From Oikopleura dioica (lineage: Eukaryota > Animalia > Chordata): a DNA stretch of 64,000 bases. The DNA is taken from the NCBI GenBank assembly GCA_907165135.1, contig CAJRAX010000009.1, positions 1-64,000 on the forward strand, written 5' to 3'. The notes below the pieces were generated by a model. That model searched no databases. It was not told the origin of the DNA and saw only the letters and a program-made list of their open reading frames with translations. Of the stretch, positions 1-64,000 are shown in pieces. Positions within the stretch are counted from its first letter, which is position 1. Every line of letters starts with the position of its first letter. The position numbers and the translations under genes are program-made.

Positions 1-238
1 CATCGTGATACCTACTGTGAAAAAAAAATATTATTACTGAAGCGCTAAATCACGGCCAAAGATAAAAGCATGATCTCACAAATTAACAATAAATAACTGG
101 TCAGGTTTGATCGGACCTCGTCAAAAATCAAAAAATTTAGCCAAACCGGAAAAAATGAAAAAAATAGGTTTGCTGATTAGACTGAGGGTAATTTCTAGCA
201 TGAGAACGCTAGGAAATTCTGATTACTATATTTTCCGC

Positions 239-281
239 ACGTACGCGTGTATTCACATGTTCTGAGGCACATTAGCCACCC
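239..281 (+). promoter_or_regulatory. Conserved LTR boxes ACGTACGCGT and GGCACATTAGCCACCC (candidate U3 promoter elements)
   Basis: Same two boxes 16-17 nt apart in the otherwise divergent family-2 LTR (10858-10899); related boxes in most other LTRs. Promoter role is inferred from position only. Confidence 0.45.
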
Positions 282-469
282 TTTTGATATCTTTGATTCA
301 AAAGGTTTTTCTTAATAACTTCTTTTAGGTTCAAAGTTAAAACGCATGAATTTATCTCACAATAATTTCTTTAATTTATATTTCTGCTTTTTCAAAAATT
401 CAATCTTTTCAAAATATTTTACATTTACTGGACGATGATTCTTCTCAACGCCGTTGGAATAAATAATTC

Positions 470-563
470 TTACTGGCTGAGCTTCCCGAAAGGGCTAAAC
501 GCTAAGTTACCGCGGGCAGAATATCCCAAACCGGTAAAAAGCGTTATAAGCGCTCCCAGGTAA
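470..563 (+). ncRNA. Putative structured cis-RNA (three-way junction) in family-1 LTR; second copy at 8154-8247
   Basis: CTGG-ct-GAGC/GCTC-CCAG, CCC-GAAA-GGG, AACGCT/AGCGTT, junction ATAAGC; pairing preserved by compensatory changes in the other families. Function unknown. Confidence 0.65.
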
Positions 564-1221
564 TCGAACTCGCCGAGGACTCGGTTACTGCATTTTCTAG
601 AAAACTGACCACTTTCAACGCCGCAGTTACACGCCGACCCGACTAGGACGACAACGACAACTTCGACTACTACCACAACGACAACGAAACCCCTGCCTGG
701 ACTGACAACGGACTACTGACAACAACAACGACTACTGCCCTGGAACTTTGTCGGAATCTGTAGTTAAACAGTGGGTCACATAGTGAGAAAGCTGTTTGAT
801 TACAAATTTCGTCAAAAAGCGCCACTTATGGCGAATTTATTAAAAATAAGAATTCTCAAAAGAAATCGTAACATGTTATATAATTATCTAAGAATTGACG
901 TTACGTAAAAAGATGATGAAAGTTTGCAAATAACGCGTTACGTAAGAAGCCACAATGGCCGAAATGGCCCGATTTACGAAAACAATAGAAAAATCCGGAA
1001 CCAACCGGTTTCTGAAAAGAAACTTTTCAAAATTTCAAATTTCAAAAATCATTCTCGATTATCAATAAAACCACCAACAGCTATTTTTATTTTCGTTTCT
1101 TTTGCAAGGATTCTAGTTTATTGAATTTGGTATCAGTGATGACCACAGAGGACGAATCCCAAGAAGCGAAGCCGATCATAATGGCAAAAGTAAGTCAGCT
1201 CCATTTCCCGAGGAAATTTTA

Positions 1222-2397
1222 ATGGCCAGCCTTTCCCCTTTATCTGGGTCGCAATTAATTTCACCGACTATTCAATTATATCAGTTTCAATTGTATATAA
1301 GCATTCTCGAAGATAGGTTGTGTCAGTTTAGTGCTCTTTTTGAACGAAGTCTGAAGGACTTTTCTCGAACGGAGGACTCGGATTTAAAAGCTCAGTTTCA
1401 GCGAAAACTTATTAATTGCATTCGTAGCTCTTGCTCTGAAGATTTTCTCGCGCAATACGGTCGGGATTTGGCTAATGAGACGTGCTATAAAAAGGCACTT
1501 GAATTTTTAAAAGAAATTTTTGGCGAGGAAACTGAAACAGACAAGAAAATGCGGGCAACGAACGAGTTCGAAAATTTGGTCCGAAGGACTGATTTAAATG
1601 AAAAATTTGTTTCCTTTTTGAGACGAATCAAATCACTTGCCCAATTGATCGATCATCGAAAGGACGCGGTTGATTTTCTTGTGGAAAATAAATTTAAGAA
1701 ATTTCTAGAGCCCGCCAATTTGAGCTTTTTGCGGGACCATAAGATGCAAAATTCGAGTGCGGATGAAATAGCGAAATTTTTAGATGAAAGGGAGAGACAC
1801 TGTCTTGCCCAAGTTTCTGCGGTCAATACTGATCGTATGAATTCATTTATTGATCAAACCTCCGAAATGTTGTCGAGGCAACTTGAGGCATTTAACGAGA
1901 GTAATAAAAAGAGTCAGGAGGCTCACGAGAAAAAGAATGAGGAATTGTCGAAAGCTCTGAAAGATTTGACAGCGACTGTTAATGAGCTGAAATTAGAAAA
2001 GCAGCAGAAGCCTGAAAGTAACTCTTTTACGAACAAAAACTTTTCGCGAGAGCAAAATTTTCGACAAAATGATTTTTCACCATCACAAAATCCTCAAAAT
2101 TTTCGTCCGCCGAATTTTTTTACTCCGCCTGGATTTCCTCAGCATTTTCAGAATTTAGGATCACCTAGAAATTTTCAAATCCCACAGAATCGCCCCGTTT
2201 TGTTTTGCTCAGAGTGCGGTAAATTTGGACACATGAAGCGAAATTGCCGATTTATTGAATGTCACGGTTGTGGTCAAAAAGGACACATTCAGCGTTTCTG
2301 TCCAAGATATCATAATCAACCTGGCCAAAATAATAATCGTGAGAATAGAAATTTTCCTCCCTTTTCGCGTGGTTCGGGAAACGGGTATTCGGGTTGA
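1222..2397 (+). CDS. gag: Gag polyprotein of element 1
   Basis: Two CX2CX4HX4C knuckles (CSECGKFGHMKRNC, CHGCGQKGHIQRFC). The homologous copy at 57426 indicates the true start is ATG 1139, out of frame here because of a 1-nt difference near 1186. Confidence 0.9.
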   Translation: MASLSPLSGSQLISPTIQLYQFQLYISILEDRLCQFSALFERSLKDFSRTEDSDLKAQFQRKLINCIRSSCSEDFLAQYGRDLANETCYKKALEFLKEIFGEETETDKKMRATNEFENLVRRTDLNEKFVSFLRRIKSLAQLIDHRKDAVDFLVENKFKKFLEPANLSFLRDHKMQNSSADEIAKFLDERERHCLAQVSAVNTDRMNSFIDQTSEMLSRQLEAFNESNKKSQEAHEKKNEELSKALKDLTATVNELKLEKQQKPESNSFTNKNFSREQNFRQNDFSPSQNPQNFRPPNFFTPPGFPQHFQNLGSPRNFQIPQNRPVLFCSECGKFGHMKRNCRFIECHGCGQKGHIQRFCPRYHNQPGQNNNRENRNFPPFSRGSGNGYSG

Positions 2398-2421
2398 GCC
2401 CTGGTCAGGCTTTCAATCCGG
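2376..2421 (+). promoter_or_regulatory. -1 ribosomal frameshift signal (G_GGA_AAC plus downstream stem-loop)
   Basis: Heptamer 2376-2382 is in the gag frame; pol is in the -1 frame; CGGGTTGA/TCAATCCG stem starts ~7 nt downstream. Confidence 0.85.
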
Positions 2422-2689
2422 AAACCTTCGTTAGCTCTGTAAAAAGTTTAGGTCGTCAACATTTTATCGATGCTCACATTTTTAATAAAACCATAAAATT
2501 GATGATTGATACAGGCTCACAGATAAATCTTATTGGACGTGAGTTTGTTCCTGAGTCTGAAAAAATATATAAAAATGATTTAAAAATATTCGCGTATAAT
2601 AATACTGTTGTTCCTGTTATTGGATATATTGAAACGGATTTGATAATTAGTGGACAAAATTGGGGTCGCGCGCGATTCTATGTTGTTAA

Positions 2690-3215
2690 CCTTAGCCCGC
2701 CAAGGTACACCACAACTCGGGAATCGGACAAGTATTTGTTCACTGCGCTGGACGTTTAAATTTTTTTTGAAAACTAAGGATACGCTGAGACGGCTTGATC
2801 GATTATCTATCGTTTTAGGGATTTTAGACCTGTTTCTGATTGACCTTAGCGCCGGTAGACCCTTATTTTTGCGAAAAGTCCATGCACCATATATGGTGTC
2901 GAGCTTCAATTGTTGATGCACCATATATGGTGTTTTTGGCGGGTACCCCAGCTTTTTCCCAGCGATTTTGCCGAAAATTCACTCTGGTCAGCTTCTCTGA
3001 TCCTCAATTTATGAACTTCTCTGAGAGAATTTTCGAATAGATGAACCCTAGTATCATCATTGGAACACTATTATTGAACAAAATAACTATTTTCTAGCAA
3101 AGATTTTTAAAAATATCATGATAAACGTGATATGGTGTCGAGCTACAATGGAAGATGCACCATATATGGTGTTTTTGGCGGGTACCCCAGAAAATCCACT
3201 TTTGGCGGGCTAAGG
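2690..3215. mobile_element. piggyBac-type non-autonomous element (MITE), 526 bp
   Basis: Perfect 14-bp TIR CCTTAGCCCGCCAA/TTGGCGGGCTAAGG; TTAA duplicated at 2686-2689 and 3216-3219; internal direct repeats containing the palindrome CACCATATATGGTG; no transposase. Confidence 0.92.
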
Positions 3216-6200
3216 TTAATGATAGATTAAATTGTATTCTTGGGACTTCCTCTATTGAAGAGCTTGAACTGGTTATTAATCTTCACCGTAAAAAATTGAT
3301 AAAGGGCGGTCCAATCGAACGACTCGCAAATATATCAGAAATAAAAGTTGAATCAGAATCTTCCGAAAATGAACAGTTTGAAGGAATTCTTATGGATACC
3401 ATAACATTTAAACCGAAAACGGAACAATTAGTTGATTTACATGTGAGAAACTTAAAAAAACTTTCGCCGTTATTTTTTGAAAACTCGTCCCTCAAAAATT
3501 GCAAATTAGAGTTTCTTCCGTCTCTCCAAGAAGTTTCCCCTGACTCGCCTATTTTTCGCGTTCTTATTCTTAACATGACAGATTCCTCAATAAAAATTGA
3601 AAAAGGAACAAAGCTTGTAGAGCTTTTTGAAGTTTGTAGAGTTGGTCAGATAAAAGAAAAGGCAGTCAAAGAGATTCTGAAAAAGATAAAAGTCGGCCCG
3701 ATGTCGAGTGAAATGGAACCAAAATTTTATGAATTAATGGAAGAATTTTCATATTTGTTATTGGAAGAGGGGGATTATATACCTGCTTGCTCAATTGCAG
3801 AATTTAGCATAGATACGATTGATTCGACTCCCACCGTTTCTCAGCCCTATAGAACAGCTTTCGCTTTACGCCAGACAATGAGAGATATTCTTGATAATTA
3901 CCTCGAAAATCGAGTTATTGAGCCTTGTATATCGGTATGGAATTCTCCGTGCTTATTGGTTAGAAAAAAAGGAGGAACTTGGCGCCTAGTTATTGATTAC
4001 AGAAAATTGAATCTTAATACTCACCAGTTTCATTACCCCTTGCCGTCACTTGAAGATTCGATTTCACACATGCAAAAAAGTAAAATTTTTAGTTGCTGTG
4101 ATCTCTACAAGGGGTTTCATCAAGTGAGCATTAACCCGGAATCGGCAGACAAAACAGCATTTTCGTGTGAGCATGGGCAATTTAGATTTTTAAGGATGCC
4201 GATGGGTTTAAAAAATTCCCCATGTTTTTTTATGCTTATCATGGACAAAGCCTTAGAAAAAATCCCCAAATCAGCTGTTCTGGCTTACATGGATGATGTT
4301 TGCGTGCATAGCGTTTCAGAGGCCGATCATTTGATTAATTTGCGAAAATTTTTTATGGCGTTAGCGGCAAATAATTTAAGATTGAATGCAAAAAAGTGCA
4401 GTTTTTTCGAGAGATCAATCGATTTTTGTGGATATAATATTTGTCAAGGGAAAATTTAGCCATCAAAAGCTAGAATTGAATCAATAAAAAATTTAAGGGA
4501 GCCTCAAAACAAAACTGAGGCAATGTCAATCTTCGGAATGTTAAATTATCACAGAAGATTCATTAAAGATTTTGCGGAAAAAGCTAAAGCAATAACAAAT
4601 TCTTACAAAGGTCAATTTTCATGGGATTATCAAGCTAGAAAAGCATTTGAAAATTTAAAAGAAGAAATAACAGAAAATGCCCTCGAATTATCAATTGCAC
4701 CTATTCAAGGTGGAAGATTAGTATTAGAAACAGATGCGAGCTCTAGCGGTTATGGGGGGGTCTTATATCTTTGCGAGGAGAAAAATGTTACTGACAGTCA
4801 TTTACATGGGGAACGGTGCCTTCGGCCTGTCGCGTATAATTCAGGAAATTTTACAGATGCTCAACTAAAATACATAATTCTAGAAAAAGAAATGCTTAGC
4901 GCTAAATTGTCGATGGAAAAATGGTCTGTTTATTTAAAATTTCAAAAATTCGATTTGATAACTGACAATTCAAATCTTAAGTATATTCAGTCTTTTCGAA
5001 CTAATAACAATAGATTACAGCGCTGGATATCAGATATTATGGCTTTTGATTTTAGGATTATACTCAAATCGTCGTCACAAATGAAAGTTTCTGATTGTTT
5101 GTCACGATTAACGAAAGTGTCTCAGATAAAAAGTGCGGAATCAAATTTTGCGGATATCCAAAAGCTTGACCCTGATCTTAAACTCATCATGAATTACACA
5201 AAACTTAATAGATGGCCGAATATTCCACCGCCAAAATTAATGCCGTTTTTGGTTCATCGAAATGATTTCTTTTTTCTTGATTCAGGAGAATTAGCAATTC
5301 GCTCAGCTGACAAATCATTTAGAATATGTGTTCCAGAAATTAAAGTAAATGAAATAATTGCAAGGTATCATAATGATTGTCATGACGGTATTGATATCAC
5401 GTATTCTAAAATCATTCGAAAGTATTACTGGAAAAATATGAAAACATCAATAACAGATTATATAAAAACATGCTTTTATTGCCAGTCTAGGAAACCTAAT
5501 AATCACCCTAACCGAGCTCCAATAAAAACTTTTGCTACTCCTACTGGACCGTATCAAGCAATGGGATTCGATCTCATTGGACCTCTCAGGCCTACAGATT
5601 TAGAGATGATTTACATTTTTACCGCGGTTGATTTTTTTTCGAAGAAAGTTTATGCCGAGCCTCTTAATTCTAAAAAATCTGAATATTTACTAGGTAAATT
5701 TAAAAATATGATTTTTCGTAATCCAATTTTTCCACAATTTTGCTTGTTTGATAATGCCCCCGAATTTACGAAAATAAAATCATTCTGTGAATCTCATAAT
5801 ATTAAATTTAATCAATCTCCTCCTCGGCATCCATCAACAAATGGAGCAGTCGAAAACATTAATAGAACTCTGAAAGCTAGGCTTCGTGGAAAATGTGACA
5901 TGATCAATTGGGATAACTGTTTAAATGAGGTTCTCCACTCAATCAATAGCTCGGTTCATTCTGTCACCAAACTGTCCCCTTTTACTATTGAAACAGGCAT
6001 TAAAAATCCTCAATTTATTGATGATTTGAATTGGAGACAGATAGAAGATAAAATTGATGTTAAATTTAGCGATATAAAAGAAAGGATCGATCTTGAAAAA
6101 AAAGTAAGATGCGAAAAAACTGAGAATCCAAATTTTAGGGAATTTCACATTAATGACAAGGTGCTGATAAAAAATTTTCGCTCAAAATTTCCTCCCTTTA

Positions 6201-7682
6201 TTGGCCCAATGACCATTATTGAAAAGCATTTGACAGTATACACGTGTAAAGACAATGAATCGGACCGAACTTATAAACGCCACGCTAATGATCTACGGAT
6301 CTTTAATGAACGAAAAGAAACTATTGAAAATGAAGATCTTAATTCATTCGATGAGCCCGAAAAGACTTTAATCAGGGAGACAGACTCGGGGTTTTCTGAA
6401 GTTTTATTTTCATGTGACTCAATTTTCGGAAGTTCTTCGCAATTTGAAATTTATGAGCAGATAAATCATAATTTCCAGATAGACTCAATTTTAAATGTTC
6501 AATCAGAGGCAAATAGTGACATAGATTTATCCTTACAAGAAAATTTTCCCGAAGAAGTAATGTCTCAGACCGAGAATTCATCCATACAAAGTGATAATAT
6601 TATGCCTGATAAAAATAACGCCGAGAATATTTCTGAACAAGACTCTTCGGAGGAAGTTCACAGTTTAGCGGCAGATTTTGATGAAGACGAAAATATTAAT
6701 GCGTCTGACGTTATACAGGGAAATAATATCAACAAATCTGACTCTGAGTCGAGCTCGTCGGAGGAACTTCTGATTTTAGCTGGAAACACAGAGCAAAAAA
6801 ATGACACAAAATCTTTGGATAATGCATCGTTAAATGTCCATCTGACTGATTATTCCGATCTTCAAATAACTGAAAATTACCCACCTATTCCCCAACAATC
6901 CAATAAGCGTAGATATAATTTTTCTAGCGATTCTGATTCAGATATGCGGGAAGACAAAATATTAGTTAAAGACCCCTTAGTATTAGCCAAAAATTTTGCC
7001 TCGGGAAATCAACTGGAGAAAGAAATTTCTGTCAAGAATAAATCGGCTTCGCCTTCTATTCCTGATGTCAGTTTTGCTGAGTTTTTTCCAAAATTAGATA
7101 ACAGCATCAATGATCACCAAATGATTGATTTTGAAGATTTAAAATTCACAGTGATTCTTGAAAACAAAAACGAAAACCTTTTTACTAAAATTGACAATTC
7201 AGCCTTAATTTATGAAAAAAACACTATTATCGAGACAGCTTGCGTTTTAAAGCAATCAGAGCTACCTAAAGACGCAATTTTATTAATTTGTAGGGAATTA
7301 AAAATACATCACACGCCAGCTGAAAAGATGGCAGAATTGAATATAAAAATAAAGAATTGGTTAATCGAGAATCAGCCGAAATGGCACAAAGGAAGCTCGG
7401 GAGAGTACTTGTTTCTTTGCAATCTTTTATTGAGAAGAAATTTTACTCTCTCGGAATTTCGAGCCCCTGAGCTTAAATGTCTGGCATCTTTTTATTCATT
7501 GCAAAAAATAAGTTTTACTTCCAGATCTGTTTTCTCTGAGTACATAATTAGTGAATTTTCTGAACGTTTTCCTAATCACCCTCTCAAAAATCGCGAACTT
7601 CTCTTTGGCCCAGACATTTGAGTTTAGAAATTATTTTCAGTAACATAAAGGAATATTCAAATGACCCCTGGTGCGGGCATAG

Positions 7683-8819
7683 TGATACCTACTGTGAAAA
7701 AAAAAAATATTATTACTGAAGCGCTAAATCACGGCCAAAGATAAAAGCATGATCTCACAAATTAACAATAAATAACTGGTCAGGTTTGATCGGACCTCGT
7801 CAAAAATCAAAAAAAATTTAGCCAAACCGGAAAAAATGAAAAAAAAAATAGGTTTGCTGATTAGACTGAGGGTAATTTCTAGCATGAGAACGCTAGGAAA
7901 TTCTGATTACTATATTTTCCGCACGTACGCGTGTATTCACATGTTCTGAGGCACATTAGCCACCCTTTTGATATCTTTGATTCAAAAGGTTTTTCTTAAT
8001 AACTTCTTTTAGGTTCAAAGTTAAAACGCATGAATTTATCTCACAATAATTTCTTTAATTTATATTTCTGCTTTTTCAAAAATTCAATCTTTTCAAAATA
8101 TTTTACATTTACTGGACGATGATTCTTCTCAACGCCGTTGGAATAAATAATTCTTACTGGCTGAGCTTCCCGAAAGGGCTAAACGCTAAGTTACCGCGGG
8201 CAGAATATCCAAAACCGGTAAAAAGCGTTATAAGCGCTCCCAGGTAATCGAACTCGCCGAGGACTCGGTTACTGCATTTTCTAGAAAACTGACCACTTTC
8301 AACGCCGCAGTTACACGCCGACCCGACTAGGACGACAACGACAACTTCGACTACTACCACAACGACAACGAAACCCCTGCCTGGACTGACAACGGACTAC
8401 TGACAACAACAACGACTACTGCCCTGGAACTTTGTCGGAATCTGTAGTTAAACAGTGGGTCACATAGTGAGAAAGCTGTTTGATTACAAATTTCGTCAAA
8501 AAGCGCCACTTATGGCGAATTTATTAAAAATAAGAATTCTCAAAAGAAATCGTAACATGTTATATAATTATCTAAGAATTGACGTTACGTAAAAAGATGA
8601 TGAAAGTTTGCAAATAACGCGTTACGTAAGAAGCCACAATGGCCGAAATGGCCCGATTTACGAAAACAATAGAAAAATCCGGAACCAACCGGTTTCTGAA
8701 AAGAAACTTTTCAAAATTTCAAATTTCAAAAATCATTCTCGATTATCAATAAAACCACCAACAGCTATTTTTATTTTCGTTTCTTTTGCAAGGATTCTAG
8801 TTTATTGAATTTGGTATCA
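7683..8819 (+). repeat. 3' LTR of element 1
   Basis: Direct repeat of 6-1135, followed by TSD CATCG. Confidence 0.96.
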
Positions 8820-10679
8820 CATCGTTATCATGAATCGCCCAAAAACGAGGTCAAAATTTTGAAATTTCGTTTTTTTGCCCTTATTTTATTTGCAGCGTTT
8901 CTGACGTCTTCCGAGCGTCATTTTGGTTGATTCTGAGCCTCTCAAACCCAACAGAAAAAAAATTCAAAAAAAAAATTTTTTTTTCGATGGTCATCGTTAT
9001 CATAAATCGCCCAAAAACGAGGTCAAAATTTTGAAATTTCGTTATTTGGTCTAATTTTATTTGCAGCGTTTTTGCCGTATTCCGAGCGTCATTTTGGTTG
9101 ATTCTAAGCCTCTCAAACCCAACAGAAAAAAAATTCAAAAAAAATTTTTTTTTCGATGGTCATCGTTATCATGAATTGCCCAAAAATGAGGTCAAAATTT
9201 TGAAAATTCGTTTTTTTGCTCTAATTTTATTTGCAGCGTTTCTGTCGTCTTCCGAGCGTCATTTTGGTCGATTCTGAGCCTCTCAAACCCAACAGAAAAA
9301 AAATTCAAAAAAAAAATTTTTTTTTCGATGGTCATCGTTATCATAAATCGCCCAAAAACGAGGTCAAAATTTTGAAATTTCGTTATTTGGTCTAATTTTA
9401 TTTGCAGCGTTTCTGCCGTATTCCGAGCGTCATTTTGGTTGATTCTGAGCCTCTCAAACCCAACAGAAAAAAAATTCAAAAAAAATTTTTTTTTCGATGG
9501 TCATCGTTATCATGAATTGCCCAAAAATGAGGTCAAAATTTTGAAAATTCGTTTTTTGCTCTAATTTTATTTGCAGCGTTTCTGTCGTCTTCCGAGCGTC
9601 ATTTTGGTCGATTCTGAGCCTCTCAAACCCAACAGAAAAAAAAATTCAAAAAAAAAATTTTTTTTTCGATGGTCATCGTTATCATAAATCGCCCAAAAAC
9701 GAGGTCAAAATTTTGAAATTTCGTTATTTGGTCTAATTTTATTTGCAGCGTTTTTGCCGTATTCCGAGCGTCATTTTGGTTGATTCTAAGCCTCTCAAAC
9801 CCAACAGAAAAAAAATTCAAAAAAAATTTTTTTTTCGATGGTCATCGTTATCATGAATTGCCCAAAAATGAGGTCAAAATTTTGAAAATTCGTTTTTTGC
9901 TCTAATTTTATTTGCAGCGTTTCTGTCGTCTTACGAGCGTCATTTTGGTCGATTCTGAGCCTCTCAAACCCAACAGAAAAAAAATTCAAAAAAAAAATTT
10001 TTTTTTCGATGGTCATCGCTATCATGAATCGCCCAAAAACGAGGTCAAAATTTTGAAAGTTCGTTTTTTGCCCTTATTTTATTTGCAGCGTTTCTGTCGT
10101 CTTCCGAGCGTCATTTTGGTCGATTCTGAGCCTCTCAAACCCAACAGAAAAAAAAATTCAAAAAATTTTTTTCGATGGTCATCGTTATCATAAATCGCCC
10201 AAAAACGAGGTCAAAATTTTGAAATTTCGTTATTTGGTCTAATTTTATTTGCAGCGTTTTTGCCGTATTCCGAGCGTCATTTTGGTTGATTCTAAGCCTC
10301 TCAAACCCAACAGAAAAAAAATTCAAAAAAAATTTTTTTTTCGATGGTCATCGTTATCATGAATTGCCCAAAAATGAGGTCAAAATTTTGAAAATTCGTT
10401 TTTTGCTCTAATTTTATTTGCAGCGTTTCTGTCGTCTTCCGAGCGTCATTTTGGTCGATTCTGAGCCTCTCAAACCCAACAGAAAAAAAATTCAAAAAAT
10501 TTTTTTCGATGGTCATCGTTATCATGAATCGCCCAAAAACGAGGTCAAAATTTTGAAAGTTCGTTTTTTGCCCTTATTGTATTTGCAGCGTTTCTGCCGT
10601 CTTCCGAGCGTCATTTTGGTTGATTCTGAGCCTCTCAAACCCAACAGAAAAAATTCAAAAAATTTTTTTCGATGGTCAT
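8820..10679 (+). repeat. Satellite A array, ~11 monomers of ~165-172 bp
   Basis: Unit GATGGTCATCGTTATCATGAATCGCCCAAAAACGAGG...GAGCCTCTCAAACCCAACAGAAAAAAAATTCAAAAAAAATTTTTTTC recurs at 8820, 8992, 9161, 9333 etc. Confidence 0.98.
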
Positions 10680-11707
10680 TGATACGAATAAAGGAAAGAA
10701 CACAAGAAAAAATGAAAAATTGAATATCCCAGTCACATAAATATTTTCGCCAATTAGGTTGATTAGGCATGAATTTCACAGTTTTATGTTCCGACGATTT
10801 TCGGAGCCAAATCTCGGATGCTTGCATGAATTCATAAATCTCTATTTTTCCCTCATAACGTACGCGTTATTTCACAAATCAAAGGCACATTAGCCACCCG
10901 TTTCGGCGGTTCTTTATTTAACTCTTTCTAGTGCTCACTACTTCTTTTATTTAATTTTTGAACTGGTAATTATTATTGATGAATCAAGCTGACTCTTCTA
11001 TGTCTTCAAAACGATGATGGCAATTCTTCTTGACGATAAAAAATCGATCGGCATTTTCTACTACTACAACAGAGCTGTTGCATGGATTTCATCCTCTAGC
11101 TGAGTTCCGCTTTAAGCGGCTTGACAGTGTGACCCCGTGCTCCTCGGGATGGCGCTGTCTGTAAGTACTCCTAGGTAGGCAAAATTGATTGAACACTTTT
11201 CTGGCTCGCTTAAGGAAAGCTGACCACTCTCCTCAAAACCGACAGAATTGCAGCTTCAACAATGGCGGCGACTTCTCTGGCAACAACGACGACTACGCAA
11301 TGGACTGACAACGATTATTGGAACTGGCTTTGGAAAAGTATTAGTAAAAATTCATTAAATTCTATCAAAAAGGGATATGGCCACATAGTGGGAAGTTGAA
11401 CTTTTTGATAAAATTTATTTCTTGGGATTAATTTCGAAGCGAACGTGGCTGTTTCGGCGAATTTCGATTGACAGAAAAACAATTGCGCGAAAAGCGCTCA
11501 CCATATTTGGAAAGAAAAACATGGCGCGAAATGCGCCGCGCCTTATTTGGAAAGAAACGCACCTGCGCGAAATGCGAATTGAAAATTTGAAAATTTGAAA
11601 AATCACTCTCTCCATACTCAAAATAATACAGCCACGTTTTGAAATTTTGGCGTCATTCTTTGCAAGAATTCTAGCTAAGAGAGCATTTGAGCTGCAAATC
11701 GGTATCA
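10680..11707 (+). repeat. 5' LTR of element 2
   Basis: TGATACG...GGTATCA; by eye differs from the 3' LTR by two substitutions and a 2-nt poly-A length change. Confidence 0.97.
11090..11175 (+). ncRNA. Putative structured cis-RNA (three-way junction) in family-2 LTR; copies at 17816-17901, 30240-30325, 36733-36817, 38052-38137, 46578-46662
   Basis: CTAG-ct-GAGT/ACTC-CTAG, CCGC/GCGG, GACAG/CTGTC, junction GTAAGT; GC-rich island inside an AT-rich LTR. Confidence 0.65.
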
Positions 11708-12774
11708 TGGTGAACACGCAAGACTCCAACTTCAAGGTTAATAAAATGCCCGAAGAATTACTTTTTGCCACTTTTCCGTCCCTCAATTCTCGTCAATTTT
11801 TTCGGCCTAATATGCTGTCTTATGAATTTACAATTTCCAAGAATAATTTGAGCGATAAAATTTCTGCAATGCGAAAAATTTTTGACAAAAGTATTAAGGA
11901 TCACAATCGAGAGTCCGACCGCAATAATTTAGAAAAAGCTTTTGACAGACAAGTCGTAGACTGCATTCGCAATAATTGCTCTCACGAATTTATGAATAAT
12001 TATGGGCGGGAAATGGCGAATTTCGAAAATATGGATGAAGTTTTTGATTTCCTGGAATCTGTTTTCGGAAGTGAATCTGAGGAAGAAAAGCGAGAGCGGG
12101 CGGGAGTCGAACTAGAAAACCTTTGTCGACGATCGGAAATGAATGAGAAGTTTTCGTCATTTTTGACACGAATTAAAACCGTCGCCGAGCTTATTTCTGA
12201 TAAACAAGATGCTAGAGACTTTATTATTAACGCTCACTTTATGAAAAGCCTTGAGCCAGCGAATAAGTCGTTTTTACGTGATCATGGAGTCAGTAAAAAG
12301 AGTGCTCAGGAGATTGCCACATTTTTGGACTCACGGGAGCGATTTTTGACTGTGAATGTTTCTTCGATCGAGTCGGCAAATCTTACGTCCTTTGTTGATC
12401 GAACGAGCGAACTTTTGGATTCAAAATTGACTCAGATGGAATCAAATTATGAGCGCAAAAATTCGGAATTACTTGAACAGATAAAACAATTAACAGCGAC
12501 TGTAGCAAAGATAGAGCTCGAAAAGAAGGTCAAAAATGAGGAAATTAGCAGGCCAGCTAACCCGCCGGCCTCAGCAAATTTTATTCCGCCGTTTCCGTTC
12601 AGATTCCAGCAACCTCCCCAAGCGGCCCCTTTTTGCCGAAATTGCCAACAATGGGGTCATGTTAAGCCGAGGTGCCCCAAAATTAAATGCTACGAGTGTC
12701 AGGGTTTTGGTCATATCGGGCGAAACTGCTTGAAACGACGGGAAAATAGCACTCAGGATCAATCAAAAAACTAA
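11707..12774 (+). CDS. gag: Gag polyprotein of element 2
   Basis: ATG 11707 (MVNTQDS...) lies within the 11647-12774 ORF; two CCHC knuckles CRNCQQWGHVKPRC and CYECQGFGHIGRNC. Confidence 0.93.
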   Translation: MVNTQDSNFKVNKMPEELLFATFPSLNSRQFFRPNMLSYEFTISKNNLSDKISAMRKIFDKSIKDHNRESDRNNLEKAFDRQVVDCIRNNCSHEFMNNYGREMANFENMDEVFDFLESVFGSESEEEKRERAGVELENLCRRSEMNEKFSSFLTRIKTVAELISDKQDARDFIINAHFMKSLEPANKSFLRDHGVSKKSAQEIATFLDSRERFLTVNVSSIESANLTSFVDRTSELLDSKLTQMESNYERKNSELLEQIKQLTATVAKIELEKKVKNEEISRPANPPASANFIPPFPFRFQQPPQAAPFCRNCQQWGHVKPRCPKIKCYECQGFGHIGRNCLKRRENSTQDQSKN

Positions 12775-12812
12775 ATTTTGGAACGAATTCTGGTCAAATT
12801 TCCGTTCCAAAA
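12765..12812 (+). promoter_or_regulatory. -1 ribosomal frameshift signal (A_AAA_AAC plus 10-bp stem)
   Basis: Heptamer 12765-12771 directly before the gag TAA; TTTTGGAACG (12776-12785) pairs perfectly with CGTTCCAAAA (12803-12812). Confidence 0.88.
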
Positions 12813-15800
12813 ATCTCCATCAATAAAATAGGCGAACAATTTTATGTAACTGTAAATATTTTTAATTCACCTGTTCGATTTTTATTAGATACTGGATCAC
12901 AATTAAATTGCATTTGTAAGAAAAACATACCAAAAAACATAAAAATCCAAAAAACAAAAACTGAAGCGGTAAATTACTCCGGCGGACAAATTGATATTTT
13001 GGGAAAGGTCGAAGCGGATATCATCATTGAAAATGTAAATTGGGGAAAATCAGAATTTTACGTTGTTCCTGACAATTTGAGCCCTATTTTGGGAGTGCCA
13101 GCTATTCAAGATAACGAGATAATGATAAACCTTCACCGTCGTAAAATAATTCAATCAGGACCAATTGAACGGTTTGCAAAACTTAATCAAATTAAAACAG
13201 ACGATAATTTTGAAATCAACGAGGACAAAAATAAGGATCGTGAATATGATGGTTTTTCTACCGATAACTTTTCTTTTAGGCCTAAATCAGAATGCATAAT
13301 TGATTTGAAAATCAAAGATCTTGAAAAATCGAAAAGTCTTTCATTTGATCAGTCTAATCTAGGAAATTCTAAATTGCAGCTTATCCCAAGCTTTCAAGTT
13401 GTCGATAAAAATTGCCCAAAATTTCGTCTTCTTATTATAAATCCAACAGACACAGTCATCAAAATTCCTGCGGGTACAGTTTTTGTTAAATTACATGAAA
13501 TCGTTGAAATAGCGAGAATAAAAAACATAAAGCATAAAAACCTTAAAAATATTTCCGTCGGTAAAATTAACTCTTCGAAAATAAAAATTGATTTTGACGC
13601 TCTTTTAGATGATTTTGCACATCTTTTGTTGGACGAGGATGACTCGCTTCCAGAATGTACAATTGAAAAATTTTCAATAGACACAGATACAGACTTCCCC
13701 ATTTCTTCAGCCCCGTTTCGCACTCCTTTTAGCTTGAGGAATGTTTTAAGAGATCTTTTGGATAAATTTATGGATAATAAATTTATAGAGCGATGTTCTA
13801 GCCCGTGGAATAGTCCGAGTATTCTTGTAAGAAAAAAAGATGGACGATTTCGTCTTGTCATTGATTTCAGAAAGTTAAATGATGTGACTATTCAGATGCA
13901 CTACCCCCTGCCAAATTTAGAGGATTCGTTGTCGTATTTAGATAAAAGTACTATTTTCTCTTCGATAGACCTTATTAAGGGGTTTCATCAGATCGCTTTA
14001 ACAGAAGAATCAAAAGATAAAACGGCATTTTCGAACGAGTTCGGTCAATTTAGATTTTTACGCATGCCTATGGGCTGTCGAAATGCACCAAGTTTTTTCA
14101 TGAGAGTAATTGATCAGGCACTAAAAGGTGTAGATAAAACCGAAATATTACCGTACATGGACGATATTCTTATTCATAGTAAAACAGAACAAGAGCATTT
14201 TTTGAACCTCAAAAAATTTTTTCATATTCTAGATGCGAATAATCTTAGGATAAACTCTCGAAAAGCTTCATTTTTTACAAGGTCGGTGACATTTTGTGGC
14301 TATTTTATTTCTCAGGGTAATATTTCTCCTTCAACGGATAAAATTCAGGCTATAAGAAATCTTAAAATTCCTAGTTCTAAGGAGAGTGCGCAAAGTCTTT
14401 TTGGACTTTTAAACTTTCATCGTAGATTTATAAAAAATTTTTCGGCAATAGCATTACCAATTACAAAAACTTGGAGAAACGGGTTTAAATGGACAGACGA
14501 GGCTTCGAGCGCGTTAAGCAAGCTTCAAAATATTATATGCGATAATGCAATGAAGCTCAAAATACCCCCAGTAGACAATGCGCTTTTCGTTTTAGAGACA
14601 GACGCGTCAAATAATGCATACGGTGGGGTACTCTATATTTGTGAAAAAAATTGTAGGGATAATTCTCATCACCATTCTAGTGAGTGTTTGATCCCTGTAG
14701 GCTATAACAGTGGTAATTTTAACGAAACTCAATCACGATACACAATTAAAGAAAAAGAATTATTTTCCGCCAAACAATGCATGATGAAGTGGTCAATCTA
14801 TCTTTCTTACAATAGTTTTGATTGGATTACAGATAATTCAAACATTAAATACGTTCGAACACTAAGAACCTATAATCAAAAAATCACGAGATGGATAACG
14901 GAAATTCAAGGATTTAATTTTAGAACAATTCAAAAACCCTCGTCAAAAATGCAGATAAGTGACTGTTTGAGTAGACAAACTACGATTCAAAATCAGCCCC
15001 TTATAAATTCAATTAAAATAACTCAAAAACAATTTTGCGAGCTTCAGATGCTTGATCCTCTTTTAACCAAGATAAGAAAATTTTTGACGATAGATAGATG
15101 GCCTCACAATCCATCAGGTGATATAACATTTTATTGGCTTTTGAGAGAAAATTTGACTATTTCGGAAAATGATCAAATTATTTTTTTCGATGATTCAGGA
15201 AATAGACGAATTTTAGTTCCAAAAAGTTTAGAGAGTGAACTTATTAAAAATTACCATGAATATTGCCACGCTGGAATCGATCAAGTTTTTTCAAAAATAT
15301 CCGTCAAGTATATATGGCCTAGAATGCGTCAAGCAATAAGAGAATTTGTTAGAACATGTTCGTATTGTCAAAAAGATAAGCCTGATTTTCACCCCAATAA
15401 AGCGCCGGTTTTGACCTTCAAAACACCAAACGGACCTTTTGAAGTTTTTGGATTCGATCTGATCACGTTACCTCCAACTGATCATGGAAATAAATATGTA
15501 ATGGTAATGATCGATTTTTTCTCGAAATTCGGATATTGTGAACCTCTTAAATCTCGTAATTCTAAATATCTCCTTGAAAAATTTAAAAGTGTGATTTTCA
15601 AAAATCCAATTTATCCAAAAATTGTTGTGCTCGACAATGCTAGGGAACATTCAGAGATCGAGAAATTTATGAAAGAAAATCATATAGACCCTCATTTTAC
15701 TCCTCCAAGGCATCCTTCTTCTAATGGGCAAGTGGAAAATTATAATCGAACCCTTAAAAGTAGATTACGTGCACGTTGTGGGTTAGTAAATTGGGATCAG

Positions 15801-17342
15801 AACCTTCAAGAGGTTGTCCATGACCTTAATTCAAGCGAGCATTCAGTCACGAAAACATCCCCTTATTCCCTTCAAATGGGCGTGAAAAACGCTCATGACA
15901 TTTTTGATCCAAATTTTAGGGCTTCTTTCGAAAAAAGTGATATTGATTTTCAACAAATTAAAAAATTGATCGAAGATGAAAAACAAAATAGGCTTGAGAA
16001 ATTTTCAAACCCAAAATTTGTGCCTTATCAAATCGGCGACATGGTTCTTATCAAAAATTTCGACGCGAAAAAACCAGCTTTTCTTGGGCCGTATAAAATA
16101 AAAAATAAATCGAAAGAGGGAACTTGGTATACAGTCGCGTCTGATGATAAAGAGTTTCGGCGACACGCTGATCATTTGAAAAAATTTAACGCGCGAAAAG
16201 AGGATTCGGAAGATTTAGGTCTCTCAGTTGAACTTCCAGATATTCAAGACGATTTTTCGACCTTCCACAAAGACAATGTTTTCGAGCGAGAAAGTTTTTC
16301 AAGTGGTTTTTATTCTTGTCCACCTATTTCAATGAAGGAAGATGAAATAGAAGAAAAAATAGACAACATAGTTAATTCATTAATTGATATTGTTTTTGAG
16401 AATATTTTTTCAGACTTGATTGTTGATACAATTGAATCTATGGAATCTTCCTCTGAGGAAAGTTCTTGTGTATCAATAATCGAGAATGAACAGAGTTTAA
16501 GAGAGCCCGATAGTTCGCAAAATATTGAAGCGATACCTAAACCTGACGATTTTCCGGTCTCTGGGTCCCTTATTTCATCTGATTCGGAGTGGGAAATTGA
16601 GGAAAATTCTCATTGGGAAGTGACGGTAGACGAAGAATTATCTACGGTTGAAACAGAAACAGTCCATGAAAATATAATAACGGAAGATCAAGAACCCCTT
16701 ATTTCTTACGATAAATTAGATATTTCGGCAAATCGGAAACGCGAAAGAGAATCATCGAAAGACTCCATTCCTTGCTCTAAAATACCAAATTTAGACCCAA
16801 AAGATAGCTCTGATGAAGAGTCAAATGATATGTCGGAAATGATTTGTGAAAACTTCGATACTTCAATAACATTTAAATTAGAAAACGAGCATGAAAGTTT
16901 TTTCCAGAGAATAGAATCGAGAATTGAGGAGCTTGAAGAGAATATGGCAATTGAAAATGGGTGTATTTTGAAGTTGGGTGAATTAACAAAAGAAGCACTT
17001 AGATTTATCTTGCATAAGTTTGATGTTCAATATTTGACAACGGAAACGATATCAGATCTAAGAATAAAAATAAGAGAGTATATTTGGAAAAATCACCCTA
17101 ATTGGCGAAAAAATGCATGCGGAGAGTTACTTTTCTTTTCAATTTTAAATTTGAAAAAGGAAAAAACTCTTTATGATTTGAAAAAACCTGAATTGAAAGT
17201 TCTTATTGCTGAGTATAACCTGCCAAAATGTGTTTTGCAAAATAAGTCAGAAATGATTTTATTTATTAATTCTGCTTTTGAAAAATTATATCCGAATCAT
17301 CCAAAAAAGAACAATGATCTCATATTCGGACCAAATATCTAA
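12765..17342 (+). CDS. pol: Pol polyprotein of element 2 (PR-RT-RNaseH-IN plus acidic linker and C-terminal duplicated domain), read by -1 frameshift
   Basis: Frame is open from the slippery site (KKLNFGTNSGQ...LLDTGSQ) into the 12999-17342 ORF; YMDD, LETDAS, HEYCH..CSYC, GFDL/VLDN/VENY, GPY motifs. Confidence 0.95.
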   Translation, partial: KKLNFGTNSGQISVPKISINKIGEQFYVTVNIFNSPVRFLLDTGSQLNCICKKNIPKNIKIQKTKTEAVNYSGGQIDILGKVEADIIIENVNWGKSEFYVVPDNLSPILGVPAIQDNEIMINLHRRKIIQSGPIERFAKLNQIKTDDNFEINEDKNKDREYDGFSTDNFSFRPKSECIIDLKIKDLEKSKSLSFDQSNLGNSKLQLIPSFQVVDKNCPKFRLLIINPTDTVIKIPAGTVFVKLHEIVEIARIKNIKHKNLKNISVGKINSSKIKIDFDALLDDFAHLLLDEDDSLPECTIEKFSIDTDTDFPISSAPFRTPFSLRNVLRDLLDKFMDNKFIERCSSPWNSPSILVRKKDGRFRLVIDFRKLNDVTIQMHYPLPNLEDSLSYLDKSTIFSSIDLIKGFHQIALTEESKDKTAFSNEFGQFRFLRMPMGCRNAPSFFMRVIDQALKGVDKTEILPYMDDILIHSKTEQEHFLNLKKFFHILDANNLRINSRKASFFTRSVTFCGYFISQGNISPSTDKIQAIRNLKIPSSKESAQSLFGLLNFHRRFIKNFSAIALPITKTWRNGFKWTDEASSALSKLQNIICDNAMKLKIPPVDNALFVLETDASNNAYGGVLYICEKNCRDNSHHHSSECLIPVGYNSGNFNETQSRYTIKEKELFSAKQCMMKWSIYLSYNSFDWITDNSNIKYVRTLRTYNQKITRWITEIQGFNFRTIQKPSSKMQISDCLSRQTTIQNQPLINSIKITQKQFCELQMLDPLLTKIRKFLTIDRWPHNPSGDITFYWLLRENLTISENDQIIFFDDSGNRRILVPKSLESELIKNYHEYCHAGIDQVFSKISVKYIWPRMRQAIREFVRTCSYCQKDKPDFHPNKAPVLTFKTPNGPFEVFGFDLITLPPTDHGNKYVMVMIDFFSKFGYCEPLKSRNSKYLLEKFKSVIFKNPIYPKIVVLDNAREHSEIEKFMKENHIDPHFTPPRHPSSNGQVENYNRTLKSRLRARCGLVNWDQNLQEVVHDLNSSEHSVTKTSPYSLQMGVKNAHDIFDPNFRASFEKSDIDFQQIKKLIEDEKQNRLEKFSNPKFVPYQIGDMVLIKNFDAKKPAFLGPYKIKNKSKEGTWYTVASDDKEFRRHADHLKKFNARKEDSEDLGLSVELPDIQDDFSTFHKDNVFERESFSSGFYSCPPISMKEDEIEEKIDNIVNSLIDIVFENIFSDLIVDTIESMESSSEESSCVSIIENEQSLREPDSSQNIEAIPKPDDFPVSGSLISSDSEWEIEENSHWEVTVDEELSTVETETVHENIITEDQEPLISYDKLDISANRKRERESSKDSIPCSKIPNLDPKDSSDEESNDMSEMICENFDTSITFKLENEHESFFQRIESRIEELEENMAIENGCILKLGELTKEALRFILHKFDVQYLTTETISDLRIKIREYIWKNHPNWRKNACGELLFFSILNLKKEKTLYDLKKPELKVLIAEYNLPKCVLQNKSEMILFINSAFEKLYPNHPKKNNDLIFGPNI

Positions 17343-17403
17343 TATTCAATTTGTTTCTTCCTTAAAAGATGCTCCGAAAAAAGATACCCATGAGTGGTCA
17401 TAC

Positions 17404-18433
17404 TGATACGAATAAAGGAAAGAACACAAGAAAAAAAATGAAAAATTGAATATCCCAGTCACATAAATATTTTCGCCAATTAGGTTGATTAGGCATGAAT
17501 TTCACAGTTTTATGTTCCGACGATTTTCGGAGCCAAATCTCGGATGCTTGCATGAATTCATAAATCTCTATTTTTCCCTCATAACGTACGCGTTATTTCA
17601 CAAATCAAAGGCACATTAGCCACCCGTTTCGGCGGTTCTTTATTTAACTCTTTCTAGTGCTCACTACTTCTTTTATTTAATTTTTGAACTGGTAATTATT
17701 ATTGATGAATCAAGCTGACTCTTCTATGTCTTCAAAACGATGATGGCAATTCTTCTTGACGATAAAAAATCGATCGGCATTTTCTACTACTACAACAGAG
17801 CTGTTGCATGGATTTCATCCTCTAGCTGAGTTCCGCTTTAAGCGGCTTGACAGTGTGACCCCGTGCTCCTCGGGATGGCGCTGTCTGTAAGTACTCCTAG
17901 GTAGGCAAAATTGATTGAACACTTTTCTGGCTCGCTTAAGGAAAGCTGACCACTCTCCTCAAAACCGACAGAATTGCAGCTTCAACAATGGCGGCGACTT
18001 CTCTGGCAACAACGACGACTACGCAATGGACTGACAACGATTATTGGAACTGGCTTTGGAAAAGTATTAGTAAAAATTTATTAAATTCTATCAAAAAGGG
18101 ATATGGCCACATAGTGGGAAGTTGAACTTTTTGATAAAATTTATTTCTTGGGATTAATTTCGAAGCGAACGTGGCTGTTTCGGCGAATTTCGATTGACAG
18201 AAAAACAATTGCGCGAAAAGCGCTCACCATATTTGGAAAGAAAAACATGGCGCGAAATGCGCCGCGCCTTATTTGGAAAGAAACGCACCTGCGCGAAATG
18301 CGAATTGAAAATTTGAAAATTTGAAAAATCACTCTCTCCATACTCAAAATAATACAGCCACGTTTTGAAATTTTGGCGTCATTCTTTGCAAGAATTCTAG
18401 CTAAGAGAGCATTTGAGCAGCAAATCGGTATCA
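17404..18433 (+). repeat. 3' LTR of element 2
   Basis: Direct repeat of 10680-11707, followed by TSD GTCAT. Confidence 0.97.
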
Positions 18434-19741
18434 GTCATCGTTATCATGAATCGCCCAAAAACGAGATCAAAGTTTTGAAATTTCGTTTTTTGCCCTTATT
18501 TTATTTGCAGCGTTTTTGCCGTCTTCCGAGCGTCATTTTGGGTGATTCTGAGCCTCTCAAACCCAACAGAAAAAAAATTCAAAAAAAAAAAAATTTTTTT
18601 TCGATGGTCATCGTTATCATGAATCGCCCAAAAACGAGGTCAAAATTTTTAAAATTCGTTTTTTGCCCTTATTTTATTTGCAGCGTTTCTGCCCACTTCC
18701 GAGCGTCATTTTGGTTGATTCTGAGCCTCTCAAACCCAACAGAAAAAAAATTCAAAAAAAAAAAATTTTTTTTTCGATGGTCATCGTAATCATGAATCGC
18801 CCAAAAACGAGGTCAAAATTTTGAAATTTCGTTTTTGCCCTTATTTTATTTGCAGCGTTTCTGCCGTCTTCCGAGCGTCATTTTGGTTGATTCTAAGCCT
18901 CTCAAACCCAACAGAAAAAAAATTCAAAAAAAAAATTTTTTTTTCGATAGTCATCGTTATCATGAATCGCCCAAAAACGAGGTCAAAATTTTGAAAATTC
19001 GTTTTTTGCTCTTATTTTATTTGCAGCGTTTCTGCCGTCTTCCGAGCGTCATTTTGGTTGATTCTAAGCCTCTCAAATCCAACAGAAAAAAAATTCAAAA
19101 AAAAAAAATTTTTTTTCGATGGTCATCGTTATCATGAATCGCCCAAAAACGAGGTCAAAATTTTGAAAATTCGTTTTTTGCCCTTATTTTATTTGCAGCG
19201 TTTCTGCCGTCTTCCGAGCGTCATTTTGGTTGATTCTGAGCCTCTCAAACTCAACAGAAAAAAAATTCAAAAAAAAAAATTTTTTTTCGATGGTCATCGT
19301 TATCATGAATCGCCCAAAAACGAGGTCAAAATTTTGAAAGTTCGTTTTTTGCCCTTATTTTATTTGCAGCGTTTTCCGTCTTCCGAGCGTCATTTTGGTT
19401 GATTCTGAGCCTCTCAAACCCAACAGAAAAAACCCAAAAAAATATTTTTCGATGGTCATCGTTATCATGAATCGCCCAAAAATGAGGTCAAAATTTTGAA
19501 ATTTCGTTTTTGCCCTTATTTTATTTGCAGCGTTTCTGCCGTCTTCCGAGCGTCATTTTGATTGATTCTTAGCCTCTCAAACCCAACAGAAAAAATTCAA
19601 AAAAATTTTTTTCGATGGTCATCGTTATCATGAATCGCCCAAAAACGAGGTCAAAATTTTGAAAGTTCGTTTTTTGCCCTTATTTTATTTGCAGCGTTTC
19701 TGCCGTCTTCCGAGCGTCATTTTGGTTGATTCTGAGCTTCT
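18434..19741 (+). repeat. Satellite A array, ~8 monomers
   Basis: Same unit as 8820-10679. Confidence 0.98.
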
Positions 19742-21034
19742 TGATACGGAAGCGGCTGTCCTGCAGGAATTTTGCTCGATCTCTAACTCTAGAATGCCAA
19801 GCGAAAATAACGAGAATCAAATTTAAAATTTGCGTGGTTTTATTTGTGATTTGAATGCCGGAAAAAGGCGCGACGCGGGGTTAAATAGCAGCGAGATTCA
19901 ATCAGTGTTTTTGAACAAGCGGTTGTTTTTGAAAAACAATTTTTCTTTTGAAAACAAGGAAAAGAGCCCGTGGCTTTCTTTAGCGGTTTTCTTGCGGGAA
20001 ATCCTTTCGGATCGATTTCTTTTCGGATGATGAGCTGGTCGAACTTGCCAAGCAAGTTATTTTCAAAGGATTTTGAAGCCGGCGCCGCGCGTGACGAGAT
20101 AAAACGCAAATTAATTTTTTTTGATAATAAAAAGCAGAAAATAATAACAGCCACTAAAACTTCTCACTATGTGACCGTAGAAGTGACTGTTAATTAGGAT
20201 TGAAAAATATAAAAGGATGAGAAAAGAAAAAGAATATGTACAAAATTTTAACAAATAAATTGAATAAAATTTGGTCAGGATTTTATAAAATAAATTTATC
20301 AAAATTGAAATCATAGAAGAAGCAAATTCCAAGGAACATACCCGGGGGAAGTTACTGTCGCGGTTCGCACCGTATCTTCTCTTACGGATGAGCTAGTTTG
20401 CGACAAGCGGACGCACTGACAGAGAGTTTGTCCGACCCCACGGCACCGAGATGATACGACGGTTTATCGGCTCGTTGGAGTAGTTGTTGTTGAAGAAGGT
20501 GTTGACGGCTATCTTGTTGTAGAAGTTGAATCGTATGAACTGTCAATAATCGAACTTTTAAAATCGCAAAGCAATGATAAGAAATATCAATAAATAGATT
20601 AAACATGCGGTTTTGCGAATTGCATATTTTTGATGAATGGACGTCAGATCGCACTAGAATAGTCAGAAACAAATTAAGATTTTTTCCAAAGTATGCGTAC
20701 ATACACATTAATCCTAGACTGAATAAACCCTTAATTAATTTCCGACCCGTTGACTATGATGAGAGCATATGAGCATTCCAATGATAAAAGTAGAAATCGT
20801 AAAGAGATGACATGATGATAACACAATTTTGGGTCAATCTGGCTCGTAAAAACTGACCATCTTTTCATTTTGAGAAGAATATCGTGAAATGATTTTTGGA
20901 AAAATGTCTGATCAATTTGGTGATACCAAGCTGACAAGACAAATTTAAACTAACGTAGAACCGAATTGACGTAAATATTTGGCCGTGAAATAAATTTTTT
21001 GTGTTGCTTGAGGCGTTGTTCCCGAAGGATATCA
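19742..21034 (-). mobile_element. Solo LTR (family 4), 1293 bp
   Basis: TGATA...TATCA ends; TSD CTTCT at 19737-19741 and 21035-21039; carries the shared GGTCACATAGTGAGAA motif (20164-20174) and the three-way-junction motif (20342-20443) on the minus strand; no coding remnant. Confidence 0.88.
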
Positions 21035-23381
21035 CTTCTCAAACCCAACAGAAAAAAAATTCAAAAAAAAAATTTTTTTTTCGATGTTCATCGTTATCAT
21101 GAATCGCCCAAAAATGAGGTCAAAATTTTGAAAGTTTGTTTTTTGCCCTTATTTTATTTGCAGCGTTTCTGCCGTCTTCCGAGCGTCATTTTGGTTGATT
21201 CTGAGTCTCTCAAACCCAACAGAAAAAAAATTCAAAAAAAAAATTTTTTTTCGATGGTCATTGTTATCATGAATCGCCCAAAAACGAGGTCAAAATTTTG
21301 AAAGTTCGTTTTTTGCCCTTATTTTATTTGCAGCGTTTTTGCCGTCTTCCGAGCGTCATTTTGGTTGATTCTGAGCCTCTCAAACCCAACAGAAAAAATT
21401 CAAAAAATTTTTCGATGGTCATTGTTATCATGAATCGCCCAAAAACGAGGTCAAAATTTTGAAAGTTCGTTTTTGCCCTTATTTTATTTGCAGCGTTTTT
21501 GCCGTCTTCCGAGCGTCATTTTGGTTGATTCTGAGCCTCTCAAACCCAACAGAAAAAATTCAAAAAAATTTTTCGATGGTCATTGTTATCATGAATCGCC
21601 CAAAAACGAGGTCAAAATTTTGAAAGTTTGTTTTTTGCCCTTATTTTATTTGCAGCGTTTTTGCCGTCTTCCGAGCGTCATTTTGATTGATTCTTAGCCT
21701 CTCAAACCCAACAGAAAAAAATTCAAAAAAATTTTTTTCGATGGTCATCGTTATCATGAATCGCCCAAAAACGAGGTCAAAATTTTGAAAGTTCGTTTTT
21801 GCCCTTATTTTATTTGCAGCGTTTCTGCCGTCTTCCGAGCGTCATTTTGGTTGATTCTGAGCTTCTCAAACCCAACAGAAAAAATTCAAAAAAATTTTTT
21901 CGATGTTCATCGTTATCATGAATCGCCCAAAAATGAGGTCAAAATTTTGAAAGTTTGTTTTTGCCCTTATTTTATTTGCAGCGTTTCTGCCGTCTTCCGA
22001 GCGTCATTTTGGTTGATTCTGAGCCTCTCAAACCCAACAGAAAAAAATTCAAAAAATTTTTTCGATGGTCATTGTTATCATGAATCGCCCAAAAACGAGG
22101 TCAAAATTTTGAAAGTTCGTTTTTTGCCCTTATTTTATTTGCAGCGTTTTTGCCGTCTTCCGAGCGTCATTTTGGTTGATTCTGAGCCTCTCAAACCCAA
22201 CAGAAAAAAATTCAAAAAAAAAATTTTTTTTCGATGGTCATTGTTATCATGAATCGCCCAAAAACGAGGTCAAAATTTTGAAAGTTTGTTTTTGCCCTTA
22301 TTTTATTTGCAGCGTTTTTGCCGTCTTCCGAGCGTCATTTTGGTTGATTCTGAGCCTCTCAAACCCAACAGAAAAAAATTCAAAAAATTTTTTCGATGGT
22401 CATTGTTATCATGAATCGCCCAAAAACGAGGTCAAAATTTTGAAAGTTTGTTTTTGCCCTTATTTTATTTGCAGCGTTTTTGCCGTCTTCCGAGCGTCAT
22501 TTTGATTGATTCTTAGCCTCTCAAACCCAACAGAAAAAAAATTCAAAAAATTTTTTTTTCGATGGTCATCGTTATCATGAATCGCCCAAAAACGAGGTCA
22601 AAATTTTGAAAGTTCGTTTTTGCCCTTATTTTATTTGCAGCGTTTCTGCCGTCTTCCGAGCGTCATTTTGGTTGATTCTGAGCTTCTCAAACCCAACAGA
22701 AAAAATTCAAAAAAATTTTTCGATGTTCATCGTTATCATGAATCGCCCAAAAATGAGGTCAAAATTTTGAAAGTTTGTTTTTGCCCTTATTTTATTTGCA
22801 GCGTTTCTGCCGTCTTCCGAGCGTCATTTTGGTTGATTCTGAGCCTCTCAAACCCAACAGAAAAAAAATTCAAAAAAAAAATTTTTTTTCGATGGTCATT
22901 GTTATCATGAATCGCCCAAAAACGAGGTCAAAATTTTGAAAGTTCGTTTTTTGCCCTTATTTTATTTGCAGCGTTTTTGCCGTCTTCCGAGCGTCATTTT
23001 GGTTGATTCTGAGCCTCTCAAACCCAACAGAAAAAATTCAAAAAAATTTTTCGATGGTCATTGTTATCATGAATCGCCCAAAAACGAGGTCAAAATTTTG
23101 AAAGTTTGTTTTTGCCCTTATTTTATTTGCAGCGTTTTTGCCGTCTTCCGAGCGTCATTTTGGTTGATTCTGAGCCTCTCAAACCCAACAGAAAAAAATT
23201 CAAAAAAATTTTTCGATGGTCATTGTTATCATGAATTGCCCAAAAACGAGGTCAAAATTTTGAAAGTTTGTTTTTTGCCCTTATTTTATTTGCAGCGTTT
23301 CTGCCGTCTTCCGAGCGTCATTTTGGTTGATTCTGAGCCTCTCAAACCCAACAGAAAAAATCAAAAAAATTTTTCGATGGT
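21035..23381 (+). repeat. Satellite A array, ~14 monomers with a 5-monomer (~820 bp) higher-order repeat
   Basis: The GATGTTCATC variant recurs at about 21083, 21902 and 22722, each followed by three GGTCATTG monomers and one GGTCATCG monomer. Confidence 0.95.
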
Positions 23382-23641
23382 TGATACCGAAAGGGATGAT
23401 TCTCTAAGCTAATCTGCAACTTGCAAAGGAAACAATTAAAAATTCAGGAATCGACGCTATTTTATTTGGTAAGATCGAGAATGATTTTCGAATTTCAAAT
23501 TTTCAAATTTCAATTCCGCGCAGATGGTAAAATTTCCAAATAAGGGCATTTCGCCAAGTATTTCGCGGATGTTTTGATTTTGCGCGGCGCATTTCGCGCT
23601 CTTGTTTTTCTCGTTGTTTTCTTCATTTTCGCCGCAGTGAT

Positions 23642-24826
23642 TGATACGATTCCTGCTTATTTTCTCAAAACGATTCTTGCTATAAAATACTAAAAATTTA
23701 TTTGCTGTTGGTGATTTATTGAAAGATCAAGAATGAGGATCAATTTTTGAAAATGGAGAAGGTCAAGTTTTGCCAACCGGTTTGCGCTGGATTTCCATTG
23801 TTAAGAAGTCATGGCGCCATTTACGTCAATTGTCTTTCGCATTATGTAACTTTCTGATGAAATTTTTCATTTTCAATTTATCCAAAGGCAAAATAGCCAT
23901 TATATAATTTTCATAATCTTCGTTATGTAACCCCAATGATTGTGGTTACATAATTTTCGTCTTTTCAAATTTCATTTTTTTGTATTTTTCTTTGCCACAG
24001 CTGGCGCATTTTCTTGAAATCACTCTCAAAACCGGCTTTCTCACTATGTGACCCACCGATTGTGAAAGTATTTCTGGGTTTCCAAAGCCGTTAAGCAAAT
24101 CGTAGTCGTTCCAAGCGTTTTTATCGTTGTCCAAAGTGTTGTAGAAGTAGAAGTCGTCGTTGTCTCTGCCATCGGCTCGTTGTGTAGTTGCCATCTTTGT
24201 TTTTTGGTCAGAAAATTTAAAAAAGCAGCCGTAACGGGCTCGACAGTTTTGATTACCATGTCGCGCTTATGTTCGCGGTTGGCCATATTGAGATATTCTG
24301 CTCCAGGCTACTTTGCGAACAGCCACTTTCGTGGAAGCGAAGCATGTAAGGATGATAGGTCCCAACGTCGTCGAAATCAAGGAAGAAAAGCAGCAGTCGT
24401 TCCCCAGCGGTTCGTTGATTTTTATGACAGAAACAAATATTTTTCAGATAAAATTTTCCTAAGAATTTCTTATACTTTTATTTACAATCAACACTGTAAA
24501 TAAAGGCATAGATATATGTGATTTTTAACGTTTTAACGATCATCCTTTTCATGCAATAATAAATTGATGTGATACACGCGTACGTGCAGAATATGCGAAC
24601 TAAAATCCTAACCAGTAATTATTTTGTAAAAGCCCTTGAACCCTTAATTTTCCTTTGATTAAATTAGCAAAAAACTTTACCCACTTAGTTAAGGGCCCAA
24701 GGGAAAATCAATATGGCTCTTATTGATTTTTCTTTGATTAACATGCACTATGGGCTTTTATATTTGAGCAACATTTTTATTCATTTTTTTGTATTTTGAT
24801 TTTTGTTATTTATTCGGAAGGTATCA
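23642..24826 (-). repeat. 3' LTR of element 3
   Basis: TGATAC...GTATCA; matches 27768-28896 except for homopolymer indels; three-way-junction motif at 24253-24349 (copy at 28322-28418). Confidence 0.93.
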
Positions 24827-24893
24827 CCATGGCCACGCCAGGGTCTTAAATGAGCATCTTTTGCCTTCGAATATTTGAAGCCCTAGAACGAGC

Positions 24894-27767
24894 TCAAGTG
24901 TCCGGATAAAAAACAAGTTCACCGTTTTTTGTCGGATGATTTGGAAAGAAAGAGGAAAACTGAGCGATAATAAATTCACGAATGTTTGATTTTTTGTTAA
25001 TAAATGAGTTTGGAATTTTTCAAGAGAATAAAAAGAGCAAAGACACTTGAGCTCGTATAAAGAAAACTGCGGAAGAGTTGTTTCTCTTTTTATTTGCAAA
25101 ATAGCTAGAAAAAGCAACTCTCCCGAGCTTGATTTTTGCCAATTATTGTGATTCTTGATAATCCAAAATTTCACTTTATTACCTAATTCGGATTTGTTAT
25201 CTGAAGCAGAATGCGTTTCGCCAAAATCAGCGAGGATCGATATCAATGTTTCTTTCGGCAGTTCAGACATTTTCAGAATAAACCCATTACCGATTTTCTT
25301 ATTCTTTTTAAAATCATGCAACCCCTGCCTAACTTCGTTAAAAAATTTTCATTTTTGTTTTCCAAAATTATTCCAATCTGGCAACCTTCAAAATCAAGCA
25401 TTTCTGCTTCATTCATTAATTCGTTTGTTCTTGTTTTTGGTAATCGAACGGAGCTGTTCGTTATTTCCGAGTCCATTAAAATTGTTCTATCGATTTGTTG
25501 TCGAGTTTGTACTGTTTTATCTGTTGTTTTTGGGTGAAAAAGGGCCTTTTAAAATCTTGAATGTCAGACAATTCTCCAGAGCTTCCCCTCGCGCGTTTTG
25601 CATTTCTATTAGCACTTATATCAAGTTTGTCATATGATGTTAAGTCGCCCGAAAATTCAATCTGACGAACCGTTTGATTTCTACAAGGTAATATTGCCGA
25701 TGAACCCGCTACTATCTCCAGGTCCTCCGTTGAGGTCTCGTCGAAAATGTCATCTTTCCCGCTGATTTCCCTTACATTTTGAATATTGGCCTGATCAGTT
25801 TGTCGGATTCCCTTAACCTCGAGATAAGCCTCTTTAAAAATATCAATTATATTTAAATTAATTAAATTTTCGTAATCCCTTAAAACGAGAGAATTTTTGA
25901 ATTCCTCAATGTCTAAACTATCGGAGCTCGATTCGGTTATTGATGATTCTAAATCCGAAAATGAATCTTTACGCAATTCTAACTTCGATTGCTCTTCAGC
26001 TGTGACGGAGAAAAACTCAACATATCTAAACCCCTCAATTGAATTTTTATCCTCGTGCCCATCCCTTACTATTTCATTATTATCATGCTCTATTTTTGGA
26101 GAGATTTTATCTTGGCGCTCATGAAATTTTCTTAAGTCGTTCGCGTGGCGAATTAGAATTTTCCTGTCTCTAAATTTTTACAAGAATACACCGTAGGGGT
26201 TTTATTAATAATTATGTAGGGGCCAATAAATGGGGGTCGTTTGATCGAAAATTTCTTAGCAAGACTTTTTCATTGAGGGCGTATTCTTGAAATTTTTCAT
26301 TTTTGAGCCTTGCGCATCTCCGAGATTTTTCTTCATCAATATTGTGTTTAATTGCTTTAAAATCAATATTTATTTTATCCCTATACTGTCTCCAATTGGG
26401 GTCATTCAAAAAGTGTGGAACCTCGATTCCTGTTTCAATTGAAAACGGAGAAAATTTTGTGACTGAATGCTTAGAACTATTTATTTCGTGAAGAGTTTCC
26501 GAAAGATAACGGTCCCAATTATTAAACTGACATCGGGCTTTAAGCCGGCTCTTAAGAGTTCGATTAAAATTTTCGACACTACCATTAGTTGCTGGATGTC
26601 TTGGTGGACTGTTTTTAAGTTCAATATTATTTTCCGCACAAAATTCACGAATTTTTGAAAATTCAGGGGCGTTATCGAAAATTAACAACTTGGGAAAGAA
26701 AGGGTTTGAAAAAGAATAGACTTAAATTTATCGAGGAGATATTCTGATTTTTAGAATTAAGTGGTACCCCATAAGCTTTTTGCTGAAAAAATCAATAGCA
26801 GTAAAAATATAAATATTCCCACTGTCCGTTGGCCGAAGAGGACCGATCATATCAAAGCCCATTTGTTGATACGGCCCTGTTGGAGATGGAAATGTCTTTG
26901 GGGCGGCTTTATTCGGATTACAGTTTGGTTTATTTAATTGACAGTATTTGCATGATCTAATAAACTCGACTACATCTTGGCGCATTTTCCCAAAAATACT
27001 TTTGATTTAATTTTGAAAATGTAATTTCTATTCCAGAGTGACCCCCTTCATGATATTCACGCATAAGGTCAGAACGCAAAACTTCTGGAACGCAGAATTT
27101 GTCTAGATTCCCTTCCCTTAGGATAAGCTCCCCTGATTCGAGAAAACATAAATTTTTCCGGTGCAATAAATAATATGAAATTTTTTCCGTCGGATTATTC
27201 GGCCATCTGTCAATTCCGACGTATTGTCTTATAAGCCGTAAGATCGGGTCAAGTTTTGAAGCTCAATAAAATTTTGGTATCAATTTTGATAAGAGAAATT
27301 GCCGCTTTTTCGGTTTTCCCGGGTATCTTGAGAGATAATCTGAAATTTTAAGCGCACTTGATGGTTTCTGGAGAATTTTATAATTAAAGGTCATAAGCTC
27401 AGCTATCCATCTTTGAATACGGGAATTATTTGTTTTTAGCGAATTGAGATATTTCATATTTCCATTGTCTGTTATAAGATCAAAATTTGTATATTTCAGA
27501 TAGACGCTCCACTTATTTATGCAAATTCTAGAAGCCAAAATTTCTTTTTCAAAAATCGTATACTTGATCTGTGTGTCAGAAAAATTACCACTGTGATATG
27601 CGCATGGCCGTAGACAGCCGGAATTATGAACATGGTTTTCAGATGGAATCTTTTCCGCGCATAAATATAGAACTCCTCCGAAACTCCGATCGCTTGCATC
27701 ACACTCGACCACAAATTTACCCCCAGAAATCGGTGGAATAAATAATTCTAGAGCTTTTTCCGAGATT
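24894..27767 (-). pseudogene. pol: RNase H-integrase-C-terminal remnant of pol, element 3
   Basis: VECDAS, HEGGH..CKYC, GFDMIG, IFDNAPEF, SVENFNRTLK and the C-terminal module are spread over several frames; many breaks fall in homopolymers and may be sequencing errors. Confidence 0.9.
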
Positions 27768-28896
27768 TTTATTTGCTGTTGGTGATTTATTGAAAGATCA
27801 AGAATGAGGATCAATTTTTGAAAATGGAGAAGGTCAAGTTTTTGCCAACCGGTTTGCGCTGGATTTCCATTGTTAAGAAGTCATGGCGCCATTTACGTCA
27901 ATTGTCTTTCGCATTATGTAACTTTCTGATGAAATTTTTCATTTTCAATTTATCCAAAGGCAAAATAGCCATTATATAATTTTCATAATCTTCGTTATGT
28001 AACCCCAATGATTGTGGTTACATAATTTTCGTCTTTTCAAATTTCATTTTTTTGTATTTTCTTTGCCACAGCTGGCGCATTTTCTTGAAATCACTCTCAA
28101 AACCGGCTTTCTCACTATGTGACCCACCGATTGTGAAAGTATTTCTGGGTTTCCAAAGCCGTTAAGCAAATCGTAGTCGTTCCAAGCGTTTTTATCGTTG
28201 TCCAAAGTGTTGTAGAAGTAGAAGTCGTCGTTGTCTCTGCCATCGGCTCGTTGTGTAGTTGCCATCTTTGTTTTTGGTCAGAAAATTTAAAAAGCAGCCG
28301 TAACGGGCTCGACAGTTTTGATTACCATGTCGCGCTTATGTTCGCGGTTGGCCATATTGAGATATTCTGCTCCAGGCTACTTTGCGAACAGCCACTTTCG
28401 TGGAAGCGAAGCATGTAAGGATGATAGGTCCCAACGTCGTCGAAATCAAGGAAGAAAAGCAGCAGTCGTTCCCCAGCGGTTCGTTGATTTTTATGACAGA
28501 AACAAATATTTTCAGATAAAATTTTCCTAAGAATTTCTTATACTTTTATTTACAATCAACACTGTAAATAAAGGCATAGATATATGTGATTTTTAACGTT
28601 TTAACGATCATCCTTTTCATGCAATAATAAATTGATGTGATACACGCGTACGTGCAGAATATGCGAACTAAAATCCTAACCAGTAATTATTTTGTAAAAG
28701 CCCTTGAACCCTTAATTTTCCTTTGATTAAATTAGCAAAAACTTTACCCACTTAGTTAAGGGCCCAAGGGAAAATCAATATGGCTCTTATTGATTTTTTC
28801 TTTGATTAACATGCACTATGGGCTTTTATATTTGAGCAACATTTTTTATTCATTTTTTGTATTTTTTGATTTTTGTTATTTATTCGGAAGGTATCA
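27768..28896 (-). repeat. Truncated 5' LTR of element 3
   Basis: Identity to the 3' LTR begins at TTTATTTGCTGTTGG. Confidence 0.9.
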
Positions 28897-29685
28897 GTGA
28901 TTGTTACGCAAGAAGCAGCCGATTCCCATATCATCATTTTGACTTATCAAGAGATCAACTTCCAACTATGTTGCCGTATCACTTTTGATAAGAAGCCGTT
29001 ATCAGTCCATGTCCAAAATCGTTGTCAGTCCGTTCGTTGTCGTTTTCGTTGATGGAGCAGTTGTCGTCGTTGTAGAACGTGCAGTTTTGTCGTTTTTAAA
29101 GATGATAGCCATTCGTCCTTAATCGAGCCAAAAAGGGTTCAAACAAAAACGCCTACCAGGAGCAGTTACTGACAGCGCCATCCCGCGGAGCACGGGGTCA
29201 CACTGTCAAGCCGCAAAAGCGGAACTCAGCTGGGGATGAATATTCATACAAATGGTCCAGGGTGAAATCAAGGAAGAATCCGTCGTTTTTTAGCTTTTCC
29301 AGGTTGAAGCTTGAGAATCGTTTTAAACAGCAAAATAAGAAGGGATTAATTTGAACTAGAAAGAGAATTTAGAACTAAAATGAATTGAGAGTTGTTTCCA
29401 ATAGAAAAGGGTTGAATATTCATGCGTTCCTAAAAGAGTGAGATTTTAACGCCCGAAGACGGTTGGCTAATGTGCCTAAAATGAAGTGAAATAGCGCGTA
29501 CGCTACAGAGAATAAGAGGGATTATGATGAACTCATGCTGGCGATTCATGAAATCGGCTCAAGATTTCAAGTTTTACATTCGATTTGTGAAAGATTCAAA
29601 AATCTATCCGAGTTAGCGTAATTTGGCCGTGATTGAAGGATAATTCAATTTTTATTTTTTATGTTCTTCTGCCGTATCGATATTA

Positions 29686-30020
29686 ATGGTCATCGTTATC
29701 ATGAATCGCCCAAAAATGAGGTCAAAATTTTGAAAATTCGTTTTTTGCTCTTATTTTATTTGCAGCGTTTCTGTCGTCTTCCGAGCGTCATTTTGGTTGA
29801 TTCTTAGCCTCTCAAACCCAACAGAAAAAAAATTCAAAAAAATTTTTCGATGGTCATCGTTATCATGAATCGCCCAAAAACGAGGTCAAAATTTTGAAAT
29901 TTCGTTTTTGCCCTTATTTTATTTGCAGCGTTTCTGCCGTCTTCCGAGCGTCATTTTGGTTGATTCTGAGCCTCTCAAACCCAACAGAGAAAAATTCAAA
30001 AAAATTTTTTCGATGGTCAT
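29686..30020 (+). repeat. Satellite A, 2 monomers
   Basis: Same unit as above. Confidence 0.95.
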
Positions 30021-30558
30021 TGATAAGAATAGCGAAAAAGAACATAAAAGATAAAAATTGAATCCTTCCACTCACGGCGCCACCCGTTTCGGCGGTTCTT
30101 TATTTAACTCTTTCTAGTGTTCAATTTATTCTTTCTGACTGGTAATTATTTTTGATGAAACAAATTCAAAACGTCTGAATTTGATTCCAAGAAAAAAATC
30201 AATTGGCTTTTTCTAATTACGGAGCTGTTGCATGAATTTCATCCTCTAGCTGAGTTCCGCTTTAAGCGGCTTGACAGTGTGACCCCGTGCTCCTCGGGAT
30301 GGCGCTGTCTGTAAGTGCTCCTAGGTAGGCAAAATTGATTGAACACCTTTCTGGCTCGCTTTAGGCGCGAAAGCGCTGCGCCTTATTCGAAATGCCTTAT
30401 TTGGAAACATCTGCCATCTGCGCGAATTTGAAATTTGAAAATTTGAAAACTGAAAAATCACTTCCTTTCTTACCAAATACAATACGCGCCGATTTCCGAA
30501 TTTTTAGTGTTTCCTTTGCAGATCGCAATTAGCTTAGAGATTTGATTAAAACGGTATC

Positions 30559-31651
30559 ATGGTGATCGACGAGCCGAGCCTTCAAACAAAGGTACATAAA
30601 ATGCCAGAAGAACTTTTATTTTCTCATTTTCCAACCTTGAATCCCAGACAATTTTTCCGCCCAAATATGCTCCCTTTCGAATTTACTAATTCTAAAAAAG
30701 TCTTGAGGATAAAATTCAATCAATGAGAATGATTTTTGAGAAATCAATTAAAGATCACGGGCGAGACTCGGACAAGGATAAATTGCTCGCGCAATTTGAG
30801 CGTGCATCTGTTGATTGCGTTCGCAATAATTGTTCTCTTGATTTTATGAGTAATTATGCCCGAGAAATGTCGGATTTGGAAACTGTTGACGGAGCGTTTG
30901 AGTTTCTGGAGAGTATTTTTGGTCGAGAAACAGAGGAGGAAAAAGGGAACGGGCGTCAATTGAACTGGAAAATCTCTCGCGGCGAACTGATTTGAATGAA
31001 AAATTTTCTGCGTTCTTGCAACGAATAAACACAGTTGCCAAATTGATTTCCGACAAGCCTGACGCGGTAAATTTTATTGTTGACGCGCATTTTTTGAAAA
31101 GTTTAGAGCCATCTAACCGAGCATTTTTGCGAGACCACGGTTACAGCAAAAATCGACTGCGGAAATAGTCTCGTTTTTGGATTCTCGCGAACGGTACGCA
31201 AGTGCCAATATTTCAGCTGTTCACGGGAATGATTTCGCATCATTCGTTGATAAAACGAGCGAAATCTTAGAGTCGAAATTAAACCAAATGGAACTTAATT
31301 ATGAAAAAGAGCCGCGGAATTTACTGAAAGCATCAATAAACTTACAGCAACAGTTGCAAAGCTAGAGCTTGAAAAGAGTAAAGCTGAGAGCAGACCAGAA
31401 TTTCAGCCAAGAAATCCCCAGATGTCGGTTCCTAGATTTTCTCCTCCGTTTTGGGGTCCCCAACAAGGTCAACAAGGTCAGATGCCCGGTTACATGCCCC
31501 GCCCCACCGCTTTTTGCTTCAATTGCCAGCAATACGGTCATTTTAAACCTAGATGCCCGAAAATAAAATGCTTCGATTGCCAGGGTTTTGGGCATATTAG
31601 TCGTTTTTGCCTTGAAAATAAACCAAAATGAGACCAATCAGTCAAAAACTA
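30559..31651 (+). pseudogene. gag: gag of element 5, frameshifted
   Basis: MVIDEPSLQTKVHKMPEELL...; CFNCQQYGHFKPRC knuckle; several 1-nt indels. Confidence 0.87.
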
Positions 31652-34600
31652 GATTTTCGAGCCCAGTTCTAGCCAAATTTGGGTTCCACAGATTTCAATT
31701 AATAAAATAGGAGAACAATTTTACGTAAATGTAAATATTTTTGATTCACCTGTTCGTTTTTTTGTAGATACAGGCTCACAATTAAATCTTATTTCACAAA
31801 AAATGTTCCAAAAACAAAAAATTGAAAAAACAAAAATTGACGTTGTCAATTATTCCGGCGGAAAGATTGACATTATTGGAAAAATTGAAGAGGACGTTTT
31901 TATTGACAACGTTATACCTATAAAATCAGTATTTTATGTTGTAAAAAATAATTTGAGCCCTATTTTGGGCGTACCAGCAATCGAGGATAATGAAATTTTG
32001 ATAAACCTTCAACGAAAGAAATCATTCAAGCGGGGCCAATTGAGCGATTTGCGAAATTAAATGAAATCAAATATGATCCCTCGATTGTCCCAAATGAGCC
32101 TCATGGAACAACCTTGCAATCAGAAGAATATGAGGCTTCCTCAACAGAAACATTTTCATTCAAGGGAAAATCAGAATTATTATTGATCTAAAAGTTAAAG
32201 GGTTTGAAGTCGGCAAAAGTCTTTTTTTGAAGAATCAAATCTAGGAAATTCTAAATTACAACTTATTCCAAGTTTTCAGACGGTCGATAAAAATCCCCAA
32301 TTTTTCGATGCCTTGTAATAAATCCAACAGATACATGTATACGTATTCCAGCGGGAACAGTTTTTGTTAAATTACACGAAATTGTTGAAATTGCGAGAAT
32401 GAAAAAGATAAGAAAAAAAATCTCGAGAATATTTCTGTCGGCGTGATTAACTCTCCAAATGTAAAAATTGATTTTAACGAACTTTTAGACGATTTTACGT
32501 TTCTATTTTTGGATGAAGATGACCCCTTGCCACCGTGTACAATTGAAAAATTCACAATTGAAACAGATACAAAATTGCCTATTTCAGTGCCGCCGTATAG
32601 GACGCCCTTTAGTTTAAGGTCTGCGATGAGGGATCTTTTTGATAAATTTAGAAGGAAATAATATAATTGAGCGATGCACGAGCCCATGGAATAGCCCGTG
32701 CTTGCTTGTTCGAAAAAGATGGAAGTTTTCGGCTAGTTATTGATTTTAGAAAGCTTAATGATGTGACATTACAACAGCATCACCCCTTGCCAAATTTAGA
32801 GGATAGTTTATCATATTTCGAGAAAAGTAAGATTTTTAGCTCTCTTGATCTGATAAAGGGATTTTATCAAATTGAGCTTGACGAGGAATCGAAGGATAAA
32901 ACCGCTTTCAGCAATGAATTTGGGCAGTTTAGATTTAAGAGAATGCCAATGGGCGCCAGAAATAGCCCTTCACATTTTATGCGAATCATGGACAAGATTT
33001 TGAGAGACACAGAGAAGACAGAGATTCTCGCGTACATGGATGATGTTCTTTGTCATAGTAAAACAGAAGAGGAGCATTTTTATGTTTAAAAAATTTTTCT
33101 GCATTCTTAGTGCAAATAACTTGAGAATAAATTGTCGCAAAGCGATTTTTTCACAGAGATCAGTAAATTTTTGTGGCTATTTTATCAATAACGGGAATAT
33201 TTATCCTTCGAAAGAGAAAATTTTGGCAATTGAAAAATCTACAAATTCCAAATTCTAAGGAAAGTGCACAGAGTCTTTTGGACTCTTAAATTTTCATCGT
33301 AGATTTATTAAAAATTTTGCGTCTATCGCCTTACCTATCACAAAAACATACAGAAATATATTTTCATGGACAGATGAGGCGACAGAGGCATTTGATCACC
33401 TTAAAAAGTATCATATGCGACAATGCGATGAAATTAAAAATACCGCCCTCGGATAATGTTCTTTTTGTAATGGAGACAGATGCAAGTAATAATGGGTATG
33501 GCGGCGTGCTGTATATGTGTGAAAAATGATCGTAGAGATTCTCATCATCATTCGCCGGATTGTTTTCTTCCCGTTGGTTATTTTAGTGGTAATTTTAATG
33601 AAACTCAATCAAATTACACTATAATTGAAAAAGAATTTCTATCAGCTAAATTGTGCATGGAAAAATGGTCAGTCTATCTTTCTTTTAGAGAGTTTGATTG
33701 GATAACGGATAACAGTAACATAAAGTACATAAAAACGCTGCGAACATATAATCAAAAAATGGCAAGATGGATAACTGAAATTCAATCATTTTCTTTTCGA
33801 ATTATTCAAAAACCGTCATCAAAAATGAAAATAAGCGATTGTTTCAGTAGAAATCCGTTGAATAAGAAAATTGCAATAAACGCTATAAAAATCGATCAAA
33901 CAAATATTCTTGAAATTCAAAAATTAGACCCAGTTCTTTCTGAAATTCGAAAATATCTGAAAATTGATCGATGGCCCCTTAATCCAAAGGGCGATGAAGC
34001 GTTTTATTTGATTTTCAGAGATAATTTATTTTTTGAAAGTGGAGAAATGATTATTTTAAGAATGAATGCGGAAGCTCGTAGAATTTGTGTTCCTAAAGAT
34101 TGTGAAAATGAAATAATCGAAAATTATCATGATTATTGCCATGCGGGAATCGATCAAACCTTCGCGAAAATTTCAAGTAAATATATATGGCCAAGAATGA
34201 AAATTGCGATAAAAGAATTTATCAGAAGCTGCGCGTATTGTCAAAAAGATAAACCTAATTTTCATCCCAATAAAGCACCCACATTGACATTCAAAACACC
34301 AACTGGACCTTTTGAAGTTTTTGGATTCGACCTAATAACGCTTCCTCCAACTGATTTTGGCAATAGATACGTCATGGTTATGATTGACTTTTTCTCTAAG
34401 TTTGGATATTGTGAGCCTCTTAAATCAAGAAATTCAAAGTATCTTCTTGAAAAATTTCAAAATGTTATTTTCAAAAATCCGTACTTTCCAAAATTTGTTG
34501 TGCTCGATAATGCGCGCGAACACTCAGAGCTTGAAAAATTTATGAGAGAAAATAAAATTGAACCACATTTTACACCGCCGAGACATCCTCCTCAAATGGC

Positions 34601-36230
34601 CAGTGCGAAAATTTTAATCGAACCCTGAAAAGTAGACTACGGGCAAAGTGCAATTATGATAATTGGGATCTAGTTCTACAGGAAGTTGTTCATGATATTA
34701 ATACTTCCAGACATTCGGTAACCGGTCTTTCTCCTTTTTCGCTTCAATCAGGTTTTAAAAATCCACATGATATTTTCGATCCAAATTTTAGTGATTACAA
34801 TAATAGAATAGACATTGATTTCAATTCAATCAAAAACTTATTGATGAAGAAAAACAATTTAGGCTAGATAAATTTTCAAATCCAAAATTTATGCCGTATA
34901 AAATCGGGGATAAGTTCTTATTAAAAATTTCGGTGCAAAAACCAGCATTTGTAGGCCCTTTTGATATTATTTCTGTCTCTAAAGAGGGAACATGGTACGA
35001 GGTCAAATCTGGACGCAAAGAATTCAGGAGACACGCGGATCACCTTAAAAAAATGTTAATGTATCGAAAGGAACGATTCAAAAGAATCTTCTAATGTGAA
35101 AAATGGTCAAGATCCCCGACTTTTTAGGTTTAGTAGAGGAACCAATCAGAAAAGCCTCGTTTTTCACCCCTTTTTCTTCGTCTAGCTCCTTTACATCATT
35201 AGAAATGTCTCCTAATAAAATTGAAACAAGAATTGAGGCGGCAAGAGATAAAATTTCAAAATTTATGGTCGAGAATTTAATTGATAAAATTTTTAATAAT
35301 TTAATTACGAAAACACTCGAAAAAGCAGAGGAGGAGGATATATCTTCTTGCGAAGCGAGCTCTATAATATCGGTAATAGAAAATGAGGAAGGAAAAAATG
35401 GGGTAATAAATGAATCGTTAGGAATGATATCTAATTCGAATATCGCTAAGAAACTTGATTTTTCGACAGACTCGGAATCAGAGTTCGAAGAAAATCCTGA
35501 ACTTTGGGAGGTAACGATGGACTCTGAAGCCGGAACTGCCGAAAACGTTGACCCACATTTAACATCATATGATAATCTAGACCTCTCTGAAAACTCTAAT
35601 AGATGCGTAGTCTCCAGAAGCTCTTACCATGGTCTAAGAAATTCCAATCCACATATCGAAGGCCTTAATAAAAGAACGAGAGAATCTTCCAAAGATTCTA
35701 TTCCTGATTCTAAAAAGCAAAATCGAGATAAATTGTATTATGAAACGACAGTAGAAATAAAATTCGAAAATGAGCATAGTGATTTTTTCGCAAAATTAGA
35801 AAGGGAATACGAGGAAATAAATGCGGATATGGCAATCGAAAAAGGCTGTATCTTGAAGCTAGGCGAGCTTACAAGGGAAACACTTTTGTTTATTCTCTAT
35901 AAATTCGGAATCGATTTTAGTAGTCAAGAAAATGTAGGAGAACTTAGGATTAAAATAAGGGAGTACATAAAATCAAATCATCCGAGTTGGCGAAAAGGTA
36001 CTTCGGGAGAGTTTTTATTCTTCTCAGTTCTTAACTTAAAGGAGCAAAAACTCTCTACGAATTATCAAGACCCGAATTAAAAGTTCTTATTGCTGAGTTA
36101 TTTAAACTGCCAAAATTTCTTCCGTACAAAACAAAAACCGAAATGATCGAATTTATCAATGAAAGATTTTCTTCCTTGTATCCGAATCATCTCGCAAAAA
36201 CAACGAGCTCATTTTTGGACCAATTGAATT
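31640..36230 (+). pseudogene. pol: pol of element 5, frameshifted
   Basis: DTGS, YMDD, METDAS, HDYCH..CAYC, GPF and the C-terminal module are recognisable across frames. Confidence 0.9.
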
Positions 36231-36286
36231 CAATAGTTCTTTCTTAAAAGATGCTCCAGACAAAAGATACCCTGGACGGGTCATAC

Positions 36287-37310
36287 TGATAACGAGAATA
36301 CATGGAAAGATAACAAAAAATAAAAAATAAAAATTGAATTCTTATAGTTTCACGGCCACTTTCGCCAATTAGGTTGATTTTCATGAAAATCACAAAATAA
36401 ACTGTTCTGAAGAACCTGGAGCCAAATCTGTGGATGCTTGCATGAGTTCATCATAATCTATTTTTCCTTCATAACGTACGCGTTATTTCACATCATCAAA
36501 GGCACATTAGCCACCCGTTTCGGCGTTAACTTTCACGATTTAACCAATTCTAGTGCATCAAATTTTCAATTATTTCTCAGCAAAAACATTCATTTTAGTG
36601 CTCTTATTATTCTAGTTCTAATACAAGCTGACTTTATTATTCTGCAAACGACGACGATTCTCTGGACAACCTGGAATTGCCTCAAACGATGGACTCTTCT
36701 ATGATTTCAGACGGAGCTGTTGCATGAACTTTCATCCTCTAGCTGAGTTCCGCTTTTGCGGCTTGACAGTGTGACCCCGTGCTCCGCGGGATGGCGCTGT
36801 CTGTAAGTGCTCCTAGGTAGGCGTAATTGATTGAACCCTTTTTGGCTCGCTTTAGGATGACTGACCACCCTCTGGAAAACCGACAAAAATGCAGCTTCAA
36901 CAATGGCGGCAACTTCTTCAACAACGACAACGACAACGCAATGGACTGACAACGATTTGGAAACGGCTTTGCTATAGTACTCTTATCAAAAGTGATATGG
37001 CCACATAGTGGGAAGTTGACCTTTGATAAGAAAATGGAAATTATGGAAATCGGCTGCGGGTTGCGTGGCTGCACGCGTGAGATTGAATGACGAAAAACAA
37101 AGCGCGAAAAACAATTTGGAAAGAAAACATAAGCGCGAAATGCCTTATTTGGAAACATCTAGCACCTGCGCGAATTTGAAATTTGAAAATTTGAAAATTT
37201 GAAAAATCACTCTCTTCTTACCCAAAATAATACAGCCACGATTTCCGAATTTTTAGTGTCATCCTTTGCAGATCGCAATTAGCTTAGAGATTTGCATTAA
37301 AACGGTATCA
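36287..37310 (+). repeat. 3' LTR of element 5
   Basis: TGATAA...GGTATCA; carries all shared LTR motifs. Confidence 0.9.
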
Positions 37311-37617
37311 TATCAACATCATCTAAAAGTTCAAAAACGCATCAGAAAAAATATTCTGATGAAATTTTTGGCGTTTTTAGATGATGTTGAGTTCATTTTC
37401 ATCGAGAAAATATTCTGATGCGTTTTTGGCGTTTTAAGATGATGTTGAGTTCATTTTCATCGAAAAATATTCTGATGCGTTTTTGGCGTTTTTAGATGAT
37501 GTTGAGTTCATTTTCATCGAAAAAATATTCTGATGCGTTTTTGGCGTTTTTAGATGATGTTGAGTTCATTTTCATCGAAAAATTATTCTGATGCGTTTTT
37601 TGGCGTTTTTAGATGAT
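37311..37617 (+). repeat. Satellite B, ~5 monomers of 57-58 bp, the first partial unit inverted
   Basis: Unit GATGATGTTGAGTTCATTTTCATCGAAAAAATATTCTGATGCGTTTTTGGCGTTTTTA. Confidence 0.93.
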
Positions 37618-38666
37618 TGATACATTTTCATAGAGGAAAGAACACAAGAAAAAATGAAAAATTGAATATCCCAGTTTTCAGATGATGTTGAATCATTTTC
37701 ATCAAAAAAGGTTGATTAGGCATGAATTTCACAGATATAATTTCCGATGATTTTGGATTTACATCAAATCTCGGATGCTTGCATGAATTCATAAATCTCT
37801 ATTTTAGATGATGTTGTACGCGTCATTTTCACAATCCAAAGGCACATTAGCCACAGAATATTTTTCGGCGGTTCTTTATTTAACTCTTTCTAGTGCTCAC
37901 TACTTCTTTTGTTTAATTTATTCACTGGTAACTATTTTTGATGAATCAAGCTGACTCTTCTATGTCGAAAAACGATGATGGCAATTCTTTTTGACGATAA
38001 AAATCAATTGGCTCATTTTCTAAAACTACGACGGAGCTGTTGCATGAATTTCATCCTCTAGCTGAGTTCCGCTTTAAGCGGCTTGACAGTGTGACCCCGT
38101 GCTCCTCGGGATGGCGCTGTCTGTAAGTGCTCCTAGGTAGGCAATATTGATTGAACACCTTTCTGGCTCGCTTTAGGAAAGCTGACCACTCTCCTCAAAC
38201 CGACAGAATTGCAGCTTCAACAATGGCGGCGACTTCTCTGACAACAACGACGACTACGCAATGGACTGACAACGATTATTGGAACTGGCTTTGGAAAAGT
38301 ATAAGTAAAAATTCATTAAATTCTATCAAAAAGGGATATGGCCACATAGTGGGAAGTTGAACTTTTTGATAAAATTTATTTCTTGTGATTAATTTCGAAG
38401 CGAACGTGGCTGTTTCGGCGAATTTCGATTGATAGAAAAACAATTGCGCGAAAAGCGCTCACCATATTTGGAAAGAAAAACATGGCGCGAAATGCGCCGC
38501 GCCTTATTTGGAAAGAAACGCACCTGCGCGAAATGCGAATTGAAAATTTGAAAATTTGAAAAATCACTCTCTCCATACTCAAAATAATACAGCCACGTTT
38601 TGAAATTTAGGCGTCATTCTTTGCAAGATTCTAGCTTAGAGAGCATTTGCGCAGCAAAACGGTATC

Positions 38667-39736
38667 ATGGTGAACACGCAAGACTTCAACTTCAAGGTAA
38701 ATAAAATGCCCGAAGAATTACTTTTGCCACTTTTCCTTCCCTCAATTCTCGTCAATTTTTTCGAAAAAATATGCTGTCTTGGCGAATTTACAATTTCTAA
38801 GAATAATTTGAGCGACAAAATATCCGCGATGCGAAAAATTTTTGACAAAAGTATTAAGGATCACAATCGAGAGTCCGACCGTAATAATTTAGAAAAAGCT
38901 TTTGACAGGCAAGTCGTGGACTGCATTCGCAATAATTGCTCACACGAATTTATGAATAATTATGGGCGGGAAATGGCAAATTTCGAAAATATGGATGAAG
39001 TTTTTGATTTCCTGGAATCTGTTTAAGATGGAAGTGAGTCTGAGGAAGAAAAGCGAGAGCGGGCGGGAGTCGAACTAGAAAATCTTTGTCGAAGATCGGA
39101 AATGAACGAGAAGTTTTCGTCATTTTTGACAAGAATTAAAATGTCGCGGAGCTTATTTCTGATAAACAAGATGCTAGAGACTTTATTATTAACGCTCAAT
39201 TTATGAAAAGCCTCGAGCCAGCGAACAAGTCGTTTTTACGTGATCATGGAATCAGTAAAAAGAGTGCTCAGGAAATTGCCACATTTTTGGACTCACGGGA
39301 GCGGTATTTGAGTGTGAATGTTGCCTCGATCGAGTCGGCAAATCTTGCGTCATTTGTTGATCGAACAAGCGAACTTTTGGATTCAAAATTGACTTAGATG
39401 GAGTCGAATTATGAGCGAAAAAATTCTGAGCTTCTTGAGCAGATAAAACAATTAACAGCGACTGTAGAAAAGATAGAGCTCGAAAAGAAGGTCAAAAATG
39501 AGGAAATTACTAGGCCTGCTAACCCGCCGGCCTCAGCAAATTTTATTCCGCCGTTTCCGTTCAGATTCCAGCAGCCTCCTCAAGCGGCCCCTTTTTGCCG
39601 AAATTGCCAACAATGGGGTCATGTTAAGCCGAGATGCCCCAAAATAAAATGCTACGAGTGTCAGGGTTTTGGTCATATCGGGCGAAATTGCTTGAAACGA
39701 CGGGAAAATACCACCCAAGATCAGTCAAAAAACTAG
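38667..39736 (+). pseudogene. gag: gag of element 6
   Basis: Near-identical to element 2 Gag, with stops at 39024 and 39395 and small indels. Confidence 0.88.
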
Positions 39737-42700
39737 ATTTTGGAACGAATTCTGGTCAAATATCCGTTCCGAAAATCTCTATTAATAAAATCGGCGAACA
39801 ATTTTATATAACTGTAAATATTTTTAATTCACCTGTTCGATTTTTATTAGATACTGGTTCACAATTAAATTGCATTTGTAAGAAAAATATACCAAAAAAC
39901 ATAAAAATACAAAAAACAAAAACTGAAGCGGTAAATTATTCCGGCGGACAAATTGATATTTTGGGGAAGGTCGAAGCAGATATCATTATTGAAAATGTTA
40001 ATTGGGGAAAATCAGAATTTTACGTTGTTCCTGATAATTTGAGCCCTATTTTGGGAGTACCGGCTATTCAAGATAATGAGATAATGATAAACCTTCACCG
40101 TCGTAAAATAATTCAGTCCGGACCAATTGAACGGTTTGCAAAACTTAATCAAATTAAAACAAACGAAAATTTTGAAAACAACGAGGACATAAGTAAAGAT
40201 CGTGAATATGATGCTTTTTCTACCGATAATCTTTCTTTTAGGCCTAAATCAGAATGCATAATTGATTTGAAAATCAAAGACCTTGAACAAACGAAAAGTC
40301 TTTCATTTGATCAATCTAATCTAGGAAATTCTAAATTGCAGCTTATTCCAAGCTTTCAAGCTATCGATAAAACATGCCCGAAATTTCGTCTCCTTATTAT
40401 AAATCCAACAGATACAGTCATTAGAATTCCCGCGGGTACAGTTTTTGTTAAATTACATGAAATCGTTGAAATAGCGAGAATAAAAAACATTAAGCATAAA
40501 AACCTCAAAAATATTTCCGTCGGAAATATTAGCTCTTCAAAAATAAAAGTTGATTTTGACGCTCTTTTAGATGATTTCGCACATCTCATGTTGGACGAGG
40601 ATGACTCGCTCCCAGAATGTACGATTGAAAAATTTTCAATAGATACAGATACAGACTTTCCCATTTCTTCGGCCCCGTTTCGAACTCCTTTTAGCTTGCG
40701 GAATGTTTTAAGAGATCTTTTGGATAAATTTATGAGTAATAAATTTATAGAGCGATGTTCGAGCCCCTGGAATAGTCCAAGTATTCTTGTTAGAAAAAAA
40801 GATGGACGATTTCGTCTCGTCATTGATTTCAGAAAATTAAATGATGTTACTATTCAGATGCACTATCCCCTGCCAAATTTAGAGGATTCGTTGTCGTATT
40901 TAGATAAAAGTACTATTTTTTCCTCGATAGACCTTATTAAGGGGTTCCATCAGATCGCTTTAACAGAAGAGTCAAAAGACAAAACGGCATTTTCAAACGA
41001 GTTTGGTCAATTCAGATTTTTACGCATGCCAATGGGCTGTAGAAATGCGCCAAGTTTTTTCATGAGAGTAATCGATCAGGCACTCAAAGGTGTAGATAAA
41101 ACCGAAATTTTACCGTACATGGACGATATTCTTATTCATAGTAAAACAGAACAAGAGCATTCTATTGACAATTAAAAGTTTTTTTATATTGTTGATGCGA
41201 ATAATCTTAAAAAAAACTCTCTGAAGCTTCATTTTTACAAGGCGGTGACATTTTGATGGCTATTTCATTTTCATCGGAAATATTTCTCCTGATGCGATAA
41301 AATTCAGGCTATTAGAATCTTGAGTTCATCGTTCTAAGGAAAAATATTCTGATGTCTTTTGGGCGTTTTTAAATGATGTTGAGTAGATTTTATTAAAAAT
41401 ATTCTGATGCGTTTTACCAATTACAAAATGATGTTGAACGGATTTTCATCGACAAATGATTCTGATGCGCATTTTGGGCTTTTAATATGATGTGCGAGTT
41501 CGCAATGAATCGAAAAATATTCTGATGCGTTTTTGGCTTTTCGTTTTAGAGACATGTTGAGTCAAATTTTCATACGAAAAAATATTCTGATATTTGTGGC
41601 GAAAAGATTGTAGAGTTCATTTTCATCACCAATCTAGTGATGTGTTTGGCGTTTGTAGATTATAACAGAGGTCATTTTAATCGAAAAATAATCTGACATT
41701 TTTACACGTTTATAGATGATGTTGAGTTATTTTCATCGGAAACATATGCTGATGCGAAATGGTCGTTTTATCTTGATGTACAGTTCATTTTCATTGGAAA
41801 AATAATTCAAACATGCGTATTTTTGAACACTTCGAACCTATAACCAAAAAATCATTTTCATGGATAAAAATATTCTGATTAATTTTAGAACGTTTTTAAA
41901 TGATGTCGAGTTCATTTGCAGAAAAGTGATTGTTTGATGACAAACTTCGTTTTTAGAAAATCAGTTCTTTTTAATCGAAAAATATTCAGAAACAATTTGG
42001 CGTTTTCAGATGATCTTGAGTCCATTTTCACCGAGATATAGATGCGTTTTTTGACGTAGATAGATGGCCTAACAATTCATCAGGTGATATTCTGATTTTA
42101 TTGGCGTTTTGAGATGATGTTGAGTTATTTTCATCGAAAAAATCAAATGATTTATTTTTGGCGTTTGAATAGAAGGATTTTAGAAATTTTCATTAGAAAA
42201 TGAGCTGATTTAAAATTACCGTGAATAGATGCCATTGTGGAATTGATCAAGTCATTTCGAAAATATTCTGATGTATTTTTGGCCTAGTTTGCGATGCAAT
42301 AAGAGAATTCATAAGAATCGTTCCTATTGTCAAAAAGATAAACCTAATTTTCATCCCAATAAAGCGCCGGTTTTGAGATTTAAAACACCAGATGGACCCT
42401 TCGAAATTTTTGGATTTGATCTGATCACGACCTCCAACTGATCATGGAAATAAATATGTAATGGTTATGATTGATTTTTTCTCAAAATTTGGATGCGTTT
42501 GTGAACCTCTAAAATCTCGTAATTTCATTTTTCTACTTGAAAAATTTAAAACATTTTTAAAAATCCAATTTATCCGAAAATTGTTTGCTTCGACAATGCT
42601 AGATTCATTCTGAAATTGAGCATTTATGAAAGAAAACCATATAGACCAACATTTTACTCCGCCAAGACATCCTTCTTTCTCCTTCAGGTGGAAAATTATA

Positions 42701-43900
42701 ATCGAACCCTAAAAAGTAGATTACGTGCACGTTGTAAGGTTAGTGACATTGGGATCAGTATCTTCAGGAAATTGTTCATGACGTTTAATTCAAGCGAACA
42801 TTCAGTCACTAAAAACCCCTTATTCCCTTCAGATGGGTGTTAAAAATGCTCACCTTATTTTCGATCCAAATTTTAGGGCTGCTTTCGAAAAAGTGATCAG
42901 AGTATGATTTTCAACAAATTAAAAAATTGATCGAAGATGAAAAACAAAATAGGCTTGAGTTTGGTAAAAACCCAAAATTTTTGCCTTATCAAATCGGTGA
43001 CATGGTTCTTATCAAAAATTTTGACGCAAAGAAACCATTATTTCTGGGTCCTTTTAAGATTGCGTTAAATCTAAAGAGGGAACTTGGTATACAGTCGTTT
43101 CTGATGATAAAGAAGATAGGCGAAACGCTGATCATTTGAAAAGATTTAATGCGCGAAAGGAGCATTCAGAAGATCTAGAGCTTTCGGTCAAACTCCCATT
43201 GCGTACAAGGCGAAATTCGAAATTTCAAAAAGATAATGTTTTTGAGCGAGAAAGTTTTTCAAGTGGTGTTTTTTCTTGTCCTCCTATTTCTAGGCTTCAA
43301 ATTTAGTAGAGGAAAAAATGGGCAATATAGTAAACTCTTTAGTTCATATGCAAATTAGAGAAAATTTGAGTAGAGACTTGATTGCTTTACAGATGATGTT
43401 GATGGAATGCTATTCAAATTCATGAGGAAAGTTATTTTGTATCAATTATCGAGAAGTTGAGCAGAGTTTTATAGAGTTCATGATTCATACGCAAAAATAT
43501 TCGATGCCTAAACCTGGCGATTTGGCGGATCCATGTTGAGTTCATTTTATCGGAAAAATATTGGGAAATGAAGAGAATTTTGGCGAAAGTTAGATAGATG
43601 TTGGTTTATTTTTAATCGAAACGGAAATATTCTGATGCGTTCTTGAATGTCAAGAGCCCCTTAGATGATGTTGAGTTCATAAATTAAAAATTTCGGCAAA
43701 TTGCCACGCGAGATGATCATCGAAAGACTCCATTCCTTGCAAAAATCTCTACCGTTATTTAGACCCAGAAGAATGCTGAGACGAAGAGTCAAAAAATATT
43801 CTGTGCGTTTTTGTGAAATTTTCGATACTTTGAGTGCATTTTCATTTGAAAACGAGCATGCGTTTTTTCCAGAGGATGATGTTGAGTTCATGAGGAATCG
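39727..43900 (+). pseudogene. pol: pol of element 6
   Basis: ORF 39634-41175 holds PR and RT to YMDD; integrase and C-terminal fragments are recognisable at 42300-43900. Confidence 0.85.
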
Positions 43901-46352
43901 AAAAAATATTCTGATGCGTTTTTTGGCGTTTTAAGATGAAGTTGAGTTCATTTTCATCGAAAAAATATTCTCTAAGTTTTTTGGCGTTTTAAGATGATGT
44001 TGAGTTCATTTGACATCGGAAAAAATATTCTGAAGAATTAAAATAAGTTTTTAGATTTGGAAAAATCACCATAATCATCGAAAAATATTCTGATGCGTTT
44101 TTTGGCGTTTTTAGATGATGTTGAAAAAGGAAAAATTTTCATCGAAAAAAATATTCTGATGCGTTTTTGGCGTTTTGAGATGACCTGTTCAAATTTTCAT
44201 TTAAAAAATATTCTGATGCGTTTTTGGCGTTTTAAGATGATGCTGAGAAAATTTTCATCGAAAAATATTCAAAATGCGAACAATGAACTTAATATGATGT
44301 TGAGTTCATTTTCATCTAAAAATATTTGATGCGTTTTTGGCGTTTAAAATGATGTTCCGTTCATTTTCACCCATGAAATATTCTGATGCAAATTTTAGAG
44401 GAAAGAACAGATGATGTTGATGAAATTTTCATCGAAAAAATATTCTGATGCGTTTTTGGCGTTTTTAGGATGATGTTGGTTCATTTTCATCGAAAAAATA
44501 TTCTGATGATTTTGGCGCCAAATGATGTTGAGTTCATTTTCATCGAAAAATATTCTGATTTTTGGCGTTTTTAGATGATGTTGAGTTCATTTTCATCGAA
44601 AAAATATTCTGATGCGTTTTTGGCGTTTTTAGATGATGTTGAGTTCATTTTAATTGAAAAAATATTCTGATGCTATTTTTGGCGTTTTTGATGATGTTGA
44701 GTTCATTTTCATTGCAATTCTTATTCTGATAAAAATTTTGGCGTTTTTAGATGATGTTGAGTTCATTTTCATCGAAAAAATATTCTGATGCGTTTTTGGC
44801 CGCTTTAAGATGATGTTGAGTTCATTTTCATCGGAAAAATATTCTGATGCGTTTTTGGCAATTTTAGATGATGTTGAGTTCATTTTCATCGAAAAAATAT
44901 TCTGATGCGACAGAATTTTTGGCGTTTTTAGATGATGTTGTAAAGTTCATTAAATTCATCAAAAAAATATTCTGATGCGTTTTTGGCTTTTTTAAGATGA
45001 TGTTGAGTTCATTTTAATCGAAAAAATATTCTGATGCGTTTTTGGCGTTTTTCGATGATGTTGAGTTCATTTTCATCGAAAAAATATTCTGATGAATTTT
45101 TTGGCGTTTTTAGATGATGTTGAGTTCATTTTCATCGAAAAATATTCTGATGCGTTTTTTGAAAATTTGAAGATGATGTTGAGTTCATTTTCATCGAAAA
45201 ATAATTCTGCCAATTTTTGGCGTTTTAAGATGATGTTGAGTTCATTTTCATCTTAAAATAAATTGATGCGTTTTTGGCGTTATCAGATGATGTTGAGTTC
45301 ATTTTCATCGAAAAAATATTCTGATGCATTTTTTGGCGTTTTAAGATGATGTTGAGTTCATTTTCATCGAAAAAATATTCTGATGCGTTTTTTTGGCATT
45401 TTTAAAATGATGTTGAGTTCATTTTAATCGAAAAAATATTCTGATGCGTTTTTTGGCGTTTTTAGATGATGTTGAGTTCATTTTCATCGAAAAAATATTC
45501 TGATGCGTTTTTCGGCGTTTTCTGATGATGTTGAGTTCATTTTCATCGCAAAAATATTCTGATGCGTTTTTTGGCGTTTTTAGATGATGTTGTGTTCATT
45601 TTCATCGCAAAAATATTCTGATGCGTTTTTGGCGTTTTTAGATGATGTTGTGTTCATTTTAATCGAAAAATATTCTGATGCGTTTTTTGGCGTTTTTAGA
45701 TGATGTTGAGTTCATTTTCATCGAAAAAATATTCTGATGCGTTTTTTGGCGTTTTAAGATGATGTTGAGTTCATTTTCATCGAAAAAATATTCTGATGCG
45801 TTTTTTGGCGTGCCAAGATGATGTTGAGTTCATTTTCATCGAAAAAATATTCTGATGCTTTTTTGGCGTTTTTAGATGATGTTGAGTTCATTTTCATTCG
45901 AAAAATATTCTGATGCGTTTTTGGCGTTTTTAGATGATGTTGAGTTCATTTTCATCGATTGAAAAATATTCTGATGCGTTTTTTGGCGTTTTTAGATGAT
46001 GTTGAGTTCATTATCATTCGAAAAAATATTCTGATGCGTTTTTGGCGTTTTTAGATGATGTTGAGTTCATTTTCATCTAAAAATATTCTGATGCGTTTTT
46101 GGCGTTTTTAGATGATGTTGAGTTCATTTTCATCGAAAAAATATTCTGATGCGTTTTTTGGCGTTTTTAGATGATGTTGTGTTCATTTTCATCGAAAAAA
46201 TATTCTGATGCATTTTTTGGCGTTTTTAGATGATGTTGAGTTCATTTTCATCGAAAAAATATTCTGATGCGTTTTTCGAAGTTTTTAGATGATGTTGAGT
46301 TCATTTTCATCGAAAAAATATTCTGATGCGTTTTTCGGCCTTTTAAGATGAT
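43900..46352 (+). repeat. Satellite B array
   Basis: 57-58 bp unit in tandem; the left part carries traces of a family-2 LTR. Confidence 0.93.
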
Positions 46353-47190
46353 TGATACGAATACGGGAAAGAACCAAGAGAAAAAAAAATAAAAATTGAA
46401 TTTACTTCTCACAAATAATTTTGCGCCAATTAGGTTGATTAAGCATGAAATTCACGGTTAAATTGTTCTGATGATTTTGGAGCCAAATCTCGGATATTGC
46501 ATGAGTTCATAAAATCTCTATTTTTCCTTCAATTGGTATTCTTCTTCAACTACAACGAAGCTGTTGCATGATAAATTCATCCTCTAGCTGAGTTCCGCTT
46601 TAAGCGGCTTGACAGTGTGACCCCGTGCTCCTCGGGATGGCGCTGTCTGTAAGTGCTCCTGGTAGGCAAAATTGATTGAACACCTTTTTGGCTCGCTTTA
46701 GGATTAACTGACCATTCTCCTTAAAACCGACAAAACTGCAGCTTCAACAATGGCGGCGACTTCTTCTTCAACGACAACGACAACGCAATGGACTGACAAC
46801 GAACATGGAACTGGCTTTGGTAAAAATATGAACGAATAGAATTTTTATTGATAAGGGATATGGCAACATAGTTGGAAATTGAACTTATTGATTAAATTCG
46901 ATTCTTGCGATAAAATTCGAAGCGAACGTGGCTGTTGGAGCGAAATTGAAATCAACGAAGGAAACAAATGCGCGAAAGCGCTGCGCCTTATTTGGAAAGA
47001 AAAACATCGGCGCGAAATGCGCTGCGCCTTATTTGGAAGTAATAGCACCTGCGCGAAATGCGAAATTGAAATTTTGAAAATTTAAAAATCACTCTCTTCA
47101 AACCCAAAATAATACAGCCACGTTTCGAATTTTAGCCTCATTCTTCGCAGGATTCTAGCTTAGAGATTAATTTGCAGCTAATTGGCATCA
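46353..47190 (+). mobile_element. 5' LTR of element 7 (family-2-related); internal region visible only as traces
   Basis: TGATACG start preceded by ATGAT; shared LTR motifs; ends GGCATCA followed by a gag-like CAACTTCAAGG..AAAATGCCCGAAGAAT; gag/pol junction trace at 48235-48300. Confidence 0.82.
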
Positions 47191-47199
47191 TGACATCAA

Positions 47200-50100
47200 T
47201 CATCAACTTCAAGGCCGTAAAATGCCCGAAGAATATTTTTTGATGAAAATGAACTCAATTCTCATCAATATTTTCGGCCAAAAACGATGTCAGACGAATT
47301 TTTCGATGAAAATGAATTCAAGCGATAAAAAAACGCAATGAAAAAAACGCATCATAATATTTTTAGATGAAAATAATCGACATCATCTAAAAATTTGGAA
47401 AAAGCATTTGACATATTTTTTCGTTTGCGTTCGCAATAATTAAAAACGCCCAAAAACGCATCATAATTACGGGCGATTAAAATGAACTCAACAGCATCTG
47501 ATTTCGCCAAATGCATCAGAATTGAGTTCCTTGATGAAAATTTGGAACAGTCTTGAAACGGAAAAACGAGAGCAGGGCTTTTTTCGATGAAAATGAACTC
47601 AACATCATCTAAAAACGAAATGAATGAGCATCATTCTCTTTTTTTTGACAAGAACTCAACATCATCTAAAAACTTATCTCAGCATCCTGATGCAGTGATG
47701 AAAATGTCTCAACATCATCTAAAAACGCCGAAAAACCATCAAATATTTTTTCGATGAAAATGAACTCAACATCATCTAAAAACGCCAAAAGACGCATCAG
47801 AACGTTTTTTCAATCGAAAATGAACTCAAAATGTTCATCTTCTAACGCCAAAAAACGCATCTCGAATATTTTGTCGATCGAAATGAACTCAACTTTTGGA
47901 TCTGAAAAACTGCCAAAAACGCATCAGAACTATTTTTAAGATGAAAATGAACTCAACATCATCTAAAAACGCGAAAAACGCATCAGAATATGGCTCGATG
48001 AAAATGAACTCAGCAGATCAAAAAACGCCAAAAAACGCATCAGCATATTTTTTTCGAAAAATTTCTCAACATCATCCAGCAAACGCCAAAAGCGGCTCAG
48101 AATATTTTTTGCCGAAATTGAACTCAACATCATCTAAAAACGCCAAAAACGCATCAGAATATTTTTGCGATGAAAATGAACTCAACATCAATAAAAACGC
48201 CAAAACGCATCAGAATATTTTTGCGATGAAAATAGAACGGGAAAATAACACCACTGATCAGCATGGACTAGATTTTAGACGAATTCTGGTCAAATTTATC
48301 GTGTTAAAAACTTTAAAAACGCATCAGAATAATTTTCGATGAAAATGAACTCAACATCATCTAAAATTCAAAAACGCATCAGAATTTTTTCGAGAAAATG
48401 AACTCAACATCATTAAAAACGCCACTTAAAAACGCATCAGAATATTTTACCGATGAAAATGAACTCAACATCATCAAAAACGCCAAAAACGCATCAGAAT
48501 ATTTTTCGATGAAAATGAACTCAACATCATCTATTCTCGCCAAAAACGCATCAGAATATTTTTCGATGAAAATGAACTCAACATCATCTAAAAACGCCAA
48601 AAAACGCATCAGAATATTTTTTCGATGAAAATGAACTCAACATTATGAAAAACGCCAAAAACGCATCAGAATATTTTTTCGATGAAAATGAACTCAACAT
48701 GATCGTAAAACGCCAAAAACGCAAATCAATATTTTTTCGATGAAAATGAACTCAACATCATTGAAAAACGCCAAAAAACGCATCAGAATATTTTTCGATT
48801 AAAATGAACTCAACATCATCTAAAAACGCCAAAAACGCATCAGAATATTTTTTCGATGAAAATGAACTCAACATCATCTGAAAATTCAAAAACGCATCAG
48901 AATATTTTTTCGATGAAAATGAACTCAACATCATCTTAAAAACGCCAAAAACGCATCAGAATATTTTTCGATAAAAATGAACTCAACATCATTTAAAAAC
49001 GCCAAAAACGCATCAGAATACCCGCGGGTCGATGAAAATGAACTCAACATCATCTAAAAACGCCAAAAACGCATCAGAATATTTTTCGATGAAAATGAAC
49101 TCAACATCATTAAAATGAACAAAAACGCATCAGAATATTTGGCGATGAAAATGCAACATCAAAATTCATTAAAAACGCCAAAAACGCATCAGAATATTTT
49201 TTCGATGAAAATGAACTCATGCCATCATCTAAAAACGGTAAAATTTTATCAGAATCGTTTTTCGATGATTCATGAACTCAACATCATCTAAAAATATCAA
49301 AAAACGCTCAGAATCTTTTCATCGAATGAAAATGAACTCGAAAATCATCTAAAAACGAAAAACGATCAGAACATTTTTCGATGAAAATGAACTCAACGTC
49401 ATTTTAAAAACGCCAAAAAGCATCAGAATATTTTTTCGATGAAAATGAACTCAACATCATTTAAAAACGATAAAAAACGCATCAGAATATTTTCCCGATG
49501 AAAATGAACTCAACATCATCTAGAAACGCCGAAAAACGCATCAGAATCGACCTTTTTCGAATAGAAAATGAACTCAACATCATCTTACAACGCCAAAAAC
49601 GCATCAGAATGATTTTTCGATGAAAATGAACTCATTGTTTTCATCTAAAATGCGCCAAAAACGCATCGAATCTTTTTCGATGAAAATGAACTCACCATCA
49701 TCTAAATACGCCAAAAACGCATCAAGAATCTTTTTCGACCGTAACATGAACTCAACATCATCGAAAAACGAGAAAAACGCGATCAGAAGGCATTTTTCGA
49801 ATGAAAATGAACTTTTCATCATCTTAAAACGGCAAAAACGCATCAGAATATTTTTCGATGAAAATGTTTCAAATCATCAAAAATTGCATTTTCGCATCGG
49901 TATATTTAATTCGAAAAATGAATTTCAACATCATCTTGAAAAACGCCAAAAATGCATCAGAATATTTTTTCGATTGAAAATGAACTCAACATCATCTAAA
50001 ACTCCAAAAACGCATAGGCGTTTTTTCAAAAATGAACCTTTTCATCATCTAAAAACGCCAAAAAGCTTTCAGAATATTTTTATTATGAAAATGAACAACA

Positions 50101-51550
50101 TCATCAAAACGCCAAAAACATCAGAATATTTTTTGATGAAAATGAACTCAACATCATAAAACCGCCAAAATCAACGCGCGTTTTTTCGATGAAAATGATT
50201 TCGAATCAATTCGCAAATTAAAACGCATCAGAAAATTTTTCGCAAAAAATGATGTCTCTTCCATCATCTACCGAGTGCACAAGTTCGCGTCAGATATACG
50301 TTATTTCGATTTTTGAACTCAACATCATCAAAAAACATCACTTTTGCAAAAGAATTATTTTTCGATCAGTGCCCATACTCAACAAAATTTAAAACGCCAA
50401 AAATTTCATCCAATATTTTTCGATGAAAATGAACTCAACACGAGAATATTCCTCACGCCAAAAACGCATCAGAACCCTTTTTCAAATGAAAATGAACTCG
50501 ACATCACAGAAAAACGCCATTAAGGCAATCAGAAATTTTTCGAAGAAAATGGTTCAACTGGATCTAAACCGCCAAAAAACGCATCAGAATAAGTCGATGA
50601 AAATGAATTCAACATCATTTTTTTCGCCAAAAACGCATCAAAGAATATTTTTTCGATGAAAATAACTCAACATCAATAAAAACGCCAAAATCGCATGGCG
50701 AAATTTTTTGTTTTCTTAAAATGGTTTCAACATCATATAAAAAGCCAAAATCGCATTAGAATATTTATTCGATGAAAATGACCTGTGTTCATGTGAAAAA
50801 CGCAAAAATGCATTAAATATTATCCTCGATTACAAATGAATCAAATAGATCAAAACTTTTCAAAAAGCCCTAGAAATATATTTCTGAATGAAAATGAATC
50901 AAAGAATTCAAAAAACGTCCAAAAAAAAAGATGCTAATATTTCATCGATGTTTTGGGCTCATTCATCATTTAAAAACGCCAAATTTTGCGACCATTTCAA
51001 ATTTTTTTTTCGACTAAAGCAACTCAACTCGCTAGGAATACGCCAAAAAAGCATCAGAATATTTTTCGATGAAAATGAACTCAACATAGCCTTTTGACGT
51101 CAAAAAACTCAATAATATTTTTTCGATGAAAATGAACTCAACATCAATTTTTAAAAACTCCAAAAACGCATCAGAATTTTTGTTCTTGAAAATGAACTCA
51201 ACCACATTCGAGATCAAAAACGCATCAGAATATCGCTTCGATGAAAATGAACTCCATCAGAAAAACGCTTCAAAATGCATTCGTTCATTTTATCGATACT
51301 AAAGATTTTTGTCAACATCATTTGTAAGAAGACTCGCATCACGCTCAATTTTCATGATGAAAATAACTGAACATCATCTAAAAATTAATTAGCAGCTCAT
51401 GTTTTTCGATGAAAATGAAGCCAAGATCATGGATAAAAATTGCCAACAACGTATCAGAATATTTCCCCAGCAAAATGAACTCAAAATCTTGATCGATGAA
51501 AAACGCCAAAAATATTCAGAACCTTTTCTCGATGAAAATGAATTCAACGG
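47200..51550 (-). repeat. Satellite B in inverted orientation, noisy, interleaved with element 7 traces
   Basis: Reverse-complement unit GATGAAAATGAACTCAACATCATCTAAAAACGCCAAAAACGCATCAGAATATTTTTTC. Confidence 0.85.
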
Positions 51551-51559
51551 AGACTCAAA

Positions 51560-54071
51560 AATTTCAAAAACGCATCAGAATATTTGGATCGTACAAATCA
51601 TAGAACCGGTGTCAAGAAGAAAATTAACAGGATTTGAAAAAATATTGGCCTGAACAAAAAACTGACCGCCACTTTTCGATAGAGAATTTTTGAAAATTTT
51701 TAAAGTAGGAAACTCTTTCTGACCATAAAGAGTTTCACTTCTTAGTTTTTTTGCTCCTCGTTCTTTTCCTTGCAATCCCATTGCCAGTGACCTTTTTTGC
51801 CACATACGTGACACACTATTTCTGGGCAAAAACGACGAGAATGGTCGTTTGTCTTGCACGAGCGGCATCTGAATTCTTGCCCTGAATTCGGACGTCGCTC
51901 GGAAGGCCTCGGATTTTTGGCCTTCTCAGCGGCCCCACCAAATTTCAGCGCAGAGATCTGAGCTGTCAATGCACTCATTTTTTCAGTCAAAGCAATTGTA
52001 TTTCGGTCGTTTTCTTGCCGAATTGACTCTAGAGAACGTTCAAAGTTTTCACTCTGCTTCGCGAGAGCCGAGCTCTGAGACTCCATGAAATCTCTCAAGC
52101 TCGATTCTAGCTCGATTTTTGAAACGCTGACTGATGCCGGTGGAGCAATGTGTCTATCTCGTGAGTCAAGAAATTCACATATCTCATCCGGCTTCGAGTT
52201 CCACTTCATATTATCCTTCAAAAACGACACGTTTCGTGGCGCAAGACTGTTCTTAAAATGACTAGAGAAAATATATTCCTGAGCACCGCTATCATCCGAA
52301 ATTAATTTTGCGCACGACTTGATGCGACCAAGAAAAGCTTCAAATTTTTCATCGATTTCGACGCGTCGAGCAAGAGAAGAAAGCTTCTCTCTAGCACGCT
52401 GAGCAACTTGCTCTTTGGTTTCTTTCGCAAAAAGATTAGCGATAAAATCGAGCCTTTTTTCCCAACCCTCGATAGAAGATAATTCCTCTGCATATTCAAC
52501 GTAAAATGACTCGGCAAGTGAGTCGATGACAAAAGAAGCGGCCTGACGCTCAAACTGTTTCAAAAGCGCACTTTTATTATCTCTAGAGTGCTCCTCTAAA
52601 GACCGATTGAAAAGCCAAGCCGCCCGCTGAATTTTATCATTAACTCGCTCGTGCCAATTTTTGTATTGAAAATATTTCACGCCAACGGCGAGAGAATGAT
52701 GCGAAGGGGTTGAAAAAAGCGTACCTAAGTGAAGAATTTCTTCCGGTGTTTTGGACCGCGTAGTTGTGGGTTCTGTCTCTGAGGGCGCCATGATACCTTT
52801 TCTGAGTCTCTTTTACTGCTGATTGCAATTAACTATCAATTTTTAATCAAATTTTCTGCAAGAAAATACAAGAAAATATATTTTGCGGCGTTCAGAGGGA
52901 GATTTATTGTGAGACTGATTCAAAATAAAATTTGGCGGTGAGCGAAAATTTTAGCAGGTGCGCGAAAATGCATAACAAAGGCGAAAACAAAGACATAAAC
53001 AAATGAAATTTCCTTTTTTGGAAATAAGGCGCTTCAAGTTCATCCGGTGTATTTTTTGAATCCATTTCGGATTTTGTATCTTCTTGCGGTTCGAGCCGGG
53101 TTCCCGAGCCGGAAGGGTTGAGTTTTCCAAAGTGAAGCGTTTTCTGAGTTTTTTCCGCCCAAAGAAGCCATTTTTTGTAAAAGAAGTAATTAGAATAAAG
53201 AATGTGAACATTTTAAAATAAAATAATTTATAATCAAAATTGGTCAGTTATTTTAATCATAAATTAAGCGCAAAAGGTGATAACATAAATTAACAAGCAT
53301 AAATAAAATTACAGTAAGAATTAAATCACATAAAAATTACAGGTTAATAAAATCATATTAAAATTACAGTTAAAATAAAAATAACTTCGGCTCACCTTTC
53401 GGCAGTTACTGACGCAGTTCCCTTTGCCTTGGTAATTCGCGTCAAGCCTTATCGTTAATAAGGAACCGAAAAGGTCTCCCGTATCTGCTCAATCGCCCAA
53501 GGAGTGCTTTGTGAAGTTGATGAGTATGAAAGGAATGAAGAAGGAAAGATGACGGGAAGGTAGGACCCGTTTTCGTCGTCCGCGTCGATAGAGCATAGTC
53601 GTTGTTGATTTCAAATTAAACAGAACAGAGTGAGTTCAAATCTATAGAATTAATGAAACAGGAGCAATGATGTTGAATTTTTAACAATTATGCCAAAGTT
53701 TGAGGCAACATGCGAATTTGAGTTCATTTTCGAAAAAATAATTTGCAAGCGGTTAGGGTTTTACATTGCTACATTTAGGAAGCTTTGCGATTTTTTGAAA
53801 AATGATTCTGAAATCAATAAATGAACAGTAAGTATGAAAGCACGCTTTATGATTTTCCCTATTTTCAAAGATTTTAAAGGATGCTAAAGAAGATTTGATG
53901 AGAGCATTGTTCAGCGGAATAATCGACGCGTTTTTGAGTGAATTGACAAATGTTGATTTCGATTAAAATGAATTTTATTCGTGAATCAGTTTTACGACGG
54001 GTTGGAAGATTGATCTTCCATTCATTTTCATCGATAAAAATAGTTGAAGATGCTGTTTTTTAGCGGTATTA
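51560..54071 (-). mobile_element. 5' part of Ty3/Gypsy element 8 (family 5): LTR, gag, protease
   Basis: LTR inner end TGATACC at 52791; possible outer end GGTATTA at 54065-54071 (uncertain); FLLDTGS near 51600; three-way-junction motif at 53395-53474. Confidence 0.85.
51742..52791 (-). CDS. gag: Gag polyprotein of element 8
   Basis: 349-aa open frame; knuckles CRSCKTNDHSRRFC and CHVCGKKGHWQWDC; A_AAA_AAC before the stop and a GAAACTCTTT/AAAGAGTTTC stem after it. Confidence 0.92.
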   Translation of the reverse strand: MAPSETEPTTTRSKTPEEILHLGTLFSTPSHHSLAVGVKYFQYKNWHERVNDKIQRAAWLFNRSLEEHSRDNKSALLKQFERQAASFVIDSLAESFYVEYAEELSSIEGWEKRLDFIANLFAKETKEQVAQRAREKLSSLARRVEIDEKFEAFLGRIKSCAKLISDDSGAQEYIFSSHFKNSLAPRNVSFLKDNMKWNSKPDEICEFLDSRDRHIAPPASVSVSKIELESSLRDFMESQSSALAKQSENFERSLESIRQENDRNTIALTEKMSALTAQISALKFGGAAEKAKNPRPSERRPNSGQEFRCRSCKTNDHSRRFCPEIVCHVCGKKGHWQWDCKEKNEEQKN

Positions 54072-54908
54072 GATGATGTTGAGTTCATTTTCATCGAAAA
54101 AATATTCTGATGCGTTTTTTGGCGCTTTTAGATGATGTTGAGTTCATTTTAATCGAAAAAATATTATGATGCGTTTTTTGGCGTTTTTAGATGATGTTGA
54201 GTTCATTTTCATTGAAAAAATATTCTGATGCGTTTTTTGGCGTTTTAAGATGATGTTGAGTTCATTTTCATTGAAAAAATATTCTGATGCGTTTTTTGGC
54301 GTTTTTAGATGATGTTGAGTTCATTTACATCGGAAAAATATTCTGATGCATTTTTGGCGTTTTTAGATGATGTTGAGTTCATTTTCATCGAAAAATATTC
54401 TGATGCGTTTTTTGGCGTTTTTAAAATAATGTTGAGTTCATTTTCATCGAAAATATATTCTGATGCGTTTTATGGCCTTTTAAGATGATGTTGAGTTCAT
54501 TTTCATCGAAAAAATATTCTGATGCGTTTTTTGGCGTTTTTAGATAATGTTGAGTTCATTTTCATTAAAAAATATTCTGATGCGTTTTTTGGCGTTTTTA
54601 GATGATGTTGAGTTCATTTTCATCGAAAAAATATTCTGATGCGTTTTTTGGCGTTTTTAGATGATGTTGAGTTCATTTTAATCGAAAAAATATTCTGATG
54701 CGTTTTTTGGCGTTTTTAGATGATGTTGAGTTCATTTTCATCGAAAAAATATTCTGATGCGTTTTTTGGCGTTTTTAGATGATGTTGAGTTCATTTTCAT
54801 CGAAAAAATATTCTGATGCGTTTTTCGGCGTTTTTAGATGATGTTGAGTTCATTTTCATCGAAAAAATATTCTGATGCGTTTTTCGGCCTTTTAAGATGA
54901 TGTTGAGT
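54072..54908 (+). repeat. Satellite B array, ~14 monomers
   Basis: Clean 57-58 bp tandem units. Confidence 0.95.
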
Positions 54909-55793
54909 TCATACCTCATCGAAAAATATAATGATGCTGAATCGCGTTTTCAGATGATGTTGAGTTCATTTTGATTTCAAAAGCTTACATCTGATGCTAA
55001 TTTGGTTGATTAGGCCTCGATGTTGAGTTCAAGAAAAATATGGCAAACCAAAAAATGCGTTTTAAAGGTTTGATGATGAGACTGAGGGTAATTTCTAGCA
55101 TGAGAAAATATTAGAAAAATTGTTAACAGTTTTGCACGTACGATGTGTGTTCACATATTTCTAGGCACATTAGCCAGCCCTTTTGATATCTTACGATTCA
55201 AAAGGTTTTATTATTAATCCCTTTTAGGTTTAAAATTATTTACGCATGAATTTATCTCACGATCTTCAAAATCAACTATCCTTACAATATTCTTGTTTTT
55301 TCTTTATTTATTTGCTTTCAAAATAAGTTGACTGTACTTGGACGACAAATCTTTTTGGACGCCGTTGGAAGACTCCTTCTTACTGTTGAGCTTCCCGTAA
55401 GGGCTGAACGCTAAGTAGCCGCGGGCAGAATATCCCAAACCGGCAAAAAGCGTTTATAAGCGCTCACAGGTAATCGAACTCGCCGAGGACCGGTTACTGC
55501 TTTTCTAGGAAACTGACCATTTTCGACATTGCAGTTACACGTGCGCGTGACGCCGACCCGACAAGAACGACAACGACGACATCTACTGACTACGACAACG
55601 ACGACGGAAACCCTGCCTGGACCGACAATGGAATTCTGACAACAACAACGACTAATGCCCTGGAATTTGTCGAGACTTGTAATAAAACAGTGGGTCACAT
55701 AGTGAGAAAGCTGTTTTATTACAAGTTTTTGAAAAAAGCGCCACCTATGGCGAATTGATAAAAATAGGAATTTTTCAAAAATATCGTAACATA

Positions 55794-57160
55794 ACGTACC
55801 CCCTAGCTCGCTCACATTTTGTGAACATTTTTCCCTTTTTCGCTTAGTTAAACTCCAACAAGACCCCCTTGGTCGCTCGCTTTTGTTACTAAGATCCGTT
55901 GGTCGCTTTCCTTCTTTTGCATTCTACGACCCCTTGTTCGCCCTCCTTGGTTTCGACGGCGCACCTTTGCTCGCCCGCCTTTCTCCGTCATTTATCCCTT
56001 GTTCGCTCCTGAAGCCCCGCGAGAACGCTTTATAACGCGTAGCTCATTTTCTTTTTCACTTTTAAAAGGCTTTTTAACTCGTAGAATGGTCTCAAAATTC
56101 GATTTTCATGATTTTTTCCAAGCAAACTTATCTTTTTATGCTCTTTCACGTCCATTTTGTCAAATTTTCATATCTTCTTAATAAGAAGAAATTTGGACAC
56201 TCCATTTTAGTAAACATAAGTACTCGAAATACATGGATTGAAACTTTGAGACTGTTTTTATAAAAAAATCGAATGCCATTTTCCTCGAGAGTTGCAAATT
56301 TTGATTACTTTTTCCGAGCTGAGCTGAGCTGAGCTGACCTGCGAAAAAATTTCTCTGAGCTGAGCTGAGCTGAGCTGGCCTTTTTCAGAGGTCATTGAGC
56401 TGAGCTGAGCTGAGCAAACCTTTTGTTTAAGAGAGTTGAGCTGAGCTGAGCTGAGCGGACCCTAATTAGAGCTGAGCTGAGCTGTTTTTTACTGTTTTTT
56501 GGTAGTAAAATTGTATTCAAATCATTGAGCTGAGCTGAGCTTAGCTAAGTGATAATCGTCTGAGCTGAGCTGAGCTGAGCAGAACAGATCATGCTCGAAA
56601 ATAATGGAGCTGAGCTGAGCTGAGCTGGGCAGATCATTTTCCAAAATCACTGAGCTGAGCAACTGCTCAGCTCACTCAGCTCAGCAAATTTGCAACTCTG
56701 GAACCAGTGTCAACATGAAGATTCGACTATTTTGAGTATAAATGTACATATAAAGTCAAACTATCAAGTTTACGGCATAATACAGCGTTGCTAAAAGATA
56801 TAAAAATTTAACTGGACGCTTTAAAAAGAGGAAATGAAGTTAAGTTACTGCCAAAATATTCATGAAAATGAAAATATACCTTAATATTGATAAGGTAGTT
56901 CCCTATGAAAAGCTTGAGTCGAAAGTACAGTAAGAGCTGTAAGAGCGACCCAAGCCAAGCTAGGCTTTGGCGGTCTCGCGGCGAACAAGGGATAAATGGG
57001 TGAGGAGGAGCGAACAAGGGCGCGCGAGGTAAAAAGAAGGATGGCGACTAATGGAGCGCGCTGAAACAAGAATGAGAGCGAGCAAGGGGACTTTGATAAA
57101 ATTTAACTAAGCGAGCAAGGGAAAAATGCTCACAAAATGTGAGCGAGCTATTCCAATCGT
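55794..57160. mobile_element. Non-autonomous TIR DNA element inserted in the element 9 LTR
   Basis: ~50-bp imperfect inverted repeats (TAGCTCGCTCACATTTTGTGA.CATTTTTCCC..CGCTTAGTTAAA); probable TA duplication at 55792-55793 and 57161-57162; absent from the element 1 LTR at the same site. Confidence 0.75.
56288..56699. mobile_element. Small TIR-bounded unit filled with (GAGCT)n blocks, inside the previous element
   Basis: 14-bp TIR AGAGTTGCAAATTT/AAATTTGCAACTCT; about nine clusters of 2-4 GAGCT pentamers; no TSD found. Confidence 0.6.
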
Positions 57161-57425
57161 TATTATATAATTATCTGAAATTGATGTTACGAACACAGAT
57201 GATGAAAGTTTGCCGATAACGCCTTACGTAAGAAGCCACAATGGCCGAAATGGCCCCATTTACGAAAACAATAGAAAAATCCGGAACCAACCGGTTTCCG
57301 AAATGGAACTTTTCAAAATTTGAAATTTCAAAAATCATTCTCGATTATCAATAAAACCACCACCAGCTTATTTTATTTTTCGTGTTCTTTGCAAGGATTT
57401 TAGCAAGCCGCAATTTGTATCAGTG

Positions 57426-58698
57426 ATGACCACAGAGACCGAATCCACAGAGGCGAAGCCGATTATAATGGCAGAAAGTAAGTCAAATCCATTTCCCGAG
57501 GAAATTTTGATGGCCAGTCTGTCCCCTTTATCTGGATCTCAGTTGATTTCACCGTCCAGTCAGTTGTATCAGTTCCAATTGAATATGAGTATTTTAGAGG
57601 ATAGGTTGTGCTCAATAAAGCGATCTTTTTGAAAGAAGTCTGAAGGACTTTTCTCGAACGGATTTCTCAGATTTAAAGGCTCAATTTGAGCGAAAGCTTT
57701 TAAATTGTATTCGTAGTTCTTGCTCTGAAGAATTTCTAGTGCAATATGGCCGGGACTTAGCCAATGAAACTTGTTACAAAAAGGCTCTTGAGCTTTTGAG
57801 GGAGATTTTGGGGAGGAAAGCGAATCTTTCAGAAAAGCGCGAGCGACGGATGAATTCGAAAATTTGGTCCGAAGGACCGATTTGAATGAAATATTCGTTT
57901 CATTCTTGAAGAAGAATTAAATCGCTTGCGCGACAGATTGATAACCGTAAAGACGCGCTTTGATTTTCCGTCGCTTTTAAGTTTAAAAAATTTCTTGAGC
58001 CCGCAAATTTGAGTTTTTACGCGATCATAAAATGCAAAACTCGAGCGCAGAAAAAATCGCTTAATTTTTAGACGAACGGGAAAGACATCATCTGGCCCAA
58101 GTTTCGAGCGGTTAACACTGATCGAATGAATTCATTTATTGATCAAACTTCGGAAATGTTATCTAAGCAACTGGAAGCATTTAATGAGAGTAATAAAAAG
58201 AGTCAAGAGGCTCATAAAAAGAAAAATGAGGAACTTTCGAAGGCCCTCAAAGATTTGACAGCGACTGTGAACGAATTGAAGTTAGAAAAACAGAAAAATT
58301 CTGATAACAATTCTAGTTCACGAAGCAACTATTTTTTCGCAAGAGCAAAATTATCGTCAGGGCGATTTTAATAAGTTCCGAAATCCTCAGAATTTTCGTC
58401 AAGCAGTCCCGTTTAGTCCTCCTCCAGGTTACCCTCAAAATTTTCAAAATTTTCAAAATCTAGGAGCGCCCCGCAACTTTCAGATGCAACAGAGTCGCCC
58501 TGTTTTGTTTTGTTCTGAATGTGATAAATTCGGGCACATGAAACGTAATTGCCGATTTATCGATTGCCATGGCTGTGGACAAAAGGACACATTCAACGCT
58601 TTTGTTCAGAGAAACAATAATTATGGTCAAAATAATGAATCGAGATAATAGGAATTTCCCTCCCTTTTCGCGTGGTTCTGAAACGGGTACTCGGGTTG
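57426..58698 (+). pseudogene. gag: gag of element 9, frameshifted
   Basis: Homologous to element 1 Gag (MASLSPLSGSQLISP; MNSFIDQTSEMLS; CCHC knuckles) in several frames. Confidence 0.85.
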
Positions 58699-59899
58699 AG
58701 CTCTGGTCAAGCTTTCAATCCGAAAACTTTTGTTAGTTCTTTTAAAAGTTTAGGTCGCCAACATTTTATTGATGCTCACATTTTTAACAAAAACGTAAAA
58801 TTGATGATTGATACAGGCTCACAGATAAATCTTATTGGACGTGAGTATGTGCCTGATTCAGGCGCGATGGGTTAAAATGATTTGAAAAATTTTCGCGTAA
58901 ATAATATATTGTTCCTGTTTTTGGATTTATAGATGACAGATTTAATTTTGATGGACAAAACTGGGGTCGCGCGCGATTCTATGTTGTTAATGATCGATTG
59001 AACTTCATTTCATCGGGAACTTCTTCAATCGAGTTTTTTGAACTTTTTATTGATCTTCATCGCATTTTCATCGATTAAAGGCTGGTGCGATTGAACGATT
59101 TGCAGATATTTCTGAGTTAACAGTAGATCAGACAAATATTCTGATGAACAGTTAGAGGGTTTTAAAATGGATACTGATTACTTTAAATCCAAGAACAGAA
59201 CAATTAGTAGATTTACATTTCGAAACATGAAACTGTCGTCATTATTTTTTGAAAACTCGTGTCTAAAAACGTAAATTAGAATTTTTCCTCCTTGTTGAAG
59301 TTCGCCTGATTCACCAATATTCTAATGCATATTGATTTTTAAGATGACGGATTCTTCAATTTCATTGATAAAGGGACAAAACTAGAAGAGATTTTTGAAG
59401 TTTGTAATGTCGTTGAGATTCAGAGGAAGCAGTTGAAAAAATTCTTCTGATGCGTTTTTTGGCGATTTTGATGAAAATGAGCCATTTTCATTTGAAAATC
59501 TTATGAATGCGTTTTGCTATCGTTTATTAAATGATGGAGTTTATTTTATCGGAATGTTCTGATGCCGAATTGGCAATTTTAGATGATTGATTGAGTTCAT
59601 TTTCATCGCAGCCATATTCTGAACAGTTTTTGGCGTTTTAAGATGATGTGAGTTCATTTGAATAAAAAGATTCTGAATGCGTTTTTGAGCGTTTTAAGAT
59701 GATGTTGATTTCATTTTCATAGAAAAAATAAAAGATGCGATTTTGGCGCCTTTTAGTTGATGTTGAGAAAATTTAATCGAAATAATCATTAGATTCATTT
59801 TTGGCGTTTTTCGATTGAAGAGTTCATTTCTTATATGCAAAAATTAAGCGCATGCGATCTTTATAAGGTTTTTAGATGAGGTTGAATTAGCCCATCTGC

Positions 59900-62800
59900 T
59901 GATAAAACGGCATTCTGATGCGTTTTTGGCGTATTTAGATGATGTTGAGAATGCCGATGGGAAAAAATATTCTGATGCGTTTTTGGCGCTTTTAGATGAT
60001 GTTGAGTTGAAAACATCCCAAAAATATTCTGATGCGTTTTTGGCTTTTTAGATGATGTTTGAGTTCATTTTCAGAGAAAAAATATTCTGAGTTTTTTCGG
60101 ATTTTTAGATGAGGGTTGAGTTCATTTTCATCGCTAAAAATATTCTGAACAGTATTTGCCTTTTACGATGATGTTGAGTTCATTTTCATAGGAACAATAT
60201 TCTGATGCCTTTTTCGGCGTTTTCAGATGATGTTGATTTTAATTTCATCGAAAAAATTATTTGATGAATTTTAGGCGATTTTAGATGATGTTGAGTTCAT
60301 TACAATCGAAAAAATATTTGATGCTTTATTTTTGGCTTTCAAATGAAGTTGACTTCATTTTCATCGACAAATCTTTCTGGACGCCGTTGGAAGACTCCTT
60401 CTTACTGTTGAGCTTCATTTTCATCGCGGGCAGAATATCCCAAACCGGCAAAAAGCGATGATGTATAAGTTCATTTTCATCGTAATCGAATTCGCCGATG
60501 ACTTTTTTGGCGTTTTTAGATGATGTTGAGTTCATTTTCATTGAAAAAACGTGCGCTGATGCCGTTTTTGGCAAGAACGATGATGTTGACATCTCATTTT
60601 CAACGACGAAAAATATTCTGATGCGTTTTTTGGAATTCTGACAACAACAACGACTAATTTTCATCGAAAATTTATTCTGATGCGTTTTTGGCGTTTTTAG
60701 ATGAGTGAGAAAGTTCATTTTCATCGAAAAAATATTCTGATGCGTTTTTGGCGTTTTGATAATGATGTTGAGTTCATTTTCATCAAAAATATTCTGATGC
60801 GTTTTATATAATTTTGAGATGATGTTGAGTTCATTTTCATCGAAAAATATTCTGATGCGTTTTTGGCGTAAGAAGACAATGTTGAGTTCATTTTCATCGA
60901 AAAAATAGAAAAATGCGTTTTTGGCGTTTTAAGATGATGTTGAGTTCATTTTCATTTCAAAAATATTCTGATGCTTTTTTGGCACCACCAGATGATGTTG
61001 AGTTCATTTTCATTGCAAAAATATTCTGATGCGTTTTTGGCAATTTTTGATGTTGTTGAGTTCATTTTCATCGGAAAAATATTCTGATGCGTTTTTGGCG
61101 TTTTTAGATGATGTTGAGTTCATTTTCATCGAAAAAATATTCTGATGCGTTTTTGGCGTTTTTAGATGATGTTGAGTTCATTTTCATCGAGAAAATATTC
61201 TGATGCGTTTTTGGCGTTTTAAGATGATGTTGAGTTCATTTTGATCGAAAAAATATTCTGATGCGTTTTTGGCGTTTTTAGATGATGTTGAGTTCATTTT
61301 CATCGAAAAATATTCTGATGCGTTTTTGGCGTTTTTAGATGATGTTGAGTTCATTTCCATCGAAAAAATATTCTGATGCGTTTTTGGCGTTTTTAGATGA
61401 TGTTGAGTTCATTTACATCGATAAAATATTCTGATGCGTTTTTGGCGTTTTTAGATGATGTTGAGTTCATTTTCATCGAAAAAATATTCTGATGCGTTTT
61501 TGGCGTTTTTAAGATGATGTTGAGTTCATTTTCATCGAAAAAATATTCTGATGCGTTTTTGGCGTTTTTAGATGATGTTGAGTTCATTTTCATCGAAAAA
61601 ATATTCTGATGCGTTTTTGGCGTTTTAAGATGATGTTGAGTTCATTTTCATCAAAAAATATTCTGATGCTTTTTTGGCGTTTTAGATGATGTTGAGTTCA
61701 TTTTCAAAAAAAAATATTCTGATGCGTTTCACGGCGTTTAAAAGATGATGTTGAGTTCATTTTCATCGAAAAATATTCTGATGCGTTTTTGGCCTTCAAA
61801 GATGATGTTGAGTTCATGGCAATCGAAAAAATATTCTGATGCGTTTTTGGCGTTTTTAGATGATGTTGAGTTCATTTTCATCGCTAAAAATATTCTGATG
61901 CGTTTTTGGCGTTTTTAGATGATGTTGAGTTCATTTTAATCGAAAAAATATTCTGATGCGTTTTTGGCGTTTTACGATGATGTTGAGTTCATTTTTATTA
62001 AAAAATATTCTGATGCGTTTTTTGGCGTTTTTACGATGATGTTGAGTTCACGATCATCAAAAAAATATTCTGATGCGTTTTTCTTTTTAAATGATGTTGA
62101 GTTCATTTTCATTTAAAAATATTCTGATGCGTTTTTGGCGACAAATGATGTTGAGTTCACGCCATCGGAAAAATATTCTGATGCTTTTTGGCTTTTTAGA
62201 TGATGTTGAGTTCATTTTCGCGGAAAAAATATTCTGATGCGTTTTTGGCGTTTTTAGATGATGTTGAGTTCATTTTCATCGAAAAAATATTCCGATGCGT
62301 TTTACGGCGTTTTTAGATGATGTTGAGTTCATTTTCATCGAAAAATATTCTGATGCGTTTTTGGCCCGACAAGATGATGTTGACGACATTTTCATACGAA
62401 AAATATTCTGATGCGTTTTTGGCCTTTTTAGATGATGTTGAGTTCATTTTCATCAAAAACGATTCTGATGCGTTTTTGGCGTTTTAAGATGATGTTGAGT
62501 TCATTTTCATGGAAAAAATATTCTGATGCTGTTTTTTGGCGCTTTTAGATGATGTTGAGTTCATTTTCATTGATAAAAATATTCTGATGCGTTTTTCGGC
62601 ATTTTAGATGATGTTGAGTTCATTTTCATCGAAAAAATATTCTGATGCGTTTTTGGCGTTTTAAGACAATGTTGAGTTCATTTTTATCGAAAAAATATTC
62701 TGATGCGTTTTTGGCGTTTTTCCGATGATGTTGAGTTCATTTTCATTTCAAAAATATTCTGATAATTTTTAAAACCACCACCAGATGATGTTGAGTTCAT

Positions 62801-64000
62801 TTTAATCGCAAAAATATTTGATGCGTTTTTGGCGTTTTTAGATGATGTTGAGTTCATTTTCATCGGAAAAATATTCTGATGCGTTTTTTGGCGTTTTTAG
62901 ATGATGTTGAGTTCATTTTCATCGAAAAAATATTCTGATGCGTTTTTGGCGTTTTTAGATGATGTTGAGTTCATTTTAATCGAAAAAATATTCTGATGCG
63001 TTTTTGGCGTTTTTAGATGATGTTGAGTTCATTTTAATCGGAAAAATATTCTGATGCGTTTTTGGCGTTTTAAGATGATGTTGAGTTCATTTTCATCGAA
63101 AAAATATTCTGATGCGTTTTTTGGCGTTTTTAGATGATGTTGAGTTCATTTTCATCGAAAAAATATTCTGATGCGTTTTTTGGCGTTTTTAGATGATGTT
63201 GAGTTCATTTTCATCGCAAAAATATTCTGATGCGTTTTTTGGCGTTTTTAGATGATGTTGAGTTCATTTTCATCGAAAAAATATTCTGATGCGTTTTTGG
63301 CCTTTTAGATGATGTTGAGTTCATTTTCATCGAAAAAATATTCTGATGCGTTTTTGGCGTTTTTAGATGATGTTGAGTTCATTTTCATCGAGAAAATATT
63401 CTGATGCTTTTTTGGCGTTTTTAGATGATGTTGAGTTCATTTTCATCGGAAAAATATTCTGATGCGTTTTTGGCGTTTTTAGATGATGTTGAGTTCATTT
63501 TCATCGAAAAATATTCTGATGCGTTTTTTGGCGTTTTTAGATGATGTTGAGTTCATTTTCATCGAAAAAATATTCTGATGCGTTTTTGGCGTTTTTTGAT
63601 GATGTTGAGTTCATTTTCATCGGAAAAATATTCTGATGCGTTTTTGGCGTTTTTTGATGATGTTGAGTTCATTTTCATCGCAAAAATATTCTGATGCGTT
63701 TTTGGCGTTTTTAGATGATGTTGAGTTCATTTTCATCGAAAAAATATTCTGATGCGTTTTTGGCGTTTTTTGATGATGTTGAGTTCATTTTCATCGAAAA
63801 AATATTCTGATGCGTTTTTGGCGTTTTTAGATGATGTTGAGTTCATTTTCATCGAAAAATATTCTGATGCGTTTTTTGGCGTTTTTAGATGATGTTGAGT
63901 TCATTTTCATCGAAAAAATATTCTGATGCGTTTTTGGCCTTTTATGATGATGTTGAGTTCATTTTCATCGAAAAAATATTCTGATGCGTTTTTGGCGTTT
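59900..64000 (+). repeat. Satellite B array, running off the window end
   Basis: 57-58 bp unit; noisy to ~61000, then clean. Confidence 0.97.

Follow-up and report, generated by a model that had tools for sequence, protein, structure and literature searches.

Clustered, family-specific insertion of Ty3/gypsy retrotransposons within the monomer of a subtelomeric satellite in Oikopleura dioica

Known systems of targeted integration

Ty3 is guided to TFIIIB at Pol III starts, Tf1 to Sap1 sites, and Ty5 to Sir4 heterochromatin at telomeres. The insertions described here, located in satellite arrays of Oikopleura dioica, resemble these systems in that they are integrase-mediated, carry a short duplication, and fall a few base pairs from a fixed landmark. 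As with Ty5, which relies on a motif in the integrase C-terminus, chromosome ends are favoured. However, what serves as the landmark is a point within the unit of a tandem satellite, and diverged families share one stretch of this unit with their own offsets. In addition, in contrast to the short motif of Ty5, the integrase tail of these elements is a large predicted folded domain.

Repeated hits at the same base-pair position of a repeat unit are shared with TRAS/SART, found in telomeric repeats and thus likewise at chromosome ends, and with R1/R2, found in rDNA. These elements insert through target-primed reverse transcription with a sequence-specific endonuclease, whereas the marks observed here (LTRs and exact 5-bp duplications) are of the integrase type. 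A preference of LTR retrotransposons for satellite arrays is also known from CRM chromoviruses and Tal1. The integrase tail of CRM elements is of the chromodomain type, whereas a Pfam search of Pol found no chromodomain in the present elements, and the arrays are subtelomeric. Tal1 of Arabidopsis lyrata follows CENH3 chromatin (Tsukahara et al. 2025, PMC11735389), but the main text of that study, unlike the present analysis, appears not to report position within the monomer.

The clade studied here probably corresponds to the Tor elements of Oikopleura dioica, which are Ty3/gypsy-like and in some cases env-bearing (Henriet et al. 2015, PMC4402516). By description, the two are alike in their Ty3/gypsy-like gene order, near-identical LTRs, and recent activity, and the duplications of Tor elements are 4 or 5 bases long (PMC4402516). 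However, element 2 of the present set offers no space for an env gene, unlike the env-bearing Tor members, and a term search of the Tor article finds neither satellite or within-monomer targeting nor an integrase tail domain.

Satellites and elements of the window

The window, i.e., the whole 64-kb stretch of DNA analysed, contains arrays of the satellite satA. Its 170-nt consensus was built from 31 monomers and rotated to start at the G of GCAGCGTTTC (position 1); in this numbering, the 14-mer in which an earlier sequence-only reading had placed most insertions covers positions 91-104. The sample comprised the window and ~200 kb of other satellite-bearing DNA, with duplicated copies taken out. 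All data are sequence data from one genome.

The window, which begins at the contig start, opens with CATCG (1..5, plus strand; monomer 100-104), the left target-site duplication (TSD) of element 1. Element 1 is a full-length Ty3/gypsy copy (6..8819, plus strand) with its LTR starting at base 6 and LTRs that are 99.2% identical. CATCG is present again at 8820-8824, as the first five bases of a satA array of ~11 monomers (8820..10679, plus strand). Genome-wide, the element 1 junction was found only in the window and in a C5 paralog, a solo LTR that shares the LTR start of element 1. The next element, element 2 (10680..18433, plus strand), is intact, with gag at 11647-12774, pol at 12999-17342, LTRs of ~1030 bp that are 99.6% identical, and the duplication GTCAT at 10675-10679 and 18434-18438 (monomer 98-102). 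The last 167 residues of its Pol (16839..17339, plus strand) constitute a conserved domain of the integrase tail in which two helix-extended-helix units are predicted (Alignment A1, AF2 model). A satA array (18434..19741, plus strand) separates element 2 from a 1293-bp solo LTR of family X (19742..21034, minus strand), which is flanked by CTTCT at 19737-19741 and 21035-21039 (monomer 47-51).

A further satA array of ~14 monomers (21035..23381, plus strand) leads to a solo LTR of the 'TA' family, with termini TA...CA (23382..29685, minus strand), flanked by ATGGT at 23377-23381 and 29686-29690 (monomer 95-99). A 5.3-kb, internally deleted Ty3/gypsy element (23642..28896) is nested in this LTR and splits it at 23641/23642; the LTR copies of the nested element are 99.0% identical, and its duplication is GTGAT (23637-23641 and 28897-28901). 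The two outer parts, 23382-23641 and 28897-29685, correspond with 94% identity to a single 1049-bp LTR of a C4 element, and the earlier description of a split solo LTR is thus correct. Two satA monomers ending in GTCAT (29686..30020, plus strand) adjoin element 5 (30021..37312, plus strand), a relative of element 2 with broken reading frames, whose left flank is GTCAT of satA (98-102). It is without a matching duplication because its right end abuts the second satellite, satB, and it is probably a recombinant. Two further element-2-like LTR starts, a ~57-bp remnant (37621..37677, plus strand) and a second one (46353..46412, plus strand), lie directly after AGATGAT of satB, the hot site of this satellite.

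All five satA junctions named in the sequence-only reading (CATCG, GTCAT, ATGGT, CTTCT, and the left GTCAT) were read directly and are as described there. Its statement that several families and both orientations use the same stretch also holds: relative to the monomer as written, elements 1, 2, and 5 run in the sense direction, the split LTR in the antisense direction. Four of five insertions in one stretch of the monomer are weak evidence when taken alone.

All elements are young Ty3/gypsy (Metaviridae) copies. In the 13 full-length copies, the LTR pairs measure 1.0-1.7 kb, are 99.2-100% identical, and are accompanied by exact 5-bp duplications; the termini are mostly TG...CA, with the TA family starting with TA. 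Pfam domains of the 1447-aa ORF are RVT_1 (277-435), RT_RNaseH (529-639), Integrase_H2C2 (740-795), and rve (812-906), and zf-CCHC is found in the ORF upstream. Chromosome ends and small repeat contigs harbour all but 4 of the ~60 integrase-plus-tail copies. C4 starts with ~2.4 kb of CCCTAA telomere repeats, which the satA arrays adjoin; the satA and satB arrays are subtelomeric. Consequently, the centromere/CENH3/CRM frame in which the insertions had originally been placed is unsupported. Centromeric repeats could not be placed in the Oikopleura assembly paper (PMC8008620).

Clustering and family-specific sites

The clustering of insertions within the 170-nt monomer is confirmed; it involves several families and both orientations and extends genome-wide. 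After duplicate removal, 18 independent LTR insertions were available, 13 of them new relative to the five known before. The TSD starts at monomer positions 95-104 in 11 of the 18 (scan p<5e-5) and, when only families other than X are considered, in 10 of 12 (Rayleigh p=1e-4). Seven of the 13 new events touch the 14-mer defined beforehand (p=1.4e-4), and this replication holds with 8 unresolved array breaks scored as misses (p=3e-5). The genome-wide census was an exact-pattern search for junctions, in which 10 monomer positions (99-108) were compared with 50 others (6-35 and 109-128). It yielded 16 independent insertion points after 99-108, 2 after 109-128, and 3 after 6-35, i.e., 16 in 10 positions versus 5 in 50 (p=3e-9). 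The per-position enrichment at the hot stretch is ~16-fold, and the non-uniformity of junctions along the monomer is therefore upheld at the genome-wide scale.

The hot stretch is a set of discrete family-specific sites (98-102, 104-108, 95-99, and others) with no single shared site. The modal pentamer differs from family to family: it is GTCAT (98-102) in the element 2/5 group and GTTAT (104-108) in the TA group, while others use ATGGT, TCATC, CATCG, and ATCGT. Orientation in satA is uniform by family, with the element-2 group sense in 3/3 cases and the TA group antisense in 5/5. The idea of a shared ~10-bp target consequently survives as clustering but not as a single common site. Similarly, the idea of targeting by several families applies to the non-X families but not to family X. 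The latter is dispersed along the monomer (positions 16, 47, 104, 111, 111, and 163, plus one nested site) and is also present at Mb-scale interstitial loci; its LTR type occurs at ~40 loci, with flanks that differ in nearly all of them. Because this related family is dispersed, other monomer positions must be accessible and tolerated. The pentamer itself is not decisive either. GTCAT at 98-102 served as a target 7 times, but the same pentamer at 26-30 never did, both among the mapped events and in a genome-wide control scan, and ATCAT at 107-111 received no insertion among the mapped events. It follows that clustering needs more than a favoured pentamer.

The 59-bp satB has its own single hot site, directly after AGATGAT, with 6 junctions from at least 3 families. 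Within the element-2 group, this site is used in both orientations, and the AGATGAT junction of an element-2-like LTR also occurs at C17:1.4 kb and C17:13.9 kb. A sequence box common to satA and satB is only marginally significant and lies 14 nt from the satB site. The mixed orientation in satB and the weakness of this box weigh against the reading preferred below.

The integrase tail and the origin of the site preference

The integrase tail, ~517 residues after the core, is conserved in all families. That of family X is the same domain, with 39-41% identity, and since X insertions are dispersed, the tail alone cannot explain fine positioning. Pfam assigned no family to the 517 post-core residues even at E<=10, and neither SAP (PF02037) nor HeH (PF12949) matched. 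The last 167 residues were modelled by AF2 with a pLDDT of 85. In VIA, each of the two halves of the model (~29-88 and 106-166) can be superposed on SAP, LEM, and Rho-N structures with rmsd values of 1.7-3.5 over 40-50 residues and Z values of 3.2-5.3, which lie below the noise guide of the tool. SAP/LEM/HeH entries are over-represented among the top rows of VIA, at Z values (<=5.3) that the tool calls common. A Foldseek search of the tail model gave no match under 1e-3, and Atlas ranks SAP/HeH first, with a score of 0.80-0.85. These model comparisons weakly suggest that the tail ends in two SAP/HeH-like units.

The best reading of the data, held with about even confidence, is that sites are chosen by the elements' own integration machinery. 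The clade integrates through standard integrase chemistry that leaves exact 5-bp duplications, and it lands almost exclusively in two chromosome-end satellites that bear A/T tracts and, in satA, in a stretch of 10-14 bp immediately past the long A/T tract. In a first step, the long C-terminal extension of the integrase, with its last ~165 residues predicted to comprise two SAP/HeH-like units, may capture A/T-tract satellite DNA regionally. In a second step, the local choice would fall on the stretch beside the rigid tract, which is the most easily deformed and the only palindromic one containing G/C. Whereas the clustering, its independence of duplication, the family-specific sites, the canonical duplications, the restriction to chromosome ends, and the conservation of the tail are observed, we infer the DNA binding of the tail, the features it targets, and the setting of the fine position by DNA shape.

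The related X family and the TSD data argue for such element-encoded choice and against bare accessibility. An explanation based on accessibility would invoke host chromatin: nucleosomes phased on the 170-bp repeat by poly(dA:dT) would leave the hot stretch as an exposed or most bendable edge, funnelling any machinery to it. Several features agree with this explanation, which is nevertheless judged unlikely. In the consensus, an A/T tract of ~29 bp lies immediately 5' of the hot stretch. The pyrimidine-purine step density is the highest of the monomer in the hot stretch, right after this step-free tract, and it peaks right after a step-free tract at the satB site too, observations that equally fit the second step proposed above. 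The same 14 bp serve several families that differ in their preferred pentamer. Moreover, an unrelated 906-bp hAT-like TIR element with an 8-bp duplication, elsewhere dispersed on chromosome arms, is also found in the hot stretch, a single case (n=1) that hints at general accessibility. However, 6/6 or 6/7 insertions of the closely related X family lie at other places in the monomer, and accessibility alone hardly yields exact family-specific pentamers and orientations. The 59-bp satB, too short for one nucleosome per unit, yet has a sharper hot site.

Quite unlikely, too, is an ordinary weak palindromic preference of the integrase (R-T-S-A-Y-like), with the best site of the 170-bp repeat being hit each time. 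GTCAT, ATGAT/ATCAT of satB, and GTGAT of the nested LTR site all fit R-T-S-A-Y, and the hot stretch holds CGATG-GT-CATCG, the only non-A/T palindrome of the monomer with arms of >=5 bp. In outline, Jedlicka et al. 2019 (PMC6911290) report that LTR retrotransposons tend to insert at palindromes and in nucleosome-occupied DNA, a tendency to which a G/C-containing palindrome in the hot stretch conforms. Such a tendency is a weak statistical bias across whole genomes, in contrast to which the enrichment found here is ~16-fold per position and the sites are exact and family-specific. The R-T-S-A-Y pentamers at 26-30 and 107-111 stand against this explanation, as described above, and about half of the TSDs in the hot stretch (CATCG, TCATC, GTTAT, ATGGT, and ATCGT) do not fit the pattern. 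The confinement of the clade to chromosome ends is also left unexplained.

According to a survivorship model, insertions occur all along the monomer, but only those in the hot stretch escape rapid loss or negative selection. Active removal is evident from solo LTRs and truncated remnants, and the authors of the Tor study, who report polymorphic insertions, propose that turnover occurs under strong purifying selection (PMC4402516). Such sorting is improbable as the cause of the pattern: nearly all mapped elements have LTRs that are 99-100% identical, which leaves little time for it, and X copies of the same young age are still present elsewhere in the monomer.

True duplicates, as revealed by flank identity, do exist in the data: the 1-30 kb block (C14) has a paralogous or allelic copy at C5:82-110 kb, inverted duplicated blocks on C4 carry the same X insertion three times, and a C1 pair shares one flank variant. 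That the whole pattern arose from a few insertions copied by segmental duplication, haplotigs, or assembly errors is nonetheless scarcely credible, as the signal remains at p<1e-4 with every duplicate case removed, and different elements that occupy the same site share only 80-92% identity at their LTR ends, while the LTR pairs of each element are ~100% identical, a difference that one duplicated insertion could not produce.

Targeted integration lets compact genomes tolerate active retroelements and serves as a model of how integrases can be directed to safe sites. The clade provides a natural comparison series, consisting of diverged families with intact young copies and their own exact sites, a sister family without fine preference, and the same, undescribed integrase tail in all of them. 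In this host, a laboratory animal with a 64-Mb genome, short DNA substrates and existing cultures allow a direct test of whether the integration complex reads sequence, DNA shape, or chromatin. The subtelomeric zones of repeats and retrotransposons noted in the Oikopleura assembly paper (PMC8008620) are organised rather than haphazard. As a more tentative possibility, this tunicate Ty3/gypsy clade may have evolved a direct, family-tunable reading of satellite DNA at the base-pair level, via a tandem SAP/HeH-like module fused to the integrase, as a natural 'safe-harbour' integrase system that, in an animal genome among the most compact, keeps active retroelements in subtelomeric repeats.

Retrotransposon junctions, copies and genomic setting

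Tandem Repeats Finder places the satA satellite (period 162-172 bp) at positions 8820-10679, 18434-19741, 21037-23381 and 29686-30020, and the satB satellite (period 58/59 bp) in the second half of the window. The satA consensus, 170 nt long and built from 31 monomers, was rotated to place the G of GCAGCGTTTC at position 1. The 14-mer marked as an insertion hot spot in the sequence-only reading then occupies positions 91-104, and an A/T tract of about 29 bases stops at position 92. All five satA junctions described in that reading were confirmed by direct reading and by an automated scan for duplications that make the monomer continuous again. Element 1 has the proposed target-site duplication (TSD) CATCG, with the left copy at bases 1-5 and the LTR starting at base 6. 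The TSD is therefore complete on both sides, and the supposed truncation by the contig end does not stand. Element 2 (10680-18433) is flanked on both sides by GTCAT, a 1293-bp solo LTR (19742-21034) by CTTCT, and the split solo LTR block (23382-29685) by ATGGT. The interpretation of this block as a split solo LTR was correct: its outer pieces correspond, at 94%, to a single LTR of 1049 bp from a full element on contig C4, and the element nested between them is internally deleted and has a TSD of its own, GTGAT. Element 5 begins at 30021, immediately 3' of GTCAT. It is flanked by two different satellites, which suggests recombination between two elements, and just past its end the strand of satB changes across a short palindrome-like stretch (37313-37345). 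In a decayed element-2-like copy, a degenerate satB-like stretch (41178-42296) separates the RT remnants from those of the integrase. Further along the same contig, at G000:C14:75870-75900 (L032:1870-1900), satB joins satA directly, with no element between them, in the CATCG/CGATG region that the satellites share.

Element 2 is an intact Ty3/gypsy retrotransposon. Its gag contains a CCHC knuckle, and its Pol, 1447 residues long, carries RT, RNase H, a zinc-binding integrase domain and the integrase core. Positions 101-113 of satA, ATCGTTATCATGA (for example, window 18437-18449), match 12 of 13 bases of the LTR-end/LTR-start junction of element 2. A tblastn search with parts of Pol against the window and the fetched DNA revealed over 20 related copies, which fall into eight or more families, with RT identities to element 2 of 53% to 88%. 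In 13 full-length copies the two LTRs share 99.2-100% identity, which indicates that the insertions are very young. In the TA group, named for its TA...CA termini, the LTR begins with TAATATCG and not with TG (window 23382-23395 and 29673-29685; L033:7785-7800, outside the window). This start recurs in five copies with intact duplications and is thus no sequencing slip. A full element resembling family X, a related family with dispersed sites, lies at G000:C4:19175-27455 (L034:9175-L035:7455), nested within the RNase H/RT region of another element, with LTRs 99.9% identical and TSD CCCAG; family X therefore does insert outside satellites. An element of 906 bp bounded by terminal inverted repeats (CAGGGTGTC...) lies at G000:C4:139124-140029 (L046:9124-10000 and L047:1-29), where its 8-bp duplication GTCATCGT falls within the satA hot window (monomer 98-105). 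Other copies of this element are scattered over chromosome arms (C1, C4, C5), so its landing in the hot window represents one chance or accessibility-driven event.

The setting is subtelomeric, as indicated by two features of the assembly. About 2.4 kb of CCCTAA repeats form the start of contig C4, which carries satA arrays from 5 kb on. Moreover, copies of the integrase together with its C-terminal extension of about 517 residues (the tail) number about 60 genome-wide, all but four at the ends of contigs or on small repeat contigs. Their locations include 6-43 kb of C1, 12-147 kb of C4, 5-118 kb and 16.07-16.15 Mb of C5, 12.88-12.93 Mb of C2, and 2.89-2.91 Mb of C3. In the O. dioica assembly paper, subtelomeres were reported to hold retrotransposons and long-period tandem repeats, and centromeric repeats could not be identified (PMC8008620).

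Several of these regions exist in more than one copy. The flanks of the element 2 junction on C14 are 99.8% identical to those of a junction on C5, and the order of events in C14:1-30 kb is mirrored at G000:C5:82000-110000 (82-110 kb), with the same junctions and similar spacings. The mirrored block includes element 1, satA, element 2, the X solo LTR, the split solo LTR and element 5, the counterpart of element 1 being only a 1137-bp solo LTR. The C14 block therefore probably represents a haplotype left unmerged or a segmental duplicate (paralog) of recent origin. Inverted, palindromic segmental duplications containing satA and family-X insertions occur at G000:C4:28500-53000 and 132000-136500 (L035-L038 and L046), with satA switching strand at the symmetry points. 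One family-X insertion (TCTTC) appears three times in these blocks, with flanks 99.8-100% identical, and one family-X solo LTR with a shared flank variant is likewise present three times. Two satA arrays terminate against sequences that include a GGTTCGGGTC-type stretch resembling a tRNA T-arm (G000:C4:52955-52990, L038:2955-2990; G000:C5:118656-118690, L049:8656-8690), perhaps part of a tRNA-derived SINE or of some other class of element. Neither break has a clean duplication, and both were left out of the counts.

Distribution of insertions along the satA monomer

The local sample extended beyond the window to the remainder of C14, the first 150 kb of C4 and a 30-kb part of C5. Blocks of satA were located by BLAST to a consensus trimer and every interruption was curated. 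Duplicates were exposed by comparing 500-bp flanks, and each duplicated event was counted once. After de-duplication, 18 independent LTR insertions and one DNA transposon remained. The TSDs of the 18 insertions start at positions 4, 16, 47, 95, 95, 98, 98, 98, 99, 100, 101, 104, 104, 104, 111, 111, 125 and 163. The proposed clustering in a window of about 10 bp is borne out, since 11 of the 18 starts fall within one 10-position scan window, a count reached in 0 of 20,000 uniform simulations. It also extends to events outside the original set: seven of the 13 that were new overlap the 14-mer (binomial p=1.4e-4; scan p=1.5e-4). Eight array breaks lack a clean duplication (inversions, deletions and other inserts); with all of them scored as misses, p is still 3e-5. 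Families differ in this respect. The six family-X events are spread along satA (Rayleigh p=0.85), whereas 10 of the 12 events of other families lie in the hot window (Rayleigh p=1e-4).

Genome-wide, junction-spanning queries of 100 nt were used to determine whether other loci share both an LTR end and its flank. The element-2-type LTR start with GTCAT is present on C13 as well. The TA-type LTR end with the GTTAT site has further loci at C13:60.7 kb, C1:5.1 kb and C1:24.1 kb, where LTR ends are just 80-87% identical to the query. The family-X LTR end occurs at about 40 loci with nearly all flanks different, including sites at 5.2, 5.7, 8.9 and 14.8 Mb, and the element 1 junction is a single event. 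Exact patterns, which print the matched letters, allow junctions to be read directly. The hot-window pattern (a T-run-CGATGG anchor, 0-30 free bases and TGATA) returned 24 satA junctions, of which 18 are independent, with insertion points after positions 99 (1), 102 (7), 103 (1), 104 (1), 105 (1), 108 (5), 115 (1) and 127 (1); the junction at C4:174 kb reads ATCGT. A control pattern with its anchor 90 bases off, covering insertion points after 6-35, gave three independent junctions, anchor availability being similar for the two patterns. Within this census, which is limited to left ends beginning TGATA and to unmutated anchors, 16 events in 10 positions stand against 5 in 50 (p=3e-9). The clustering is based on about 21-26 independent events from one assembly that is Nanopore-based in repeats. 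A duplication artefact is ruled out by the de-duplication, the local statistics and the genome-wide census.

The satB hot site and family orientation

Arrays of satB are found on C14, C17, C12, C15, C3 and the far end of C5. Four of the five mappable C14 junctions in satB lie directly 3' of AGATGAT and derive from element-2-like, element-5-like and a third family; two more AGATGAT junctions occur on C17. The only sequence common to both satellites is a T-run followed by CGATG, a 15-mer in which one base differs and whose score of 25 is barely above shuffles (95th percentile 23). That this box is the hot spot of both satellites is only half supported, because the satB site lies 14 nt from it. 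The two hot sites are alike in being located 2-12 bp past a T-run, at a local maximum of pyrimidine-purine steps.

In satA, the element-2 group uses GTCAT or ATCGT and is always in sense orientation (3/3), and the TA group uses mostly GTTAT, but also ATGGT and GTCAT, and is always antisense (5/5); the joint chance of these orientations is about 0.016. No other non-A/T palindrome in the monomer has 5-bp arms like those of CGATG-GT-CATCG, of which GTCAT (plus strand, sense elements) and ACCAT (minus strand, antisense elements) are symmetry-related sites. The element-2 group occurs in both orientations in satB, and the orientation rules are consequently no more than suggestive.

Choice of the insertion site

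Targeted LTR integration is well known from Ty3, Ty5, Tf1, chromoviruses and Tal1. For Tal1, integration has been tied to CENH3 chromatin in a study whose main text contains no match for 'position within' or 'within the repeat' (PMC11735389). Young, polymorphic copies with TSDs 4 or 5 bases long are described in the Tor paper, in which a search by terms gave no hit on tandem repeats or on satellite targeting (PMC4402516). A literature search, whose incomplete coverage leaves absence unproven, returned neither within-monomer targeting in O. dioica nor a SAP-type integrase tail.

Among the alternative explanations, chromatin accessibility alone could set the hot window, as the landing there of the one unrelated 906-bp TIR element with an 8-bp duplication, otherwise scattered over chromosome arms, would suggest. 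This explanation is weakened by the dispersed sites of family X and by the sharpness of the hot site within a 59-bp repeat. Survivorship, in which insertions in the hot window would be those that persist, is unlikely given the near-identical LTRs and the persistence of equally young X copies elsewhere. A bare preference for a pentamer fails, since the identical GTCAT elsewhere in the monomer is unused: seven events fall at 98-102 and none at 26-30 (p=0.008), and the genome-wide control pattern contains no junction at this second copy. A single pentamer rule, R-T-S-A-Y, fits about half of the TSDs and leaves two matching monomer pentamers unused. Mimicry of an LTR-LTR junction by the hot window was rejected because only element 2 beats shuffles (p=0.014), a result that does not stand over 12 tests. 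Homology-driven, integrase-independent insertion is excluded by the exact 5-bp duplication in every resolved event and by a similarity between satellites and elements that does not go beyond A-runs. Derivation of the satellites from element LTRs was also rejected.

With these explanations excluded, failing or weakened, the best reading, given roughly an even chance of being right, is that site choice is made by the integration complex of the elements themselves. The tail would be the candidate reader of satellite DNA, and local DNA deformability or the palindrome would set the fine position. The first and last thirds of the tail are present in all related copies (tblastn), and the last 165 or so residues, aligned across 11 copies from diverse families, contain 20 invariant positions and an internal repeat. 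In element 2 Pol, the roughly 517 residues past the integrase core have no Pfam match even at E=10. An AlphaFold model (pLDDT 85, pTM 0.81) predicts two helix-extended-helix units packed on short strands. A Foldseek search with the tail returned nothing under E=1e-3, its weak rows including MANF/CDNF SAP-like domains, a SAP-bearing exonuclease and the Rho N-domain. A wide structural search reached Z values no higher than 5.3. SAP, LEM or HeH domains or SAP-bearing proteins made up almost half of its top 30 rows, for both halves of the model, and a language-model atlas also gives SAP and HeH at low scores. A SAP/HeH-like fold of the tail is plausible but unproven. Presence or absence of the tail does not separate targeted from dispersed families, because family X also carries this domain. 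SAP domains of other proteins bind A/T-rich scaffold-attachment DNA (cf. the title of PDB 1h1j). By analogy, binding of A/T-rich DNA by a SAP-like tail would fit the landing of these elements beside the A/T tract of the satellite.

What the first reader, a model, noticed from the sequence alone, without database searches (positions are those of the whole stretch)
470..53474. Covarying three-way-junction RNA fold conserved in the LTRs of all five retrotransposon families
Fourteen LTR copies carry a GC-rich 80-100 nt island whose sequence differs between families but whose pairing is kept: P1a-(C)U bulge-P1b-U(U)-P2-CU-P3-RUAASY-P1b'-P1a'. Examples: family 1 (470-563) CTGG ct GAGC/GCTC CCAG, CCC GAAA GGG, AACGCT/AGCGTT; element 9 (55380-55473) CTGT t GAGC/GCTC ACAG with a GTAA loop, so the GNRA tetraloop is kept; family 3 (24253-24349, minus) CATG ct TCGC/GCGA CATG, CCAC GAAA GTGG, GTTCGC/GCGAAC; family 2 (11090-11175) CTAG ct GAGT/ACTC CTAG, CCGC/GCGG, GACAG/CTGTC; split solo LTR (29156-29238) CCAG/CTGG; family 4 (20342-20443) CCG t GGGG/CCCC CGG, CGGAC/GTCCG, TGTCGC/GCGACA; family 5 (53395-53474) CCTTT t CGG/CCG AAAGG, CCTTAT/ATAAGG, GACGC/GCGTC. 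P3 closes a further hairpin, with GGG/CCC vs GAG/CTC around an invariant CAGAATAT loop in families 1 and 3. By eye it fits none of the hammerhead, HDV, twister, pistol or TPP consensuses I recall. Self-cleaving ribozymes in terminal repeats are known for retrozymes and Penelope-like elements. Inference: a new self-cleaving, end-protecting, packaging or translation element of autonomous Ty3/Gypsy elements.
Basis: partly seen in the sequence, partly recalled or inferred. Interest (0 to 1): 0.88.

Follow-up and report, generated by a model that had tools for sequence, protein, structure and literature searches.

The report
Folded RNA module in Tor LTRs
The long terminal repeats of one group of jumping genes (Tor elements) in the tunicate Oikopleura dioica carry a real, previously undescribed three-armed RNA fold that always ends exactly at a splice-donor-like GU; it is probably a control signal of the element's own RNA, and nothing supports a self-cutting ribozyme.

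Summary
A covariance model built from three families alone found the other families. Single-sequence folding gives the same topology in 12 of 14 variants. Pairing is 85-93% against 28-44% for slid controls, and 16-23 of 25 pairs show changes on both sides.

The genome is Oikopleura dioica (its size and scaffold count match the Okinawa assembly). The elements are env-less Tor (Ty3/gypsy) retrotransposons. At least 136 copies exist in the genome. The fold is also present, always on the sense strand, in 23 marine-metagenome relatives (pol at least 42% identical), and absent from about 33 more distant Ty3/gypsy loci.

No Rfam family matches it, ribozymes, riboswitches, 5S and tRNA included.

New here: every copy is followed directly by GU(A/G). 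In at least 10 lineages a T-rich YAG follows 39-43 nt later, then a CUGAC(C/U)A box, which looks like a host-sized mini-intron. Upstream-AUG patterns and an initiator-plus-AAUAAA block place the fold in U3, so probably in the 3' UTR.

Function is inferred: splice-donor-linked RNA processing or recognition. No usable RNA reads were found.

An earlier report of this scan (s1-409156) reached the same view on other DNA of this genome.

The parts
470..563 (+). Three-way-junction fold, family 1 (group A), 5' LTR of element 1
   Evidence: R1 111.7 bits; MFE fold gives the three-way junction
8154..8247 (+). Same fold, 3' LTR of element 1
   Evidence: R1 107.8 bits
55380..55473 (+). Fold in element 9 (group A variant; P1a CUGU/ACAG, GUAA loop)
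24253..24349 (-). Fold, family 3 (group B), 3' LTR of an internally deleted element
28322..28418 (-). Fold, family 3, truncated 5' LTR
11093..11178 (+). Fold, family 2 (group F), 5' LTR of intact element 2
   Evidence: Found by R1, which was not trained on it (E 0.01); R2 38.3 bits
17819..17904 (+). Fold, family 2, 3' LTR of element 2
30243..30328 (+). Fold, family 2-like LTR copy with a downstream deletion
36736..36820 (+). Fold, family 2-like LTR copy
38055..38140 (+). Fold, family 2-like 5' LTR of the element at about 37630
46581..46665 (+). Fold, family 2-like LTR copy (weaker P1)
   Evidence: R2 27.3 bits
29153..29236 (-). Fold in the split solo LTR (P1a CCAG/CUGG)
20338..20446 (-). Fold, family 4 (group D), solo LTR inside the satellite array
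53392..53477 (-). Fold, family 5 (group E)
   Evidence: R1 E 8e-4 without training on it
60421..60453 (+). Fragment: inner P3 hairpin only, in a decayed element-9-like LTR
560..600 (+). Mini-intron-like segment directly after the fold (GUAAUC ... UUUUCUAG, 41 nt), followed by the CUGACCA box at 605-611
11175..11214 (+). Mini-intron-like segment of family 2 (GUAGGC ... CUUAAG, 40 nt), followed by the CUGACCA box at 11220-11226
6..1135 (+). 5' LTR of element 1 (TGATAC...GTATCA; TSD CATCG). The 3' LTR is at 7683-8819
10680..11707 (+). 5' LTR of element 2. The 3' LTR is at about 17406-18433. The gag AUG overlaps the LTR end and the primer-binding site
1053..1069 (+). Initiator-like UCAUUCU followed by AAUAAA, about 70-80 nt before the LTR end: the probable transcription start and poly(A) signal (inferred)

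Best explanation
It is a cis-acting folded module of the sense-strand RNA of an env-less clade of Tor (Ty3/gypsy) retrotransposons of Oikopleura.

Shown:
- The three-way junction has P1 with a C/U bulge, a P2 hairpin and a P3 hairpin with an internal loop.
- Its pairing is kept by compensatory changes across lineages whose pol proteins are only 42-60% identical.
- The invariant unpaired letters are CU (between P2 and P3), UAA (between P3 and P1) and a GU that follows the last P1 pair in every copy.

Inferred:
- The fold lies in U3, 530-670 nt before the LTR end and about 450-550 nt upstream of the probable start site. It would then be present only in the 3' untranslated part of the full-length RNA.
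- The 3' strand of P1 is the last few bases of an exon-like segment.
- The GU(A/G) is a U1-type splice-donor site that the fold partly hides.
- The following 37-45 nt segment, with a T-rich end and YAG, is a host-sized mini-intron or a decoy of one.

Proposed role: the fold gates use of that donor, and so decides how the element's RNA is processed (spliced or unspliced, export, polyadenylation). It may also mark the unspliced RNA that goes on to be copied.

That the fold is a real, selected RNA structure: about 0.95. That it lies in U3: about 0.65. The splice-donor-gating mechanism: about 0.35. The confidence given for this entry is that of the mechanism.
For: Structure:
- A model from three families finds the others.
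- Covariation counts are far above both controls.
- The same topology comes out of single-sequence folding.

Strand:
- In the core helices there are 35 G-U against 6 A-C pairs.
- All 25 metagenome hits are on the pol strand.

Distribution:
- At least 136 copies in the genome, often as same-strand pairs 6.8-8 kb apart.
- Present in all six first metagenome relatives and in 23 Tor-like loci, and in none of about 33 distant Ty3/gypsy loci.

Donor-like site:
- All 61 distinct 3' flanks start with GU, and the third base is A or G in all of them.
- AG precedes the GU in 46 of 61.
- A YAG lies at 39-43 nt and the box starts at 42-47 nt in at least 10 lineages, although the sequence between differs.
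- Host introns peak at 47 bp (PMC4122922).
- Family D has a 151-nt version with GUAUGU, CUGAC, a pyrimidine tract and a zone almost free of AG.

U3 placement:
- UCAYUCU followed by AAUAAA lies 60-115 nt before the LTR end in five families.
- The last 130-240 nt before the gag AUG are free of AUG, while the region after the fold is rich in AUG.
- Palindromic sites lie between the fold and that block.
Against: - There is no RNA evidence. The only reads that could be laid (four RNA runs under the species label) did not cover the family 2 LTR or gag at all, except for about 70 reads on the P3 hairpin whose flanks are not in this assembly. Transcription start, poly(A) site and splicing are therefore untested.
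- No genomic or metagenomic copy lacks the 40-nt segment precisely, which would be expected if spliced RNA were ever copied.
- Family E and one metagenome group lack the YAG and the box.
- A 3'-UTR intron would normally invite decay of the RNA.
- Family D has only one AUG in the 595 nt between the fold and gag (expected 8.7, P about 0.001). This hints that in that family the region is a 5' leader, which would put the fold in R.
- The alignments were fitted to the model, and the copies are related by descent, so the shuffle counts overstate independence.
Confidence: 0.35

Rival explanations
1. It is a packaging or dimerisation signal. The fold is the handle by which Gag (zinc-knuckle nucleocapsid) picks the full-length unspliced RNA, and the donor-like GU is part of the recognised surface, as in retroviral packaging signals that overlap the major splice donor.
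For: - The fold is restricted to one element clade and co-inherited with its gag-pol.
- It is on the sense strand.
- Every integrated copy keeps the segment after the GU. This fits a rule that only unspliced RNA is packaged.
- Gag has a CCHC knuckle.
Against: - Known packaging signals lie in the 5' leader, whereas this fold seems to be in U3.
- There are no palindromic loops that would serve for dimer kissing.
- No binding data exist.
Confidence: 0.2
2. It is an export, stability or localisation element of an intronless viral-like RNA, in the manner of a constitutive transport element or a nuclease-resistant structure. It would act without any link to splicing, and the GU and the spacer would be parts of a larger fold.
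For: - The probable 3'-UTR position.
- The compact junction has a long third strand and a conserved internal loop (AAGUAG opposite AAC) in P3, which suits protein binding.
- In families C and D the P2 loop is complementary to the downstream box.
Against: - No Rfam transport or nuclease-resistant family matches.
- The loop-to-box pairing is not general.
- The GU...YAG anatomy with host intron length would be left unexplained.
Confidence: 0.15
3. The fold lies in R. Transcription would start upstream of it, so it would sit near the 5' end of the RNA (and again near the 3' end). It would mask or present the major splice donor that silences the LTR poly(A) signal at the 5' end, as in HIV-1 and foamy viruses.
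For: - Family D has a 571-nt stretch free of AUG from the fold to gag (P about 0.001).
- The donor-like GU lies 450-550 nt upstream of AAUAAA.
- Pairing of UUAC with GUAA extends P1 over the GU in groups A-C.
Against: - In most lineages 6-18 AUGs lie between the fold and gag, and only the last 130-240 nt are free of them.
- An initiator-like block sits next to AAUAAA near the LTR end.
- R would have to be longer than 550 nt.
Confidence: 0.15
4. It is a new self-cleaving ribozyme.
For: - It is a compact three-way junction with a long third strand and a bulge in P1, the same general architecture as hammerheads.
- Ribozymes are known in the repeats of retrozymes and Penelope-like elements (general knowledge).
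Against: - No hammerhead, HDV, twister, twister-sister, pistol, hatchet or hairpin model matches, even at E up to 10.
- Junction strands of 2, 2-3 and 6-7 nt do not fit the hammerhead core on either strand.
- Only about seven unpaired letters are invariant.
- Cleavage in mid-LTR would separate the coding RNA from its poly(A) end, or remove R.
Confidence: 0.05
5. It is not an RNA structure at all, but a GC-rich DNA-level promoter block or a chance similarity among related LTRs.
For: - The LTRs share other conserved DNA blocks.
- Single-sequence folding z-scores are modest, -1.1 to -3.6.
Against: - 16-23 of 25 pairs change on both sides while pairing stays at 85-93%.
- Slid controls give 28-44%.
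- G-U outnumbers A-C by 35 to 6.
Confidence: 0.02

Closest known systems
Structure-masked major splice donor in retroviral LTRs and leaders (the HIV-1 packaging-signal three-way junction that sequesters the donor; the foamy-virus LTR structure that controls U1 access and poly(A) choice)
   Same: Both are folded RNAs of a retroelement in or next to the LTR with a splice-donor sequence at the foot of a helix. In HIV-1 the fold is also a three-way junction. In both, the fate of unspliced RNA is the likely stake.
   Different: This comparison rests on my own knowledge. There is no sequence or model similarity. The fold here probably lies in U3 (3' UTR) and not in R or the leader. The donor is followed by a 40-nt mini-intron-like segment. 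Function is untested.
Negative regulator of splicing of Rous sarcoma virus (a decoy 5' splice site that binds U1 and U11 and also promotes polyadenylation)
   Same: Both would be a donor-like site inside an unspliced retroelement RNA that need not be used for productive splicing.
   Different: The Rous element lies in gag and is not defined by a covarying three-way junction. This comparison rests on my own knowledge. Nothing here shows snRNP binding.
Constitutive transport element of simian type D retroviruses, and related 3'-UTR post-transcriptional elements
   Same: Both are conserved structured RNAs in the 3' untranslated part of an unspliced retroelement RNA.
   Different: The transport element is a long hairpin with two internal loops, not a three-way junction. 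There was no Rfam match.
Hammerhead ribozymes of retrozymes and Penelope-like elements
   Same: Both are three-way junctions carried in the terminal repeats of retroelements.
   Different: The defining core (CUGANGA, GAA, cleavage triplet) is absent on both strands. No Rfam hammerhead model matches.
LTR-borne small-RNA cassettes
   Same: Both are a compact folded RNA unit embedded in an LTR.
   Different: There is no 5S or tRNA match and no conserved A or B boxes. The carriers here are full autonomous elements, not miniature ones.

Membership tests
Tor (Ty3/gypsy Oikopleura retrotransposons) | gag plus pol with domain order RT, RNase H, integrase; LTRs with TG...CA ends; 4-5 bp target duplications; host is Oikopleura | tested here: met
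   - Pfam finds RVT_1, RT_RNaseH, Integrase_H2C2, rve and zf-CCHC.
- The LTRs read TGATAC...GTATCA, with target duplications CATCG and ATCAC.
- 56 matches (53 of them exact) to the O. dioica spliced leader against 0 in the control (the leader sequence was recalled from memory).
- The genome is 64.28 Mb in 19 pieces, as for assembly OKI2018_I69.
- The Tor sub-group (Tor1, Tor2 or Tor4a) was not determined.
Hammerhead ribozyme | Three helices around the conserved core CUGANGA / GAA / UH; matches an Rfam hammerhead model | tested here: not met
   The junction strands are UU, CU(N) and RUAASY(N), and the reverse strand does not fit either. There was no Rfam hit at gathering score or at E up to 10.
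Other self-cleaving ribozymes (HDV-like, twister, twister-sister, pistol, hatchet, hairpin) | A match to the family's covariance model | tested here: not met
   No match overlaps the motif in six variants at E up to 10, and none in the window at gathering score. Catalysis itself cannot be tested with these tools.
TPP and other three-way-junction riboswitches | A match to the aptamer model; many invariant ligand-pocket nucleotides | tested here: not met
   No Rfam match. Only about seven unpaired positions are invariant.
5S rRNA or tRNA-derived LTR cassette (Cassandra, Helenus) | A recognisable 5S or tRNA fold with internal Pol III boxes | tested here: not met
   ARAGORN finds no tRNA in the window. 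There is no 5S_rRNA or tRNA hit.
Spliceosomal mini-intron of O. dioica (for the segment after the fold) | GU at the 5' end and YAG at the 3' end, with a pyrimidine-rich tract | tested here: met
   GU in 61 of 61 distinct flanks. UUUAG, UCUAG or UUCAG lies at 39-43 nt in at least 10 lineages. Family E and one metagenome group are exceptions.
Spliceosomal mini-intron of O. dioica (for the segment after the fold) | Length within the host's intron size range (peak 47 bp) | tested here: met
   The segment is 37-45 nt (151 nt in family D). The host figure is from PMC4122922.
Spliceosomal mini-intron of O. dioica (for the segment after the fold) | Removal seen in RNA (a spliced junction in reads or cDNA) | tested here: inconclusive
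   The four RNA runs laid gave no coverage of the LTR and no joints. No genomic copy lacks the segment precisely.

The most novel reading that the evidence does not exclude
The fold is a new class of splice-gating or catalytic RNA. Either it is a structure that switches a retrotransposon's own mini-intron on and off to sort RNA between expression and replication, or it is a self-cleaving motif unrelated to all known ribozyme families. Either way it has been maintained for a long time in a chordate retroelement clade.
Probability: 0.1. Interest if true: 0.85.

Novelty: new variant of a known kind. Interest (0 to 1): 0.62.

Why it matters
Structured cis-acting RNAs are well known in retroviruses, but hardly any are defined by covariation in Ty3/gypsy elements of animals.

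This one offers several things:
- A clean, strongly covarying motif with more than 130 genomic copies.
- Independent relatives in ocean metagenomes.
- A fixed link to a splice-donor-like site in a host known for 40-50 nt introns and permissive splicing.

It gives a directly testable handle on how an intronless, env-less retroelement RNA is sorted between splicing, export, translation and reverse transcription in a compact chordate genome. It would also be a new entry for RNA family databases and a marker for annotating this Tor clade.

Tried and rejected
- **Rfam.** Searches at gathering score and at E up to 10 gave nothing on the motif.
- **tRNA scan.** Nothing found.
- **MAFFT across all families.** It misaligned P2 and P3. 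I therefore built a seed model from three families and let Infernal align the rest.
- **RNA reads.** The exception was about 70 reads on 11120-11164 whose flanks are not in this assembly. These probably come from another O. dioica lineage, so they say nothing about start site, end or splicing.
- **Nematode SL1.** Absent, which rejected my first guess of a nematode.
- **Exact-protein look-ups.** None of the window's gag and pol proteins is in the collection, so no transcript contigs could be reached that way.
- **More distant relatives** (pol 33-37% identical). One with full flanks lacks the motif. The others do not cover the LTR.
- **Lone hit at C2:5663067** (17.9 bits). It has no Tor context and is chance.
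- **Coding explanations.** A 169-codon ORF in the family D LTR is low-complexity and starts inside the fold. Motif lengths differ by non-multiples of three. An AUG after the fold is not conserved.
- **A 40-nt intron in family 1 gag.** I considered this, but it does not restore the frame.
- **Pairing of the P2 loop with the downstream box.** It holds in families C and D only, so it is not general.
- **Protein structure and complex tools.** Not relevant, not used.

Full report
**What the window is.** It is AT-rich eukaryotic DNA made of tandem satellites (units of about 58 and about 169 bp) and nested LTR retrotransposons. Element 1 has LTRs at 6-1135 and 7683-8819, with ends TGATAC...GTATCA and a CATCG target duplication. 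Element 2 has LTRs at 10680-11707 and about 17406-18433. Their ORFs carry zf-CCHC, RVT_1, RNase H, Integrase_H2C2 and rve, and there is no env.

The genome holds 56 matches (53 of them exact) to the Oikopleura dioica spliced leader, against none for the control (I recalled the leader sequence from memory). Its 64.28 Mb in 19 pieces, the longest 17.09 Mb, match the published Okinawa assembly OKI2018_I69. The elements are therefore Tor elements (PMC4402516). They belong to a clade without env.

**The observation.** All seven quoted examples fold by themselves into the same three-way junction. I built model R1 from families 1, 3 and element 9 only. With filters off it recovered families 5, 2, 4 and the solo LTR as full-length matches.

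Pair counts on the resulting alignments are far above both controls:

| Alignment | Cells paired | Slid controls | Pairs changed on both sides |
|---|---|---|---|
| A6 | 93.4% | 28-43% | 19 of 25 |
| A8 (47 distinct sequences) | 89.4% | 32-44% | 23 of 25 |
| A10 (metagenome, not used in training) | 85.2% | 29-39% | 16 of 25 |

In all three sets, 0 of 500 shuffles reached the observed covariation score. The copies are related and the alignments were fitted to the model, so these are not independent events. Even so, several pairs show three or four different Watson-Crick types, and single-sequence folding agrees in 12 of 14 variants.

In the core helices G-U outnumbers A-C by 35 to 6. All metagenome hits lie on the pol strand. 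The folded strand is therefore the element's sense RNA.

**Distribution.** A second model, R2, finds at least 136 copies in the genome. This is a lower bound, because only 150 candidates were scored. Many are same-strand pairs 6.8-8.0 kb apart, for example C4:91225 and 98400, or C1:8875121 and 8882027. They are concentrated at contig ends and in the small contigs. The single weak hit outside this setting has no Tor context and is chance.

Relatives of the pol protein come from seawater metagenomes. All six contigs fetched first carry the fold at the expected place: 590-820 nt before gag, or 610-1030 nt after the pol stop. A wider scan gave 25 hits in 23 Tor-like loci (pol at least 42% identical) and none in about 33 more distant Ty3/gypsy loci. 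A relative at 34% identity with full flanks lacks it.

**Anatomy.**
- P1 is 7-9 pairs, usually with a C/U bulge on the 5' strand.
- Then come UU, the P2 hairpin (GNRA-capped in some families, long in others), and an invariant CU.
- P3 follows, with an internal loop of type AAGUAG opposite AAC in most families.
- Then comes a 6-7 nt strand with an invariant UAA, and the return strand of P1.
- The fold sits 413-828 nt from the LTR start. Its distance to the LTR end is steadier, at 530-670 nt.

**What it is not.** Rfam gave nothing at gathering score. Nothing overlapped the motif at E up to 10 in six variants. That covers hammerhead, HDV-like, twister, twister-sister, pistol, hatchet, hairpin, TPP, 5S, tRNA and viral nuclease-resistant families. 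ARAGORN finds no tRNA. Paper searches found no description of it.

**The new feature.** Every one of 61 distinct 3' flanks begins GU right after the last P1 pair. The third base is A or G in all of them, and AG precedes the GU in 46 of the 61. In at least ten lineages a T-rich YAG lies 39-43 nt after the GU. After 4-6 more bases comes a box C(C)UGAC(C/U)A. The sequence in between differs freely.

This is the anatomy and size of the host's own introns, which peak at 47 bp (PMC4122922). Family D has a 151-nt version with GUAUGU, CUGAC, a pyrimidine tract and a single AG in 160 nt. Family E and one metagenome group lack the acceptor and the box. No copy lacks the segment precisely. In groups A-C a UUAC before P1 can pair with the GUAA, so the donor-like site is partly buried.

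**Where it sits in the RNA.** This part is inferred. Five families have an initiator-like UCAYUCU a few bases before a single AAUAAA (AAUAAU in family 2), 60-115 nt before the LTR end. In nearly all lineages the last 130-240 nt before the gag AUG contain no AUG, while the region just after the fold has up to 18. Palindromic, factor-site-like blocks lie in between.

This points to a short R and to the fold being in U3, and so only in the 3' untranslated part of the full-length RNA. Family D is an exception. It has one AUG in 595 nt (expected 8.7, P about 0.001), so a start upstream of the fold is not excluded. I put U3 at about 0.65.

**RNA evidence.** None usable. It gave no coverage except about 70 reads on the P3 hairpin (11120-11164). 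Their flanks are absent from this assembly. They probably come from another lineage of the species.

**Reading.** The best-supported account is a cis-acting fold of the Tor sense RNA whose P1 ends at, and partly hides, a splice-donor-type GU. It would gate a real or decoy mini-intron and so affect processing, or mark unspliced RNA. I give the mechanism about 0.35 and the reality of the structure about 0.95.

Rivals are:
- a Gag packaging handle;
- a splicing-independent export, stability or localisation element;
- an R-region donor mask of the HIV or foamy-virus kind;
- a new ribozyme, which is unlikely.

An earlier report of this scan on another piece of this genome (s1-409156) reached the same conclusion. 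I re-derived it independently here. I added the metagenome conservation, the strand test, the mini-intron statistics and the U3 argument.

The covariance models are profiles of the 95-position non-coding motif only.

Noticed in passing
window 8820-10679, 18434-19741, 21037-23381, 29686-30020; also L068, L069: The Tor elements sit inside arrays of a 162-172 bp satellite, with clean 5-bp target duplications. The same is seen on other contigs.
   Followed up: partly
window 23640-28896 (minus strand): The family 3 element (TSD ATCAC) has an internal deletion. It joins its 5' LTR, cut about 20 nt after the AAUAAA, directly to the RNase H part of pol. U5, the primer-binding site, gag, protease and RT are missing. 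The break lies at the likely poly(A) site, which suggests a template switch from an RNA end.
   Followed up: partly
window 11120-11164 (reads of run X4): About 70 poly(A)-selected RNA reads match only the P3 hairpin (93-97% identity). They continue into two kinds of flanks that do not occur in this assembly. One kind ends ...CUCAAAGG followed by UG, the other ends the same way followed by AU. They come from an expressed relative of the motif in another strain or lineage, and remain unexplained.
   Followed up: partly
LTRs: window about 270-285 and 10885-10897; L115, L093, L088, L089 upstream regions: Other LTR blocks are conserved across families and in metagenome relatives:
- GGCACATTAGCC followed by a hairpin, 150-230 nt before the fold.
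- A TCTCTTCCTTGAT block.
- A TCACATAGTGA palindrome.
- TTACGTAA sites downstream of the fold.
   Followed up: no
window 11707-11709; L067 3327-3329: In families 2 and D the gag AUG overlaps the last base of the LTR and the primer-binding site (..GTATC ATG GTG A..). The whole 5' UTR therefore lies inside the LTR.
   Followed up: partly
L067 2732-3326 (family D LTR, G000:C1:8875231-8875825): There is only one AUG in the 595 nt between the fold and gag (expected 8.7), and only one AG in the first 160 nt. Family D is also the family with many identical copies in chromosome arms, which suggests recent activity.
   Followed up: partly
L021-L023 and L067, L049, L057 (families C and D): The apical loop of the long P2 is complementary to the box after the mini-intron-like segment (GGUGGU with ACCACC; GUCAG with CUGAC or UUGAC). 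This is a possible pseudoknot in these two families only.
   Followed up: partly
window 37300-37640, 43900-46450, 47700-51600 (inverted), 54000-55000, 59400-64000: There are large arrays of a 58-59 bp satellite, on both strands, with strong GC and AT skew.
   Followed up: no
L081 6779-8716: A metagenome Tor relative (pol 35% identical) carries a third ORF of 645 codons after pol, which is env-like by position. Its LTR is not covered by the contig, so whether env-bearing clades have the fold is unknown.
   Followed up: no
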